From Amoebophrya sp. A120 (lineage: Eukaryota; Protista; Dinoflagellata), in assembly GCA_905178155.1 (NCBI GenBank), contig CAJINV010000001.1, forward strand, positions 4,174,795 to 4,238,794: DNA of 64,000 bases, given 5' to 3'. Shown here one piece after another: positions 1 through 64,000 of the stretch; the stretch's first letter is position 1; every line of letters starts with the position of its first letter. Position numbers and translations under genes: made by a program. The notes under the pieces are model-generated. The model made no database searches. It saw only the letters and a list, made by a program, of their open reading frames with translations, and was not told where the DNA came from.

Positions 1-600
1 TAGCGTCGAGGGCCTGATGGGGGTGGGAAGCGCTGCGATGGGCGCCGTGGCGGGGGCGATGAAGAGGCGCCAGTCTCTGCCCATTGCCGAGGAGAGCGAA
101 ATTCCGATTATGAAGAGGCGGAACAGCATCGAACAAGTGATGCAGGAAATGGATGAGAAAGAGAAGCAGAAGGAGCAGGATTTACAAACCAAGGCACAAC
201 TTGCGAAGAGGTAAGTAGTCGTCTTTGACTTCTTTGTCGCTTTCGAGTTTATTATTATTTTATGTGGGATTCTTTTGATCATGATTTTTTGTTTTTCACA
301 TAAGGGTCCGCTAGTACACATGAAGATGAACCTGTCCCTGGACATCGGAGCCGTATACTATTTTGTCAGAATGATCGGGAGGCAAGAAAAAGGTAAACTT
401 GATTTCTTGTAGGCTTAGAAATATTCGCGATCGGGAATGAAATACAGAAGCTGCAAAATAAACCTGTCAGGCGTAAATCGATGGCCGCACAAGAGGCTTC
501 GCCAAAAGCAAAGGACGTGCAGAGTACCATTCTCAGCTTAAAGGAGCAGCTCCAGAAATCTAAGCAAGTGGCTAATGCAGCGTATGACGGAAACTTTTGA
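1..600 (+). CDS. 3' end of a spliced gene, hypothetical protein with coiled-coil character
   Basis: The open frame runs to a GTAAGT donor at 211. A terminal exon at 413-600 reads LEIFAIGNEIQKLQ...YDGNF*. The internal junction is unresolved. Confidence 0.55.
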
Positions 601-2180
601 ACATACGACCTCCTGCAGTCGCACCGCCTAGAGTTGGCTTCGCTATTATCGTTCACGCAACGTATAATATATAACTTTCAGGTTTGTTTATGTTACTTTT
701 CCAACGGTGTTTGTCAACGAGTTGTGAACAGAAAGTCAATACCACATCATCAATTTCTGATTTTCTTTGACCACAAGCAGAACAACAGACACAAGTGGAA
801 CCTTGAAGTCGTATCAATATGTCGAATCAACAGTCACGCCTAACTAGAACATTACGAACTAGAACTACGTCGACGCAGAGCAAAAGAGTTACTTCTACTT
901 CAGCAGCAGCTTTTTTATTTTCTTTTCCTACAACTACAGTCACCGTGCGAAACCGAAAGCAAATCCAAATTTAATTGAAAAATACGATCAGATATCGCTT
1001 TGCATGCTAATCCTAAAGGACGACTTGAATAAAAGTACTAGCTGAGTACGGAATTGCAAAATTAAATTACGGCACACGAATAGAAGAGCGAGTCGTACTA
1101 GTGCGAAAAGCAAAAGAAAAGAGCTGAAAAAGCCAGTATCAATTGAAGGTAGACACACTCATTAACATTTTCGAAGTTGCAGAAGGCACAATTTGCATAG
1201 ATAAGAACAGCTAGAGCCGAGAATACAATCGAATTTGAATCTAGGTAGTGCAGACCATATAGATTATTTTTAAGATGATAAATCATAAAGCTACATCAGT
1301 GCATAGGCATGAACTCGAAGGAAAAGATAGAAAATGAGGTTGTAAGATTTTCGATATTTTTTCGTCGGAGTTGCATCTCAGTGGCGTGTGCTGCCACCTG
1401 ATCTCTGTTGTGCGTTTGCGCGTTGGTAGTTTCAAGTTCGTAAAAATTGTTCGTTTTTTTTTTCGTTCGGAGGCCGTCCGCGCTTTGTTCTTTCCGAAGC
1501 GCCCCTGAACATTTCTTGGCCTCGCCCGGTCTCCTGGAATTTGACATCGATAAAAAAAAGCCTCCTATTTTTAGTGCGATCTAACCAATTTTAATTTTTC
1601 AGCACTACAGTAGAAGTTTGGACTCGACGACTTTCCGATGAACATGCACGGCAGCTCGGACTGCATTGAGAATGATATATAGCGACATTTTATCGTGGCA
1701 ACGGTTCACTTTGCATGCGCCTTGGTCTTTGACCACGCTTGAGATGCCTGCTAGCAGCTGCAGCGCCGTCGAGCTGGATAATATTGCTTTCCTTCAGACC
1801 TCGTCATTCTTGAGTGATTAGTAGGACCCAAGAAGTAGAAGCAGCTGCACAAAAGTATCTACAAGAAGGATTTTTGCCGAACCTCTTTTGCCCATCGCCA
1901 GGCACCTACAACTACGCTCGGGCAATTTCTTCACGTTAAGTACTACCCCCCATGAGAACCCATGGACACAATTGCGTCTTAACCTTAATCACCCAGCGCT
2001 TCCCTGTCGATCTCGATCTGTAAAAGATCAAGATAGACGCCGCCACCGGTGCAAAAGATAAATACAACAAGGGTAGGCTCCTTGTTCTGCAGAGCAGTGC
2101 CTTTCTCTAGCCTGGTGCGGGATCTTGACCGAAGCCAAAACCCAGTGCGCCCTCTGCTACTTACGACGATGGCGATCCAC

Positions 2181-3633
2181 ATGCAACTCTTCCGACGAAG
2201 TCGGATACCTCACTTCGCGAGGGTATTTCAAGGAGCCAAATTTGGGCTGCCGCACCCGGAGAAGGCCGACAAAGGGGGAGAAGACGCGATGCTGCTCACG
2301 TCGAAGATAATAGGCGTACTATTTTGTTGTACTATTTTCATTTTGCTTTTCTACGTATTTATTGGCATGTAAGTACTTCTGCTGCAGTTGCGAACAGTAT
2401 GAATCACAGTAGGGAATTCTACTTCTTGGAGTGATGGACTACAGGAGGACACGACGCCCTTCGTCTCTCTCTACTTCTTACACTTTTCTATACTACAACA
2501 CGCTCGTGCTTCTACAGGTCTCCGACGGCGTAGGTGGGTGGAGTCGCCGCGGCGTTGACGCCGGCGAGTACAGCCGGGCCTTGCTTTCCAACGTAGAGAA
2601 GGTAGCGGAAAAAAGCAATCTCTCGCAGCCCACCCGGATTTTGAGGAAGGCCTACGATAAGTGCCGGCACATTATGGGGTCGGCCACGGTCTGCTTGGTG
2701 ACTTTGCAAAAAGACGACACGGTAATTGTTACGAACGTCGGCGACAGCGCCGCCATAATTGTGCGACCAAGCGAAAGAAGGATCTTGTTCAAAAGCGAAG
2801 AGCAGGTTCACGATTTCAACTTTCCGAAGCAGCTCGGCATGCACTCCGACGACGTATTTACAAATTGATGTTCTTCTGATTTAGATTTTGATTTTATTGG
2901 GCAGAAAAAATTTCAGTTGTTGCAAATCCTGTGGAAGAAGATCGAGGTTGACCATCCACTGCATGCTGAGTTAATAACTCACGCACACGACTTGTAGCAT
3001 GATAGTAAATACTACGCCCAAGCAATATCAAGAGTAGAAGCAGAAGCTGTTCCATTCAAAGCTACGAACGACTCACTACAGATGCCGGAGCACGGGGATG
3101 TCCATTCCGTGAAAGTTCAAGAGGGCGACTTGATTCTGTGCGCAACCGACGGAATTTTTGATAACTTGTTCGACGAGGATATCCTGGAGCGCCTGTGTGG
3201 CCCGGCTACGGGAGCGGATGAAGCAGACGCGATGTCAACAGCCTCTACTACAAGTACTTCGACGCCCTCCGAGGAAGGAGCGGCATCAAGCAAAGCGTCA
3301 ACCGGCTCCACTACTTCCAGCGAACAAGAGGCGGCAACACCAGCATCATCGGAAAATTCTGCGTCATCAACCACTGAACAAACAGCTATTTCAAACCTCG
3401 AGCAGAGGGCGCAGGACATCGTGAAGGCAGCATTTGTGCTGTCGCTTGACCCGCACTACAATTCACCTTTTGCCTCCAGGGAAAAGGAATGGCTGGAGAA
3501 ACTACCCGCGGCTCTGCGGCCAAAGGGAAAGGGGTACGAAGGAGGAAAGCCGGATGACATTTCTGCGGTCCTCGTGGAAATTGTGGACAAGGGCGACGAC
3601 GGAAAGCCATTCGCCCGACGAGTGTCTTTGTAA
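2181..3633 (+). CDS. PTC7: PP2C-family protein phosphatase, PTC7-like (exons ~2181-2315, 2518-2853, 3082-3633)
   Basis: Motifs GEDA, VSDGVGGW, GSAT, NVGDS, H-x-FNFP-x-QLG, CATDGIFDNL and GGKPDDI are joined in frame by GT-AG introns 2316-2517 and 2854-3081. The start codon is uncertain (2169 or 2181). Confidence 0.92.
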
Positions 3634-4301
3634 AGTTAGTACGAGGACTTCTAACTGGAGTAGTTCTAGTACTAAATGCTGCGGGAGAAAGTATAGTGCC
3701 ATCTTCAGTGGCCGCTGTTGCTTTGTTTCAGGAACATCAAGGTGTTGGAGTCGTGTTTCTTGATAAAAAGAGCTGAGTGGCTACAACGAGATTGCACGCA
3801 GGCAAGCGCAAGCAGAAGAGAACCAGCACCCCGCACGTCGTGCTACAGACGCCCGAGCTTACTGTCGTGACTGAGTCCGGCTCATTGCACCTGCTTTGCA
3901 AGAACGAGCGCCACGCTCATGATTCCGCCAGGCGAAGACCGCTAAGCTAAGTTCTTTGCAAGAACAGGACCTGCGTTTACTAGTGGAGGTACGAATATTC
4001 GCCGGTGCAGGCCACGGCTGCAAACATGGAGATCTTCAAGTCTGCGAACAACATTTGCGTCGCACGTCGTGGTCCTCATTTCGCTGCAGCGCCTTGGGTT
4101 ACCAGTCCTGCTATCGGCGGAGTACTAAATATGCGCCACCGCAGAAGCGGATGTTGAAGTACAAGCACAACTCGTCAAGCTCTACTCTAAGACTATACTG
4201 CGGCTCGCTTCGCTTCCCCTTCGGTACCAGCAGCGACAGGTTCTGGTAGATGTGTAGTTTCTACGGCTGTTCAAGGGCTCGAATGAAAACTAAGTCCTAA
4301 A

Positions 4302-4330
4302 GATGATGATGATGATGATGATGATGATGA
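4302..4330. repeat. (GAT)n microsatellite, about 9.7 units
   Basis: Read directly from the sequence. Confidence 0.95.
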
Positions 4331-5822
4331 GCCAGAGGAAATGCACATAAGATGAAGGACAATGCTTTACATCTTCGCTGTGAACTTTCTTTGGTGGGTC
4401 AAGTATGCTCTCCGCCTCTGCGCAGAAAAATGAAAAATCAAAAACATCGACGTCAGAGTTTTAAATCAAGTATGATCACCATCACGCAAACGAAGGCGCA
4501 ATAGTGGATCGTGCCTTTTGCTTTTGTTCCAGTTGCAGTGAGTTCGATGTTCTTGTGCTCGAAGTCTCGTCTTCCGTTCAAAAAAGAGCAGATCTCTTTT
4601 TGCCTTGTTTTAATTGTGTGTTTTTTTTGCTTTTCGTCATGGTGTTTCCGTAAGCTTGTGGCTTGGCGTTCTCGACACTGAGTCTGAGTTCCTTTATTTA
4701 CCGAAGAAAATTTTACTTGGCAGCACGCGTTGAAGTACGACTGCCGGCTCCAACATCCCTAGCTTGTGACCTCGGAGGTGTCAGTTTTAGAAGTCGTCTT
4801 TAGTGACAACGAACTCCTGTACCTGTAATCATAGATGACAGATAAGAAACCACTCTTATCCGGACGACTTAGTTTTATGCTTCGTATAGAGGCACAAAGT
4901 CCCAGTTCGTTTTCAGTTTATCCGAATTCTATTCATCAGCGGGCGACCACGGCGGCTGCAACCGTTATAGACTAAATTCTTACAGTATTTCCCGCTAACC
5001 GCAAATACTTAAACAAAGACCCGAAAGCCGCCAGGAAGAGGAAGAGCTCTTTATGTTTGATATAACAGTCCCCTTGTAGATAGAAGGACAAAGCCATCTT
5101 TCAACTCGTGCTACATCGATCACCTCGCCGAGATTTTTCTTCTTCTCTGTTAGTCTTACCAAGTACCGAGTCAGTCTCTCCTGTGTTTTCTGTAAGAAGT
5201 TTCAGTAGCAGAAACCGTGCTATTTCCGTCACCATTTTCAACCTTCCTCTTTTCCGTAGCTGCTGTGTCTGTTGTGATTTCTTGACTGAAAACGCACGAG
5301 AGGAGTGGGAGACACTTTGGAAAAAGCTGCAGCGACACTCCAGCAGCTAGCATACCACGCCGGGTGGAATAAGAGGAAGAGAATCTGGCACTGAGGCCTT
5401 TTTTGCACGGGTTCGCCTGTTGGGCCACGACTGGTACGAGGACCGCAAACAAGTCAAAGACTAAGATACTTCTTTAGCAGGAGCGCAGCAGGACGAGAAA
5501 CAGAAACTAATTCATATTCATCTTCATTGTGTGAAGACATCAACAAACTATATTGGTGTGATGAAGAAGATGAAAAGCTCCTACGTAACAAGTGCCAGAA
5601 GTAATCATGCGATGAGTGGGGGGAGGAACAGCAACAGGAGGAAGAACTGTAGCTTTAGCTCTAGCTCAGAATAAACAAAGGGATAACTTCAGCAATCCGG
5701 AAACGCGACGAGGACGCTCTTCCCTAGTTAGTGTGTAATAACAATACTAGCACTAGGGTACTATACATATCACTTGTAATAGAGATCGTATACGATGTGC
5801 TAAGCTGTGACTGTGTGCGCAA

Positions 5823-8800
5823 ATGGGCTGCGGAGCGTCTTCTACCACACCATCAACGACATCGGCGTCTTCCAACGCTGCAAGCAGGTTACTAGTGCAA
5901 GGAAGCGCAACGCTCCTCGATAAAAATTGCAGTAAACGCGAAGTTCTTCTAGATAGCACGTCTCCTGCTCGCCGAGGTGTAGTTGCTTCTTCCTCTTCCG
6001 GCTTCGTTCTGTCCTCATCTTCCGGTGGGCAGCTCGGCTCTTTTTTCAGCTCCCCACCGCCCCGCGGCCGTGGCAGTTGTACACACCGCGGCCGGCGAAC
6101 GAGCACAACCAAAAAAGAAGAGGATTTCGATTCGCCGTGTGCAATTGTGAACGGAGAGGACTCGCGAAACGAAAAGAACGCATTTTTCCAGGATGACCGA
6201 CTGGATGAAGGAGGTGAAGTGGAGCAGTTAATAGTGTACCCAAAAACTCACCAAAACCAACCATTTTTGTCCTCCCACGAACAACAAATTTTTACCACTC
6301 CATCCACTGTGCCGCCTCTGAGTACGACGCAATCCAAAGTAACGGGAGCTGGTGCCACCAGCACTGCTACAGCTATTCCTCTCGCAGGTGGTGCTCCCGT
6401 GGCCGTGCTGACAACTACATTTTCCAACTTGTATGAACAGTGCAGCACGCCGGAAGATCCGGAACACGAAAGCCGCAACGTCGTCAGCGTCCGCCTCAAC
6501 CATGATGACCATCATGCTGACAAGAAGACGGGACGTTCTTTGAGTGACGAGATTGTGGAGATAACCAGCGACGACGAAGTCATCGACTCGACGACGCACC
6601 GAACTCCTGCCGGCGCTCCTGCCCCATCTTTAATACAGTCGCCGCCCGCAGCTGGTGGCCTTGCACCAGAACTCCTGCCAAAAAATTTTGTGGATCCGCA
6701 AAGAACAAGAAGTATCAATAGTATGACAAGCAGAAAAACAACGACCCAATCGTCCCAAAATGCTGCGGAAGGTCATCAACCTGCAGGTGACGAGCAAGAC
6801 AAATCGGCACAGCAGCATCTGCATGGCGTCACTAATTTGTCAGCTGCTAGTAGGATGTCGAACTGGAGCTCTGGTTCTTCGGGTTCCTCTGCCATGCTCG
6901 GAGGAACATCTGGTGGCACAACGTCGTTTCTCAACCGCGGGTCCACTTTCTCGACCCTTTCCGGGCTTGGGCACCACCAGGAAGATCATAGCTTCGTGCC
7001 CTCGCCAGAACAGCAAGCAGGCGACCGGTATAATCGGGTGCACCAGCTCGAAGATGTAGATGAGAACAATGCTTCCACTTCTACCTCGTGCGGTCCAAAC
7101 CAGAGAGATGAAACACATCTGTCTAATGAACTACTTGTCGCGACGAAGACTGATGGGGCGGATGAAGACGAAGAATTGATCATTTCTCATAGTGCCAGCG
7201 GTCCAGCACGTGTGCTCGTAGAGGGAAGAGCCACGACGACGACCTCATCATCTTCCAGGATAACAAGAACTGCGGCTGGCGCCACTGGGGCAGTGGATGA
7301 TGTAGAGATTCTGGAAAACAACTACACAGAGGGGCCGGTGGCGCCCCCTTCGTCGTCGGCTGAAACGACCCCCGTCTTCCATCCCTTAGAGCCCTCTTCT
7401 GGCTCTACACTTCACCTTCAGGACGTGCAGGCCGCCCGGAGAAATCGCACGACGAGCATGGCGTCGGCCGCGCCGCCCACACCGTCCTCGTCTTCTTCGA
7501 GTAGCAACGCTAGTAACTCGAACAGAAACTGTTCTCTAGTACGTGGAACGGGCGGAGGACCACAACCACTTAATACAACCGCGTCCTCAGTGAATCAACA
7601 TCATCAACAACAACTCCACGCGAGTATGCAGCTGCTGCGGCGGAATCATGTGAATAGGCGGAAGAGCTCCCTGTCTGTTGCAACCGCGACCTCGCTAAAA
7701 GTGCTGCTGGAGCAGGAAATCGAGCGGCAAAAGAAGCGGTCGGGCAGCAACGAGTCCTGTGCGCCGATCGCAATTGACCTACACCACTTGGAATTGGACC
7801 AGATTGCCGAAACCGATGAGGAGCAGGAGGTCCTGGAACGGGTTTTTGCCGCGGCAGACCGAGAGAACCAGGGTCGCTGCAGCCCGCGCGAGCTGCGCTT
7901 GCTCTTCCGGGTTTTGGGCATTCCGGCGAAGGATTTAGTGGAGCATTTCAATGAAGAAAATCTGATGCTCGCCGCCCCGGCGTCGAGCCCAGGTACTATG
8001 GTCGTGCAGACAGTGCAACACCCGACTGCGCCGCCGCAGTTGAGCAGTTCCTGTTCGGGATCCACGGGTGGTGCTCAGCCAACAGCATCTTCTTCATCGC
8101 ACCAGCAATCAACTAGCGAGCAGCAGAGTGCAGAGTTGACACTTCAATTGAACGACAATCTGATGAGCGCCGTCCGGTGGGACCTGCGGCAATTTGAGCG
8201 GTGGGTGCCCCAAGATCTGGCTGAGGCCGTAGTGAACGCGCTGCGCGCAAGGCCCTTCGCACTAGACCACCCGTCTTTGCATACTCTTTGTGACCTGGTC
8301 GCCGTGCTCGACAGCCTGGATACGGAATACACCGGGGCTATTGATCCGTCAGAGCTGTCAACGGTATGTACAATCATGTTCGAGATGAGTGATATTTGTA
8401 GTGCCTGTGTTTTTTTTTCTCCGCTTTGATCTCCTTCGTTCTCGACGAATGGGCATGATGAGTCCTGATGATGATGTAGCTGTAGTTTTTCAAAAATCGA
8501 GTTTCTACTTTCTCCAAAAATTATCGGACAGATTTGCGAGAACCTGCATCTGAACCCGGCCGAAAATACGGGACTGGTAAACCTGGTTGGTTCTCCGGAA
8601 AAAGCCGCGGTTTCCACGGCGCCCGTGTCGATCGACAAGTTTCTGCAAACGCTGACGGCCGAGGAACTGACCGTGATCCACAAAAGACTTCCCGAGCTCG
8701 AGCTGGAACCGGGCTCGTTCCGCCGGGTCAGTGGCGAAATCTCTCGGGCGTTCACGAGTTCGGAAGCCACGAGCCACCGGTCGGTGATCGACCCGAGCCG

Positions 8801-11800
8801 CGGGGGAAATTTTTTGATGAACTGCCGCTTTTCCAAATCCAGGTCCAGCTCCAGAACTAGTACGAACCTACAGCTCGTCCAGACGCCCCGGGGCGGGTTG
8901 CTGCACAAAACCGGCTCCTTGACGGCGGATGAGCAACTCCACCTGGCGGACAGGGACCACAGAGGCTCCTCGAAGGACGCGCGGAGCAATTTTTTCGATG
9001 TCCTCGACCTGGACACGGCGGACGACCAGATGAACTTCGTGCTTCACGTGTTTGGCAATTTGCAGTGGAACTTGACAGTTGGCTCTACCTCCATCGGAAT
9101 GAAATCTACTTCGAAAAATAACGCTGACGACGACGACGGGGGGTCCTCTTTGTTACACCCAACGATCTCCGATCCAGGAACGATGCACGGTCTGGTAGTG
9201 CCGCACTTGACCCACTTCATGCGGTCCTCTAGCACTTCCTCCGCATCCATTTTCCCCTTCGCATCGAGCTCGTGCTCGCGGCAGCCGCCGCCCGCCAACG
9301 ACGCGACGGCGATCCTACGGGAGGTCAGGCTAGCGGAGACGGGCCTGCGTCAGTACTGCAGCGCGCTGCGCTTGGCGTACATCCCCAACGCGTATCTATC
9401 AAAAGGAAAAATCCCCCCACCCCATATCGAAATGGGAATCTGTGATGCGGGATTTGTGTACACAAATGATCGGCTTTGTCTTGCAATAGAGGACTGCAGA
9501 CAGATACGAAGCCGGATTAGGGATGTTTTGGTGTAGGCGCCTAGCAAGGTATGGGCATTCTCTGTAGGCCAGACAGCATCACAAATTGCCTGCATAACGC
9601 GGCGGGGTTTTTTTATTTGTCTTCTTGCACTACTGAGACGATTTGTGGCCTCAAATCAGCATGACAAATTTTGAGAAGTATCCCGTTCTGGTATGGGGAG
9701 GGGGGATTTTTCCTCTCAATAGTATCACAACTATCACCACGCACTGAACACGCTGCATTTGTGCTCGCAGTACTTGTCGGGGACGAAAAGCGCGGGAAAA
9801 ACCTTGCTGTACAGCCTCGAGGTATATCTTCACGCAGAGATAGGATTAGGAAAATCAACAAGTACAAGATTATCATATGTCAGTGCTTTTTTCCTCTACC
9901 AGGTCCTGATCCTCGCGCCAGTGAAACAAGCACAACACACTCACATCATTTGAACTACACCTGGCGAAGAGGAAGATGAACGCCGGTTGAAGTCTTGTAA
10001 GCCCCTTACTTTTCGTTTTCAGTGAAGATTCAATATACAGAGAACAATGACAATCATGAATGAAAATTTGTAAATCAAAACGAATAGGTGCTCACTTGTC
10101 TTTGTGCTGCTCTGGCGCACGACGTTGGCCACCGCGGCTTTACCAACCCGTTCGAAGTTGCCACGGGTTCGGAGCTTGCCATTTTCTACAATGATAACTC
10201 CGTCTTGGAAAATATGCACGCCTCTGTCGGTTTTTCGCACGCGGAGCGCTTCATCCTACCAAACTTGTTCCACGTAGTCGACGCGCAGGCAGCACATCCT
10301 GTTCCTGAGGCTGGTGGGGCGAGCTCCTCGAGCCGCTCTAGTGCCGGTTCTAGCTGCAATATTTCCAGCATCACTGCAGTCTCCGCTTCTCCGGCTGCAG
10401 CAGCCGAAAGAAGTTGTATAATCGAGGCTGAGCAGGCAGAGAAGAAAGACAATTCGGCTGAGCTTGTGCAAACCGAAGCGATAACAATAAACACATCAGC
10501 GAACAACGGCGCAGTACCAGACCAGCACAGCTTTTCCAAATCGTCATCGTCAGGGCCAAGCACCAGCAACCCCGTGAGAGCAGGAGGACCAAGGTACGAG
10601 AAGGTAGGTCGCGAAGTGTGGCGGCGGTTCCGCAAGATTTTTATCGAGAGTATTTTGGGCACGGATATGGTGCACCACGAAAAGCAAGTGAAGGCCGCTT
10701 CCATGCTCGCGACGCAGCGCAAGCACTCCATGATCAACTCGGCTACACCATTTTTTCCGCCCGGGGTTTCGAACGGTGCCAGCAGCGGAACTGCTCGGGC
10801 AACCGAAGCAGGAGGAGCTTCCTCTTCTACATCTTGCAACACGAACACCACAGCTGCAAATACTAAGCCACAAAAGGCTGCACCCTCATCCGCCGAGAAC
10901 GATGACGTTGTTGTAGAAGCTTCCGCGTCCTCCGAAGATGCACTTCCTCCACGCGACGAGGACTCTAGTGGGTCTACAGGTGCAGCTGCATTGGAAGTTG
11001 TTGTGAGGAGCAAGGATAAGGAAATAACAAGCTGCGCAAAAAATATTAGGTCTTCTGTGATCAACACGACGACGCCAACAAGGGCGGACCACTCGACGTC
11101 CTCTTTCCACCTCGACGAGACCGGTCGGTCTCAGCTCGTGGAATTGGTGTTGCACACCGCGGACATCGGGAATGGGTGCCAGCCGCTCTCCGTCGCGTTA
11201 CGGTGGAAGGACCGAATTCTCGAGGAATTTTCCAACCAGGCCGCGGAAGAGGCGAAGGTCGGTATCCCGGTGACGCCGTTCATGCTGAACCTGCACGACC
11301 CGATCGTGGCCGCGAAGAGCCAGATCGCCTTTGTCGGCTTCGTCGTTGCCCCGTTGATGCAGATTGTCAGCCCGCTGCTGGGGCTGGACACCTACATGGA
11401 GTGTATGTACTCCAACACCCAGTACTACCAAGACATCGTCAACGCGAATAACAAGCTGGGGCTGCAGCAAGCGGATACTCATAACTGTAATGGGAGCAGT
11501 TCTTGTTCATCTTCTGGCACAGCAGTTTCTGGTGCAGCTGTCGCCACAAAAAATACAACTAATACTAATACAGCAGGAGCCAGTTGCGCTGACACGTCGA
11601 AAAATGGAGGAACCAAGACGAAAAGTAGAGGAGCACCACCAGGCGCCGCGAGGACCACCACGAAGGGGCCGCTGAGCAAGACCTCGGACAACTGCAGCAA
11701 GGATGTTGCGCCACTAGCACTGGAAGAAGAACAAGAGGACAAGGTGTCAAATGCGGACAACAAGAACGGAGCAAACAGCAAAGCGACCACCACGACCACA

Positions 11801-14800
11801 GCGGCTTCCTCCGACGAGCAAGACGCAGTCACTATTTACGGACAGAACGACGCTGTTAATCACCACCAGGAAAATCAGCAGGAGTCTAGTTGTTCGCTTT
11901 ACCCAGCACCGACAGGCTCGTCCTCAGCTTCCGCTCCGAGCAGCGTGACGAACGCGAAGAACTACAAAGTTGGACAAGAACTCGAGCAGAACTACGAACA
12001 ACAGCTACAGCACGATCTCCACGACGAGAGCGGGAACCATAATCTTCAGGAGGCTACTTTATTTTCCCGGCATGGCACCAACGACAGCGACAGCTTTGAT
12101 GTGTACAACATTTTTTCCCGGCATGGCACCAACTTATGTCTTCAACGGTCGTTAGCATACAGAAGGGTGAATTTGCAGTGAATTTGTATTGCGTGGCATG
12201 ATGCATGAATTAATCTTCAGGTGCATGCGAAGAACTAGAACACGAGGACAACATACAAGAAGCCAGCGCGCCGCGTTGATGGGCTGCTTGGCTGGTGGCG
12301 CTTCCCTCCTGTGGACGCTTGCCGCTTGTTGCCCAAAGAGGCGCACCTGGTGGACTGCGAAGCAACGCAGGTGGCTTAGGGCGGTCTTACAACACGACGC
12401 TGCATGATCCGCAGACTCGATAGTGGCGGATCGACCGGGACGAGGGCTATGCCTGTAAAGGGGGTCAAAGGTACTAGCTCAACATGTCAAAATAGAGAAG
12501 TCGCGTCACGGGTTGTGGCTGCCTCGGCTTGGATATCTGGAGACAGGTTGCTACGGATGCTAGCATCGCCTGCTTTGCTCTGTAAGTAACCTCCTCCCAG
12601 CTGTGTTCCTGCCTCATCTTGGTCGGTTCCTCTAGTAGTCTTCTTTGACGTGACCCCCAGGTCAGGAATTCTCTTGGTGAATTTTGAGGCTTTGTCTTTT
12701 TGCGAAACTTTTTTGAAGCCCCAAACTCGGAGTTTCTCACGCGCTAGCGAATTTTGAACAGGCACCGGAACCCAAAATTCACCGGCGCCCTTTTCAAAAT
12801 TCACCCGAAAACTCACCGAGCGCCCCTTTTCGACCGTGATAAGCAAACTTTGGCGCAGAAAAGTGCTCAAAAATGTGCACAGGTAGGCCCTGGGGAGTGG
12901 GGCCGAGGGGAAAAGACAAGCGCCCTCTGTTGCCCTCAGCCCGTCTATATTCTGCCGAAAAGGCCTGGGGAGTTCACGCGCCTGCCGGGTAGAGGCGTGA
13001 AAGCTCTCGGCCTGGTCCTTTCACTCGTTTTTTTGCGCCTTCTTCCCTAATTGCATGTGCTTCGCAGCCTTTCTTTTTAGCGTCTTTGCCGCGGCTGCTG
13101 CAGTGCTCTATGCGAGCACAGGGAGACGAATAGACATGGCCAAAGAACGGCACCCAGGCCATGCCTAGAAGCTGCCCGCCGCATAAGTAAGCCTTGACTT
13201 CTGCGGTGTGCAGAACCCACCTCCCAGAAGGGCAAGAAGGATAATGCCCCGGCGGACTCATCTGCAATCTGTCATGCAAAATTCACTACAAATTCGCCAC
13301 TTCTCATGCTAACGGGTGTTAAAGCTGTAAGCACCAACGACAGCGACAGCTTTGATGTGTACAACATTTTTGACAGCTATTCATTGCGACGCGTTCCGAT
13401 GAGATAAGTAAAAGCGGAACTTCGTGGAATTTTGCGTCTCGAAAATTGCCAGCAGGGCACTGCGTACCCCGCCCAGGCAATATTGCCCCATTGAGTAGAC
13501 CTGCGCGATGTTTTGTAGCCCTGGCTCCCAGCTGTTCTTTGTGTTTTTTTTATTTATCGCTGTGTATTCTTTTCCAGGTGGGCCGATATTGTGTCGTGGG
13601 GCAGGAACGATAGCCGGAGTGGGCGCTTAAGCGCCAACAAGCAACAAGATAACACTTCGTGGGCTCTCCGGGCAATAACAATCGGAAGCCCTGCAGGCCT
13701 CTCCGTCAATATTACCATGTGCGCGGGGCCCGACAAGGGCCACAAATTCTGCGCCATTGGCCTGCGAATACGCCAGACGGAACAGACAGAAGCTCTCTTT
13801 TTGCCCTTTCGTGGCGAGGCCCCTTTCGTGGCGAGGATTCCTTTCGTGGCGAGGCCCCTGGCTACGTTCATTGGCCATCCTGCCTTTCAAGTGCCACCCC
13901 TTAGGAATTTGCTTGGAATTTGCTAGGAATTTGCTTGGAATTTTCTTGACTTTTTTTTGGAATTCTAAGCAATTTCTCTGCATTTTGTCTGGAATTTGTT
14001 TGGAATTTCGCTCAGAGAGTTCTGGAATTTCGTCATAGCGTCGTGACTGGCAAATTCCAGATAAATTCCAAATGAATTCCAGACAAATTTCTTACAAAAG
14101 AAAAACAAAAAGAAAATAAATTTCTGGCACATGTCAAACAGAGGGAACCCAGAGGACTAACACCTCCGACCTAGGTCGCGACCTAGGTCGCGACCCACCC
14201 GGAAGCAACCACAAGACAACACAAGAACTCTTCCAAAGTCCGGGACACAAGTGTCCGATATGGCACGACACCCAAGCGCCACACTCCGACAACGGGTGCC
14301 AGAATAGGGCCAGCAGGCGCAAAAGCTACAGCTTTGCCCTGCGTGGGTAGTTCGGGTCTAGGGCTGTGAATAATTGGCACAAGATATAAGCTTCAGGCTA
14401 TGGGGATTCGACTACCCTCAACAGTACGGCGTTGTTGTCTGTTTCCTCACGCTTGCGTTTATCTTTAGGGGCCCCCATATTTGGACAGAACAAGACGCGG
14501 GTAGTCTACCGCGATAGCCTGCGCCCGAGAATGCGCCGATTTCTGTCCCTGCGAAAACATCTTTCACACAGCGACCGCGTGGCTGTTCGCTACGCTGCGG
14601 CTCCGGCGCTAAGAAGTTTTTTTTCCCCGAGAAATTCCACGAAATTCCGCTCAAATTCCCTCATCGTACGCGCTGACAGCGACAGCTTTGATGTGTACAA
14701 CATTTTTGACAGCTGCACGTCGGGCGAAGAAAATAATTCGGAGATGAATGGGGAAGACTTTTCCGCAAACAGCCCGATGCTGCTCTTCGAAACAGCATGT

Positions 14801-14995
14801 GAAGATGGCGGAGGGATGCTGGCCGCAGGAGAGGGACCTCCAGGAGATCTGCGTGCAAGCGCAAGCAAAAGGCAGTCAAGTGGTGAGGGTGGCTGCACAG
14901 TGGCGTCTCCCACGGCAGTAATTGGCATGGAGGACGACACTGGGGCTTTCATCTGTAGTTCCGCAGCAGCGGAGAACAATGTTGACGGCGAATAA
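5823..14995 (+). CDS. Class I 3',5'-cyclic nucleotide phosphodiesterase with N-terminal MGCGAS acylation motif and EF-hand-like pair
   Basis: GT-AG introns at 8364-8531 and 9822-10087, plus a non-canonical 330-nt insert near 9397-9726. The joined protein shows PNAYHNYHHA, ALAHDVGHRGFTN, SVLENMHA, ILGTDM, LHTADIGN, EEF and SQIAF. The ORF stops at 12181 unless the inserts between 12134 and 14674 are removed, which gives an in-frame tail to 14995. Confidence 0.9.
9397..9721. mobile_element. Introner-like MITE 1 (325 bp), TSD GTATC
   Basis: Left end tatcaaaaggaaaaatccccccacccca; reverse complement of right end tattgagaggaaaaatcccccctcccca. GTATC at 9392-9396 and 9722-9726. Removal restores PNAY|HN. 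Confidence 0.93.
12062..12133 (+). repeat. In-frame 51-bp tandem duplication (FSRHGTNDSDSFDVYNI); the second unit is interrupted and resumes at 13339
   Basis: 12062-12112 repeats at 12113-12133 and continues after the insert at 13339. Confidence 0.85.
12134..13330. mobile_element. Non-autonomous TIR element (1197 bp) with 8-bp TSD GCACCAAC
   Basis: Left ttatgtcttcaacggtcgttagcat..gaatttgcagtgaattt; reverse complement of right ttacagctttaacacccgttagcat..gaatttgtagtgaattt. TSD at 12126-12133 and 13331-13338. No transposase ORF recognised. Confidence 0.85.
13379..14674. mobile_element. Family-B element, long copy (~1.3 kb), flanked by a 40-bp direct repeat of host exon
   Basis: Colinear with 37241-38269. 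Subterminal inverted repeat cgatgag..agcggaa(c/t)ttcgtggaattt. Flanks 13339-13378 and 14675-14714 are identical. Confidence 0.85.
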
Positions 14996-17900
14996 ATATA
15001 AATGGCGAATATGGAATGCGGAAGTTCGCAAACGACAGTGCTGCAATGGAGCTTATAGCAATTTGAATTTGAACGAAAGCATAGTTCTTGTGCTCAAAAA
15101 ATATTTTATGATGGAAGCACGAGTACGCTTCGGAGTCGGATCCTCCTCTGGAAAGGAAATACAGTTAGAAGGAAAAAGGCACTAAAGCTCGAAAGAATCA
15201 GAAACAAATCACAAAACTTAAGCAAATCAATTTGATAGGTTACTTCTTTAGACAAATCACAGATAGAATAATATATAGCCAGAGCAATTTTATGTCTTAT
15301 GGATAAGGATATCAAGAAAAATGAACCTGTATCTACTTGTTGTCCGTTGTTGTAACAATTATGCCATGTACCTGTACAATAGCGTTAGCGTTTTTGAACT
15401 ATTACTATGATCTCTGTGTGCTGTAGATAAAGTTTCAACATAAAAGCGATATGAGGCATCATGAGAAGAGCTGCGGAGACGAGAAACAGAAAAATGAAGT
15501 AGATTTGCAACGGCAAGTATCAACTTCCATGGCGCGCAGGAACATCAGCAGGTATCTCCACGCTCCGAAGTTGAGCTCGTCGGTTATCTTTACGATTACG
15601 AAGAGGCTTGGACTTGATCTTGCAATCTTGAGCAGGATCTCTCACTTTTCTTCTTTTTTCTACAAGAAATCTATGATACGCGGTAGTCACACTCACACTA
15701 GTTGCAATTTGTATAAAGATAAGACAGAGTAGGAGCATCGGCTTTAGTCGTGTGTAGGCATAAGTGAACAGAGTCCAAGCAAAGCCAGATGCGATGTAGA
15801 ATTTTTTTTTGATGCATGTACATTACGCGCGTCTAGCACATTGGCCGTGGGCCAGTTGCCGACGGCTAGACGAAGCGGCGGATCCCAGCTGGGTGGCAGT
15901 GATGTTGATGTGAGGTTCACTGCGAGAAGAAATCCGAGTTGGCTCGTAGTTAGAAATAGCTTCGGTCTGGGCGAGTGAAACGTTATCCAATTTGTGCCCC
16001 TAAGACCCTAGCGAGAATTTTCTTACCGTGACTCCCCTCGGGATTGAGAACGTTAACCCAGGGTAGAGTCTTGCGATGCACTAAGCGTCGTAAACACAAT
16101 TTGAATTTGAACTTACAACCGCTACAGCTGAAACTGTAGCTGCCGTAGTTAAAACGTGTGTCTTCGATAAGTATTCAGTAACTAAGTACAGAAATCGCGC
16201 CAGAGCTTGTATTGTCATGGGACGATGCAACTTCTACTTCTACTCGAGTAGTTTGCGCGATGGTAATGGTTCGCATGTAGTGCCTCGATGAAAATAATAT
16301 GCCCATACGATACCGAAGCTCAGCCACCTAGAATTATTCGCATCAAACAGCCCAAATCAGGTGAAATTTCCTGAACAAGCTGCAGCACCAGCAGGAGGCT
16401 CGCTAGTGCTGTTGCAAGATGCCCTTTCACAGGAGCTTTGTGAGACAAATACATGAATCCCATCGGCACTACATCCGGCAGGGGTAGATGAGCTAGAAAC
16501 CAAAACTACAGGAGCACTAGTGACCAGCCGTTTCAGTTCAAGTTCTGTTGGTTTGCGAAGTGCATCAACAGACACGACTCCAGGAGCGTTTTTTACTTCT
16601 TCCACCTACAATTTTACTTTTACTATTTTCTTTAATTTTAATACCACACTGTCTCCCCTTGTTCTCTGGCCACTCCTGCGGTTTTACTTGTACCGGGATT
16701 TTTGACTGTACGTAGGCCACAAGGTCGCACAAAGACGGTTGGAGAAGCAAATAAATTCTCATTTTTCTCCGGCAATGATGCTTTTGTTTTCCCTCTAAAA
16801 ATTCTTGTTGTTGTCAACTGACTACCCTCGTCCAAATTTAAGTTTGCTTTTTCATAAGCGCTGCTTTGTGACTGAATTCCAGCGAGCGAACAGTGTCGAC
16901 GATGGCGTGCTGGTGCCCTCCTATGACAAGAATTATATCCATATTGACTACAACTACTCAACTCCCTCCGTATACAAACAAGTACAACCGCCTTCGATAA
17001 TTTTACTTAATTTCCACAGGAAGAGCATTACTTCAGCAGCAAAAAGAAAAACCTCCACGGCTATTAATTTTGAAAATCTATATAAGAACTCTCCACTCTT
17101 TACCTCGACCTCTCCGTTTCGTTTCCTTTGTTTCCCGCTGAGCTGCCATCATTGAATTTAAAAATCGAAATCCCCGGGACAATACCTGTCCAAATTGACC
17201 ACGTATTAAAACCTCCTCATGTCCGATGCCGATCTTGATCTTCGTGACGCCCTTACAATCTTACTTTTACTTATACACCTGCACGTTTTTCCAGTGGGTT
17301 ATTTTTCCGCTCCACCACGCTCGCGGGGTCAATGCCGTGTGCATGAAATTGAACCTTTTTCACCTTCTTGTGTGCCTGGTAACGAGCTCGCTGCCGGCCG
17401 TACAGCAGTGAAAGCAAATGAACGAAGAAGAAGACTTATGGGTATTGAGTAGAGTTACTAATCTTATACTCCGGTGAGAATCATCTAAATGTGTCAAATG
17501 AAGGCGGATTTGAAATGTTTTCAGAATGTGGAGCTGTCGCGGAAGAGAAAAAATGAACGAAGATGCAACAACTCCATCTTCAACTGCAAGTGGCATAGCT
17601 TATAAGCACCACGCGGTGCGCGTTTTTGGCTTTACTTGCTGATTTCCAGTACTTGCGTGGAGCATACCCCGGAAACCACGAACGCCACTGCAGTGTTTTA
17701 TTTTGATCACACGCGACCGCACGAATCTCTGAACAGTGTGGTGCTCCTCGATGCGGCAGTTTCTTGGCGAGTCCAGCAGTATAAGCTTTTTTCACAATGT
17801 TGGACATCGAAATGAGTCAAAATTCACGGGGGCATTTTTTGGGCAGAATCTTGTTGTGCGTACTAGAATTAGAGTATGCAAAGGCAGAATTTTTCTGCCA

Positions 17901-19476
17901 CCTCGTCTGCTGCTGCGTTTTTTTAGCAAACACGTCTTAGTGTCAGGGGTACTATATTTTTTATTGAAGTACAGACAGGGATTACTTTAACTTTTTTTTG
18001 GTTTTGCAGCAAACATCGAGGGTTGTACGAGAATGGTTGAGAAATATTTTTAGCTTCAGTTGCGTTTTCGATTCTTTTGAATCTTCCAGCTGAATTTGCT
18101 ACAGCCAATTATTTCAAGATCGAGGGTGTATTTTACAAATGTCGACTGAAGAAGGTGAAGGTGAGGGCGGTGAAGTACACACTGGCTGAGTACGTTTGCA
18201 GCTTTGAAATTGAAAATAGTGTTTCATCTTCCAGCCTGGTGCTTTTCCTTGTCCTTGCTTATGTTTTTATGATTTTAGCCGAGCTTTTGTTTATTTTTTC
18301 TGTTTCGAACTTTTATTTTCCTACGACCACTCTGAACTCCTGCCATGATTATGATACTACAGGACTGCACCAGCAAGAAAAGTAAACTACAAGAGTTGGA
18401 TATGATCACGTTGACGTTGGGGTTGGGATGTCCGATGTCTTCCGACGCGGATGCCGATTCACTTTCAGTTTGACGCTATTGCAATATCTATGGGGATCAT
18501 AGCCGCATCCGTATTGTTCCGGACGCGGGTGCCTTTGCATCTCGACGATGGATGTACATTTTTATTTTCTTCAATTTGGGGAGCGAGAGCTGCAAAAATG
18601 AATTTCAACAAATGTCCGACCTTCATTCCACTTCGTAGTTACTTACTTGTTTTTGATTTTCGTAGATCATGACATGAGTTTTTAATGGGTCGATTTTATT
18701 AAGCGATACGTACTACAGATGACCTCGAGGTTAGTTTAGTGGTCCCTCGTTAAAATAAAATGGGTGTCAGTGATGTTGGCGAAGATACTAAACACTCGGG
18801 CAGCAGTGGTTTTTTTTTAATTTTTTGAGTGCGACCAACGGCAACGGAGGCACAGGCACCACGTAAGAATGTGAGTATACCAAGTATCAATTTCTTATCC
18901 TAGGAGAAGCCAGCGCGATCGCCTAGAAACAAAGCTCGCCCAGCGGATGAAAATCGTGCGCTCCCTGAAGCCGTTGTTCGTTTCTTCTTGTCCTTTCTTC
19001 TAGGCAGCTGCTACAGCTTCATCCGTATCTCGTCCTGTCTAGTAAACTGCTTCCCGTCCGAGCGAGCATCAATTACGGATCATGATATCAACCGGTGGAG
19101 GAGAGCTTCGAGTATCAAAATTTCGACTGGTACATCTGCACAAAGGCCACAGAAAAGTCTAGGTCGTGCTGACAGTGTCAGTTGTCATATGAGTGTGAAG
19201 ATGTTGCAGTACTACAAGTAGAAGTAAAGATTTCTGCTACTTCTAGTTATCCTGTAGTACAACTTGATTCTGTTTCATCCGTTGCTCTCTTCTTGCAACC
19301 ATGTTTCATCCGTTTCTTTGTTTTTGTGTCTCGTCCCAAAGATGCAAGTGCTCAGTAGTACTATGTAGACATATTATTTCCCGTAGGACTAGTAACTTTC
19401 GCCTCCCCATAAGCAACATCATCAGCACTGTAGTTACTGTTTGCAACTGCCTGCACCAACTTGACACAGCAGGGAC

Positions 19477-21703
19477 GTGATGGCGCCGTTGAGGAGAAGC
19501 AACTCTCCTATCTGTTCTGTGAGCTCTGCCTCTGCCGCTGCCCTGGTGGATATTGCCAAACATGATGAAGAAGAGACCACTACAACAACAAATCTTGCGG
19601 TTTTCGATCCGACAAGACTAAGACATCAAGCCGACGCAGAATCACGACAATGTCCGCCGCCGACCGCCTTCCCGCTTTCCTACGCAACAGCAGTGAGACT
19701 CGGCAGAGTCGCATTGAAAAATCAGGACCGCGAGGGTCGTTCCAAGCATATCGCTATCGGGCAAGCGGAACACGACATATATCAACCGTCGTCGAGGCCC
19801 GCTCCTTCTCTTACCCGACTCATTGCCTACTACCTGGTCCACAGCTGGCGGTGTTTCGGGTACGTTCCCGCGTTTCTCTACGCGGCGAAGACCCAGCCAT
19901 TCAAAGTCTTGCTGACCACCGCGATTCTCCAGGCGGTTCGGGCCAACAACCCCCGCGTCTCCTTCCTAGTGCACCTGTTTTGCTCCTACGGGTCGAGCAG
20001 AGAACCCAGATTTGTGAACGCGGCACGGAAGATATCCTGTGCAAAAGTATCGCACTCGTAGTAATCGCAGTCATGCATTACAAATCTCCATCCCAAGGCA
20101 AAACAGCGTCACAAATTCCAATTGTCATGCTGAGCTAATTTGTATTGCAATTACTACTAGTGCGATACTTTTGCAGTTCATAGAAGAAACTCTATGACAA
20201 AAACAGCGCGAAGCCGAGCCAGTACCTCGCGACCCTCCACCCCCACGGAATTCTGTGCTATCCAGGAAAAAAAGTACTTATGTAAGTGTAACTTTCTTTG
20301 AGAAACAGCATCACAAATTTGCTCTACATGACAGAGAAAACCTGTCATGCGTGGCGTGTAAGGGAAAACACACACGAAAAGAGGACTTCGTGGCTGTCTG
20401 GCATGACAGGCGTAACTCTGTTGCATGTTCTGCAACACAAAGTTACACTTACACAGTTTTTTTCTTGCATATGTGCTGCGGGTGGTTCAATTTGATATCC
20501 CGGCTTGCCCTGGATTGGTCGGCCACCGACCGGCTAGAGATCATGGACGGCCTGCCCGTGTTTCTCTGCTTCGCGCCGATGATCCAGCACTTGCCCCTCC
20601 ACGGGGACATGTACATGCAGAACTGCGGGGACGCGAGCGGCAAGACGGTGCGGCGAGTTCTGCAGACCACGAGGAAGACGCCGGCCATCGCGCCGGGCGG
20701 CTTCAGCGAGTCGGCGTACTGTGGGTGGGACATGGAAAAGTACGAGGTCGCGTATCTGCTGCAGCGAACCGGGTTCGTCAAGATCGCGCTGGAGCAGAAG
20801 GTCGATTTATTGCCGGTGTACACCTTTGGCAACGACAACATGTACCTGACGTGGGATTTGTTCGGCACCCGGCAGCTGCGGGCGGAGTGGTCGCAGAAGA
20901 TCGGACTGCCGCTCCTGTGGTGGAACGGAGCCGACCCCTTCGGGTGCACGAATTTACCGAAGACGGAGGACTTGGTGACGGTCGTGTTTGACCCGTTTGT
21001 GACGGAAAAGTATTGGAAGAGGCTGGAAGAGGTGTTTATTCGGGGAGACACTACCGCTACGAAGGCAACGAAAGGAGAAATAAAGGGAGTGCAGCCCGGC
21101 ATGGGCGCGACGACCCAAAGCAAAAGCAAGAAGAGTAAAACGAAAACCGGTACAGTTACCAAAACAGCCTACGAAAAAGCGTTGCAGGCTGCTGTAGAAG
21201 AGTGCCACCGTGACTATTTGCAGTACCTGTGGCGGTGCTTCGAAGAGTACAAGCACGTGACACCAGCGTCGGCAAAAAAAGCTCTGGTCTTCGCCGGCCG
21301 GGGACAAAAACCGATCGTGCCGGATGTGGACTGGTTGAGAAAAGAGCAGCAAGCGCACAGAAACGTCAGTGAAGAGCAACACCGTCGTCATTTGGAAGAA
21401 CGGCGAAGGGAAGCTACTACACGCACTGGAAGTCGTTCGGGTAAGAAAACGCGGCCGACGTCTCCGTCACGGTCTCCGAACAAAAGACCCCGTCCGCCGA
21501 CTTCGTCGCCGCAAGATGAGAGTAACAGCGTCGCCGCGATTTCAGTGCTAGGCGCAGCAGGACCAGTGGGCAGCACCAGCAGCCGCGATCAAGCATTTCC
21601 AATCGCGGTTCGTATCTCCTCGACCAGCACATGTTCGAGCGACCGCGCGGAAGAATTTTTCACCCACCCGCATTCTATTGTGCGTTCTTTGAGCAAATAT
21701 TAA
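19477..21703 (+). CDS. DGAT2: Diacylglycerol/monoacylglycerol O-acyltransferase, DGAT2 family
   Basis: After removing two TIR inserts the frame reads ARKKLYDKNSAKPSQYLATLHPHGILCCGWF. It contains HPHG, PGGFSES, RTGFVKIAL and PVYTFG. Confidence 0.88.
20033..20182. mobile_element. Introner-like MITE 2 (150 bp), TSD GAAGA
   Basis: TIR core tgcaaaagtatcgcact / agtgcgatacttttgca. TSD at 20028-20032 and 20183-20187. Same family as 50063-50217. Confidence 0.93.
20259..20471. mobile_element. Introner-like MITE 3 (213 bp), TSD TGTGC
   Basis: tatccaggaaaaaaa..tgtaagtgtaacttt versus aaagttacacttaca..tttttttcttgcata. TSD at 20254-20258 and 20472-20476. Confidence 0.9.
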
Positions 21704-21829
21704 ACCGAAACACACCATCCTGCCATTCGCGTCTGCGTTTGAGTTGGTGAGGATTCATTCATGTTTCGTCTTCTATTTCACACTATCACTAGTTGTGAAG
21801 ATCGAAAATCCACAAGTTCGGTGATGTCT

Positions 21830-23280
21830 GACCTGTGACTATGAGAATGAAATCGAAGATAGTAAAACAGAGGCATTGTACAATTGAGATTCTTTTGCTT
21901 TTGGTTTTACTTCTACTTCATTTGTATCAGTTTCCATCGTGTAACCAAAAAAAAACTTTTTTCTTATGTAACCAAAATAAAAAGACCTGGAAGAAGAGAC
22001 GCTTCCTTGCGAATACAATCATCATCCACAGATTTTCATCTTGCCATGGAAGAGGATCTTTCCATCGAATCAATGAAACACTTCCTCCACCTGATATTGA
22101 TATGGACCTAAATCGAAAAATCACGAACGATGCCATGGATCGATTTATTTTCATATTTTTGAGTTTTTCCTGAATCATGGTCATTTCTTTTTCTATCGTT
22201 ATCGAAAATCAAATGAAATGAAGAAGATGGGATGTCATATTCCGGATCTGGAAGATGTCGAGATAGAGTCCATTTATAAGGTCAAGATGAAAAAGAATCC
22301 TATCCAAAATTTCGAATTCGTTGAGGTGATATTTCAAAGCATTATGAAAAATATAATAAAAATTTATTTGCAAAATATTCAAAGTAAGGGGGTATTCGAA
22401 TATTCAATTTTGAGGGTATCCCACATATGATATTATATTATGAGAAATTTATGCAGAATTGAATTCCCATGATCATTCATTGTTTGTTTGTTTGTTGATG
22501 AAGGTCATGTGGAATCATTTGGAAATTGTTCTTTCCTCTCACAATTGCATTCCTCCTCTCATTTCGATTGGAATTTTTAAAGATCTGAAATTATCAAAGA
22601 TTATATTCTTGATCTTCCCTTTGAAATTCTCAAAATTTCTTAATATATTCATATCTCCAAATGTAATTTATTGATTCGATTCATGATTTATCATTTTCGA
22701 ATCTTGAGATGGAGAACAGAGATTTTTTGTGGAAAAATCGAATGTAATCGAGGATCATGATCTGAAAAAAATATTATAATGAATTCCATATTCCGAAAAT
22801 TTAAATTCGATTCTCGATAGAAAAAAAAAAACGAAGAAATGAATGATTTTTTTTTTTGAGATTGGAAATAAATTCGATTTCCCATCCTTCCATCGAGATT
22901 CCCAAAATCTATCATGAAATATATTTGATTTTGAATCTCGGATGATACATATCATAAATTTAAATCCTATTCCGACATGATATGATCAAAAAGAAAGAAC
23001 AACACACACAAAAAACAAGATGGACACAAGATTTTTTTTCAGACGATAAATAATGATGAGAATCAGATCGAAAAGATTCATTTCTATTGAGAATATATTG
23101 ATCGAGGATGAATAATCATGGACCAGACCTGAGTCTGAGACAAATTTGAATCATACCCAGTCATGAGCCGGTCTATGAAGAGAGAAAGAATTGAAAATTT
23201 TTTGAAGATGAGTCGAGATGAAGCGCTAGAAGGAGGATTGCACAGATTGACATGCAAGAGCAGCAACATCAACATCTCTA
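21830..23280. other. AT-rich island at the convergent strand-switch point
   Basis: Abrupt compositional change with many TC/GA dinucleotides and few GC, and no credible ORF. It lies between the last + gene and the first - gene. Confidence 0.7.
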
Positions 23281-23346
23281 TATCTTTTTACTCTTGAAAA
23301 GAAAGTAGGGCGAGTCTTCTTCATAAACATCAGGTTGTTTCTGAAA

Positions 23347-26300
23347 TCAAGGTTCGTCGATGTCCATGTAATCCTCGTTTATTTGTGAGCTCTCTTCCGG
23401 TGTGTGTTCCTTTTCGCCTTCCGCGTTCTTTTCGTTTTCCTCTGGCATCGGCATCGCATTGAACCCGCAGTAAATTTCAATCGCGTCGGTCATGGGCTCG
23501 TTGTTTTTCCGCCTGTGTTCGAACACGGCAGCAACTACGTCCAGCCAGGTGTCGGTCTCTCTGAGGAAACGAAAGCCATCGGCATCCCCATCTTCCGAAT
23601 CCTCGAAGTCAATCTCTCCCGTTAGAGGATCTCTCTCCCGTTCTAACGCATGTGCGAGCACAAACTCCTCATCTGCAATTTCCCGTTTGCTTTTTTTGCC
23701 TTGGCCCGGAGGGAGCATTGCCTGCGCAGGCTCCGGCTCCGCCGCGTCCACAACCACAGCATGAAGAAAGTTCTGCCCTTCTTCTTCAGCAGCTGTTTTC
23801 TCCTCGTTAATTTCTCCGACATGTGAGTCGTCATTTTTTGGTGTAGCGTCACTTGGTGTAGATCTCGTCTCGTTCATTTCTTGCACCCAGAATTTCATCG
23901 TCTTCGAGCTTTGCGTATGCAGAACGACAAAGTTCTCGACCCGGGTCTGGAGGTCGCACCTTTCGACTTTTGCTTTCATAATAGCATCAGCCATTTCTTT
24001 TTCTTGATGACATGCGAAAAATCCACATGATGGAGGAAGACGAAGAGGGCTTACGCTTCTATTTTTAATATTATGAAAAAAAAAAATGCATTTTTGATTT
24101 TATCCTTTTGCTTCTCAAGACGCGGACATCTTTGCTACATCTACATGCGTATGCTGGCGGTCTGTTTTGATTCTGGGAAAGATACGCATCCAAGCTCACA
24201 ACGTCGCAGCGGCGTAGTTTCCTTGGTCCGTTAAGCACTGGGTGCAGGGTGGCCGCCAGCGGGCAGGAGGTGCGGATTCTTTTGAACAATTTTTGAAACC
24301 GCATTTCTTTTCCATGTTCCTGGGCGATCTTCAATAGCAATTTGAGGTCCTCAACGAAGAGAGCCGCTTCTTCTTTTGTGTCGAAGAAGACGTCAAGGTT
24401 TCTGGGACGACCGACGTCGTGCTCGTAGTGAGTCATCCGCACGACTACCTGGGTCTCGCTGGCGTCCTCCATCGCGAAGACTCGTCGCTTGCGTTCGAAT
24501 ACTAAACCATCCTCGTCCTCCCTAATAACTTCGCACGGATTCTGTAACCCCGTCGGGATGCGCCAAGTTTCGTTTCGATCCAAATCCCAGTCAGAGCAGA
24601 GGTCAGTGGAACCATGAATTCTTTCGTCGATTATGAAACTCTCGTCGGCCACAGTAATCGTGCGAATGTGAACGCTGTCCTTATCCTTCAACTCCTCGAT
24701 TGGCGGCACTTCTTCGTCCTCCCCAGGGGTCCAGTAGACGCGGCCCCTGTTGTTCTTGCTCGCCGGTTTCTTCAGCAAATTGAAATTGCTGCCGAAAGAG
24801 AGAATGAAAGGTCCGACGTTTTCATTGGAAAATTCGTTGTCCAAGAGCGTGCCAAGTGTCACTTCCGCACCGGGTTCGTTTCGGTCCTCCGTGATAAACA
24901 AGTCGACCAGCTGCCCAGACAGTAAGGATACTTCGAAGCCCAAGGTGGCAGAAGAGTACAGCTCCCACCGACACCCATCGTCATCCCGATCTCCCTGGTA
25001 CTCATCCTCATCCCAATAAGGGTGCTCACAGGCAGCTTTGGCTTTGAACCGACGAGTAAAACGGAATCTGGCTGTGTGTCCGCAGCAGTCTGGTCCGTCG
25101 TCGCGCTCGTTCCAGACCGGCCCCTTGCCGTCTCGGGTTGTTTCATTCAGTGGCGTGGCTTGCTGTAGTGTAGTGCGTGTTGGATTGTGTTGCCCGGAAG
25201 TTTGAACTCTTTTTCAAAATCCCTGCCGGCCTGCCGGATCGACTCCGCTTCGGAAACAGCGGCCTCTTGTTCCAAAGCGCGGCGCGATACGAGATCGGGC
25301 TCGGCCCTGGACTTGACCTTTTCGGACGCCACAGATTTTCCCACGGCGTAAGGAGCCTCAAGTTCAAGCAGGTCGTCAAGCGAAAGGTGGGAGCGGCTGC
25401 ATTCTATGTCCGGAACGACAAACGGGGCAGCGACACCCGCCGCGATTTGTACACCTCCGCCGTTGAGGACACGAAAGAGTACATTGAGGCCGTAGTGCGC
25501 TTCAACAACGTCTGAAAGAATTTTCTTTGCAGTTTCGTGGATCCGGCGACAAGCAAACTGCAACGGATACAACGGTAGTATCGGAACCTCCGCATCGGTC
25601 GGGGGCTTGGGAGCGAAGTGTTCGTGCTGGATTTGCGCAACATATCTGATTTTTTGCCTGAAAAGCTCGCTTTCATCTAGCTTGCGCAATTCTTTCGATA
25701 ATCCACAGCCGAGGCCGACTCGCGAGCCTAAGAACTGCAAGAATTTTACTCGGTTCAAAACCAAACTGACTTTTGGGTCGACTTCGAGGTCGAGACTGCT
25801 ATCTTCGTCTCCGTCATCTTGCGACCTGTTCCGCGAGAGTGGTGTTGTCTCCATTTCCGTGCCTTCCCGCTCCGAGTCACGGAGGAACGATGAATCCAGA
25901 AGACCAACATCAAAATCCTCATCGTCATCACCGACATCAAGAATATCGTGTCCGGAAGCACCAGCGGAAACGCTTTCATCTACTAGCAGGGTGTCACGAT
26001 GCTCGGCTCCGCCCGAGGGGGAGACCTTGTCCGAACCTGTTTCGGGAGAAGAGCAGCCTGCTTCTGGTGTTGCTGTCTTGCTATGGACGCCGGACCCGCC
26101 AACGGTGATTGAATCCCCTTGGGAGACGGTGAAGACCAATGGTAAAATTTCGAGGGCGGCGCCGTTTTCATCCTGGACCTTCTTTGTCTCTATAGGTGCT
26201 TCTATGGCCACGTTGTTCGGGTCACTTTCACTTCCGTGTTCAAGTTTATTCGCCGCTGCCCCATTATAGGAGGAGAGCATCTTCTGCACGAACTCATCGT

Positions 26301-26556
26301 AGTCTTGTCCACCGGTGGCAATTTTGAAAGCAGACCGTGACAGGAACAGTCCGTCTTCGTGCACTGTAAAACATTTGCTATTCTGCTGCTGCTCGGGGCC
26401 GTCGTCAACACCAACAGGAGCACGCTTTTGGTTTTTGTGTAATGTGCGGGTCGACTGCTCCGGCGTGGTCAGAAGCGCGCCGGTCGATTTAGACGCGGCC
26501 ATCTCGTCGTGCGGTTGTCGTTTTTCAAAGCTAGATAAAAGGGGCGCTTCGGCCAT
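23347..26556 (-). CDS. Hypothetical protein locus (ORF blocks 25147-26556, 24071-~25210, 23347-23994), probably one spliced gene
   Basis: Long acidic ORFs on the same strand and an AAAATGG start context at 26556. Junctions are unresolved and no family is recognised. Confidence 0.55.
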
Positions 26557-27083
26557 TTTGGAATTACTTGCTTACTCACTTTTCGAAGATGACGATATAG
26601 TAGATGCGTGTTCTTTATGTCAAAGCAATCAAATCAGTAGATTCTGCGCAGTAGAGAGCAGCAAGCAAACGGCGTTGACACAGATCTGTAAAAAACTGAC
26701 GTCGAGGCCCTCGGCGACCCGACATACTTGCATCGCACTGAGACAGACAACAGATCATCGCAATCAAAGTCAATCAATATTTTTGAAGAAGAAGATGTCC
26801 ACTCTTTTTTACGCTTATGTATGATCCGCATCCGGCGTTTTTCGTTAGAACTTCTTGTGTTCATCAACAGTTTTCAACTGGAAAGGCACAAACGCAGCAT
26901 GTACTTACATGATGAACGCGCAGCATTGAAATTCAAAAGCATTGAAGTTCCCTCAAGCCGAGACCTTATATCGAAGGGAAGCATCAAGTTGATCTGTTTG
27001 TATACGCAATGCCTGAGAAGTGTACATGTGTCGATATCTTTGCAGAATCCGCTTGACTTTATCAATTCAGTAAGCGATTTCTG

Positions 27084-27770
27084 TCAGAGTTTCGAGTCCG
27101 CAAACCTAACAATGCCAGTCCTTTCTATTCCTGTATCTCTATGTGATTCATGAAAAGTAGTTGCGCTTTCCGTTGTATACCCGCGCATCTTTTCGAATCG
27201 GTTTCCACCATAATCTTCACCACTGAATCCAGGCAGTCCCTTCAGAGGGATTTTGCTCCTCTGAAATGTGCCGATACCCTTGCCAACGATGACCTCCTGT
27301 GCTTTCTTTTCGCCGCGTTCTGCAGCACTGCCCTGCGGCTCCTGGTCCTGCACCGCACAGCTCCACAGCGTCGCTTCCGCTGTAATCAGATTCGTGGTCG
27401 CGTTTATCACCAAACCCCTGGCTTCCAACTGCATGCCCTTGTCTTCCGGTCGCACCGGGCGCATTAAGTAAAGCGAAAAGCTCGTGGTCAGCAGAAACAC
27501 CTCGCGCTCGTAACTCTGCGCCGCAAAATACGCCGCGTCGTCGAGAAGTTTGAAGTAAACGGAACCGTGAAGCTGTTTCCCAGTATGGCACAGGTCTTGG
27601 CGGTTCGTGGTCGGCATCCTCAAGACTGTTTTTCCTTTCCCGATTGCCATGCGGTGAAGGTTTATGAGCCCGGAAATCGGCGCTGCAGCATACCCTCGCT
27701 CTAAAGACCGGTAATGCGCCTCGTCCTCGAGGGAAGTAGCTTCAGGTCCAGCAGAAAGAGGTGGAGCCAT
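27084..27770 (-). CDS. PaaI-like hotdog-fold thioesterase
   Basis: H-x4-LHGSVYFKLLDDAAYFAA and LTTSFSLYLMRPV motifs; intronless. Confidence 0.88.
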   Translation of the reverse strand: MAPPLSAGPEATSLEDEAHYRSLERGYAAAPISGLINLHRMAIGKGKTVLRMPTTNRQDLCHTGKQLHGSVYFKLLDDAAYFAAQSYEREVFLLTTSFSLYLMRPVRPEDKGMQLEARGLVINATTNLITAEATLWSCAVQDQEPQGSAAERGEKKAQEVIVGKGIGTFQRSKIPLKGLPGFSGEDYGGNRFEKMRGYTTESATTFHESHRDTGIERTGIVRFADSKL

Positions 27771-29103
27771 GGAGCGCAGTTGAGTAAAGTATTACGTCTT
27801 CCTACACAGAAAAAGAGTAGAACTCATCACAAATGAAGCAACGTAACTGCGTGTTGGTGTGAGCAGGTTTAGTGAGTCCCTGCAAATAGAAACCACAAGA
27901 AATACTAGCACTACGGGGCTTAAGCTGCAACCCTGCTTGATGTATTCTTCATCCAAGGGTAGAGGGGGCTACGATCACTGACGAATATTGAAACGACAGA
28001 GCGATCAGACGAGTATGCTGGATGTCTTGTTAAGCGAAATTTCTTGAGAAAACCGAACTGGCTAGACATAGAGATTCGGTCGACTTGGTTGTTCCTCTTG
28101 GCGACGGGCGACGGAAGGAAAAAACCGAACACAGCGAGTTCGTGAAATATAGTTGTTGTCGCTTTTGGTGACTTCGTAATCGTATTTGTCGAAAATAACG
28201 GCCAACAGAAAAAAGCAACATGATCGGGAGCTTTATGCATGTCCCAAGAACACTCTCTGCAGAGGCTAGCCCTCTCCCGAACAAGGCACGATGGATCGCC
28301 GTCCCAGGTTTATCTTTTTTTTTCAGAATTTGCACTTTACTTTTATTACCGCTATTCCCACACCGGAGAAGGTTCAGACTTCAGGATCGTTGTGAAACCA
28401 AATAAACAAGGTGACACAATATGTCTTCAGACTAAAATTTGAGTGTGATCAACATCATTTGAAAAAAAGTGAAAAGCATCGTATTTGTATGTGCTGTGTT
28501 CGATCATGTAAAGCAAAAACCTCGTCTCTAATTACGTCGTCAATAGCCAAGTCTTTTTCTATGCAGTGTGATGGAAATGCAACATGTTTCAAAAATAAAA
28601 GATTCGTACACAACTTCCATGTATGTATTCTGGATGTATTGACGCTTTCTCTTTATCTGAGTATGAATTGTTTATTTCGTTCGTGGCATTTTTGCGTGAC
28701 ACTGAAAATAATGGGCGAATCTTATCCCGCTAGAGGAGATGGACACCGCAGCTAGGCTCTTACTTAGTGTGACATGAGTGCAATTGAGATCACTTTTTAT
28801 GAAAATTGAAAAAACAGAAACACGTCAGAAAGAGGAATTGAAAAATATCAGGTGAGATGAAAGCACTCCTCCAGAAGCGTTATTTATGAGACCATACGGA
28901 CGATGAAGTTGACGCATAAAAGCAATTGATGAATTTATTCTGTTCGACGTTATCGCCTTAGAACGTGGTTGATGTCACAGAATTTTAGAGACAGATATGA
29001 AGATCAACAAACGTAGACTTTTATCAGATATGTTTTTCGTATATTCGCACCGAATCTCTTTTGTCATTCAGTCATTTGAACATGATATTATTTAGCAAAA
29101 TAC

Positions 29104-32100
29104 TTACTTCCGCATTTCGACCAGGACCCGTTGGTAACGCGAATTTCCCGTCGCGCACAGCTTCAAGAAGGCGCGCTGCTTGCTGTCCAGGCAGAACTTC
29201 CGCAATTTGACGTAGGAATCCAGAAACGCCGTTGCGTCCGTGACCTCTTCATGCTTCGACACAAACAAATCGAACAGCCGGTCGTCCGCGACGGAGTTGC
29301 CGAGCTGCAAAATTTCGTCCAGAATGTGCAGCAAATAGGGCGACTTCTTCCAGTTGCGCTCGAACGAAAGACGGCTCACCTGCTGGTTGAGCAGGTCTTG
29401 GTCATGCTGAGGGTGAATACCCGCAGTCGTGCCGCGCGGAGCGGACGTGTTATTCGGACCATGGTTGTTCATCACAGCAGAAGGTCCAGCACCACCATTC
29501 ACGTTGTCGCTCAAGTGCGAACGGCGGCGACTGGACAAGTGCGCCTCCAGCTGTTCCCAGTGCGCCGTGTCGTTGCACAAAACGTGCAAAATGTTCTGAA
29601 ATTCCTCGGTCAAGACCAGCACTTCATCCTCCAGAGAGCCAAACATTTGGACTTGCTGATCGCCCGTGTGCTGACCTCCAAGCGCTTGCTGGTCTTGAGC
29701 GAGTACTTCGTCGGCATCTACGGAAGTGCTGTACTTGGCTGCATTGTTGTTCTTCATCGTGCCCGGTGCGACGAGTGTAATAGTTTGGTCGCCAGTTTGA
29801 CCACCAGCAGGTTTGTTCGCAGCACCAGACACAGTCGTCGGCAAAGCTCTGTTGCTGTCAAAGAAGTCGGCGATGAAATTCAGCACAAGCAACAGTCCGA
29901 CAATCAGCAACCCGGCGAACCAGAAGATCAGCCACATCTGCTCCCGAAACAGCGCTTGCGTGTCGTAGGTGCCGGAATTCAGAAAAACCATCTTCAGCAG
30001 TGCCAGCAGCGCAGAGCTGGAGCGGGAAAACCGGGCAATCGCGTCTTCCGCCGTGTTCTCGTCGAAGTGATAGGTCGCGCCAGCACTTGTCGTTCCTGCA
30101 TTGGCATTCGCGACATCGACATCCGCAGCAACATCCCCCCGGATTTCGTAGTTCCTGCCCACCGCGGCCACGGTGACCAGCGTTGCAGTCGTGAAAAACG
30201 TGAAGAACACCATGATCCAGCTGACTAACGATGCAGCCGTTCTCCAGACGCGTTTCGTCCCGGCGTAAAGCGCCTCGGAGAGTGTGAACAGCCGCAAAAT
30301 TCGGACGAGCCGCAGCAGGTACAGAACGGCGAACAAGTGGTAGTAGTTGTGGTCCATCAAGTAGGCGAATTGGGTCCTCGTCGTGAACACTCCGTCCTCG
30401 CAGAGCACCAGTGGCACGATCAGCTCGGTGGACCAGGCGAGGACAAGAATGATTAAATCAAAAAATCCAGGAAACGTCGAGCAAACATTCTTCCAGTCCT
30501 GCGCGTTGCAGCGGAGAAGGAATTCCAGGTGGTAAAGGATGAAAAAGGTGAGATCCAAGCCGCGGAACGCGTAGTGCGCGGGTTCCGGGAGCTGCTCGAT
30601 CGGCCAGTCGTACTCCACCAGCAAGGAAAGCATGTTCAACACGACAACCACGCAGCACAGAGTTTCAAACCAAGACTGCCAGAAGATGTTTAGGGCGCAG
30701 AAATCGGAAAAATGCTGCATCATTTGCGAGGACGTGGAGGGCTGGTTATGGTTGTACTGCTGTTGACGCTGGTTGTTGTCCAGCTGCTGCCTCTTTTTCA
30801 CCATCATCATGTTGGCCCCCGCGCGGGGATTCTGACTCAAATGCTGGTCCATCATCATGTTCATGTCACGCGGCGGACTCCGCTCATTCAAGTAAAACTT
30901 GTTCGGATTCGGATTGTTCATCTGGAACTGCTGTTGCGGGCTGGCAGTATTGGAGTGCACGACCCCCGTCGTCGTGGCAGCTGACATCACCATTCCGGAA
31001 GGTGGCGGGCGTTGCTCGTGCGACCCCTCCACGTACTTGAAGCCGAAGCGGTCGCGCACAAAGTCAAAATCGTTATTGTTGTTCACGTACTGCGGGACGA
31101 TGGCAGACTTCAAATTCCGGGTGGCCAGCTTCTTGTCCAAATCCGTGCGCATCCGGAGCTGCGCGACCGACTTCGCGTTGTAGCACCGAGCCGCTTCGGC
31201 TTGCAAGGCTTGCAGAAATGTTTGGTACGCGAGATTCGCGGTCAGCGCCACGGTGCTCAGCGCCCCGGAAGACTGCTGGCGACTGTACATCTCGTTGTTC
31301 TCGGGGTCGTCGTAAAGGAAATCGTCCCGGTCATCGTAAAAGTTTCCGTAGGGGGCGTGGTCGTCGCTCCGGTTGCGGTTCAACATCTTTTGCGAGGGTT
31401 GCTGCAGCTGTTCCTGATGTCCACCAGCGCCGCTGTTGTTCCGACTGCTCCGCTTGCTGCGGCTCTTTTTGTCCAGTCGGAGCGTTTGCGCGACCGCTTG
31501 CAGCAAGCTGCTGGCCGTGGTCGGGGGGGAGGAACTGCTTTCCTTGTCCGCGTCGGCTTGCTTCTCGTGGCGCTCGCGCTCCGCGCGCGCGGCCTGAAAC
31601 AGCTTTTCGTCGGCTCCGAGAGCTACAGTCCCGTTTTGTTCTTTCAAATGATCCCGACGGGAATCGCGCTCACGATTCGACGGAGATGATTTCTTCGTAG
31701 TACCGCTCCCGTTGCGGCGGTAATCCATCGGCGTTTCGTGCCGATTGGTCAGCAGCAGTGGCGCGTCAGAAACCTGGCTCTCCGGGGTGCTCGGCTTGTT
31801 TTCGTAAGCCGCAAGATGAGCACTCTGATTCATTTGCGCGCCCAGGGCAGGTTGATGTTCCTGATGCGAGGAGCCGCCCCGACGCGGCTTGATGTCATCA
31901 TGCATAGAAGAAGTTCCTCCCACAGTCGACGAATGATTTTGATTATTCACAACATCATGGACCACCATGTCGTTTTCCTTTTCCGGCGTGCGCGGCAGCT
32001 GAAAGTTGCCCGGCGGCGGGGTGCCCAGCGGTGTGTTGTACAACCCCCGCTCGGATTTCCAGCGCTGCCACTCCGCTTCCACGTCAACTTTGGGCCGCTG

Positions 32101-32670
32101 CTCCTCCTTAGCGTAGATTCCGGCAATGTTGGCACTGCTTTTGTTCTTCGACAGACCGGAACTACTCGGGCTCGCGCCGGAAGACGACATCGCTGCAGCC
32201 CGAGACCGCGGCGACTCGCTTTTCGCACGACGGGGCGAGTCGGTCTTGTTGTGCGGGCTGGTTGCAGTCAAGCCTGCTCCCGTCTTGTTCACACCGCCGC
32301 TGTTCGAAAGTTTCTTCACGAGGAACGTGCTGGAGCTGGGGTTCTTGTTTCCAGCATCAATTCCACCCTGTTTCGCGTTTCCGACCGCTTTATCGCGACT
32401 GGACATCGAAGAATCCGTGTTGGGATCGAATTTGAACGCGATCTCCTTGGCGCCCGTCTGCTTGAACAAAATGTCGCGAGACGAGCGGAAAAACAAAAAA
32501 TCCTCTCGGTTGGCGTTCACAACCTTGCCGTCCACCAGAAAACCGGTCGGTTGCTGGTACTGCGCATTCAACGTCTGCTGCGGCTTGGGAGTCCCGCCAG
32601 TCGTAGCAGAGGGAGCGGTGGCCGCCGGACCGGCAAGGTTGCTGTTTTGAAACGAACTGTTGAACACCAT
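29104..32670 (-). CDS. Single-repeat voltage-gated ion channel-like protein with a long disordered N-terminus
   Basis: WFETLCCVVVVLN (S1), LDLTFFILYHLEFLLR (S2), FDLIIL (S3), LLRLVRILRLF (S4), plus S5/S6 hydrophobic helices. Confidence 0.8.
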   Translation of the reverse strand: MVFNSSFQNSNLAGPAATAPSATTGGTPKPQQTLNAQYQQPTGFLVDGKVVNANREDFLFFRSSRDILFKQTGAKEIAFKFDPNTDSSMSSRDKAVGNAKQGGIDAGNKNPSSSTFLVKKLSNSGGVNKTGAGLTATSPHNKTDSPRRAKSESPRSRAAAMSSSGASPSSSGLSKNKSSANIAGIYAKEEQRPKVDVEAEWQRWKSERGLYNTPLGTPPPGNFQLPRTPEKENDMVVHDVVNNQNHSSTVGGTSSMHDDIKPRRGGSSHQEHQPALGAQMNQSAHLAAYENKPSTPESQVSDAPLLLTNRHETPMDYRRNGSGTTKKSSPSNRERDSRRDHLKEQNGTVALGADEKLFQAARAERERHEKQADADKESSSSPPTTASSLLQAVAQTLRLDKKSRSKRSSRNNSGAGGHQEQLQQPSQKMLNRNRSDDHAPYGNFYDDRDDFLYDDPENNEMYSRQQSSGALSTVALTANLAYQTFLQALQAEAARCYNAKSVAQLRMRTDLDKKLATRNLKSAIVPQYVNNNNDFDFVRDRFGFKYVEGSHEQRPPPSGMVMSAATTTGVVHSNTASPQQQFQMNNPNPNKFYLNERSPPRDMNMMMDQHLSQNPRAGANMMMVKKRQQLDNNQRQQQYNHNQPSTSSQMMQHFSDFCALNIFWQSWFETLCCVVVVLNMLSLLVEYDWPIEQLPEPAHYAFRGLDLTFFILYHLEFLLRCNAQDWKNVCSTFPGFFDLIILVLAWSTELIVPLVLCEDGVFTTRTQFAYLMDHNYYHLFAVLYLLRLVRILRLFTLSEALYAGTKRVWRTAASLVSWIMVFFTFFTTATLVTVAAVGRNYEIRGDVAADVDVANANAGTTSAGATYHFDENTAEDAIARFSRSSSALLALLKMVFLNSGTYDTQALFREQMWLIFWFAGLLIVGLLLVLNFIADFFDSNRALPTTVSGAANKPAGGQTGDQTITLVAPGTMKNNNAAKYSTSVDADEVLAQDQQALGGQHTGDQQVQMFGSLEDEVLVLTEEFQNILHVLCNDTAHWEQLEAHLSSRRRSHLSDNVNGGAGPSAVMNNHGPNNTSAPRGTTAGIHPQHDQDLLNQQVSRLSFERNWKKSPYLLHILDEILQLGNSVADDRLFDLFVSKHEEVTDATAFLDSYVKLRKFCLDSKQRAFLKLCATGNSRYQRVLVEMRK

Positions 32671-33743
32671 TTTTGAAAAGGGATTTAGAAAAAAAGAAAA
32701 AAATTGAAACTGAATAAACTAGAAATAAGGCTGAGTAAGCTTGTTACGGGCTTTGGTAGAGACTACTCGACTCCTGTACTTGATGATTCCTTGTGATGAA
32801 AAATAAAAGCAGACGTTGAAATTACGGATGTCCGTGTAGAAGTTCTCTTTCTTTTGTGTTATTGCGCTTGCTCAAAATAAGCTGTTTTGTGCTTAGTATT
32901 ATGTGAAAACGAGTCGAGTGCGTTCTAGCACGTGACTACACGGAGAAATTGGTAGTAGAGACGAGTGAAAAGGAAAACGTTTACGTAAGAAGTTTAAGTT
33001 GTAAAGTGACGAGATTGCTTGATCTATCTGGTAAGTATTTTTGCAGTCGGTATTGTATAAACGTATTGACTTTGCTTCAGCTTTCGGTTTTGAATTTGAT
33101 ACCTTTTCGTCTTTGTGAAATGATTGAAACGAGAATCCGAGCTAAAGTCGGTTTCTACTTGGCTTTAAGTACAGGAGCGTTTGGTGTGCTTTTTATGTGG
33201 GTGCCTGAAAGAAAAAATCACGAATCACGAAATTTTTCTGCAGAAGGAGCGCGCTTCAGTTTTTCCAGTCACGATGTTGACGATGAAAATGCGTGTTCCA
33301 AACAAGATAATCTTGCAGCTTCACGAGAGGGAGATGATGACCGATTTTTTCGATTCATGGTTTAGTGCGGCTACTGACCAGTGCGCCACAGCGTGTTTGC
33401 ACCAACAAGGTGGTAGAGCTTGTAGAATGTACTTAAACTTAAAGCATGCGCTCGTCCGTCTCTCATGCTATCCACTCGATATCCACAACCACTTCGCATA
33501 GTCAACGCTCACTCGACTCTGGCTCGTCTTAACTGTAACTAAGTTTCTCTCCTGGTATTTCTCAAAATGACAGTTTTGAAATTTTGATAATACAGCACCA
33601 GCATATCAGAAGTAGCAACATGCATATTGCGCTTGCCATTCACATTCCGGCGTTGAGCGTCACCGTAAGTGACGTGTTCGTGCGGTTATTTCATCTGCGA
33701 CTCACACGAGTTTTCTTTTCATCGTTTCAAAATCGTACTTCAT

Positions 33744-35098
33744 CTATCTCCCTCGAAAAATCTCTACCGTTCTTGTGGACGTGACCATTTCGTCAATCGT
33801 GTCCATGCGCCAGGTGTGAAATTTGCTGGGCCGGGACACCCTTATCACGTACGTTTTGTGTGGGGCTGACTGCTGCCGCAGGGTGAGCTTGTACTTGTTC
33901 GTTTCGTAGTTTTCCCCGTGAAACACGTCCTCCGGCCGACGTTCCACGCCGCGAGACTCCAATTCCGCGTACATCTCCGCCATCAGAGTCTGCACACGCA
34001 GCGCCTCCACGTAGAGGAACCTGGAGGTGTGGGGATAGCTTTTACGTGTATTTCTATTTGCAAAACTAGAACTACAACATAGTGTTGCAGAAACATCAGC
34101 TGGTCCACCACAACAATGCGTATTCTACATCCTCCAGTCACTCGATGCAGAAGGAGTACTAAAGTGATGTAGCGCTTCATTCACATTCACATTCTCGCTA
34201 GTATATGTTACTACCCCTGATGTGCGACGAAGGCGGCCGGCGCGATGTACACCGGCCACAGGACCGTTCCCTGCAGGACGCTGGCGACGCAGCCGACGAA
34301 GGTCGCCGCCGCGAATAACGCGCCGATGCCAAACCGCGGCACGAAGAACCGCAGGGTCATGAATCCTAACGAGAGCGATCCCAGAACGAGCAAGATCTGG
34401 TTGCTCAAATTCTGCAACTCCTCTTCAAACGCCCTTCTGCGCTCTGCTTCCTCCTCTTCGGTAGGTGGCGGCTCCTGTTTCGGCTCCTCCGGGGGCTGTT
34501 GCTGGTAGTTGTTTGCATTCGGATTATTTCCTTGGCTGGTGCTCCCGGAAGCATGGTCAGTCCTTGCGGACGACGCAGCGTCTTCTTGGTTTTGTTGCTT
34601 CCCCCCTTCACTCGCTGCGCTGAATAGGCGTGAGTGTGGTCGTCCTGGTTTCTTATGGGTTCTTTGACTCACAAGTCGCGGAGGCGGTAAATGTATTGAA
34701 GCAGCATCTGGCGGTAACTCCCTGGATGTTGTACTGGTGGCAGCGATACAACTTAGAGCAGGTATGCTCAAACTAGAACAATAGCTTCTCCTCGGGGCGT
34801 CGTGCGCGCAGTGCTGCCGTGTTGAACTAGAGGATGTAGACATGGACGACGCCGAATGAGATGATCCGCAAGAAGTGTCGGAGTTGCACGTGACGAAGTT
34901 CCAATTTCTACCCCGCACCAGATGCGATTTATCGCTCTCCAAGAGGCTCCGCAGGCTTCTGATATGGCGCCTTGCGTCGATCTGGATCTGGCCCCCGTTC
35001 GATCGGCGACCATGATCAAGCGCGCGCCTCAACATGGCTTTCGTTTTCCGCCGCGAGAAAAAATGTGCTTGATGGCGGAAGAGTAACGATGGCGCCAC
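33744..35098 (-). CDS. Hypothetical membrane protein, possibly organelle-targeted
   Basis: A GT-AG intron at 34021-34214 joins AHQG|FLYVEALRV in frame. Hydrophobic segments and an Arg/Ser-rich N-terminus. Start uncertain. Confidence 0.65.
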
Positions 35099-35619
35099 AA
35101 CTACTTAGACTTACGATAAAGAGCTAACGAGCATGATGATGAGTGGAAAATCAGGGTAACTAATCTTGCAACTGAAAGCACGGTTTATGCACACACACTT
35201 GGCATTCTAAACGCGCAGTACCCTGCTGCTCGTCTAATCTTTTTCCATACCGAAGTTGGCGAGCGTGGTGCACTTGCGTCAGCGCTAGATAAAAAAGTCC
35301 GCGAACATTCCGAAAACTTTCTCAACGCCTAGCAGCATCGAATCACGCAAAGCAACAACGAGATCACAATCAGTCACAAATTGCGGATCTGAAAAAGCAT
35401 CATCTGACCATGTCCTCGCAACACCTTTTGTATGATCTGTAGGCGAATCAGAACAAAAAGCTGGCCGCTCGCGATGGCACTGGCGTCACAAATAACAATT
35501 CATCGGAGTTGTCCACCGCGTTCACTTGGCAACTAGACGTCGAGGAAGTTTACGTGCTTCAGCTCCTGTCAGTCTACATCTACCTTTCAACGACCGGTCT
35601 ATGCGATAAAAATCCTTGG

Positions 35620-38600
35620 TCAGAAATCCGTCCCACCCGCCGCTGGGTTCATCTCAAAATATACGGATTTTGTGTGACTTGCGTGGTCCAAGGCTTCCTC
35701 GCCGAATTCCCGTCCGAATCCGCTTTCCTTGTAGCCGCCCACGGGCACGTTGGGCGCGTAAATGTTGTACGTGTTACACCAGACGATACCGCTCTGCAGC
35801 TTGCTCGCGACGTAGTGCGCGCGCTTCAGGTCTCGGGTGAAGAAACCGCTCGCGAGGCCGTACGGTGTGTTGTTCGCACGGAAGAGAACCTCCTCGGTAT
35901 CGGAAAATTTGAACACCGAGGCTACTGGGCCAAAAACCTCTTCTTTCGCCAATGTGTGGTCATCTTGCACATCCGCGAAAATGGTTGGTCGCATGAACGC
36001 GAGGGGGTTCAGGTGCGGCGCCAGCCCCGTGGGAGCCTCGTTGCCACCCGTGACCAGCGTTGCGCCCTCCTGCTGGGCTTTGGTGATGGCGTCGCGGACC
36101 TGTGGTGGTGGATACGAGTGTATAAGATCCAAAACTGCGATCCAATGCATTCTATTTTGGTATTGATCAAACCAAAAGATACAAATTAGAGAGGGCCACA
36201 ACGAACTTAGTACAACGTAGGACGTACCGAATCCGCATGCCCCACGTCCACCAGCGCGCCAATCTGCGTCTGCGGGTCCTGCGGGTCGCCTACGCGGAGC
36301 GCGTCGGAGTGCTGGATAAACGCCGCCAGAAACTCGTCGTAGATGTTCTCGTGCACGAATATCCTGGTGCCGTTGGTGCAAATCTCACCGGCGGAGTAAA
36401 AGTTTGCGATCATGGCCGCTTTCACAGCGGGGATGATGTCCGCGTCCTCGAAGACGATCAGTGGCGATTTGCCACCCAGTTCCAACGTGCAGGGTTTGAT
36501 TGTGTTGGCCGCCATTTTGAGAATCTTTTGTCCCACGGGGGTGCTGCCGGTAAAGGAAATCTTGTCGACGCCCGGGTGTTCGCAGAGCGCGGAACCCTGC
36601 TCCGAGCCGCCTTGAACCACGTTGAAAACGCCGTCAGGCAACCCAGCTTCCGTGAACAAGCTCGCGAGGCCCATGGTATTTATCGGAGTTTTAGAACTCG
36701 GCTTCATCACGATGCTGTTGCCTGTGGATAATTTCGGGTGAGAGCAAATTGCCCGGCAGGTTGTTGCGCATGATAGATAAACCAAAACAGGTATAGATAC
36801 TGTGTCAAGTTTAACGAAAAAAACATGAAAAATCACCTGCCGCCAAGAGTATGCTTGCTTTGTAAAGCGCCATGTTGAAGGGGTAGTTCCAGGCTACTAT
36901 GGCGGCGCACACGCCGTACGGCTCGCGTAGGCACTGCGCGAAACTGCCATTTTATCAAATGTAAAAATGTCTGGGTCTGGAAGAATGCAAGTTTGTCATG
37001 CTCGTCTGGCATGACTCGGGAATCTGTGTTGCACAGGCACGAAAAAGCCCTCTTACCTGTCATGCAGAAACGCAGTTTGCCATGCGGAATACGTAAGACA
37101 TGGCAGCCAAGAAATTTGTCATGCATAGCTGCGTATTGCAGTGCGTCTATCATTCATTTTTAGCATTACAAGTTTCCAGACCCAGACATTTTTGCACTTG
37201 ATACATTTTCCAGCGGTATGATTTTTCCCTCGTGCGTGCTCGATGAGATACCTAAAAGCGGAATTTCGTGGAATTTTGCGTCTCGAAAATTGGCAGCAGG
37301 CACTACGTCCCTCGCCCGGGCAACATTGCCTTTGCCTTGCCCCACTGGGTAGAAGACCTGCGCGATGTTTTCTCGCCCTGGCTCCCAGCCGTTCATCTTT
37401 GTGTATTTTTTATTCTCGGCGTGCCCTTTTTTCCAGGTGCGCCGATTTTGTGTCCTGGGCCAGAAACGATACCCGGGGGGAGCGCGTAAGATCCAACTCG
37501 CACCAAGATAAAGCTTCGCGGGCTCTCAGGACAATAACAATTGCAAGCCATGCAGCGCCTCCCCTTCAATATTACCATATGCGTGGGGTCCGACAAGGGC
37601 CCCAGAGGACTAACACGACCTCCGACCTAGGTCGCGACCCACCCGGAAGCAACCCAAGACAACACAACTCTTCCAAAATCCGGGACACAAATATCCGATA
37701 TGGCACTACACCCAAGCGGCACATTGCACTACCGGGCGCCAGAATAGGGGCAACAGGCGAAAAAGCTACAGCTCTCGAGCGGGTAGTCTACCCCGATAAC
37801 CTGCGCCAGAGAACACGCCGGCTGCTGTCCCTGCGGAAAAATCTTTCACACAGCGACCGCACGGCTGTTAGCTACGCTCCTTGTCCGGCGCTGAGAATTT
37901 TTTTTTCTCCGAGAAATTCCACGAAATTCCACCCAAATTCCCTCATCGGATATGGAACTGTCAGGATCGAAATTGGCAAAATCGAATAAAAACTTGTGAT
38001 GCATAAAATGCATGACGCGAAATACGTGTGTTGCAGAGCAGGCAAGTGAGGCCGATTGTAAGTCTGTTTGGGGTTCTAGCTCGAGCTGCTAGGGCAGCAT
38101 GAGAGAATCAGTGTTATTTGCCTAAGCAGCATTACAAACTGGATTTAGGCACCACCAAAATTTGTGATGCGCCACTTAGAAACTGGGTTCGGACTGGAAT
38201 CCATTTTATGCATGACAAATCATTTCGATTTTGTCAATTTCGATTCTGACACTTCCATATCGGATGCGCCAGCGGTATGATTTTTCCCTCGTGCGCGCTC
38301 GATGTATGGATCTGTCAGGATTGAAATCGTCAAAGTTGAAATAGTTTGTGATGCGTAAAATGCAAGGCATAGAGTGTCTGTCTTGCCAGGATGGCAAGTG
38401 AGGCAGATTGTGAGCCTATTCAGGGTTTGGGATAGAGCTGCAAAAGGAGCATGACAAGAGCAGTCTTCTGTGCCCAAACAGCATGACAAATTGGATTCCG
38501 GTGCTCCGAAAACTTGTCATGCGCCACTTGGAAATTGGTCTTCCAACTGGTATCCATTTTATGCATGAGAAATCATTTCAACTTTGTCGATTTCAAACCT

Positions 38601-39235
38601 GACGCTTCCATACGATGCGAGGTTGGCGTAGTACTCCAGGGTTTCTATTCCCGCCTCCACATGCGCTGCCGTCGTTTCTGCGATGCAGTGCCCGCTGTCT
38701 CTCGTCTCCATCACCGAGATTTCTTGCTTGTTCTGCCGCAGGATTTGCGCTGCCCGGTGCATCACTTTGCTCCTTTCCATGCCCGTCATGCTCGACCACT
38801 GCTTGAAGCCCGCGCGCGCAGACTCCACGGCGTCGGACACTTCGGAGGGCGTGGTTTCTGAGTTTGGGTTTAGAGTTTTTAAGCAGGTGCGAGCATTGTA
38901 GTAGTTGTGAACTTGAACTTGATGCTATCGATGTTTCATGAAAAACAAGCTGAGATGAACTCTTCACACCTACCATGTATTGTGGCGATCTCTTCATCGG
39001 TCGCCGGATTTGTGGAAACAAACGTGTCTCCCTCTCCGAACCTTTCCGCGCCGTCAATGTAGTGGCCTACTTTCAGCGCTTTCGAGCTCATGGAGCGGAT
39101 GCCCCGATGTGCGATTCTGCCTGGTGCAGTCCACGGGGAGGAGGAGCGCGCTGACGAGAGCTGGCGGGAAGCGACAGGACCTCGTCTGCACACATGGTGC
39201 ATCAGCGCAGAACTAGACTGTGACAACGCCGCCAT
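35620..39235 (-). CDS. Aldehyde dehydrogenase, ALDH9/betaine-aldehyde dehydrogenase-like
   Basis: REPYGVCAAIVAWNYP, FTGSTPVG, LELGGKSP, GEICTNGTR, EEVFGPV and GGYKESGFGRE. GT-AG introns at 38858-38973, 36722-36836 and 36100-36227, plus non-canonical inserts between 36953 and 38612. Confidence 0.93.
36953..37203. mobile_element. Introner-like MITE 4 (251 bp), TSD CATTT
   Basis: 30-bp TIR tatcaa(a/g)tg(t/c)aaaaatgtctgggtctggaa. TSD at 36948-36952 and 37204-37208. Removal gives PLEN|GSFAQ. Confidence 0.94.
37241..38269. mobile_element. Family-B element, internally deleted copy, flanked by a 36-bp direct repeat of the ALDH micro-exon; contains MITE 5
   Basis: Colinear with 13398-14673. 37210-37245 matches 38269-38304 with one mismatch. 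Confidence 0.85.
37951..38259. mobile_element. Introner-family MITE 5 (309 bp), TSD TCGGA, nested in the end of element B
   Basis: TIR tatggaa(c/g)tgtcag(g/a)atcgaaattg(g/a)caaaatcgaa. TSD at 37946-37950 and 38260-38264. Confidence 0.92.
38305..38612. mobile_element. Introner-like MITE 6 (308 bp), TSD CGATG
   Basis: TIR tatgga..gtcagg(a/t)ttgaaatcg(t/a)caaagttgaaat. TSD at 38300-38304 and 38613-38617. Removal gives YYANLAS|SAHEGKIIPL. Confidence 0.93.
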
Positions 39236-39910
39236 AGCTAGGGTGAGTTGCTCGCTGGAAAAGAGTACTTCAAGACTCAGCCTAAACCTAATAAATATCA
39301 CTGGGCGCTAAATAAATCAAACTCAAACGACATTCGACGAATATAGTGTTTGAAAAACGAAATACCCGAATGATATTCTTTATGAAAAGCGCAAACTGGA
39401 GCTTAGCTCACTTCACTGCAAAAGGCTGATCTGTCAAGGTCAGTGCAAAAAAAAAGCAGATCGCGTAGTGAGTGCGAGAACAGCCACCAAACAAATGATC
39501 AAATAAAACTGCGTATTGAGTATCAGTCACTGAGATCTAGTTGGAGCCATGGGAGCGACGTTTGATCTACTCTACGAGAGAGTTGGACCGAACGGCTTGG
39601 TCGATTCCGTTTGGGTTTGGTGCCTCCGCAAAATCCTAATCCTGCAGACTTCACCAAAACTTTTTTCCGAGGAGAGGAGCTGCAACAGCGGTAAACCAGA
39701 ACACTCTGCTTTTGCCCTATCTATGCAAAGTGCCCGGCGTCAATCACCAGAATTTTTTTCCTTGAAAGAAACGCCCTGCTGTGTTAAACTTGACAGTATC
39801 GTACAAATCTACCGAAGTAGACCATTCGGCGGTAGAAATTTACGGTCATTGTTTTTGTCGCCAGTTCCGCTTCATTGTTGCTTGTTGCCTACCACAAACA
39901 GGAGTTAGTA

Positions 39911-40975
39911 TCACCTCGCGGTCCGGCCATAGTAGTTCGCTGCTATTGAAAGCGCCACTGCAGTGACGGCCGTAGTGAGCGAGGCGATGGCAATCAAGTT
40001 CGTTCTTTGCATTTCTTGTTCCAGCATCACTTTTAGCTGCGTTTGAATGTATTTGCCTATCACGTGCGCCTCCACATTTACTCGCCCTCCTACTGGTTTT
40101 TTCGGCAGGGTAATGGCCTGCACGGTGTGGGGTATCAGCATTACCTGGGAGTGTTGTTGAAAGCCACAAATTGGAGGTTTTGGTGTGCTTGTACTAGTTG
40201 TACTTATTTCTACCGACGGCACACACGACAGTGAAAGGGAATCCCTCGAGGAATGTTCAGAGAGATGATATCACAGTGCGATAACAAGCATGAACATGTA
40301 AGAAAGTATCTACCTGAAAACTTTCCTTCTTCACATTGCATACAGTCAAACTAGCTCCGCCGATCGCGACGTAACCCTTCTCGACGATGAGGGGTCGGAG
40401 TTTGTGTGGCATTTTGAACGTCACCCACAAGTTGTCCCTATCCTGCTCCTTGGCGAGTATCGTTAAAGTATCATCCACGTGGCCCTGCACATCGTGTCCG
40501 GATATATCTTGCCCGACAGTGCAGGCTTTTTCCAAATTTACCGGGCTGTTTTCTACCAGATCGCCGAGCATCGTCACGTCCAGAGTGTGGCCTGCCGCTT
40601 GGACCTAGATTTGTTATTTTCGTTTCGGAACCTATCACAAGTGTCCGTCGCATTAGACACTTTGGCAGCTACGCGCAATTACCGAGTACTGTCGATAGAA
40701 GATCAATGCCCTTGTAGTTCATCCAGCGGCAAGCAGAGCGACGCAAACCATACCTGAAACGACTTCTTCGGCAGGTCGAATGAGACAACGGTGAGACATA
40801 CGCCCTCCACACATATGCTTTCGCCCACATAGGTTTTGTCGCTTATTATCTTGTCCGAGGCTTTTATCGTGAACGTGCACGAATTTCCAATAGAGCCGTC
40901 CCAGAGCTTAACCTCCTTGGCGCGCTCCAATTTGGACACGGTGCCCATGTCTTGCACAATGCCGGTGAAGCCCAT
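39911..40975 (-). CDS. RIB5: Riboflavin synthase (alpha-chain type)
   Basis: MGFTGIV, GESICVEGVCLTV, VNLE, GHDVQGHVD, KGYVAIGGASLTV, LIPHT and VNVE. GT-AG introns at 40605-40753 and 40145-40313. Confidence 0.95.
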
Positions 40976-41639
40976 TTTGGTTTTTTTATAGGCGTGATTA
41001 AACTAGCAAAGAGAAAGAAGTTGAGAGCGAGGCAAAGGCACAAAAAAATGAAATCACAGATCACACGAGCGACACCCAGATGAAGCCTTGTGGGTGTGTG
41101 TGGGGTATGCTCATGTGCGACTGCGAGCTGCTCCCTTTGTTACGGTTGTGAGGGACTAGAAGTACCAATGGGTAACTGTCGGGAGTAGAAAGGACACAAA
41201 GATATATCACAGATATGCACGGTGTGCAGTGTTCGTTCCTGTTGTTTTGATGCGTGGTAGTTCGTGCTTTCTTTGGACCACACGAATTCAATTCAACCTT
41301 CCCTCTCGATCCGTGCATCTGTATGGGACTGCGAGATCATCCTTGTCACGAAAAATATTGAAATTCCAACTGCGAAGGAACCTGAGGCGTCCGCTTTGAC
41401 CGAGTCATTAGAAACCAGTGGACTTCTTGTGAAAATCAAAATTCGATCCGTCCTCCTTTAAGTGCATGAAAATTCATAACAAGTACAGAACTCAAACACC
41501 TGGCGATGGGTGAACCACATCGAGTTCGTCGCCAGGCTGCTTTTTGCATCCATTAGTACGATTGGTCCAACTCCAATGAATCTGCTTCAGAGGTGCCGGG
41601 CAGGCATTCGGGCACAACTGACATTGCTTCGGCGCGACC

Positions 41640-43340
41640 GTTCAGTCGGCCGCGGCGTGGCAGCTAGCTTTGCTAATAGGCGGCGAAGCTAATATGCGCC
41701 ACGAAGATATATGATGGCGACCTGCTCGGACCGGTAAGACCCGACGCGCAAGGCACGCCAAATAATTAATCGATCTACGTCGCTGGAAAGAGGCGGCGCC
41801 GGAGTGCGCGTTAATGAGGGAGCCAACACACACCACCCCCGCTCGGGCGAAACAAGGGCGCCCCCCGTCTGCCTTTCGTGCCGGGGGCCGCAGCGCCCGG
41901 GGCAAATTGCGCCCAAAAAGCGGGGCGGGGCCGAGGGCGGACGCGGGCGCGCCGCCGGCTGGCAAAATCGCCCGCCGCCGCCTGCAATCAAACAAGCAGG
42001 CGCCGGCAAATGCCTGCCCGCGGGGCCTCCGGCCCGGGCGCGGGCCACGGGGCGTCTTTGAACATGCGCCCGCGCCGGCCGCGGAGTTTGGCGCGGCCCT
42101 TCGCCTTCGCTTTTGCCTTCGGCCTACCGCCACCATTGGCCTTGGGGGAGCGAGGCCTGACAGGATCCAATAGGCGCCGGGGGGTCGGAGTTGGCTTGTT
42201 GTTCACCGCCGCCCGGCGCAAGCTCGGCCGGCCGACAACCCGGCCGGGTAAAACTTCCGCGGCGCCCCGCGCTGCCCCTTCCCCCTCGCGCCTGCAGCAA
42301 GGCTGCCGCCCGCCCCGGCGCGAACACCCGGAAGCACCAACCCCAAACAGCCTCGGCGCCGCGGGGCGGGCCCCGGTGCTGCGGCGAGCAATCACGGGGG
42401 CAAGCAACTACAAGTCCTTGCGCTTCAGGTGCCCCCACATGGTGCGCAGCCCTTCCTTTTTGGCATCGAGCCGCGCCAACTCGCTCGCGTCGATTATTAT
42501 GCTTTCTTCGCCGTCTTGGCGGCGTTGAGTCTTTCTCGTACTTTCATGGCCGACAGCTACGGACTCAAGCTGTTGCCTTTTTTGTAGATGCGGTCGGACT
42601 CTGGGGCACTTGGCGTACGACTTTACGTCTGCGACGAAGGAAGGCCGTCGGCTTTTCCTGGCGCAAGTATGCGGATCCCCATTTTTTGCCCCCACTGGCA
42701 AAGTTGGCGGGCGCACGACTCTGGCCGTGCGCCAGCCCGAGCAAAAGGCGGGGGGCCGCGGGGGGGCGCCCCCGCCGGTGGCGTCTTCGCGGCTTTCGTT
42801 TCCCCCGCCGAACGCCACTGCGCGCCACTAGGCCAAAGAAAGAATGAAACAGCTTGAGGGCGGTGGCGTTCAGTTTTTATGTGCCTGCCCCGCACAGCCT
42901 GGTGGTTCGGGATTTGTCGAGCCGGGGCCGGACCACCGAGCCCCGACGCTACATCTGGCCCCCCGCGCCCCCGGGTCGGGCCGAGCGCGCTGCTTTTGCC
43001 GTGCTGGAAGATGGAACCGGGGCTCTTTCCACTTTTGGCCTTGATGCTCTCCTCGGAGAAGGGGCGCGGCCGGCCGTTGTTCGGGGTGGCATTGTCGGCA
43101 GTGCTGGCGGCGTGAAGGAACATCGACGGCTTCGGCGGTGCGAATGCCTCCGATATGACGCACGGCGCGCCGCGCCGGCACTCCACAAATCCCAGGAACA
43201 CGGGGCCGCGTTCCCCGGGCGGGGCTCGGTCGCCGGTCCCGCCAGGCCCTGGCGCTGGGGCGCGACGCCAGAAGATAAGGCCCGCGCGCGCCATTCCGCG
43301 GCTGTGCCGCTTACTTTTCTAGGCTTGGCGGGCCTCCTTT
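41640..43340. other. Very GC-rich island, probably a decayed repeat or pseudogene
   Basis: Abrupt GC rise with G/C runs and overlapping spurious ORFs. No termini or protein family recognised. Confidence 0.5.
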
Positions 43341-43832
43341 TCGGGCACAGTTGCACGGCGTCCAGGTTGATGCGCATCGCCCTCAGACAGGTGGCGCGCC
43401 TGAAGGCCCCAGGTGCCTTCGTCGCTCTTTCTCCAGCACAGCGCTGCGATTTCGTACTCGTTCGGGAGCACATTGAATGGTAGCGCGTCGCCCAAACATA
43501 AACGCGTCTGCTCTTCTCGTACTCGGAAAGCATCCCCGGCAAAAGACGACGAAATGCTAAGCAGACACCAGGAAAAAAGCAAAGCTTGGCGCTTGCAGAT
43601 CTGCCAACTTGGCGGGCGAACAGTCTCTTGCAACACCGAAAAACGCGAAACGCGAAAGCGGTTTTTGTATAGGATTGCTACCTCTGAGAGCATACGCCAA
43701 CAACGGACAACTCCGGTGTGGGCGTTGGGTCGATGAAACCTAGACAAAGACTTATTCGCAGCGTTCTGTAGTCGTGACGATCGTATTTATACTAACATCT
43801 TCATGATGTTCCGAATCCTTTAAAATCATCAT

Positions 43833-45665
43833 TCACTGCGTCGCCAGCAGCTGACTAACTTCATCCTTTCCATCCCTTTCCGAATCGTAAACCTTTTCCA
43901 AGACTTCCGTCGCCACAGTGTCGTCCGGTTCCACCAAATTAGTCCGCATCGCGTACTCCATGCTGTCCAGCGCGAAGTGTGGAAAGTCTCCCGGTCGGAA
44001 GAACGTTTCCGGCGACTCGTACAGTTCCTCTAACTTGTAAAACTTCCGTATCTCGGGCGTGAAGATGTGCACGGCTATCGGGCCGAGCCGCGCTTGAATC
44101 CACTGGTCGTGCCGCTGCTGCGAGCAGAACGGCCGCACAAAGGGGATCTCCAAGGCGCGCACAGTCTTGAACAGCAAGCGCCCCATGCGCACGGCGTGCT
44201 CGCTCGTCTGCCCCGTCGCGGTAATCACGTAACTGCCCACGTCCCGCCGCCCGCATTCCTCTAAATTCACAATCCGCACGTCCGTTGCCTCCTCCTGCAG
44301 CAGCAGGTCCCGCAAAAGCTCCGGGGAAGGGAGAACCCCCTTCTGGAAGTCCTCCGGGCGAACGCGGACCTTCTGGGCTCGATTCGTGTCCTCGAAGTCG
44401 TTCTGCAAATCATCCGTCATGGACCACAAGTGCCCCTTAGGCGGCCGGACCACCGGCTCCTGGAAGTACGCCCAGTCCTCTTCCGTGTTCGTCGTCATGT
44501 CGCGCGTTTCCCGCTCGAAGTAGTACTGCTGCGCTTTTTTCAAGAGTCGCTCTCGGTTCTCCTGGAGAAACAGCTGCGCCGGCGTCATCTTCGCGGTTTG
44601 CTCCACTGTTGGAATTTCGTCCTCGCTGTAATCGGGACTGTCAGGTGTAGAAGTTGCCGTGTCAACATCCTGTTCCGATCTCTTGCTTTTCAGAAACTTG
44701 TCGGAAAAGTAATCAAGCGAATCTCGCACCTCCTCGTGAATCGCCGCCTCGGCACGCGGCCTAGCCGGTTCATCGCGTTCACCTGTGGTTGCTGATTTGC
44801 TTTTCGCAGTAAAACCTTTTCCCCCCGACGCCGCGTCTACGTCATCATCATCCACCCCATCAGCAGAAGCGCAGGGCAAGCCGGTTTGAGGATCAAGGAG
44901 TCGTCCGAACTGGTCAACCAGCTCGATGTCATCTTCCCCTTCTGGTACATTTTGTGCAGCTGCGGCTCGAGAAGTTTCAGATGCAGTTTCTACTCCGACA
45001 GCCTCTTCCTGAGGTGAAACATGACTGTGATCATCAGCGGCACAGCCTACGCCGCCCTTCCGTCCCCTTTTTTTCCTACCAGTACCGGACGACGTGGATG
45101 CGAAGCTGCTGCTCTCCGAGATGACTTCCTCAAACAGCCTCTTTTCGCTTGCTTCCTGTGCTGTCGGAATGTAGCTGTCCCTGTCAACTGCGGAAAGCGG
45201 TCTTCTGCTCAAGCCTCTAACAACACCAGCAGTCGAGTGTTGATGTTCGTTCAGCCCTCCAGAATCTCGTCCCGCTTGATACAGCAGCAATTCCGCATCG
45301 AGATCCATGACGTCCTCATCTGCAGTTTCGTTTGTCGACGACGACGATCCACCGCTGTCATAATTGGTGATAGCGGATGAATGTGCGCCGGGAGCTTGTC
45401 CCTGATTTTTGTTCCGTCGGATCTCCTCTGTCAGGGATTCAATTTGCGCAAAACCGCGCGGAAGGCTGCTGCTCGACGAGGAGGTGCTGTTTGCGCTGCG
45501 CTGCACGCTCTGAGAGTCGTGCAGCATGCTCGGAAGCGTTGGCGACGCGAGAAGTGCTGGCCGACTTCTTGATGTAAATCTTCCATCAGCTGGAAACCGG
45601 GACGCGGAAGAAACGAGCCGCCGGTTAGGAGCTTGGTGCGCGCTCTTGCCGCGAAGATAGAGCAT
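43833..45665 (-). CDS. Ribosome silencing factor RsfS/Iojap/MALSU1-like protein with a long N-terminal extension
   Basis: C-terminal DVRIVNL..YVITATGQTSEHA..WIQARLGPIAVHIFTPEIRKFYKLEELY. The N-terminus resembles a mitochondrial presequence. Confidence 0.85.
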   Translation of the reverse strand: MLYLRGKSAHQAPNRRLVSSASRFPADGRFTSRSRPALLASPTLPSMLHDSQSVQRSANSTSSSSSSLPRGFAQIESLTEEIRRNKNQGQAPGAHSSAITNYDSGGSSSSTNETADEDVMDLDAELLLYQAGRDSGGLNEHQHSTAGVVRGLSRRPLSAVDRDSYIPTAQEASEKRLFEEVISESSSFASTSSGTGRKKRGRKGGVGCAADDHSHVSPQEEAVGVETASETSRAAAAQNVPEGEDDIELVDQFGRLLDPQTGLPCASADGVDDDDVDAASGGKGFTAKSKSATTGERDEPARPRAEAAIHEEVRDSLDYFSDKFLKSKRSEQDVDTATSTPDSPDYSEDEIPTVEQTAKMTPAQLFLQENRERLLKKAQQYYFERETRDMTTNTEEDWAYFQEPVVRPPKGHLWSMTDDLQNDFEDTNRAQKVRVRPEDFQKGVLPSPELLRDLLLQEEATDVRIVNLEECGRRDVGSYVITATGQTSEHAVRMGRLLFKTVRALEIPFVRPFCSQQRHDQWIQARLGPIAVHIFTPEIRKFYKLEELYESPETFFRPGDFPHFALDSMEYAMRTNLVEPDDTVATEVLEKVYDSERDGKDEVSQLLATQ

Positions 45666-46213
45666 CCTCGTCGCGGCAATTCACTTGTTTTCGAGTAGGT
45701 AAAAGAATGGCTCAGAGGACGCATCAATTATGGATAGAAAATTGATGTCCAGAAGGGGCGTATGACGGTATTCTGTAGCGTAGACCAAACATCAGGATCG
45801 ACAAATGTATTTCGGTCAACACAGAATGAGATCGTGAAGGACAAGGCAGATAAAAAGCGAAAGGGAACGCGCTGGAAAAATGCTCCCACTTCTACGACAA
45901 AGCTGCAAAGTTGCTTGCTTGCAACTTGCGATGGCGTCTTCTGCTCCTTTATTCCTATCCTAGGCTAGAAAGAAACGATAACGAATGGAGATTTCGATTC
46001 ACACAAACAAGCACACAGTGTGCAAGAACCTGTTTCGCCTTCATTTTCGTTCGCTTTCACGGTGTTGACTAGAAGTGATTGACTAAAAGAAGTGACAGTG
46101 TGACGACTATTTCTCAATTTTCATTTTGATACTTGTAGCTGAAACGAGTGCGACGTCAAGACATTGGGCTTGCGTGGAGTGCGAGCCTCCACTTCGCCGG
46201 CGCGCCCGGTCTG

Positions 46214-49200
46214 CTATACATTTGCCATGACGCCGAGTGCGATTTTCTGCAGCGGCGTCTTCGGCCCATCCACGATTTCCTCGCGCGTTTTGTGGCCGAA
46301 GACACTCAAAACTTCGCTGGCCTTCGGAAATCGAAGCGACTTGCCACGAAGGGTCTCGAAAAGCGTCGGAGCTAGGGCTTTCTTCTTTACCGTTGTTTCT
46401 TCTGCGGGAGGGTGACATGTAGCGTCTGCAGCCTGATGAATTGATCAATCTTTTCTTTTTCCCTGTTGAGAATCTGCAAACAAGCTATCGCAAAAGGAAA
46501 CGGGACACAGACTTGCAATGCCAGTATGTGAAGAAAAACAACCTTCACAATTTCTCAAAACATCCTTTACCAATGCTCCCGGTTTGTCCAGTAATGAATC
46601 CCTGCTGCCCTTCAGCCAACACGTGAACTCTACCCCAACCGTGACCGACCAGAACTTACATGCCGGAATCAATCTGCACACCTCTGCACACAGTGCGGCG
46701 CTTTCGCTCGCGAAGTGGTCGGAATGCGAACAGTCGTCCTGAAAACAGCCCTTCTGAATTCCGAAATGCGCGAGATTCAGAAAGATCCCTTGTCCCTTGA
46801 CGTACTTGTTCTGATGCACGCACTTTGGCCACAGGGTCAAATCTTCCTCTTCGCTGCACTCCAAAGTTTGCTTCACATACACGTCCCATTCGCTGGTCGC
46901 GTCAAAGTACTTCGTGCTACCCTCGATCTGCAGTGCGATCAGCCGTCTCAACGGCCCTTTGGCGTTCGCGGAAACCGTCAGACTTTCGACGAAGAGGCCC
47001 TGTTCCGCGCCTTGGGTGTTCACGACGCGGATTGGGTCGCCGGGTTGGGCGACGAGCTCTAGATCCGCTGGTCGCTTCTGAATCCACTCCTGCGCGCACG
47101 CAGGCGGGCCGGACTTGCTCGTCTCGGCTTGCTCTTTAGAAGCTAACGCATTACTAGTCGTCCCAAAGGCGAGTTTTTCCATTTCGAGCGTGATCAAATT
47201 CTCCTTGTGGTAGTGCTGGAAGGACTCTTTCGTTTTCAGAATCGACGAGAAGGACACACGGTCGAACGCTCTTTTGTTCTTGAACGTCGCTGGTACCATC
47301 TCCGGACCGAGCGAGACGCCGGAGTAGATTTTCTTCGGCGTGCTGATCGCGGGCAAAAGGTCGGCGTGCGCGGTTACGTTCTGTTTTGCAGCTAATTCAG
47401 ATGAAACTGCGCTGGTCTTCGCGTTTGCCTCTACGTCGACCAGACTGTGGAGCTTCTGCTTCAGCAAATCCATGTCCTTTTCCATCTGCTCGTAGACGCG
47501 TAAATACTGCTTCACCAGTCGCGCCTTCACCTCCAAGGGGTCTTCACCCTCATACAAAAGCAAAACGACTTTCCGCAAACTGTGTACCTTGAACGGCTGC
47601 TTCAAGTACTCGTCCAATCTGTTTGTCAACGCATGTAGATCGGGCGCCGGGTCCTTCGTTGTCATCTGCGCCAGCTGCTGCGCCAACGCACGGATAGTAT
47701 CCCTCTTCACGAATTCCTTGGGCATGGGACAACACCTTTCGTACGTGTAGCTGCTGCCGTCGAAACACTCGTTGGTGCCCCCGATGGCTGGTGTTGCTGT
47801 CGACCCGGCACCAGCTCCCTTCCCGGCACCGGCTTCGTGCACACCGAATGGGTCACCCTGCCCGACTCCGTTGCAACACTTGTGAAAGGTGTACTGCTGG
47901 CCGTTCCAGCACCTGCCGGGGTCGAAGTCCTGCACTTGCAGCTCCGTCTTCATCAGTTCGTATCGCGTTTCGCTCAGAATCTCCTCCCACTGGGCCCACT
48001 TCTGCTTCAGAACCTGCTCCGCCTGGAGCTGCGCCTTGGCGTCCGCGTGCTCGGCTTCGACACGGACCTGGTGCCGGCGGCTATCCAGAATGGAGGAGAG
48101 CGCTTTCAACTTACACATCTCCTCAAACCGCTGGAACAGCGGCCAGTGACGCAGCTTGTGACGGTAGGCGTGAGTCATGCGCCGGCCGAATCTGTAAGGA
48201 TTGCGACTGTGGAACAATGCCGGCCATTTATTTTGAGGTAAAACAAAACGGAACAGCAAGAGCAAGCTGCACTTAACATAAAAATTTGAAAAACTTAACA
48301 ATACCGCTTCAGCGGATGCACTTCCCCCTCTTCTTCCAAGAACACATCTGGATTCCGTTTTATCAGTTCGCGCACCGAGTCGACCAACTCCTGCTTGTCC
48401 ACCACCAGCCCAAAATCGAACCGCGGAATGTGCACGTTGGGGTCGTAGTTGCGTTTTTCCAGGAACCGAATCGTTTCCTTCAGCTTTCCCAAGCTCCAGT
48501 TTTCGATCTGTAAAGGTTCCAACTTCTCCCCGTCGTTGATCTGGATTTCTACCTGGTCCTTGAGCGTAAACCGCAATCTCCCATCGAAGGAGATCGACTG
48601 CGTGTACTCGACCTGCGAACACTCCAGCCACACCCGCGGGACCTCCCAGGGCTCTCCGACTTCCACTTTGTTCACCTCCAACCCTAAGCGGGAAACCCGC
48701 TGCTGAAACGGTGCGAACGCACTGATTTCGACCTGCGCGGCAATCTGCTGCAAGAGAAAGGCAAGGAAGGTGAGGGTCTGCTCCACTTTGGTCCGTTTGA
48801 TTTTCATCACCGGTTGGTCGTTGGCGTCTGCGGTTCCAGCAACCTGCCGAGGCTTCAACAAATCCTTCATATTCGTATTCAATTTCTGGAAGACGTGAAA
48901 GGGCGCGATTGGATCCACGGTCGCAAACGCCGGCTCGCCGGGGACGACGGTCGTGAGCAGCATCGCAATGTCCTCGGCGTCCAACAGCGGTTCCTGGCTC
49001 AAATCCGAGCTGTGGCCGCCGAGCAAGTACAGATGACCGGTCTCGGTGTCAAATTCCATGCCTTCGATGTGGGAAAAGGAATTCCCGTCCTCGAGAAACG
49101 TATCGACCAGTCGGTAGGAGGCGAGGTAACGCTTCGACACCTCGTCGATTTCCTGATCGTCAGCAGTTGTGCTCGAGCCACCTGCTACGGTCCCGGCGGA

Positions 49201-50932
49201 AGTAGATGTAGAGTCTTTTACCTCTTGCCCAACTTCTTCCTCCATTTCTTCTACCAATACCGTCTCCCCCTCTGTAGTTTCTGCGTTCTCTCCTCCTGTC
49301 GAAGTCGATGCGTCTGACACCGTATCTCCCACTTCCGTTATCTCGACGAAAAACGACGACCCGGCTTGTCGTTCCGCCGCGGACCGGCGCCGTTTTTGCT
49401 TGTCCAGGCGGCTCTCGTTCTCCAACACGGAAAAGAAACCGTTGTTGTCGAAGTAGTTCGCGAGAAATTTCGGCCGCATGGTCTCCTCCATGATTGCGAA
49501 TCCAGACTCGACGCTCGACGTTGTGGCCACCTGGTTCAGCAAATTGCCGTCTTCCACTGTCGACGACTTTTCCCCGTCCTCCATGACCAGCGCTGCCTCC
49601 ATGGCATCGTACCGGGAAGCGTCGAAATCGAACGAGTGCTGGAGCAAATCCGCCTCGTACTTCGCGAAGAGCAACTCCTTTTTCGAGAGAGGTGCGACAA
49701 TCGGGTCCAAGGCCATCACGGAGGACAGATATGAAAGTGCACAACTCCCCCTCCCCCTCATTTGCAATGCAAAACCCCTAATCCAGGCTGTTCGGTTCCT
49801 CTTGGCACTATTTGCATGACAAGTTCTGGTAGCCCAAATAGTACTATACTCCAGCGCCAATTTGTCATGCAAAACCGGCAGTCTGACTGCTGCTTGTATA
49901 ATTGCCGCTCATGCTATACAGAAAAAGGGGAGGGGGAGTTGTGCACTGTCATAACAAAAACGCCTCCTGCAGCCGCCCGGTCAGAACGTCCGCGAACAGC
50001 ATGTCGCCGATCAAAATCGCCGGCGGGTGCCACACGGGAAAAAATTGCTGCAGATTGCGAAATATGCATGGCAAAAGTATCTTATTAGTATATAATTGCA
50101 TCACAATTTTTTTCAAGAAAAAAAATGGAATTTGTAATGCTGATTTACATATAAAAGGCATATTTGTCATGGTGCATGATAGCAATTACTACGAGTGCGA
50201 TACTTTTGCACAGGATACGAAACGCAACGAACTGCTTCACCAGCTTCTCCACGTCGCCTAACTGCCCATAATTCCGGAGCAACGAGGTTCGAACCCGCAA
50301 CGCGGTGCGCATCAAGACGAACCGGACGTTCGGCGCGACGAGATGGGCGGCGATCTGCATCGCGGTGTCCAGCATCTCCAGACTCGCCTTCTTCAAAGCG
50401 TAAATCATCGCCACCTGCCGCATTTCCGCGGAGGCTTGCAGCAATTCCGGGATCAAGAAATCCTGCTGCCAGTCGTCGTTCCCGCAGTGTTCGTCTAGAT
50501 TTTGCAAGGCTTTGTAGAACCAAAAGCCCGCCTGGAGAAAAGACCCGACGACCTGGCTCTGCATGTCGCAGTAGGGGACGAGGTCGAGGTAGCCCAAACC
50601 TATTTTCACCGGGTCCCACTCCGTTTCGTTGAACTGGTTCCACTCGTCGCCCCACTCCCTTATCATCCCTGTTTCGTAGCTCATGTACGGGCGGAGCGCG
50701 AGTCCCGGAAAGCTCAGGTGCGGAAAGACCGGCGTGGTCGGCGGGTCGTGAAGGGGCTCCAGGGTCTCGAGGGTTTCGGTATTTTCTTCCACTAGAATCC
50801 TTTGGAGTTGCAGTGTCTCGGAGAGTTCCGCGATTGCCTTTGCGGCGGACTCGTGCAGTTCGGGGAAGCCGGCGCCCTGCCACAACATCTCCTCGAGCTG
50901 CTTCAAGGACCACATCAGAGGAGAGGCGGCGC
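46214..50932 (-). CDS. Large hypothetical protein with Cys-Cys motifs and a C-terminal PAN/Apple-like domain; 5' end unresolved
   Basis: ORF blocks join through MITEs 7 and 8 and GT-AG introns 48207-48304 and 46433-46570. SAALCAEVCRLIPACKFWS..CWLK is PAN-like. An AG acceptor near 50933 suggests more upstream exons. Confidence 0.75.
49730..49953. mobile_element. Introner-like MITE 7 (224 bp), TSD ACAGA/ACAAA
   Basis: 27-bp TIR tatga(a/c)agtgcacaactccccctcccc. Removal gives EAFL|SSVMALDP. Confidence 0.92.
50063..50217. mobile_element. Introner-like MITE 8 (155 bp), TSD CGAAA
   Basis: The gene-sense 5' end tatcctgtgcaaaagtatcgcactcgtagtaat is identical to that of MITE 2. TSD at 50058-50062 and 50218-50222. 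Removal gives FVAF|RNLQQ. Confidence 0.92.
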
Positions 50933-51676
50933 TGAAAAAAGTAATATGTCAGCTCATGTTCAGTAAAGACCTGGTGTAGTTCTAGTTCCACTTTCAGCTC
51001 GAAAATCAATCGGGTGCTCGCTTCTTTAGGCGAGCGAGTAACTGTTTGGACGTACTATCTATGCTCCTGCTTGTAAATAGCTGGTGAATAGTGTTTCAAC
51101 TTATCACCACCAGAGCTCGAAGAAACAAAACCCTTCTTAGCTGTGAACCAACGAGCTCGGGGAGTAGTCTGGGAGAAGGAAAGCCGAAGCCTTGAATCAA
51201 CCCAGGCTTCAGAAAGGCGCAGCACTACCTCCTCATCCGTACTGCACCGATCAACCTCCGCACAACCACAAGGTCCAAAACAAGCCGCCTCTGCTTGCCC
51301 TTCCTTGCGTCAGAACAGGCTCCATAAAAATGACAGGTCCTAAGCAAGACGCCTCTTCTTGCCCTTCCTGCCTACACCACTTGAGTCGAAACTCTAGTAG
51401 CGGTACGCAAACGCCACCGGGAAACACAGGAAAACACGGAGTTATGCCCTGCATCGCCCAGTTGCCTCCCTAAAACCCTTGACCCTACCCTGAAACCCTT
51501 GCTCCCCCCGACCGAGACTTAAAAAAAAAAAAAAGAACCCGAAAGCTATCGACCCTTTTTCCCTGCTCTCCCCCCCCCAAATGATTTCCCTTAGCCGGCT
51601 CCAGAGCACAGAGCGGTTAGGGCAGAGATTGTTGTGGTTTTATACGAGCAAAACAAGCGCTAACCTAACCTACTTG

Positions 51677-51736
51677 CTTCTGTCGAATGTTTTTAGTCTT
51701 AAATGTCTTCTGTCGAATGTTTTTAGTCTTAAATGT
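51677..51736. repeat. Perfect 30-bp tandem duplication
   Basis: cttctgtcgaatgtttttagtcttaaatgt x2. Confidence 0.95.
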
Positions 51737-51937
51737 AGGTTGCGCTCCAGGTCCTTCTGGAGCCCGGCAATGCCGCTTAACTGTGTTTTTTGTTTAAAAT
51801 AGAATGTTTTTTCCTTGCACATTTAAAAGTTGAATCAGAACAAGATCATGTACTAGACAGATGATATTGATAACTCCGACGTTCGCATAGCCATATTAGG
51901 TGGTCGTCAATGAAGACGTTATGATTCTCTTTTTGGT

Positions 51938-52477
51938 TTACTCCGTATTAGGCTTAGGCACCAACAAAAAAAGCAGGTATGTTGAAAGAAAAACAACTAC
52001 CTCTCTCGCCTCCACATTCCTCAACTTTTCCTTAACCCCGTCCAACTGCTTACACAACCTCCCATTCTCCGCCAACAAATTCGAAATCTGCTGGGATAAT
52101 TCCAGTTCTCGGTCCGTGAAGTACTGTTTTGTGTAGTTCAGCTCCTCCAGGACACTCAGGTCAGTTGGCCCGAGCCGCAATTTCCGCGCCGTAGACAACG
52201 GCGAGGTCGCCACCGGCCGCGTGGTGGCCGGCGCGGCACCGGTGGGTTGGTTCGTCTTGTTCGGCATGGGGAGAAAGGAATTCGGCCGGGACAACGCGCT
52301 CGTGGGGGTTCTTGGGGAGCGGGGGACTCCCGGTGTCGCAGCGGTGGTGGGTGGTCGTGGACTGCGAGAGAGTCGGGCCGCGGAAGTAGAAGGGGTGGCA
52401 GCTGCTGCACCGGAGGACGAGGACGTCGGGGCCGCGGGGTTTAACCCGCCTCGACCACGACTACTACCGGGAAGCAT
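51938..52477 (-). CDS. Hypothetical Pro/Ser-rich and coiled-coil protein, probably a first exon
   Basis: 179-aa ORF with heptad segment LEELNYTKQYF..LSQQISNLLAENGRL. A likely GT donor lies near 52001; downstream exons are unresolved. Confidence 0.6.
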   Translation of the reverse strand: MLPGSSRGRGGLNPAAPTSSSSGAAAATPSTSAARLSRSPRPPTTAATPGVPRSPRTPTSALSRPNSFLPMPNKTNQPTGAAPATTRPVATSPLSTARKLRLGPTDLSVLEELNYTKQYFTDRELELSQQISNLLAENGRLCKQLDGVKEKLRNVEAREVVVFLSTYLLFLLVPKPNTE

Positions 52478-52794
52478 TTTGATGTGTCGGTAGTTTGTCT
52501 TCTTATAATTTGGGGTTCAAAAAAAAAAAGGTTTTGCCGTAGTTTTGAACAAGGTACGACAGGACCTTGAGCCAAAAAAAAATCATTCAGCTCGAAAATC
52601 AACATGTGTGCTCGCCTCTAGGTGGGCGAGAAACTGTCTGGGCACTGTCGAGATTTCTGCGAGTAAATGTCTGCTTCAGAGCGAAACTCTAAAACATCTT
52701 GCAAGGCGAGGCACCACCCGTTTTAGCGGTGACCGGCCTCGCAATTGGAGTCAGCCAAAGCAACCTCCTCATCAGCAATGGCATACAGAACAGG

Positions 52795-54839
52795 TCAGCG
52801 GCTTGCTGCCTGTTCAGCCCCCGACAACCTTCGGGAAGTATCTCAGCGTGAGATCTTTCGAAGTCAGGCAGAAACGCAAGACCTTAGGTTCCGGAGAACC
52901 AGACAAGCTACAACAAAATGTCGTAGCCCGGTAACCTAGACGCCGCTGAACTTCCTGGGGAACCGAAGTTATGTCCAGGTCGAAAATCAAAAATAGAAAC
53001 TCTAATGCTATTTCATCAAAAAGAACGCTCCTTAACGTTCCTGTCTGCCGGGCTATAAGTACTTCTTTTTCTCCGCATCCCTAACTTGTGGAGTTTTCGC
53101 CGCGTCGCGCGCCTCCGCCCGCTTTTTGCTCAGACACGTCCTGTGCCGCTTGTGCTCGAATTCCTTTTCTTCCTTCTTCTCCTGTTTCTCCCTCGGTATG
53201 AGCGCCCGCTCTTTCGCAACCTTGTCCCGTTTTTCCTTCTCTGCCTGCTCGCGGGACCTCCTCCGCTTTGTTTTATACGACGGTTCGTCGTCTTGCGCAG
53301 CTGTTCTCCATTTTCGCTTGGACTTCTTCTTGTTTTTCGCCGCCATTTTGCTTTTGAACGCTCTGACCCCGATGGGCGCGTTGTACTTCGCCTGCTGAAT
53401 TCCGAGGAGCCCGCTGAGACCTTGCACGAGCTTCCTGTCGACGTCCGCGGCCTCCGTGAAGTTCGCTTTCGTCTGCGCGTGCGTCGCGAGCTTCTCCCGC
53501 ACGAACTGCTCCAAACCGACCAAAGCACAGGGGTCGAGCGGGAACGCCGCGTCGACGACCTTGGAATACTGAAACTCGTTGAACCGATCGGAAAGCAAGC
53601 CGTACGTGTTCTGGTTCCGCTGTTTGCAGTGCGGATCCGACATTTGCACTTCCGTGAGCTGGATGCTCTCCTCCAACTGCGCGACATCCACGCCACCGCC
53701 ACCGCCTTCCGCCGCCAGGATGGCCTCGAGCTGCTTTGCGGCATCGGGGTTCCCTTCTTTTCTCGCGCGCTCCAGCAGTTCCAGTTCTTCGGACCGGGCG
53801 ATGCTTTTGAGTTCCCGCGCGAAGGAAAACAGGCGTGACTTGGTGCTCGTGTCGCCAGCGATGATTTTGCCGCAAGGGGAGCAAGGTCGCGACCGGCGGG
53901 TTGAGGAGGAGCCGGCATCGCCGGTCTCTTCATCGACTGTGGGGCAAGTGTACGATCGCCCGTCCCACTGCACGCTGGCAATCTCTTCCAAAGCGCGGGC
54001 CATCTCGAGAAGGGAGTCCGCCTCGACTGATGTTTGGAAAAAAATCAGTTCTCGTGTTGCTATGCATCGAGTAACTACGGGAAAAGTGTGGCACTACACA
54101 TGCATCATCGCGATAGAAACAACGAACGCCAAGCTCAGATCTCTGAATACTGCTTAATCATCAAGCCAATACGCGCAGCGTCCTTCACCCCGCAGGCCTG
54201 CAGCGCCAAGTGCATTCTCCGATGAATAACGCGCTTGCTCGACGCCGACAAGGTTGCGTTTTGCGCGTGCACAGAGGACCACACCAACCTGTTCGCCGGG
54301 TGCGTTTCCTCCAACAAAACCTCGTTCAGAGCGTCGTCGAAGGCCATCTGTGTGTTGCCCTCGAACACTTCATCGGGGTCATCGAACCGGATTGAGTTCT
54401 CGATCGCCTCTTCTTGCCAGCCCTTCATGGACTTGTAGATGTCCTCCGACAGCCTTTTCCCGGCTGACAATTGCCTTCCTTCCTCCACGTGCTCCTCGCT
54501 CCTGCTATCGGCGAAGTCGTCCTCGGAGCCGATTTTTTCGCCCTTCATCAATGCATCCTTCGCGAGATTCAGCATGCGCATCTGCATCTCCAGTTGCGCA
54601 TTCTTCCCGTACAGGTTCTGATTTATCCGCAGCGCCAGGCGTCTGTAAGCCTTCCGAATCGAGTCCGCATCGGTCTTCTGCCCACCCGCCTCTCGGATTA
54701 AGCGGTCGCGAGCGAAACCGATTTCTGCGGTTTCCATGCGCGAAAAGGCGCTGGCGGAGACGAAAAGATGATTGAGGTTGGGAGCAATTGGTCCCAGCAG
54801 CAGAAGTGCTGCGCGGAAAATTTTGCAGCACGAACACAT
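52795..54839 (-). CDS. J-domain-like protein lacking HPD, with a putative signal peptide
   Basis: DSIRKAYRRLALRINQN..MRMLNLAKDAL. A GT-AG intron at 54027-54172 joins the two ORFs in frame. The last exon (52795-~52955) is tentative. Confidence 0.7.
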
Positions 54840-55350
54840 GGTGCCTGGAAGCGTCTTATTTTCCCTGGTGCCCCCGGAGCGTCTCATGATTCGCCTTCGG
54901 TGACTGGGAGAAGAATTGAGGCCCGAGTCACACGGGGTCCGTCGACAAACGGCTTCTCCTCGTGACCTGTTGGTACTGCGTGTCAAGTTTGTTCTGTCGT
55001 CGGACGCTCAAGATCCGCTTGCCGTCGTTGCATCATACCGTTTTTGACTGCGCACGAATCCACGTGGGTCAGAACGTAGCATTGCCGTGTCCACTGAAAC
55101 GGCTCGAGCCATCCTCTTTTACTTTGTTCTCAAGGTCCAACAAAAAAAGCTCACTCAAAGCGATCTCATCACAGACTTCGATTCATTGCATACTTTTACT
55201 TGTACGACGCTCTCAAAAAATAACACAAGAAACTAACAAAAGCAAAAGGGCTGCAGGAGGGCAACTCGCAAAGCACAAAGAAAAAGATCTGATCTTGCGC
55301 ACATGCGGAATCAACAGCACACATGCTCATGTGGACGAATACACAGACGA

Positions 55351-56328
55351 TCACATCGAATATTCTGCAACGGGTTCACCGACACGGACAATTGGATCGA
55401 CAAAAGATGACAAATAATCGTGATCTAAATGACACTCGTGGGAGGTATGACCAGATTCTGTACCAGTTTGAGTTTGTGCTAGATCAATTTCTAGGACCGA
55501 CGTTGACACCAAGCAAGGTTTCGACGTGCACTTCTTCAAGAAAAAGCCGAAGGAGACAAATGAGTGTTCGTCGGCGTCCCTCTTCGAGATTTGCAGAAAG
55601 CATGTCACTTTTCTTGTGCCACGATGCAGTGGCTTAAACAGGTTCTGAATCTGTACAGGATCCACATTCGCGTGGGCTGGATCCTTCGACAAGGTTTGCA
55701 ACTGCACAGTGAACGGAGCTCCTAAGTTCTCAAAGCCGCAGCTGCGGTACAGACCCAGGGCAGCATTGTTTGTCGACAGTGTCCCAAGTAGACACACGTC
55801 GTAGCCTTGGCTTTCTTCCGTCGCCCAGTCTGTCAATGCGTTCACCAACACTTGCCCCAACCCCTTCCGCTGGTGTTCCTTCGCTACCGTCATGCGTAGA
55901 AGCTCGCACACTTTCACATCCGCTCCGAACTTTTCAACGAGCTCCTTCGGAACAGCAGTCTTCGGCTCGACGGGAATGCATCCGACGAAGCCCGCAATGG
56001 TTTCGGTTCCATCGGCGCCTTCCGGAACTACGTGTACAACCACCCAGAAATTCGCTCCAGGCCGGTCAATGTAAGACCCTGCAATATCCGCCATGTCGGT
56101 CTGTAATTTGTCGTCTACGTACCAGCCATTCGCGATCCTCTCAGACTCCGTTTCGCCACTCTGTCCCAGCCCGTTTTTGTACAACGAACGGACGGTGTGG
56201 GAGTCAGCAGACTTGAACTGGCGGACTCTGTAGCTCCGATGTGTCGATGTGCTGCTGTTACTTTCAGGTGCACTAGCTAAAGAAGCGCCGCCAGCAGCAC
56301 TTTTGCCGAGTGGATCATCAAGCGTCAT
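55351..56328 (-). CDS. GNAT-family N-acetyltransferase (NAT8/Camello-like)
   Basis: NFWV..IAGFVG..ELLRMTVAKEHQRKGLGQ..NNAALGLYRSCGF. The 3' end may be spliced. Confidence 0.85.
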   Translation of the reverse strand: MTLDDPLGKSAAGGASLASAPESNSSTSTHRSYRVRQFKSADSHTVRSLYKNGLGQSGETESERIANGWYVDDKLQTDMADIAGSYIDRPGANFWVVVHVVPEGADGTETIAGFVGCIPVEPKTAVPKELVEKFGADVKVCELLRMTVAKEHQRKGLGQVLVNALTDWATEESQGYDVCLLGTLSTNNAALGLYRSCGFENLGAPFTVQLQTLSKDPAHANVDPVQIQNLFKPLHRGTRKVTCFLQISKRDADEHSFVSFGFFLKKCTSKPCLVSTSVLEIDLAQTQTGTESGHTSHECHLDHDYLSSFVDPIVRVGEPVAEYSM

Positions 56329-56702
56329 CTTGTTTGGTCTGGGAAAAGGAGGATACCGGCAAGGCTGCAAGCAAGAACAGAAGACACTAATCACTATCAG
56401 TCAATAGCTCGTATTTGATGACAGAAGTAGATGGTCAACTATCTACTAGGCAGTGCGCTTTCCGTCGATGTCTATGAGCACCGGTTATTACTAGGCTAAG
56501 GCCTTCAGGATCTCAGGATGATTGGCTCTCAGGATGAAAAACCGTCAAATGAGGACGTTGAACAGCGACTATGCTGAAGATCATGCTGATGCGCCAAAGA
56601 GCATCACGCGAATGCTGCTTTTCCTTCCAGCAGTGATGAATCTGAAGCGAATGATGCCGATCAGAAGCCTCAATAAAGCGTCGCAACTTGCACGCAGTTC
56701 TG

Positions 56703-57392
56703 CTATTTTTGCGCTCCCCCATGTTCCTCTTCGTCCTGTAGGTCCACCACAAATCTTCTTTTCACGTCGTCCGCGGTCCTGCCACTGCCCCACGCGTCCC
56801 AGCCATCGCCCATGCCGACCCGCGTTTGTCTCCTCTTTCGCCGCAAATTTTGCGGCCGGAGGAAGTCCAGCCTGGTCTTGTCCGGCTCCGGCTCCAATCC
56901 CCGCTCGGGACTCCCTTGGTAGTACTTCAGTGCGTGCAACGATTTCACAATAGACGCCGCGGAAGCTACGGATATCAGTGCGGGGCGCATGGCGGAGAGC
57001 ATTTGCTCCTGCTCCTCGAGAACCTTCTGGGTTTTCTCGTCCCCGTTGCCGTCGTTCTTCAAGAATTCCTTCGCCGCGACGCTGTTCATGGGGTAGGTCA
57101 ACGGGAGGGCCAGTCGGGAGTGGAGTAACCGTGCGCAGATCGTTGCTCGGGCAAAAAACGTGGAGAGTCGCGCCTTCTCCTCTTTCGTAAAGCGTTCGGG
57201 GAGCGAGCTTCGGACCTTGGCACGATGGGACGAGGTGGAGGAGGCAGACGATGTAGAGCTCGATATTGTTGACGGAGATGCGCTGCTGAAGGCACGCAGG
57301 TTTTTCTCCGACGAGGAGAGTTTTTGCGCCACAGGCTGCGATCGGTGACAGGCAGACGAGGAAAGCCGGCAACGAAGGGCGAGCGGTCCCAT
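56703..57392 (-). CDS. Hypothetical protein, possible mitochondrial presequence
   Basis: 229-aa ATG-initiated ORF with coding-like composition on the cluster strand. Confidence 0.6.
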   Translation of the reverse strand: MGPLALRCRLSSSACHRSQPVAQKLSSSEKNLRAFSSASPSTISSSTSSASSTSSHRAKVRSSLPERFTKEEKARLSTFFARATICARLLHSRLALPLTYPMNSVAAKEFLKNDGNGDEKTQKVLEEQEQMLSAMRPALISVASAASIVKSLHALKYYQGSPERGLEPEPDKTRLDFLRPQNLRRKRRQTRVGMGDGWDAWGSGRTADDVKRRFVVDLQDEEEHGGAQK

Positions 57393-57733
57393 GTTTGAAG
57401 TGTTTCCTTGCTCCTATTGCCTTAAAATAACGTCTTGACTAGGTCATTATCACAGCTGCATAAGCATATCTACCCAAAGTATAAAAGGAAAGCGCCTTTC
57501 GACCCAATAAGATCAGAGCCAAGATTTCTTTTTTAACGAAGCAGCCGAGACACTAAACGGAATCTTTAACGCACAGAAGGAGGGGCTTGAACAAGAACAG
57601 GGTGCGCGTATAGTTGTAGAGACACAACTACCGTGCAGGTGCCGCCGATGCAGATCGTCACAGACACACTGTTTGACCATTGTCGTTTCTCTTTCTTTCA
57701 TTTTTTCTTCATTCTTCACATATACAAGCAAAC

Positions 57734-58495
57734 TTAATTTGTTCTCGCTGCTGCCCCAGTTTTCCATTCCCCACCGATATCGTTTTCTTCACAGTGCTTG
57801 ATCGAAAAGGCGATCATGTCTGCCTGCACTTTCGATACGGTCATGGAGCAGGGCGCTACGAGATTTTGCGCTGCCCACTCCGACGGCTTGTTCGCTGCGT
57901 TTGGGTCCTGCGTCGCCGTCGAAGTGGTGTCCCTGTCCTCCGATGCTGCTAAAAGGTTCGCGACAAACTTTTGCGTGTCTTCGGTACCTAGGTCACCCGC
58001 TTTGTTGGCATACCTGACAGCAGTGCGGTTTTCTACTTCAAGTGGTTTTCCATTCTACTTTGAAGTTTACATACTCGCAACACCACCGTGAGACAGCAGA
58101 CCAAAAAACAATTCTAATTCTTCTTACCAGTCCTGCGCCGTCGCGTCTGCTCCCGCGCGAATCAGCAACTTTGCGATTTGTGTTGCGTTCAACCAACATG
58201 CTAGATGCAGGGGCGTCCAGCCGTCCAACCCCGGATGACTCACGTTGACGTCGGCCCCAGCCTCCAGGAGCTGCTCGCAAATTTGCACGTGACCGTTTTC
58301 CACAGCGCGGTGCAAAGGCGTGTAGAGATCAATGTCGGGCGCGTCCACGGAGTAGTTCAGGGAGACCGCTTTCTCTGCTTCTTTTCTGCTTGTCAGCAGT
58401 TGCTTCACCTCGCCACCGTTCCCGGCAACACAGGCGGCATGCAAACGAGCCGCGAACGTTTCGGGCGGAAGACCATTGGCGATCGTTTCATCCAT
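57734..58495 (-). CDS. Ankyrin-repeat protein
   Basis: TPLHRAVENGH..LLEAGADVN and GWTPLHLA. A GT-AG intron at 58014-58127 continues in frame to the stop at 57734. Confidence 0.9.
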
Positions 58496-58894
58496 TTTGG
58501 GTGGTCAGGCTGAACTCAAATGTGGCACATTTGGATTTTTTGCAAACAAGTTTTTACACTTCAAGGACAAAGAGAAGATGATTTTTTATACAGAGGCTCT
58601 AACTTAAAGTTCGAGCAGAAGGAGAACTGCGTCAAGCTTTGTAGTTTGGGTCCTGTAGGTGGTCTTTTGACATTGTCTATCAACGTTGTGGGCAACACAT
58701 ATGAATGAGATGCTCACGTACCGACACTTTCTTTCGCAACGGAGACGCTCGAACACGTGCACGGCCAAAAAACGACAGCAGATCAATTTCTTCGATGCCC
58801 CAATGAATTCATGATGGTTGTACCAGTGACAGTGTCGATTTTCATTTTCTGAAAAGCAAAAGGCAAGCATATGCAGCCTGCAAGAATAAAAATA

Positions 58895-61436
58895 TCAGTG
58901 TCCTTCCAACGTTGCTAGCTGAATCAGCCTGGGTTCCAGTCTGTTTTCGCAACTCAGCACCGCCAACCGACACCTGCAGCAGACGACGACCAACAACGTC
59001 GCTCCGAGCGCGATGAAGTTGTGCCCCAATCCTAACAGATCCCGGGCCAGATTCGACAAAAGTAACACGAACAGCAACCCAAAACCGCAAACAACTTCGA
59101 CCAACCGCAACATCCGCTCTTCGGCTGTCAAAATGACTCGTATCCGCGACAGCCGTAGCCCTGCGCGGAAGGTTAAAATTCCGACAACAGTGATGCAGGG
59201 CAGCCACTTGACCCACTCCGGTATTCGGTGGAGCTGAACGAGAATCAAACTGGCCACGGTCCACACGCTGATCCACGCTACCACCGACCTCTGCCGGATG
59301 AGAACGCCGTAGGTGCCGGTGAAGCAACAGGCAATCAAGATCCAGGTGGTCACGTGAATCGGAATGCTGTATTACAATGAAAAATGCCCCCTCCCCATAT
59401 CAAAACGGAAATCTGTGATGCAGATTTGTGGTCACAAATCAGCTTTGTGTTGCTACAAGGCAAAAGATGCGGACTGTAGTGCTGTCTAGCGTGGGAAAGC
59501 CTTGCAGCTCCAGGATGACAAAAGGCAACACAACTGGAAGTCGGAAACAGCATGACAGATTGCCTGCGATTGAGGCCGCAGCTTCGTCTCTTGGCCTTCT
59601 AGCAATACATTTGTGTACTCAAATACAGCATCACAAATTCGCGCATCTTCCGTTTCCGATATGGGGTGGGGGCTTTTTTCACTTTGATATGCTGACGTAT
59701 TTCGCGGGGTGCGAGGTCGTTCCGGCGATGTCCGGGTCGCACGTGATTTTCGTTTCTGTCGTGTGGTCGTAGGTCCAGGTGAGCGGGATTTTCTTCGATA
59801 AAAACCGGTACAGCGAGACTTCCGCGATCAGCGAAATCAAGAGGAAGAAAACCGCCACGACGCCAATCAAAATCCTGGGCGTCACCTCGGTGATCAAACT
59901 GGGATTATTCGGCGACCCGAGCAGCTGCGCTCTGCGTTCCCGCAAACAGGATTTCATGTAGCTGCAGGAGGAGAACCAGCTGAGCAGCAGGAGGACAAAG
60001 CCCAGAGGGTAAAAGGCGAAAACCGGCCAGAACACCGTCGACCACTGCAGGTTTTGTTTTTCTTCGTCGACGGCTTTGAGAAGAGAAGGAAGGGTCGGTG
60101 GAGATCGATCTTCATCTTGTCTTGCGGGAGGTTTTGTCGCTTCTACATGTTGACCCTCGAGAAGATCGCTCCTCTTACTCTTTTCTTGATCTACCTCACT
60201 GGACGGTGAAGAAGCTTCCGATGAGACTAGGTCGCTGGCTGGGTACGAAGGTGGTGATGGTGATGCTGTTTTTTCTTCTTCAAAGACGCCTGTAGCACTA
60301 GGACCCCGTAGAAGCCCGTTTGCGGCCGATGTTGCTGAAGTTCTTGCTCTTTCTAGTATCGTGTCAGAACGCGGTGGCGGAATGGCATCTAAACCCGGAG
60401 CCGCCACACTTGTCGCATCTTCCGATCCTGCTTTCTGCACAAGATGTTCACGACCTTTGTAGTCTTCGCTGTTTCGTACCCGTGCCTCTCCTGCTCTGGT
60501 ATTACCTACTTTCTCTTCATCTTCTGCTGCAGCCACTACAGGCACGGGTCCTTCTGCCGCATCTTCTACTTCGTCTGTTCGTGCTGTTGACAACAAATTT
60601 CTATTCCTTCCGCCACCTTCCGAGCCAGCTCCGGTTGTGAAAAACTCGAACATTTGCGGCGACGGAGCGCGCCGGTCGTCGTGGTCGTCCTCCTGCATTT
60701 CCTGCAGACGTTGGTCTGGCGGCAGTTGCCGCTGCTGGTACGCATTTGGGTCTTCTGGACTCGGTGTCAGCCGCGCGGCAATGATCCTTTCCCGGTTCCT
60801 CACCGAATCTAAATTGCAAACACGTTCAAACTGCAACACCTTCAATCCGACAAGCACAATCGCAATACCGTGGGCCGCGACAAAGAGCAATTTTGCGGAC
60901 TTGATCAGCCGCTCGGTGTGGCGGCCGCGGGTGCGCTCTTCGTATGGGTGTGTCAGGATTGAAATCGTCAAAGTTGAAATAGTTTGTCATGCTAAACCGA
61001 CCGAAACCACTACACAGAAATAGTCTGTCATGCATAAAACGGATACCAGTTAGCCCTACAGTTTGTAGTCGGTGCATGACAAATTTTACCGGTCCTGGAA
61101 GCGAGTCTGTCATGCGGTTTAGGGCAAAAGAGCTGCCTTCTGTCATGCTAGTTAGCAGTCCAACTTTTGACCCTTACCAGGACTATGATCTGCGTCCCGT
61201 TGGTCCTCTGCAATAAAGTCACTTTTTGTGTCGCATTTTATGCATTACAAATTATTTCAACTTTGACGATTTCAAACCTGACGCTTCCATACTTCGATAC
61301 CCCCGATTACAAGATTGGAGGACATGCTGGAGATAGCCGCGTCAGCAGGGGATGCGCTGTTTACACTCACGCGGGTCGAAGCTCGGGGGCGGGCTGCGGA
61401 AGATGAAGTGGGGGTAGAGGAAGTAGAGGAAACCAT
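58895..61436 (-). CDS. Multi-pass membrane protein (weak TMEM185/TMEM203-like WSxVFWP motif)
   Basis: One continuous frame from ATG 61436 after removing MITEs 10 and 9 (GGIE|ERTRG and KYVS|IPIHVTTW). The 3' end is uncertain. Confidence 0.75.
59370..59689. mobile_element. Introner-like MITE 9 (320 bp), TSD TGCTG, same family as MITE 1
   Basis: tattacaatgaaaaatgccccctccccatatc versus gatatggggtgggggcttttttcactttgata. TSD at 59365-59369 and 59690-59694. Confidence 0.92.
60943..61291. mobile_element. Introner-like MITE 10 (349 bp), TSD CTTCG, same family as MITEs 5 and 6
   Basis: TIR tatgg..gtcagg(a/t)ttgaaatcgtcaaagttgaaata. TSD at 60938-60942 and 61292-61296. An empty site is visible in the paralog near 62957. 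Confidence 0.95.
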
Positions 61437-62117
61437 AATATTTTGTTCTCAACTGATTTTATCCGAACCTGCACAACCGTAGCTATTGAAGAAAGACGGC
61501 TATTCAAATGTTGAATCTTGCATGCTTGCAGTACTGACTTTCCACGCACGGCCATGATGGTCCTCGTGCTCAACACGGTGCTGGCGCATCTTGACGCTAC
61601 ACAGTCTCACGATCTACTTGCTCACCTTTACTTGATTCATTCTGGCTTGAGATGAAAACTGTTCCATTACTTTCTTTACAAAAGTCGTGTACAACAGTGA
61701 AGACTCTCCTGTACAGTAGCCAGTGCGGTGAGTACGGGACATGCAACGGTGCGGCACTGCGTTTCCTTTCGCTCTTTAGTGATGATGTCTGCGTCTTGTT
61801 GTACGTCATTTGTCATGTTCATCTTCCAGCTTCTACTTTTTGCAAAGCCGCCGGACAACCTAGGTAGATGATGCGCCAACGCACGGAACTCGAACTGTCA
61901 AAAATTCATTCGCAATGAACATCAACTTTAATATTTCTGCACAATACAAGCACTAAGCGGCTTGTTTCCTCTCTCTCTCTGTTTTGTGTGTCAGTGTCAG
62001 CACAGTGACCTATGCACCAGCACTCGATGCCAGTCAGCTGTGCTTTTGATCACTATTTGCAATAGACGCAACTTTCAAAACACATTCAGAAATTTTGCAA
62101 TAGACGCAACTTTCAAA

Positions 62118-63465
62118 AGCAATTTGGCGGACTTGATCAGCCGCTCGGTGTGGCGGCCGCGGTACTAAGGGGAAAAGTTCAAGAATAGGAATCCGAGCAA
62201 AAATTGACTAGGGGGCCCAGCGACGGTACTTATGTGCTGGGTCGTGTTGTTGTAGTTTTTTTGCAGTAGGTACAAGACAAATGCCACACACGGAAGAAAA
62301 AGAGGAAACTACAAAAGGCCGGCTGCGGCCCCACCCCCAGGCTGCGGCCCGGCGCTTCTACGGCCCGGCCACCACCCCGGCCCCGCCCTCGCCCGATGCT
62401 TTTGTTGGCCGGGGAACCCAAAGGGAGCCGGAGCCCAATTTTGTGGCTCTTTCGGAGGGCCAAAAAATCTCAGCGAGGGGCCTCCGCGGGGGCTTTCGCT
62501 GGGGGGTCTTCAGGGGGGTCGATCTTTCTATTCTTGAAAACTCAGCACCCACGCCATGGTGCCGATTTGGGGGCTCAGAGGGGGGGCGCCAATTTGCCGC
62601 TTCCGGACCCTCTTCGGAACCCCCCACCCTGTCCATTCTTGAAAACTCAGCACCGATTGGCAATGGCCTATTTTCATGCTAATCACGACCTATAAGCAAA
62701 AAGGGGCGCGAGTATTGAGGCTGCCGCATGTTTGTAAGGAGTGCCTCCTTCAGACCGATCCGAAAGCGGGCGCGCGCGATGCTCCTGGGCCACCCTCACG
62801 AGCCGCCCTCCGCGGTTTTCCCGCTGGAGATGTACCTCGCCGACCTGCAGTGCGGAATTCATTTCGTCATCTGCTTCTGCGCCCTCGTCGAACCCGCCTA
62901 GCTATTTTTGCAAAAATTCTTATTCTTGAACTTTTCCCCGTAGTACGCGGGTGCGCTCCTCGATGCCCCCGATTACAAGGGTGGAGGACATGCTGGAGGT
63001 AGCCGCGTCAGGAGGGGATGCGCTGTTTAGGCTCACGCGGGTCGAAGCTCGGGGGCGGGCTGCGGAAGATGAGGTGGGGGTAGAGGAATTAGATGAAGCC
63101 ATAATATTTTGCTCTCAGCAGATTTTGATTTTATCCGAACCTGCACAACCGTAGCTATTGAAGAGTGAAAGCTTTCACATGTTGAATTTTGTACGCTAGT
63201 AGTTTTCCATGCACCACGGCCGTGATGGTACAACTCGTGCCCAAGACGGTGGGGCATGTTGATGCTACACAGTTGTCTCACGATCTACTTGCTCACCTTC
63301 ACCTCGTTCTTTCCTGCTTGAGAAAGCTGTTCTGTCTATTTTGATTTCGTTCTAATCGCGGCCACTTCTACAGAGACTCTCCTGCGCAATTTGTTAGAGT
63401 CGCAAGTCGTGCAGTACGGGACATGCCCCGGCGCGGTACCAACTGTGTTTCTGCTCGCTCTTGAA
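62118..63465 (-). pseudogene. Partial duplicate of the upstream region and first ~65 codons of the membrane-protein gene (homologous to 60886-~61780)
   Basis: MASSNSSTPTSSSAARPRASTRVS..LVIGGIEERTR at 63102 versus MVSSTSSTPTSSSAARPRASTRVS at 61436. Homology stops at 62118. Confidence 0.8.
62163..62945. mobile_element. TIR element 11 (783 bp), TSD CGCGG
   Basis: 30-bp TIR tacta(a/c)ggggaaaagttcaagaata(g/a)gaat. TSD at 62158-62162 and 62946-62950. Empty site at 60926-60930. Confidence 0.93.
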
Positions 63466-63629
63466 TGTTGTGGTCCTGTCATGCTTCAGCTTCATGGACT
63501 ATGAAGATCGCGCCCGGAGGGCGATATTGGTAACCAAATGCGTGCGCGAAAATCTAACCAGCGCGAAAGCCAAACCAGCCGCGCGGCTGCCACCACCATT
63601 TTTTTTAATTAGAATCCCACTTCTTCTTC

Positions 63630-64000
63630 TTGGGTCGCGGGCCGCAGTTGTGCTCGCGGCCCTTTAGGGCCGCGACCGCAAACTGCGGCCGCGACCGCAA
63701 ACTTCTTTAGGGCCGCGACCGCAAGTGCAACCCGTAGACTAGGGTCCACATGTGTCGCTTCCAGAACATGGCCGCGGCCGGCTGGGATGTCAGTCGACGC
63801 TGCTAGTTTTAGTGCACATAGGTTGAAAGTAAGCATCGCCATCTATCGCGGGTCATCGGGGGCTTCCGGATTCGCATTCAAAGCTTATCGCAGGAGCCTG
63901 CGGGCCGCCGCGGGCTCCACCACTTCCCCGCGGCCCTAAAGGGCCGCGGACAACTACTGTCGCCCGCGGCGGCCCGCAGGCTCCTGCGATAAGCATTGAA
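63630..64000. repeat. GC-rich fold-back repeat built of GGCCGCG modules, cut by the window end
   Basis: 33-bp perfect inverted repeat at 63883-63915 and 63962-63994, with internal palindrome ccgcggccctaaagggccgcgg and repeated ctttagggccgcgaccgcaa. Confidence 0.8.

Follow-up and report, generated by a model that had tools for sequence, protein, structure and literature searches.

TA-ended introners of Amoebophrya: a strict 5-bp insertion rule, a shared internal motif and probable removal from RNA

How tens of thousands of non-canonical introns are removed in Amoebophrya has been a question since 2021. In the text passages and legends of one account of Amoebophrya sp. A120 (Farhat 2021, PMC7789003), introners number about 30,000, have TAT + 7 nt + AAA ends and are flanked by 3-5-nt repeats at a variable position, and the legend of Fig. 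S19 shows a 5-bp repeat; the same passages report no transposase in A120 and argue against general mobilisation by a transposase. Dataset S2 of Gozashti 2025 (PMC12130899) describes A120 family 38 as '5-bp TSD, TA/TA termini' (TSD, target-site duplication) with an integrase-like (Ginger) label. This statement is given for one of 58 A120 families; 56 are 'Unknown', and the TSD column reads 2-11 or is empty, with 5 in six rows.

Euglenid nonconventional introns (PMC11282704) form a hairpin of terminal inverted repeats (TIRs) between TSD-like repeats, have no polypyrimidine tract, occur alongside spliceosomal introns, share a pyrimidine-purine junction consensus and leave as circles. According to passages of the same review, introns of Fritillaria borealis are of MITE origin with TIRs, TSDs and many terminal dinucleotides, AG-AC and AG-AT being the prevailing ones, and they are reported to leave through the spliceosome. 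Falsitrons (Schulz et al. 2021, PMC8240250) are hairpins between short direct repeats that are lost exactly, with one repeat, from cDNA, and they sit in intact exons. IS3EU/GingerRoot transposons (PMC10045372, PMC6839031) have TA...TA termini, TIRs, no target sequence preference and a TSD of usually 6 bp, and GingerRoot prefers gene-poor DNA.

We analysed a window of 64,000 nucleotides, by which we mean the whole stretch of DNA under study. Its inserts belong to a class that is already known from the published A120 account with its TAT ends, its example of a 5-bp repeat and its roughly 30,000 copies; the first-pass annotation had recognised that the broad class is not new. They show TAT + 7 nt + A-run, a repeat within the 3-5-nt range, families and, at three sites, absence from cDNA without GT-AG, and the host is of A120 type, the best named matches of a host exon and host proteins being Amoebophrya sp. 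A120 proteins (97% and 100%). Like the introners in the published passages, they combine a hairpin, a short direct repeat and non-canonical ends with GT-AG introns alongside and no internal transposase; they differ in that the repeat is 5 bp at a fixed position. Our analysis adds a strict 5-bp rule, a shared internal motif, strand-neutrality, a preference for coding DNA and the absence of a co-opted splice site. The explanation that we favour, with moderate confidence, is that these A120-type introners are TA-ended MITEs with a 5-bp TSD, mobilised in trans by an integrase-like enzyme and removed from pre-mRNA under the guidance of the hairpin. One integrase-like transposase lineage would move all the miniature elements, and the element plus one TSD copy would be cut from pre-mRNA as directed by the terminal hairpin and not by splice signals.

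Table 1. Elements in the window, with their host genes and the evidence for removal.
Element	TSD	Position	Host	Evidence
TAT...ATA, 325 bp	GTATC	9397..9721	cyclic-nucleotide phosphodiesterase gene (+), just 5' of PDEase_I profile start	
Second copy of long-direct-repeat element		13379-14674; with repeats 13339..14714	3' part of phosphodiesterase gene	
TAT...ATA, 150 bp	GAAGA	20033..20182	DAGAT-family acyltransferase gene (+)	189/432 open codons only at +5
TAT...ATA, 213 bp	TGTGC	20259..20471	acyltransferase gene of 20033	213/408 open codons only at +5
TAT...ATA, 251 bp	CATTT	36953..37203	aldehyde dehydrogenase gene (-)	cDNA joint 36953>38269
Long-direct-repeat element		~37237-38268; with repeats 37210..38304	aldehyde dehydrogenase gene	
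TAT...ATA, 309 bp	TCGGA	37951..38259	nested in long-direct-repeat element, outside coding sequence	cDNA joint
TAT...ATA, 308 bp	CGATG	38305..38612	aldehyde dehydrogenase gene (-)	cDNA joint
TAT...ATA, 224 bp	ACAGA/ACAAA	49730..49953	unnamed 755-codon frame (-)	frame evidence only
TAT...ATA, 155 bp	CGAAA	50063..50217	gene of 49730	frame evidence only
TAT...ATA, 320 bp	TGCTG	59370..59689	membrane-protein gene (-)	
TAT...ATA, 349 bp	CTTCG	60943..61291	membrane-protein gene of 59370	
TAC...GTA, 783 bp, GC-rich	CGCGG	62163..62945	truncated 5' duplicate of 60943 gene	

All 11 inserts reported by the first-pass annotation lie where it placed them, begin with TA(T/C), end with (A/G)TA and carry a 5-bp TSD (Table 1). 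Ten begin with TAT and one (62163) with TAC; the TSD is exact in ten and has one mismatch in insert 49730. A rule-based scan of the window returned exactly these 11, vs 0-1 in each of 20 block shuffles, and when no terminal motif was assumed, an exact 5-nt repeat flanked 13 pairs, the ten exact inserts together with three weak candidates from repetitive or GC-rich sequence. Seven inserts have a clear A-run, which is shortened in insert 49730 and in the family formed by 37951, 38305 and 60943; inserts 50063 and 20033 form another family, and the earlier estimate of about seven TIR families agrees with our count of three with more than one member and four single ones. Near-full copies of ten of the inserts are present in sampled loci of a related assembly, with none for 62163. 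Empty sites carry a single copy of the 5-mer, and the 60943 gene and its 5' duplicate supply each other's empty sites. With TIRs, a TSD of fixed length, no Pfam match in the tested element frames and uniform family lengths, the inserts are MITEs; an Rfam search gave no match. A candidate twelfth insert (2356-3011) with an exact 5-mer and a TIR matching at 15/25, without the internal motif, was rejected as a likely chance pair spanning ordinary introns of a phosphatase-like gene. One further element in the window has TTA...TAA ends and an 8-bp TSD.

No register gives GT-AG in any of the 11 inserts on the transcribed strand, and ordinary GT-AG introns occur in the same genes, both as first described. 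Two of the earlier statements needed correction. Ten inserts had been said to interrupt coding sequence; nine interrupt long host frames directly, the exceptions being 37951 and 62163, whose host duplicate stops after 79 codons. Removal of element plus TSD had been said to restore the frame every time, which fails in the aldehyde dehydrogenase (ALDH) gene because its frame stays broken unless a larger element is taken out as well, together with one of its two 27-36-nt direct repeats. Elsewhere in the window, removal of 59370 lengthens the membrane-protein frame from 467 to 620 codons, and an HPHG motif immediately precedes insert 20259 in the acyltransferase gene. Two public gene models are wrong or truncated at window inserts. 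Model P0121 shows the exact element + 5 join at 60943 and reads into 59370, which is not removed there, and stops. Insert 60943 belongs to the family of 38305 and lies in the opposite orientation relative to transcription.

The claim that one insertion rule spans many families holds far beyond the window. The suggested scan for N5-TAY...RTA-N5 was run on 442 kb of the related assembly and gave a TSD of 5 nt almost without exception: exact repeats of 3, 4, 5, 6, 7 and 8 nt flanked 15, 8, 225, 2, 0 and 1 pairs, respectively, and shuffles gave 0, 0 and 1. When no terminus was assumed, 212 of 256 five-nt placements were TAT...ATA. One family of 81 copies has an exact 5-bp TSD in 67, one mismatch in 9, none in 5 and an exact 6-bp repeat in 0. 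The resulting 301 elements start T100 A100 T97 and have A at position 13 in 90-92%; 78 of these catalogue entries are copies of the bait family, and 3 are internal stems wrongly entered as nested elements. Lengths within families are uniform. The TIR is two-part, positions 4-9 being only 51-79% complementary and positions 10-14 91-97%. An internal motif, GCAT(G/C/T)ACAAA, is common to 294 of the 301 elements and is absent from the text passages and legends of the published A120 account. Its best 7-mer occurs in 26 of 31 TIR groups, at 11.9 per kb inside elements vs 1.6 outside; the TAC element 62163 does not carry the motif.

The elements are enriched in coding DNA. After removal of element + 5, a coding frame was called at 172 of 251 sites, vs 53-60 for +3, +4, +6 and +7 and 215 of 831 random sites. 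Length + 5 falls evenly over the three phases (44/45/42), so two thirds of the elements would shift the frame. Both orientations to transcription occur in the three largest families (25:19, 14:15, 19:9), as judged from coding-strand calls of our own codon model, in which wrong calls would blur a real asymmetry. TSD composition is flat and, unlike in euglenid introns, the junction has no consensus. Among 131 elements, terminal dinucleotides of GT-AG are possible in 6, GC-AG in 4 and AT-AC in 5, with none preferred in any register, and the pyrimidine share near the 3' end is 0.50. The proposal that removal is independent of AG therefore agrees with our data, which reveal no dependence on AG or GT in the window (0/11) or across the loci (6/131 GT-AG). 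Stem mismatches of the G-U and A-C types are balanced (189:199), and this lack of G-U bias gives no sign of a stem selected as RNA, while the cut register read from TSD mismatches (41 cases) has no clear pattern. Insert 38305 folds as a single long hairpin (z -9.9). Strand-neutrality is a constraint that any proposed removal mechanism must explain.

An altered U2 spliceosome working without U1, a route already suggested for Amoebophrya and reported from Fritillaria, could remove the elements as lariats with the hairpin placing both cuts, and we regard this as a serious though tentative alternative. A120 retains U2, U4, U5 and U6 together with 83 of 89 spliceosomal proteins, U1 not being detected. 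The branch-site consensus is yUnAy; GCATNAC is branch-site-like, and the sense copy nearest the 3' end lies 30-49 nt away in 86 of 172 elements. A branch-point reading of the motif is nevertheless not supported, since 30 of the 172 elements have no sense copy, antisense copies are as frequent (90 vs 85) and the motif continues as ACAAA; six canonical introns, verified or predicted, also lack it in their last 70 nt. Fritillaria, in which odd-ended MITE-derived introns are reportedly spliced by the spliceosome (passages of the review PMC11282704), prefers AG-AC and AG-AT, whereas our elements have no such preference.

The ALDH gene provides a further comparison. Its long-direct-repeat element measures about 720 bp without the nested 37951 insert, lies between direct repeats at 37210-37245 and 38269-38304 (27 nt exact, 35/36 matching) and has no GT-AG register. 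The intact ALDH frame requires loss of this element plus one repeat copy; after all removals the frame is intact and aligns with two orthologues across the joins, and the orthologues are contiguous at the 36953 site. From the ends of cDNA contigs, the long-direct-repeat element appears to be lost from the ALDH transcript. The copy in the phosphodiesterase gene is flanked by 40-nt direct repeats and is 80-88% identical to the ALDH copy; no further copies were found in 89 loci or in viral contigs. As a single gene, ALDH contains ordinary GT-AG introns alongside TAT elements, a nested insert and a long-repeat element, which makes a side-by-side comparison possible.

Transcripts were mapped on window positions 19200-39100, with five inserts inside and six outside. 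The exact loss of element + 5 nt, put forward earlier as a check, is seen in cDNA contigs (X2) at three of the five, all in ALDH, and the other two lie in the barely covered acyltransferase gene, where no joint was seen. Joint 36953>38269 is the exact loss of the 36953 element + 5; joint 37944>38259 skips 314 nt, the 37951 element + 5, at depth 3.8; and joint 38299>38613 skips 313 nt, the 38305 element + 5, at depth 18. The contigs with these joints also skip GT-AG introns. No back-joint, such as a full-length circle would leave, was among the joints listed, although contigs at low coverage could miss one. This evidence consists entirely of cDNA from a single run, and that run's status as RNA is a guess; the raw RNA runs X7-X9 do not cover the host genes of these five inserts. 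Published transcript support for A120 introners is reportedly cDNA-based as well, and such support for the class is exposed to reverse-transcriptase slippage.

If the joints were produced in the test tube by reverse transcriptase slipping over a hairpin between direct repeats, the cell would either retain the inserts or remove them at different positions. Slippage would account together for the strand-blindness, the nested joint and the joint across the long-repeat element, and falsitrons of the same anatomy were seen in as many as 70% of cDNA reads but not in direct RNA reads (PMC8240250), with a median length of 353 nt, close to that of our elements. However, slippage leaves the genome unexplained: falsitrons sit in intact exons, whereas our inserts, two thirds of which would shift the frame, are enriched in coding DNA and break frames that only +5 restores, the ALDH frame is otherwise intact, and the A120 passages put the number of such copies at about 30,000. 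We consider slippage highly improbable for the class, and it is a live reading for the long-direct-repeat element alone. That removal takes place in the cell is very probable.

Removal could also occur on DNA, either through exact somatic excision during the feeding stage or through a polymerase that skips a cruciform, with no RNA intron. Our tests are all strand-neutral and none carries an RNA-level signature, which suits such a loss; element sequence joined to flanks in X7 reads and X2 contigs, however, indicates that elements are transcribed at some loci at least, and 71 X7 reads running from foreign flank into an introner-family end mean that unremoved copies exist in RNA at some locus. 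We know of no split between germline and soma in Amoebophrya. Loss from DNA is the least probable of the readings, and removal on RNA is probable.

For the cut-and-join step of hairpin-guided removal, we lean slightly, and tentatively, toward a reaction outside the ordinary spliceosome rather than an altered U2 spliceosome, on two grounds: no test revealed a strand-specific signal, and the 27-36-nt-repeat element was apparently removed from the same transcript, which a fixed 5-nt ruler would not do. In a more speculative and rather unlikely form, a strand-blind 'undo' reaction would cut any hairpin flanked by direct repeats (5 nt, or at least 27 nt) from RNA and rejoin the ends exactly, letting one integrase-like GCAT(G/C/T)ACAAA lineage place tens of thousands of copies in coding sequence without cost.

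That 294 of 301 elements carry the motif suggests a single transposase lineage, and it is likely that one lineage moved the TAT families. The first-pass proposal of a single lineage for all elements stands in part: the shared motif backs common mobilisation of the TAT families, but no transposase was found and the 783-bp TAC element is without the motif. No Pfam transposase or integrase occurs in 41 window frames, in line with the first annotation, and the long copies in which a DDE transposase had been sought (three, with 13 frames) encode no Pfam family. The families might instead stem from several unrelated transposon groups, their shared ends reflecting selection by the removal machinery. 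Parts of Gozashti 2025 (PMC12130899) assign A120 introners to several classes, including one Mutator family, and the window holds the TTA...TAA element and the long-direct-repeat family as well as the motif-free 62163. The transposase determines how long the TSD is, however, and TA-ended pairs almost all have 5 bp, while the internal motif and the two-part TIR span most TIR groups; this origin is improbable.

Whether that single lineage is of the IS3EU/GingerRoot type is, in our estimate, evenly balanced. As noted at first, IS3EU does not fit exactly: TA ends, TIRs and lack of target preference are shared, but its usual 6-bp TSD is not (0/81 exact in the family; 2 vs 225 pairs), and our elements prefer coding DNA, in contrast to GingerRoot. 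Ginger1 and Ginger2 were rejected since they require TG...CA termini. TSDs of 5 bp occur in hAT5. The strict definition by TA ends, 5-bp TSD and internal motif offers a search tool for the transposase and a means of correcting gene models. Among the other window frames, one of 1204 aa (29104-32718) resembles an ion channel (atlas score 0.90), which we take as a lead only.

All 11 inserts of the first-pass annotation were confirmed at their coordinates with TA(T/C)...(A/G)TA ends, and the claimed 5-bp flanking repeats are exact in 10 of them and mismatched in one. A window scan that assumed no terminal motif returned 13 pairs with a 5-nt repeat, including all 10 exact inserts, and a rule-based scan found 11 inserts in the window versus 0 or 1 per shuffle in 20 block shuffles. 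The duplicated segment around inserts 60943 and 62163 (named, as below, by their window start) supplies two empty sites with a single 5-mer in each, demonstrating that the 5-bp repeat arises on insertion. The statement that no sliding register yields GT-AG holds on the transcribed strand. The original observation is therefore confirmed, with two corrections.

With one family's end as bait, 90 stretches of one public assembly were collected (89 loci, 442 kb), in which family copies reach up to 96.5% identity to the window copies. Among 81 two-ended bait-family copies, the target site duplication (TSD) was an exact 5 bp in 67, had one mismatch in nine and was lacking in five; an exact 6-bp repeat occurred in 0 of the 81. 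TAY...RTA pairs with exact repeats of 3, 4, 5, 6, 7 and 8 nt numbered 15, 8, 225, 2, 0 and 1 in the 442 kb, and 0, 0 and 1 in three shuffle controls. When no terminus was assumed, 256 placements with a five-nt repeat were obtained, 212 of them TAT...ATA; among 1250 inverted-repeat runs, 966, internal stems included, lacked a flanking repeat. The catalogue holds 301 elements in 31 groups of terminal inverted repeats (TIRs), including 78 of the bait family and three miscounted internal stems. TSD composition is flat. Insertion proceeds via a 5-bp staggered cut without sequence preference, mostly in coding DNA.

The inserts lie in genes for a phosphodiesterase, a DAGAT-family acyltransferase and an aldehyde dehydrogenase (ALDH) and in two unnamed genes. 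The top named match of the ALDH exon is an Amoebophrya sp. A120 protein (97%; A25 protein, 82%), and exon 59697-60941 has a single match, an A120 protein (100%). Ten inserts had been said to interrupt coding sequence; nine, not ten, break long host frames. The exceptions are 37951, which is nested within another element, and 62163, which sits in a truncated duplicate with a stop after 79 codons. The duplicate copies (60881-61652 and 62114-63323; 84% identical) comprise the 5' end of a membrane-protein gene together with the DNA upstream of it, and carry one insert apiece, ~12 bp from the other copy's site. The public gene model P0121 has an exact join at 60943, but its reading continues into 59370 and then stops. 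In another, P0001 (35620-40975), ALDH is merged with the adjacent riboflavin-synthase-like gene, and one ALDH exon, beside and upstream of the ALDH inserts, is placed in the wrong frame.

Transcripts were mapped over window 19200-39100, a range containing five of the 11 inserts. The contigs of run X2, presumed to be RNA-derived, skip four GT-AG introns. The predicted exact loss of element plus 5 nt was found in X2 at three sites: joints 38299>38613 and 37944>38259 skip the 38305 and 37951 elements plus 5 nt, respectively, and joint 36953>38269, mapped on a duplicate repeat, is an exact loss of the 36953 element. No X2 joint was seen at 20033 or 20259, whose host gene is barely covered, and coverage by the raw RNA runs X7-X9 did not reach the host genes of inserts in this range. 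In X7, 71 reads span a foreign flank and the end of the 36953 family, indicating that copies of this family are kept in RNA at some locus. An intron-free 1204-codon frame (29104-32718), ion-channel-like by atlas features (a high-scoring match, but a lead only), is crossed by 1158 X9 reads with a few G>A differences.

Reverse-transcriptase slippage produces identical joints, in up to 70% of cDNA reads (PMC8240250), and cDNA joints alone therefore prove little. The frame statistics, however, argue for removal in the cell. In 251 of the 301 elements (47 near locus ends and 3 internal were excluded), removal of element plus 5 nt gave a coding frame across the site in 172, versus 53-60 with other removal lengths and 215 of 831 random sites. 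Element length plus 5 is evenly spread modulo 3 (44/45/42), and thus frame-keeping is not under selection.

The removal signal must be symmetric, because copies face both ways, TSD composition is flat and motif and mismatch tests were strand-neutral, and this points to the hairpin and the repeat. Orientation relative to the called gene strand was 25:19, 14:15 and 19:9 in the three largest families; 38305 and 60943 belong to one family in opposite senses. An internal motif showed strand counts of 90 vs 85, and G-U vs A-C mismatches numbered 189 vs 199. A GT-AG register could be placed in 6 of 131 elements, a number near chance. Together these results reveal no trace of selection on the RNA stem, and errors in strand calls would mask a genuine bias. 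On folding, the elements form long hairpins (38305, z -9.9).

The claim that removing an element and one TSD restores the frame every time fails in ALDH, where TAT...ATA element removal alone is insufficient. A second kind of element, with short TIRs and 27-40-nt direct repeats in the two copies found, is present there (see table). Removal of this long-repeat element and one repeat leaves the ALDH frame open throughout, aligned across the joins with two orthologues. Neither copy offers a GT-AG register. The ALDH direct repeats are exact over 27 nt (35/36), and the target resembles the element's own end; the other copy has ~10 additional bases at one end.

Coordinates of the long-repeat elements (window) and of long TA-ended copies (public-assembly loci)
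Feature	Position	Size or identity	Flanking repeats
Long-repeat element, ALDH copy	37237-38268	~720 bp + nested 37951	direct repeats start 37210, 38269
Long-repeat relative	13379-14674	80-88% identical to ALDH copy	between 40-nt repeats
Long TA-ended copy	L072:4343-7203		exact 5-bp TSD
Long TA-ended copy	L050:2114-3966		exact 5-bp TSD
Long TA-ended copy	L028:534-1917		exact 5-bp TSD

One X2 contig terminates on the last 30 letters common to both paths, and another starts at 38269 and requires a second predecessor, which only the joined form supplies. Because these ends fit the joined form, we infer that the ALDH long-repeat element is lost in X2. The contig retaining it has a depth of 7 vs 18-29 in adjacent exonic contigs.

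Pre-mRNA would lose the elements with hairpin and repeat as guide. We lean slightly towards cutting and rejoining by something other than the ordinary spliceosome, since no strand-specific signal was found and the long-repeat element seemingly leaves the same transcript; an altered spliceosome without U1 is nearly as likely to do the removing.

Insertion probably depends on a single integrase-like transposase acting in trans. The proposal of one lineage gains from a two-part TIR (complementarity 51-79% at positions 4-9 and 91-97% at 10-14) and from the internal motif GCAT(G/C/T)ACAAA, a putative transposase binding site found in 294/301 elements at ~3 copies each on both strands. IS3-type ends have such a layout, in which the end is cleaved and the protein binds further in. 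The motif occurs in 10 of the 11 window inserts; the 783-bp TAC...GTA element (62163) lacks it, which speaks against one lineage for all. As first reported, no transposase is visible in the window: none was found in its frames or in the long element copies examined. The three long copies, whose frames gave no Pfam match, seem to carry other DNA that inserted into them.

The introner class is already known. Farhat 2021 (PMC7789003) describes 29,850 A120 copies with TAT+7 nt+AAA ends and 3-5-nt repeats, one 5-bp example, and neither U1 nor transposase. Gozashti 2025 (PMC12130899, Dataset S2) lists family 38 as 'Ginger, 5-bp TSD, TA/TA Termini' and 56/58 A120 families as 'unknown'. IS3EU/GingerRoot elements share TA...TA ends, but their TSD is usually 6 bp (PMC10045372, PMC6839031), versus 5 bp here; euglenid and Fritillaria comparison cases are covered by a review (PMC11282704). 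The refinements added here are the strict rule across families, the common motif, strand-neutrality and the long-repeat element. Among open-access papers, the titles, abstract openings and text passages searched report no internal motif, dual orientation, direct-RNA or lariat test in Amoebophrya; Farhat figures S19-S25 may bear on motif and orientations.

Several other features were observed. The 3' part of the phosphodiesterase gene contains a 1197-bp TTA...TAA element (12134-13330), whose TIRs are imperfect and whose TSD is 8 bp long (GCACCAAC). This element obeys another rule than the TAT...ATA elements and resembles A120 families 103 and 135 (Gozashti 2025) in size; its 177-aa frame has no Pfam match. 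At 12062-12133 / 13331-13378, a site of three hits, 51 bp are duplicated in tandem and in frame. This duplication overlaps with the 40-nt repeat that flanks the long-repeat element and could be the footprint of an earlier element. The GC-rich (up to 68%) intergenic stretch 41600-43700, likely a decayed mobile element, has numerous open frames that overlap one another; the four tested gave no Pfam match. A cluster of near-perfect GC-rich palindromes with a repeated CCCT(T/A)(T/A)AGGG core (63560-64000) reaches the window end, and an AT-rich island (22000-23100; 30% GC) is rich in GAT/ATC words and unlike its surroundings.
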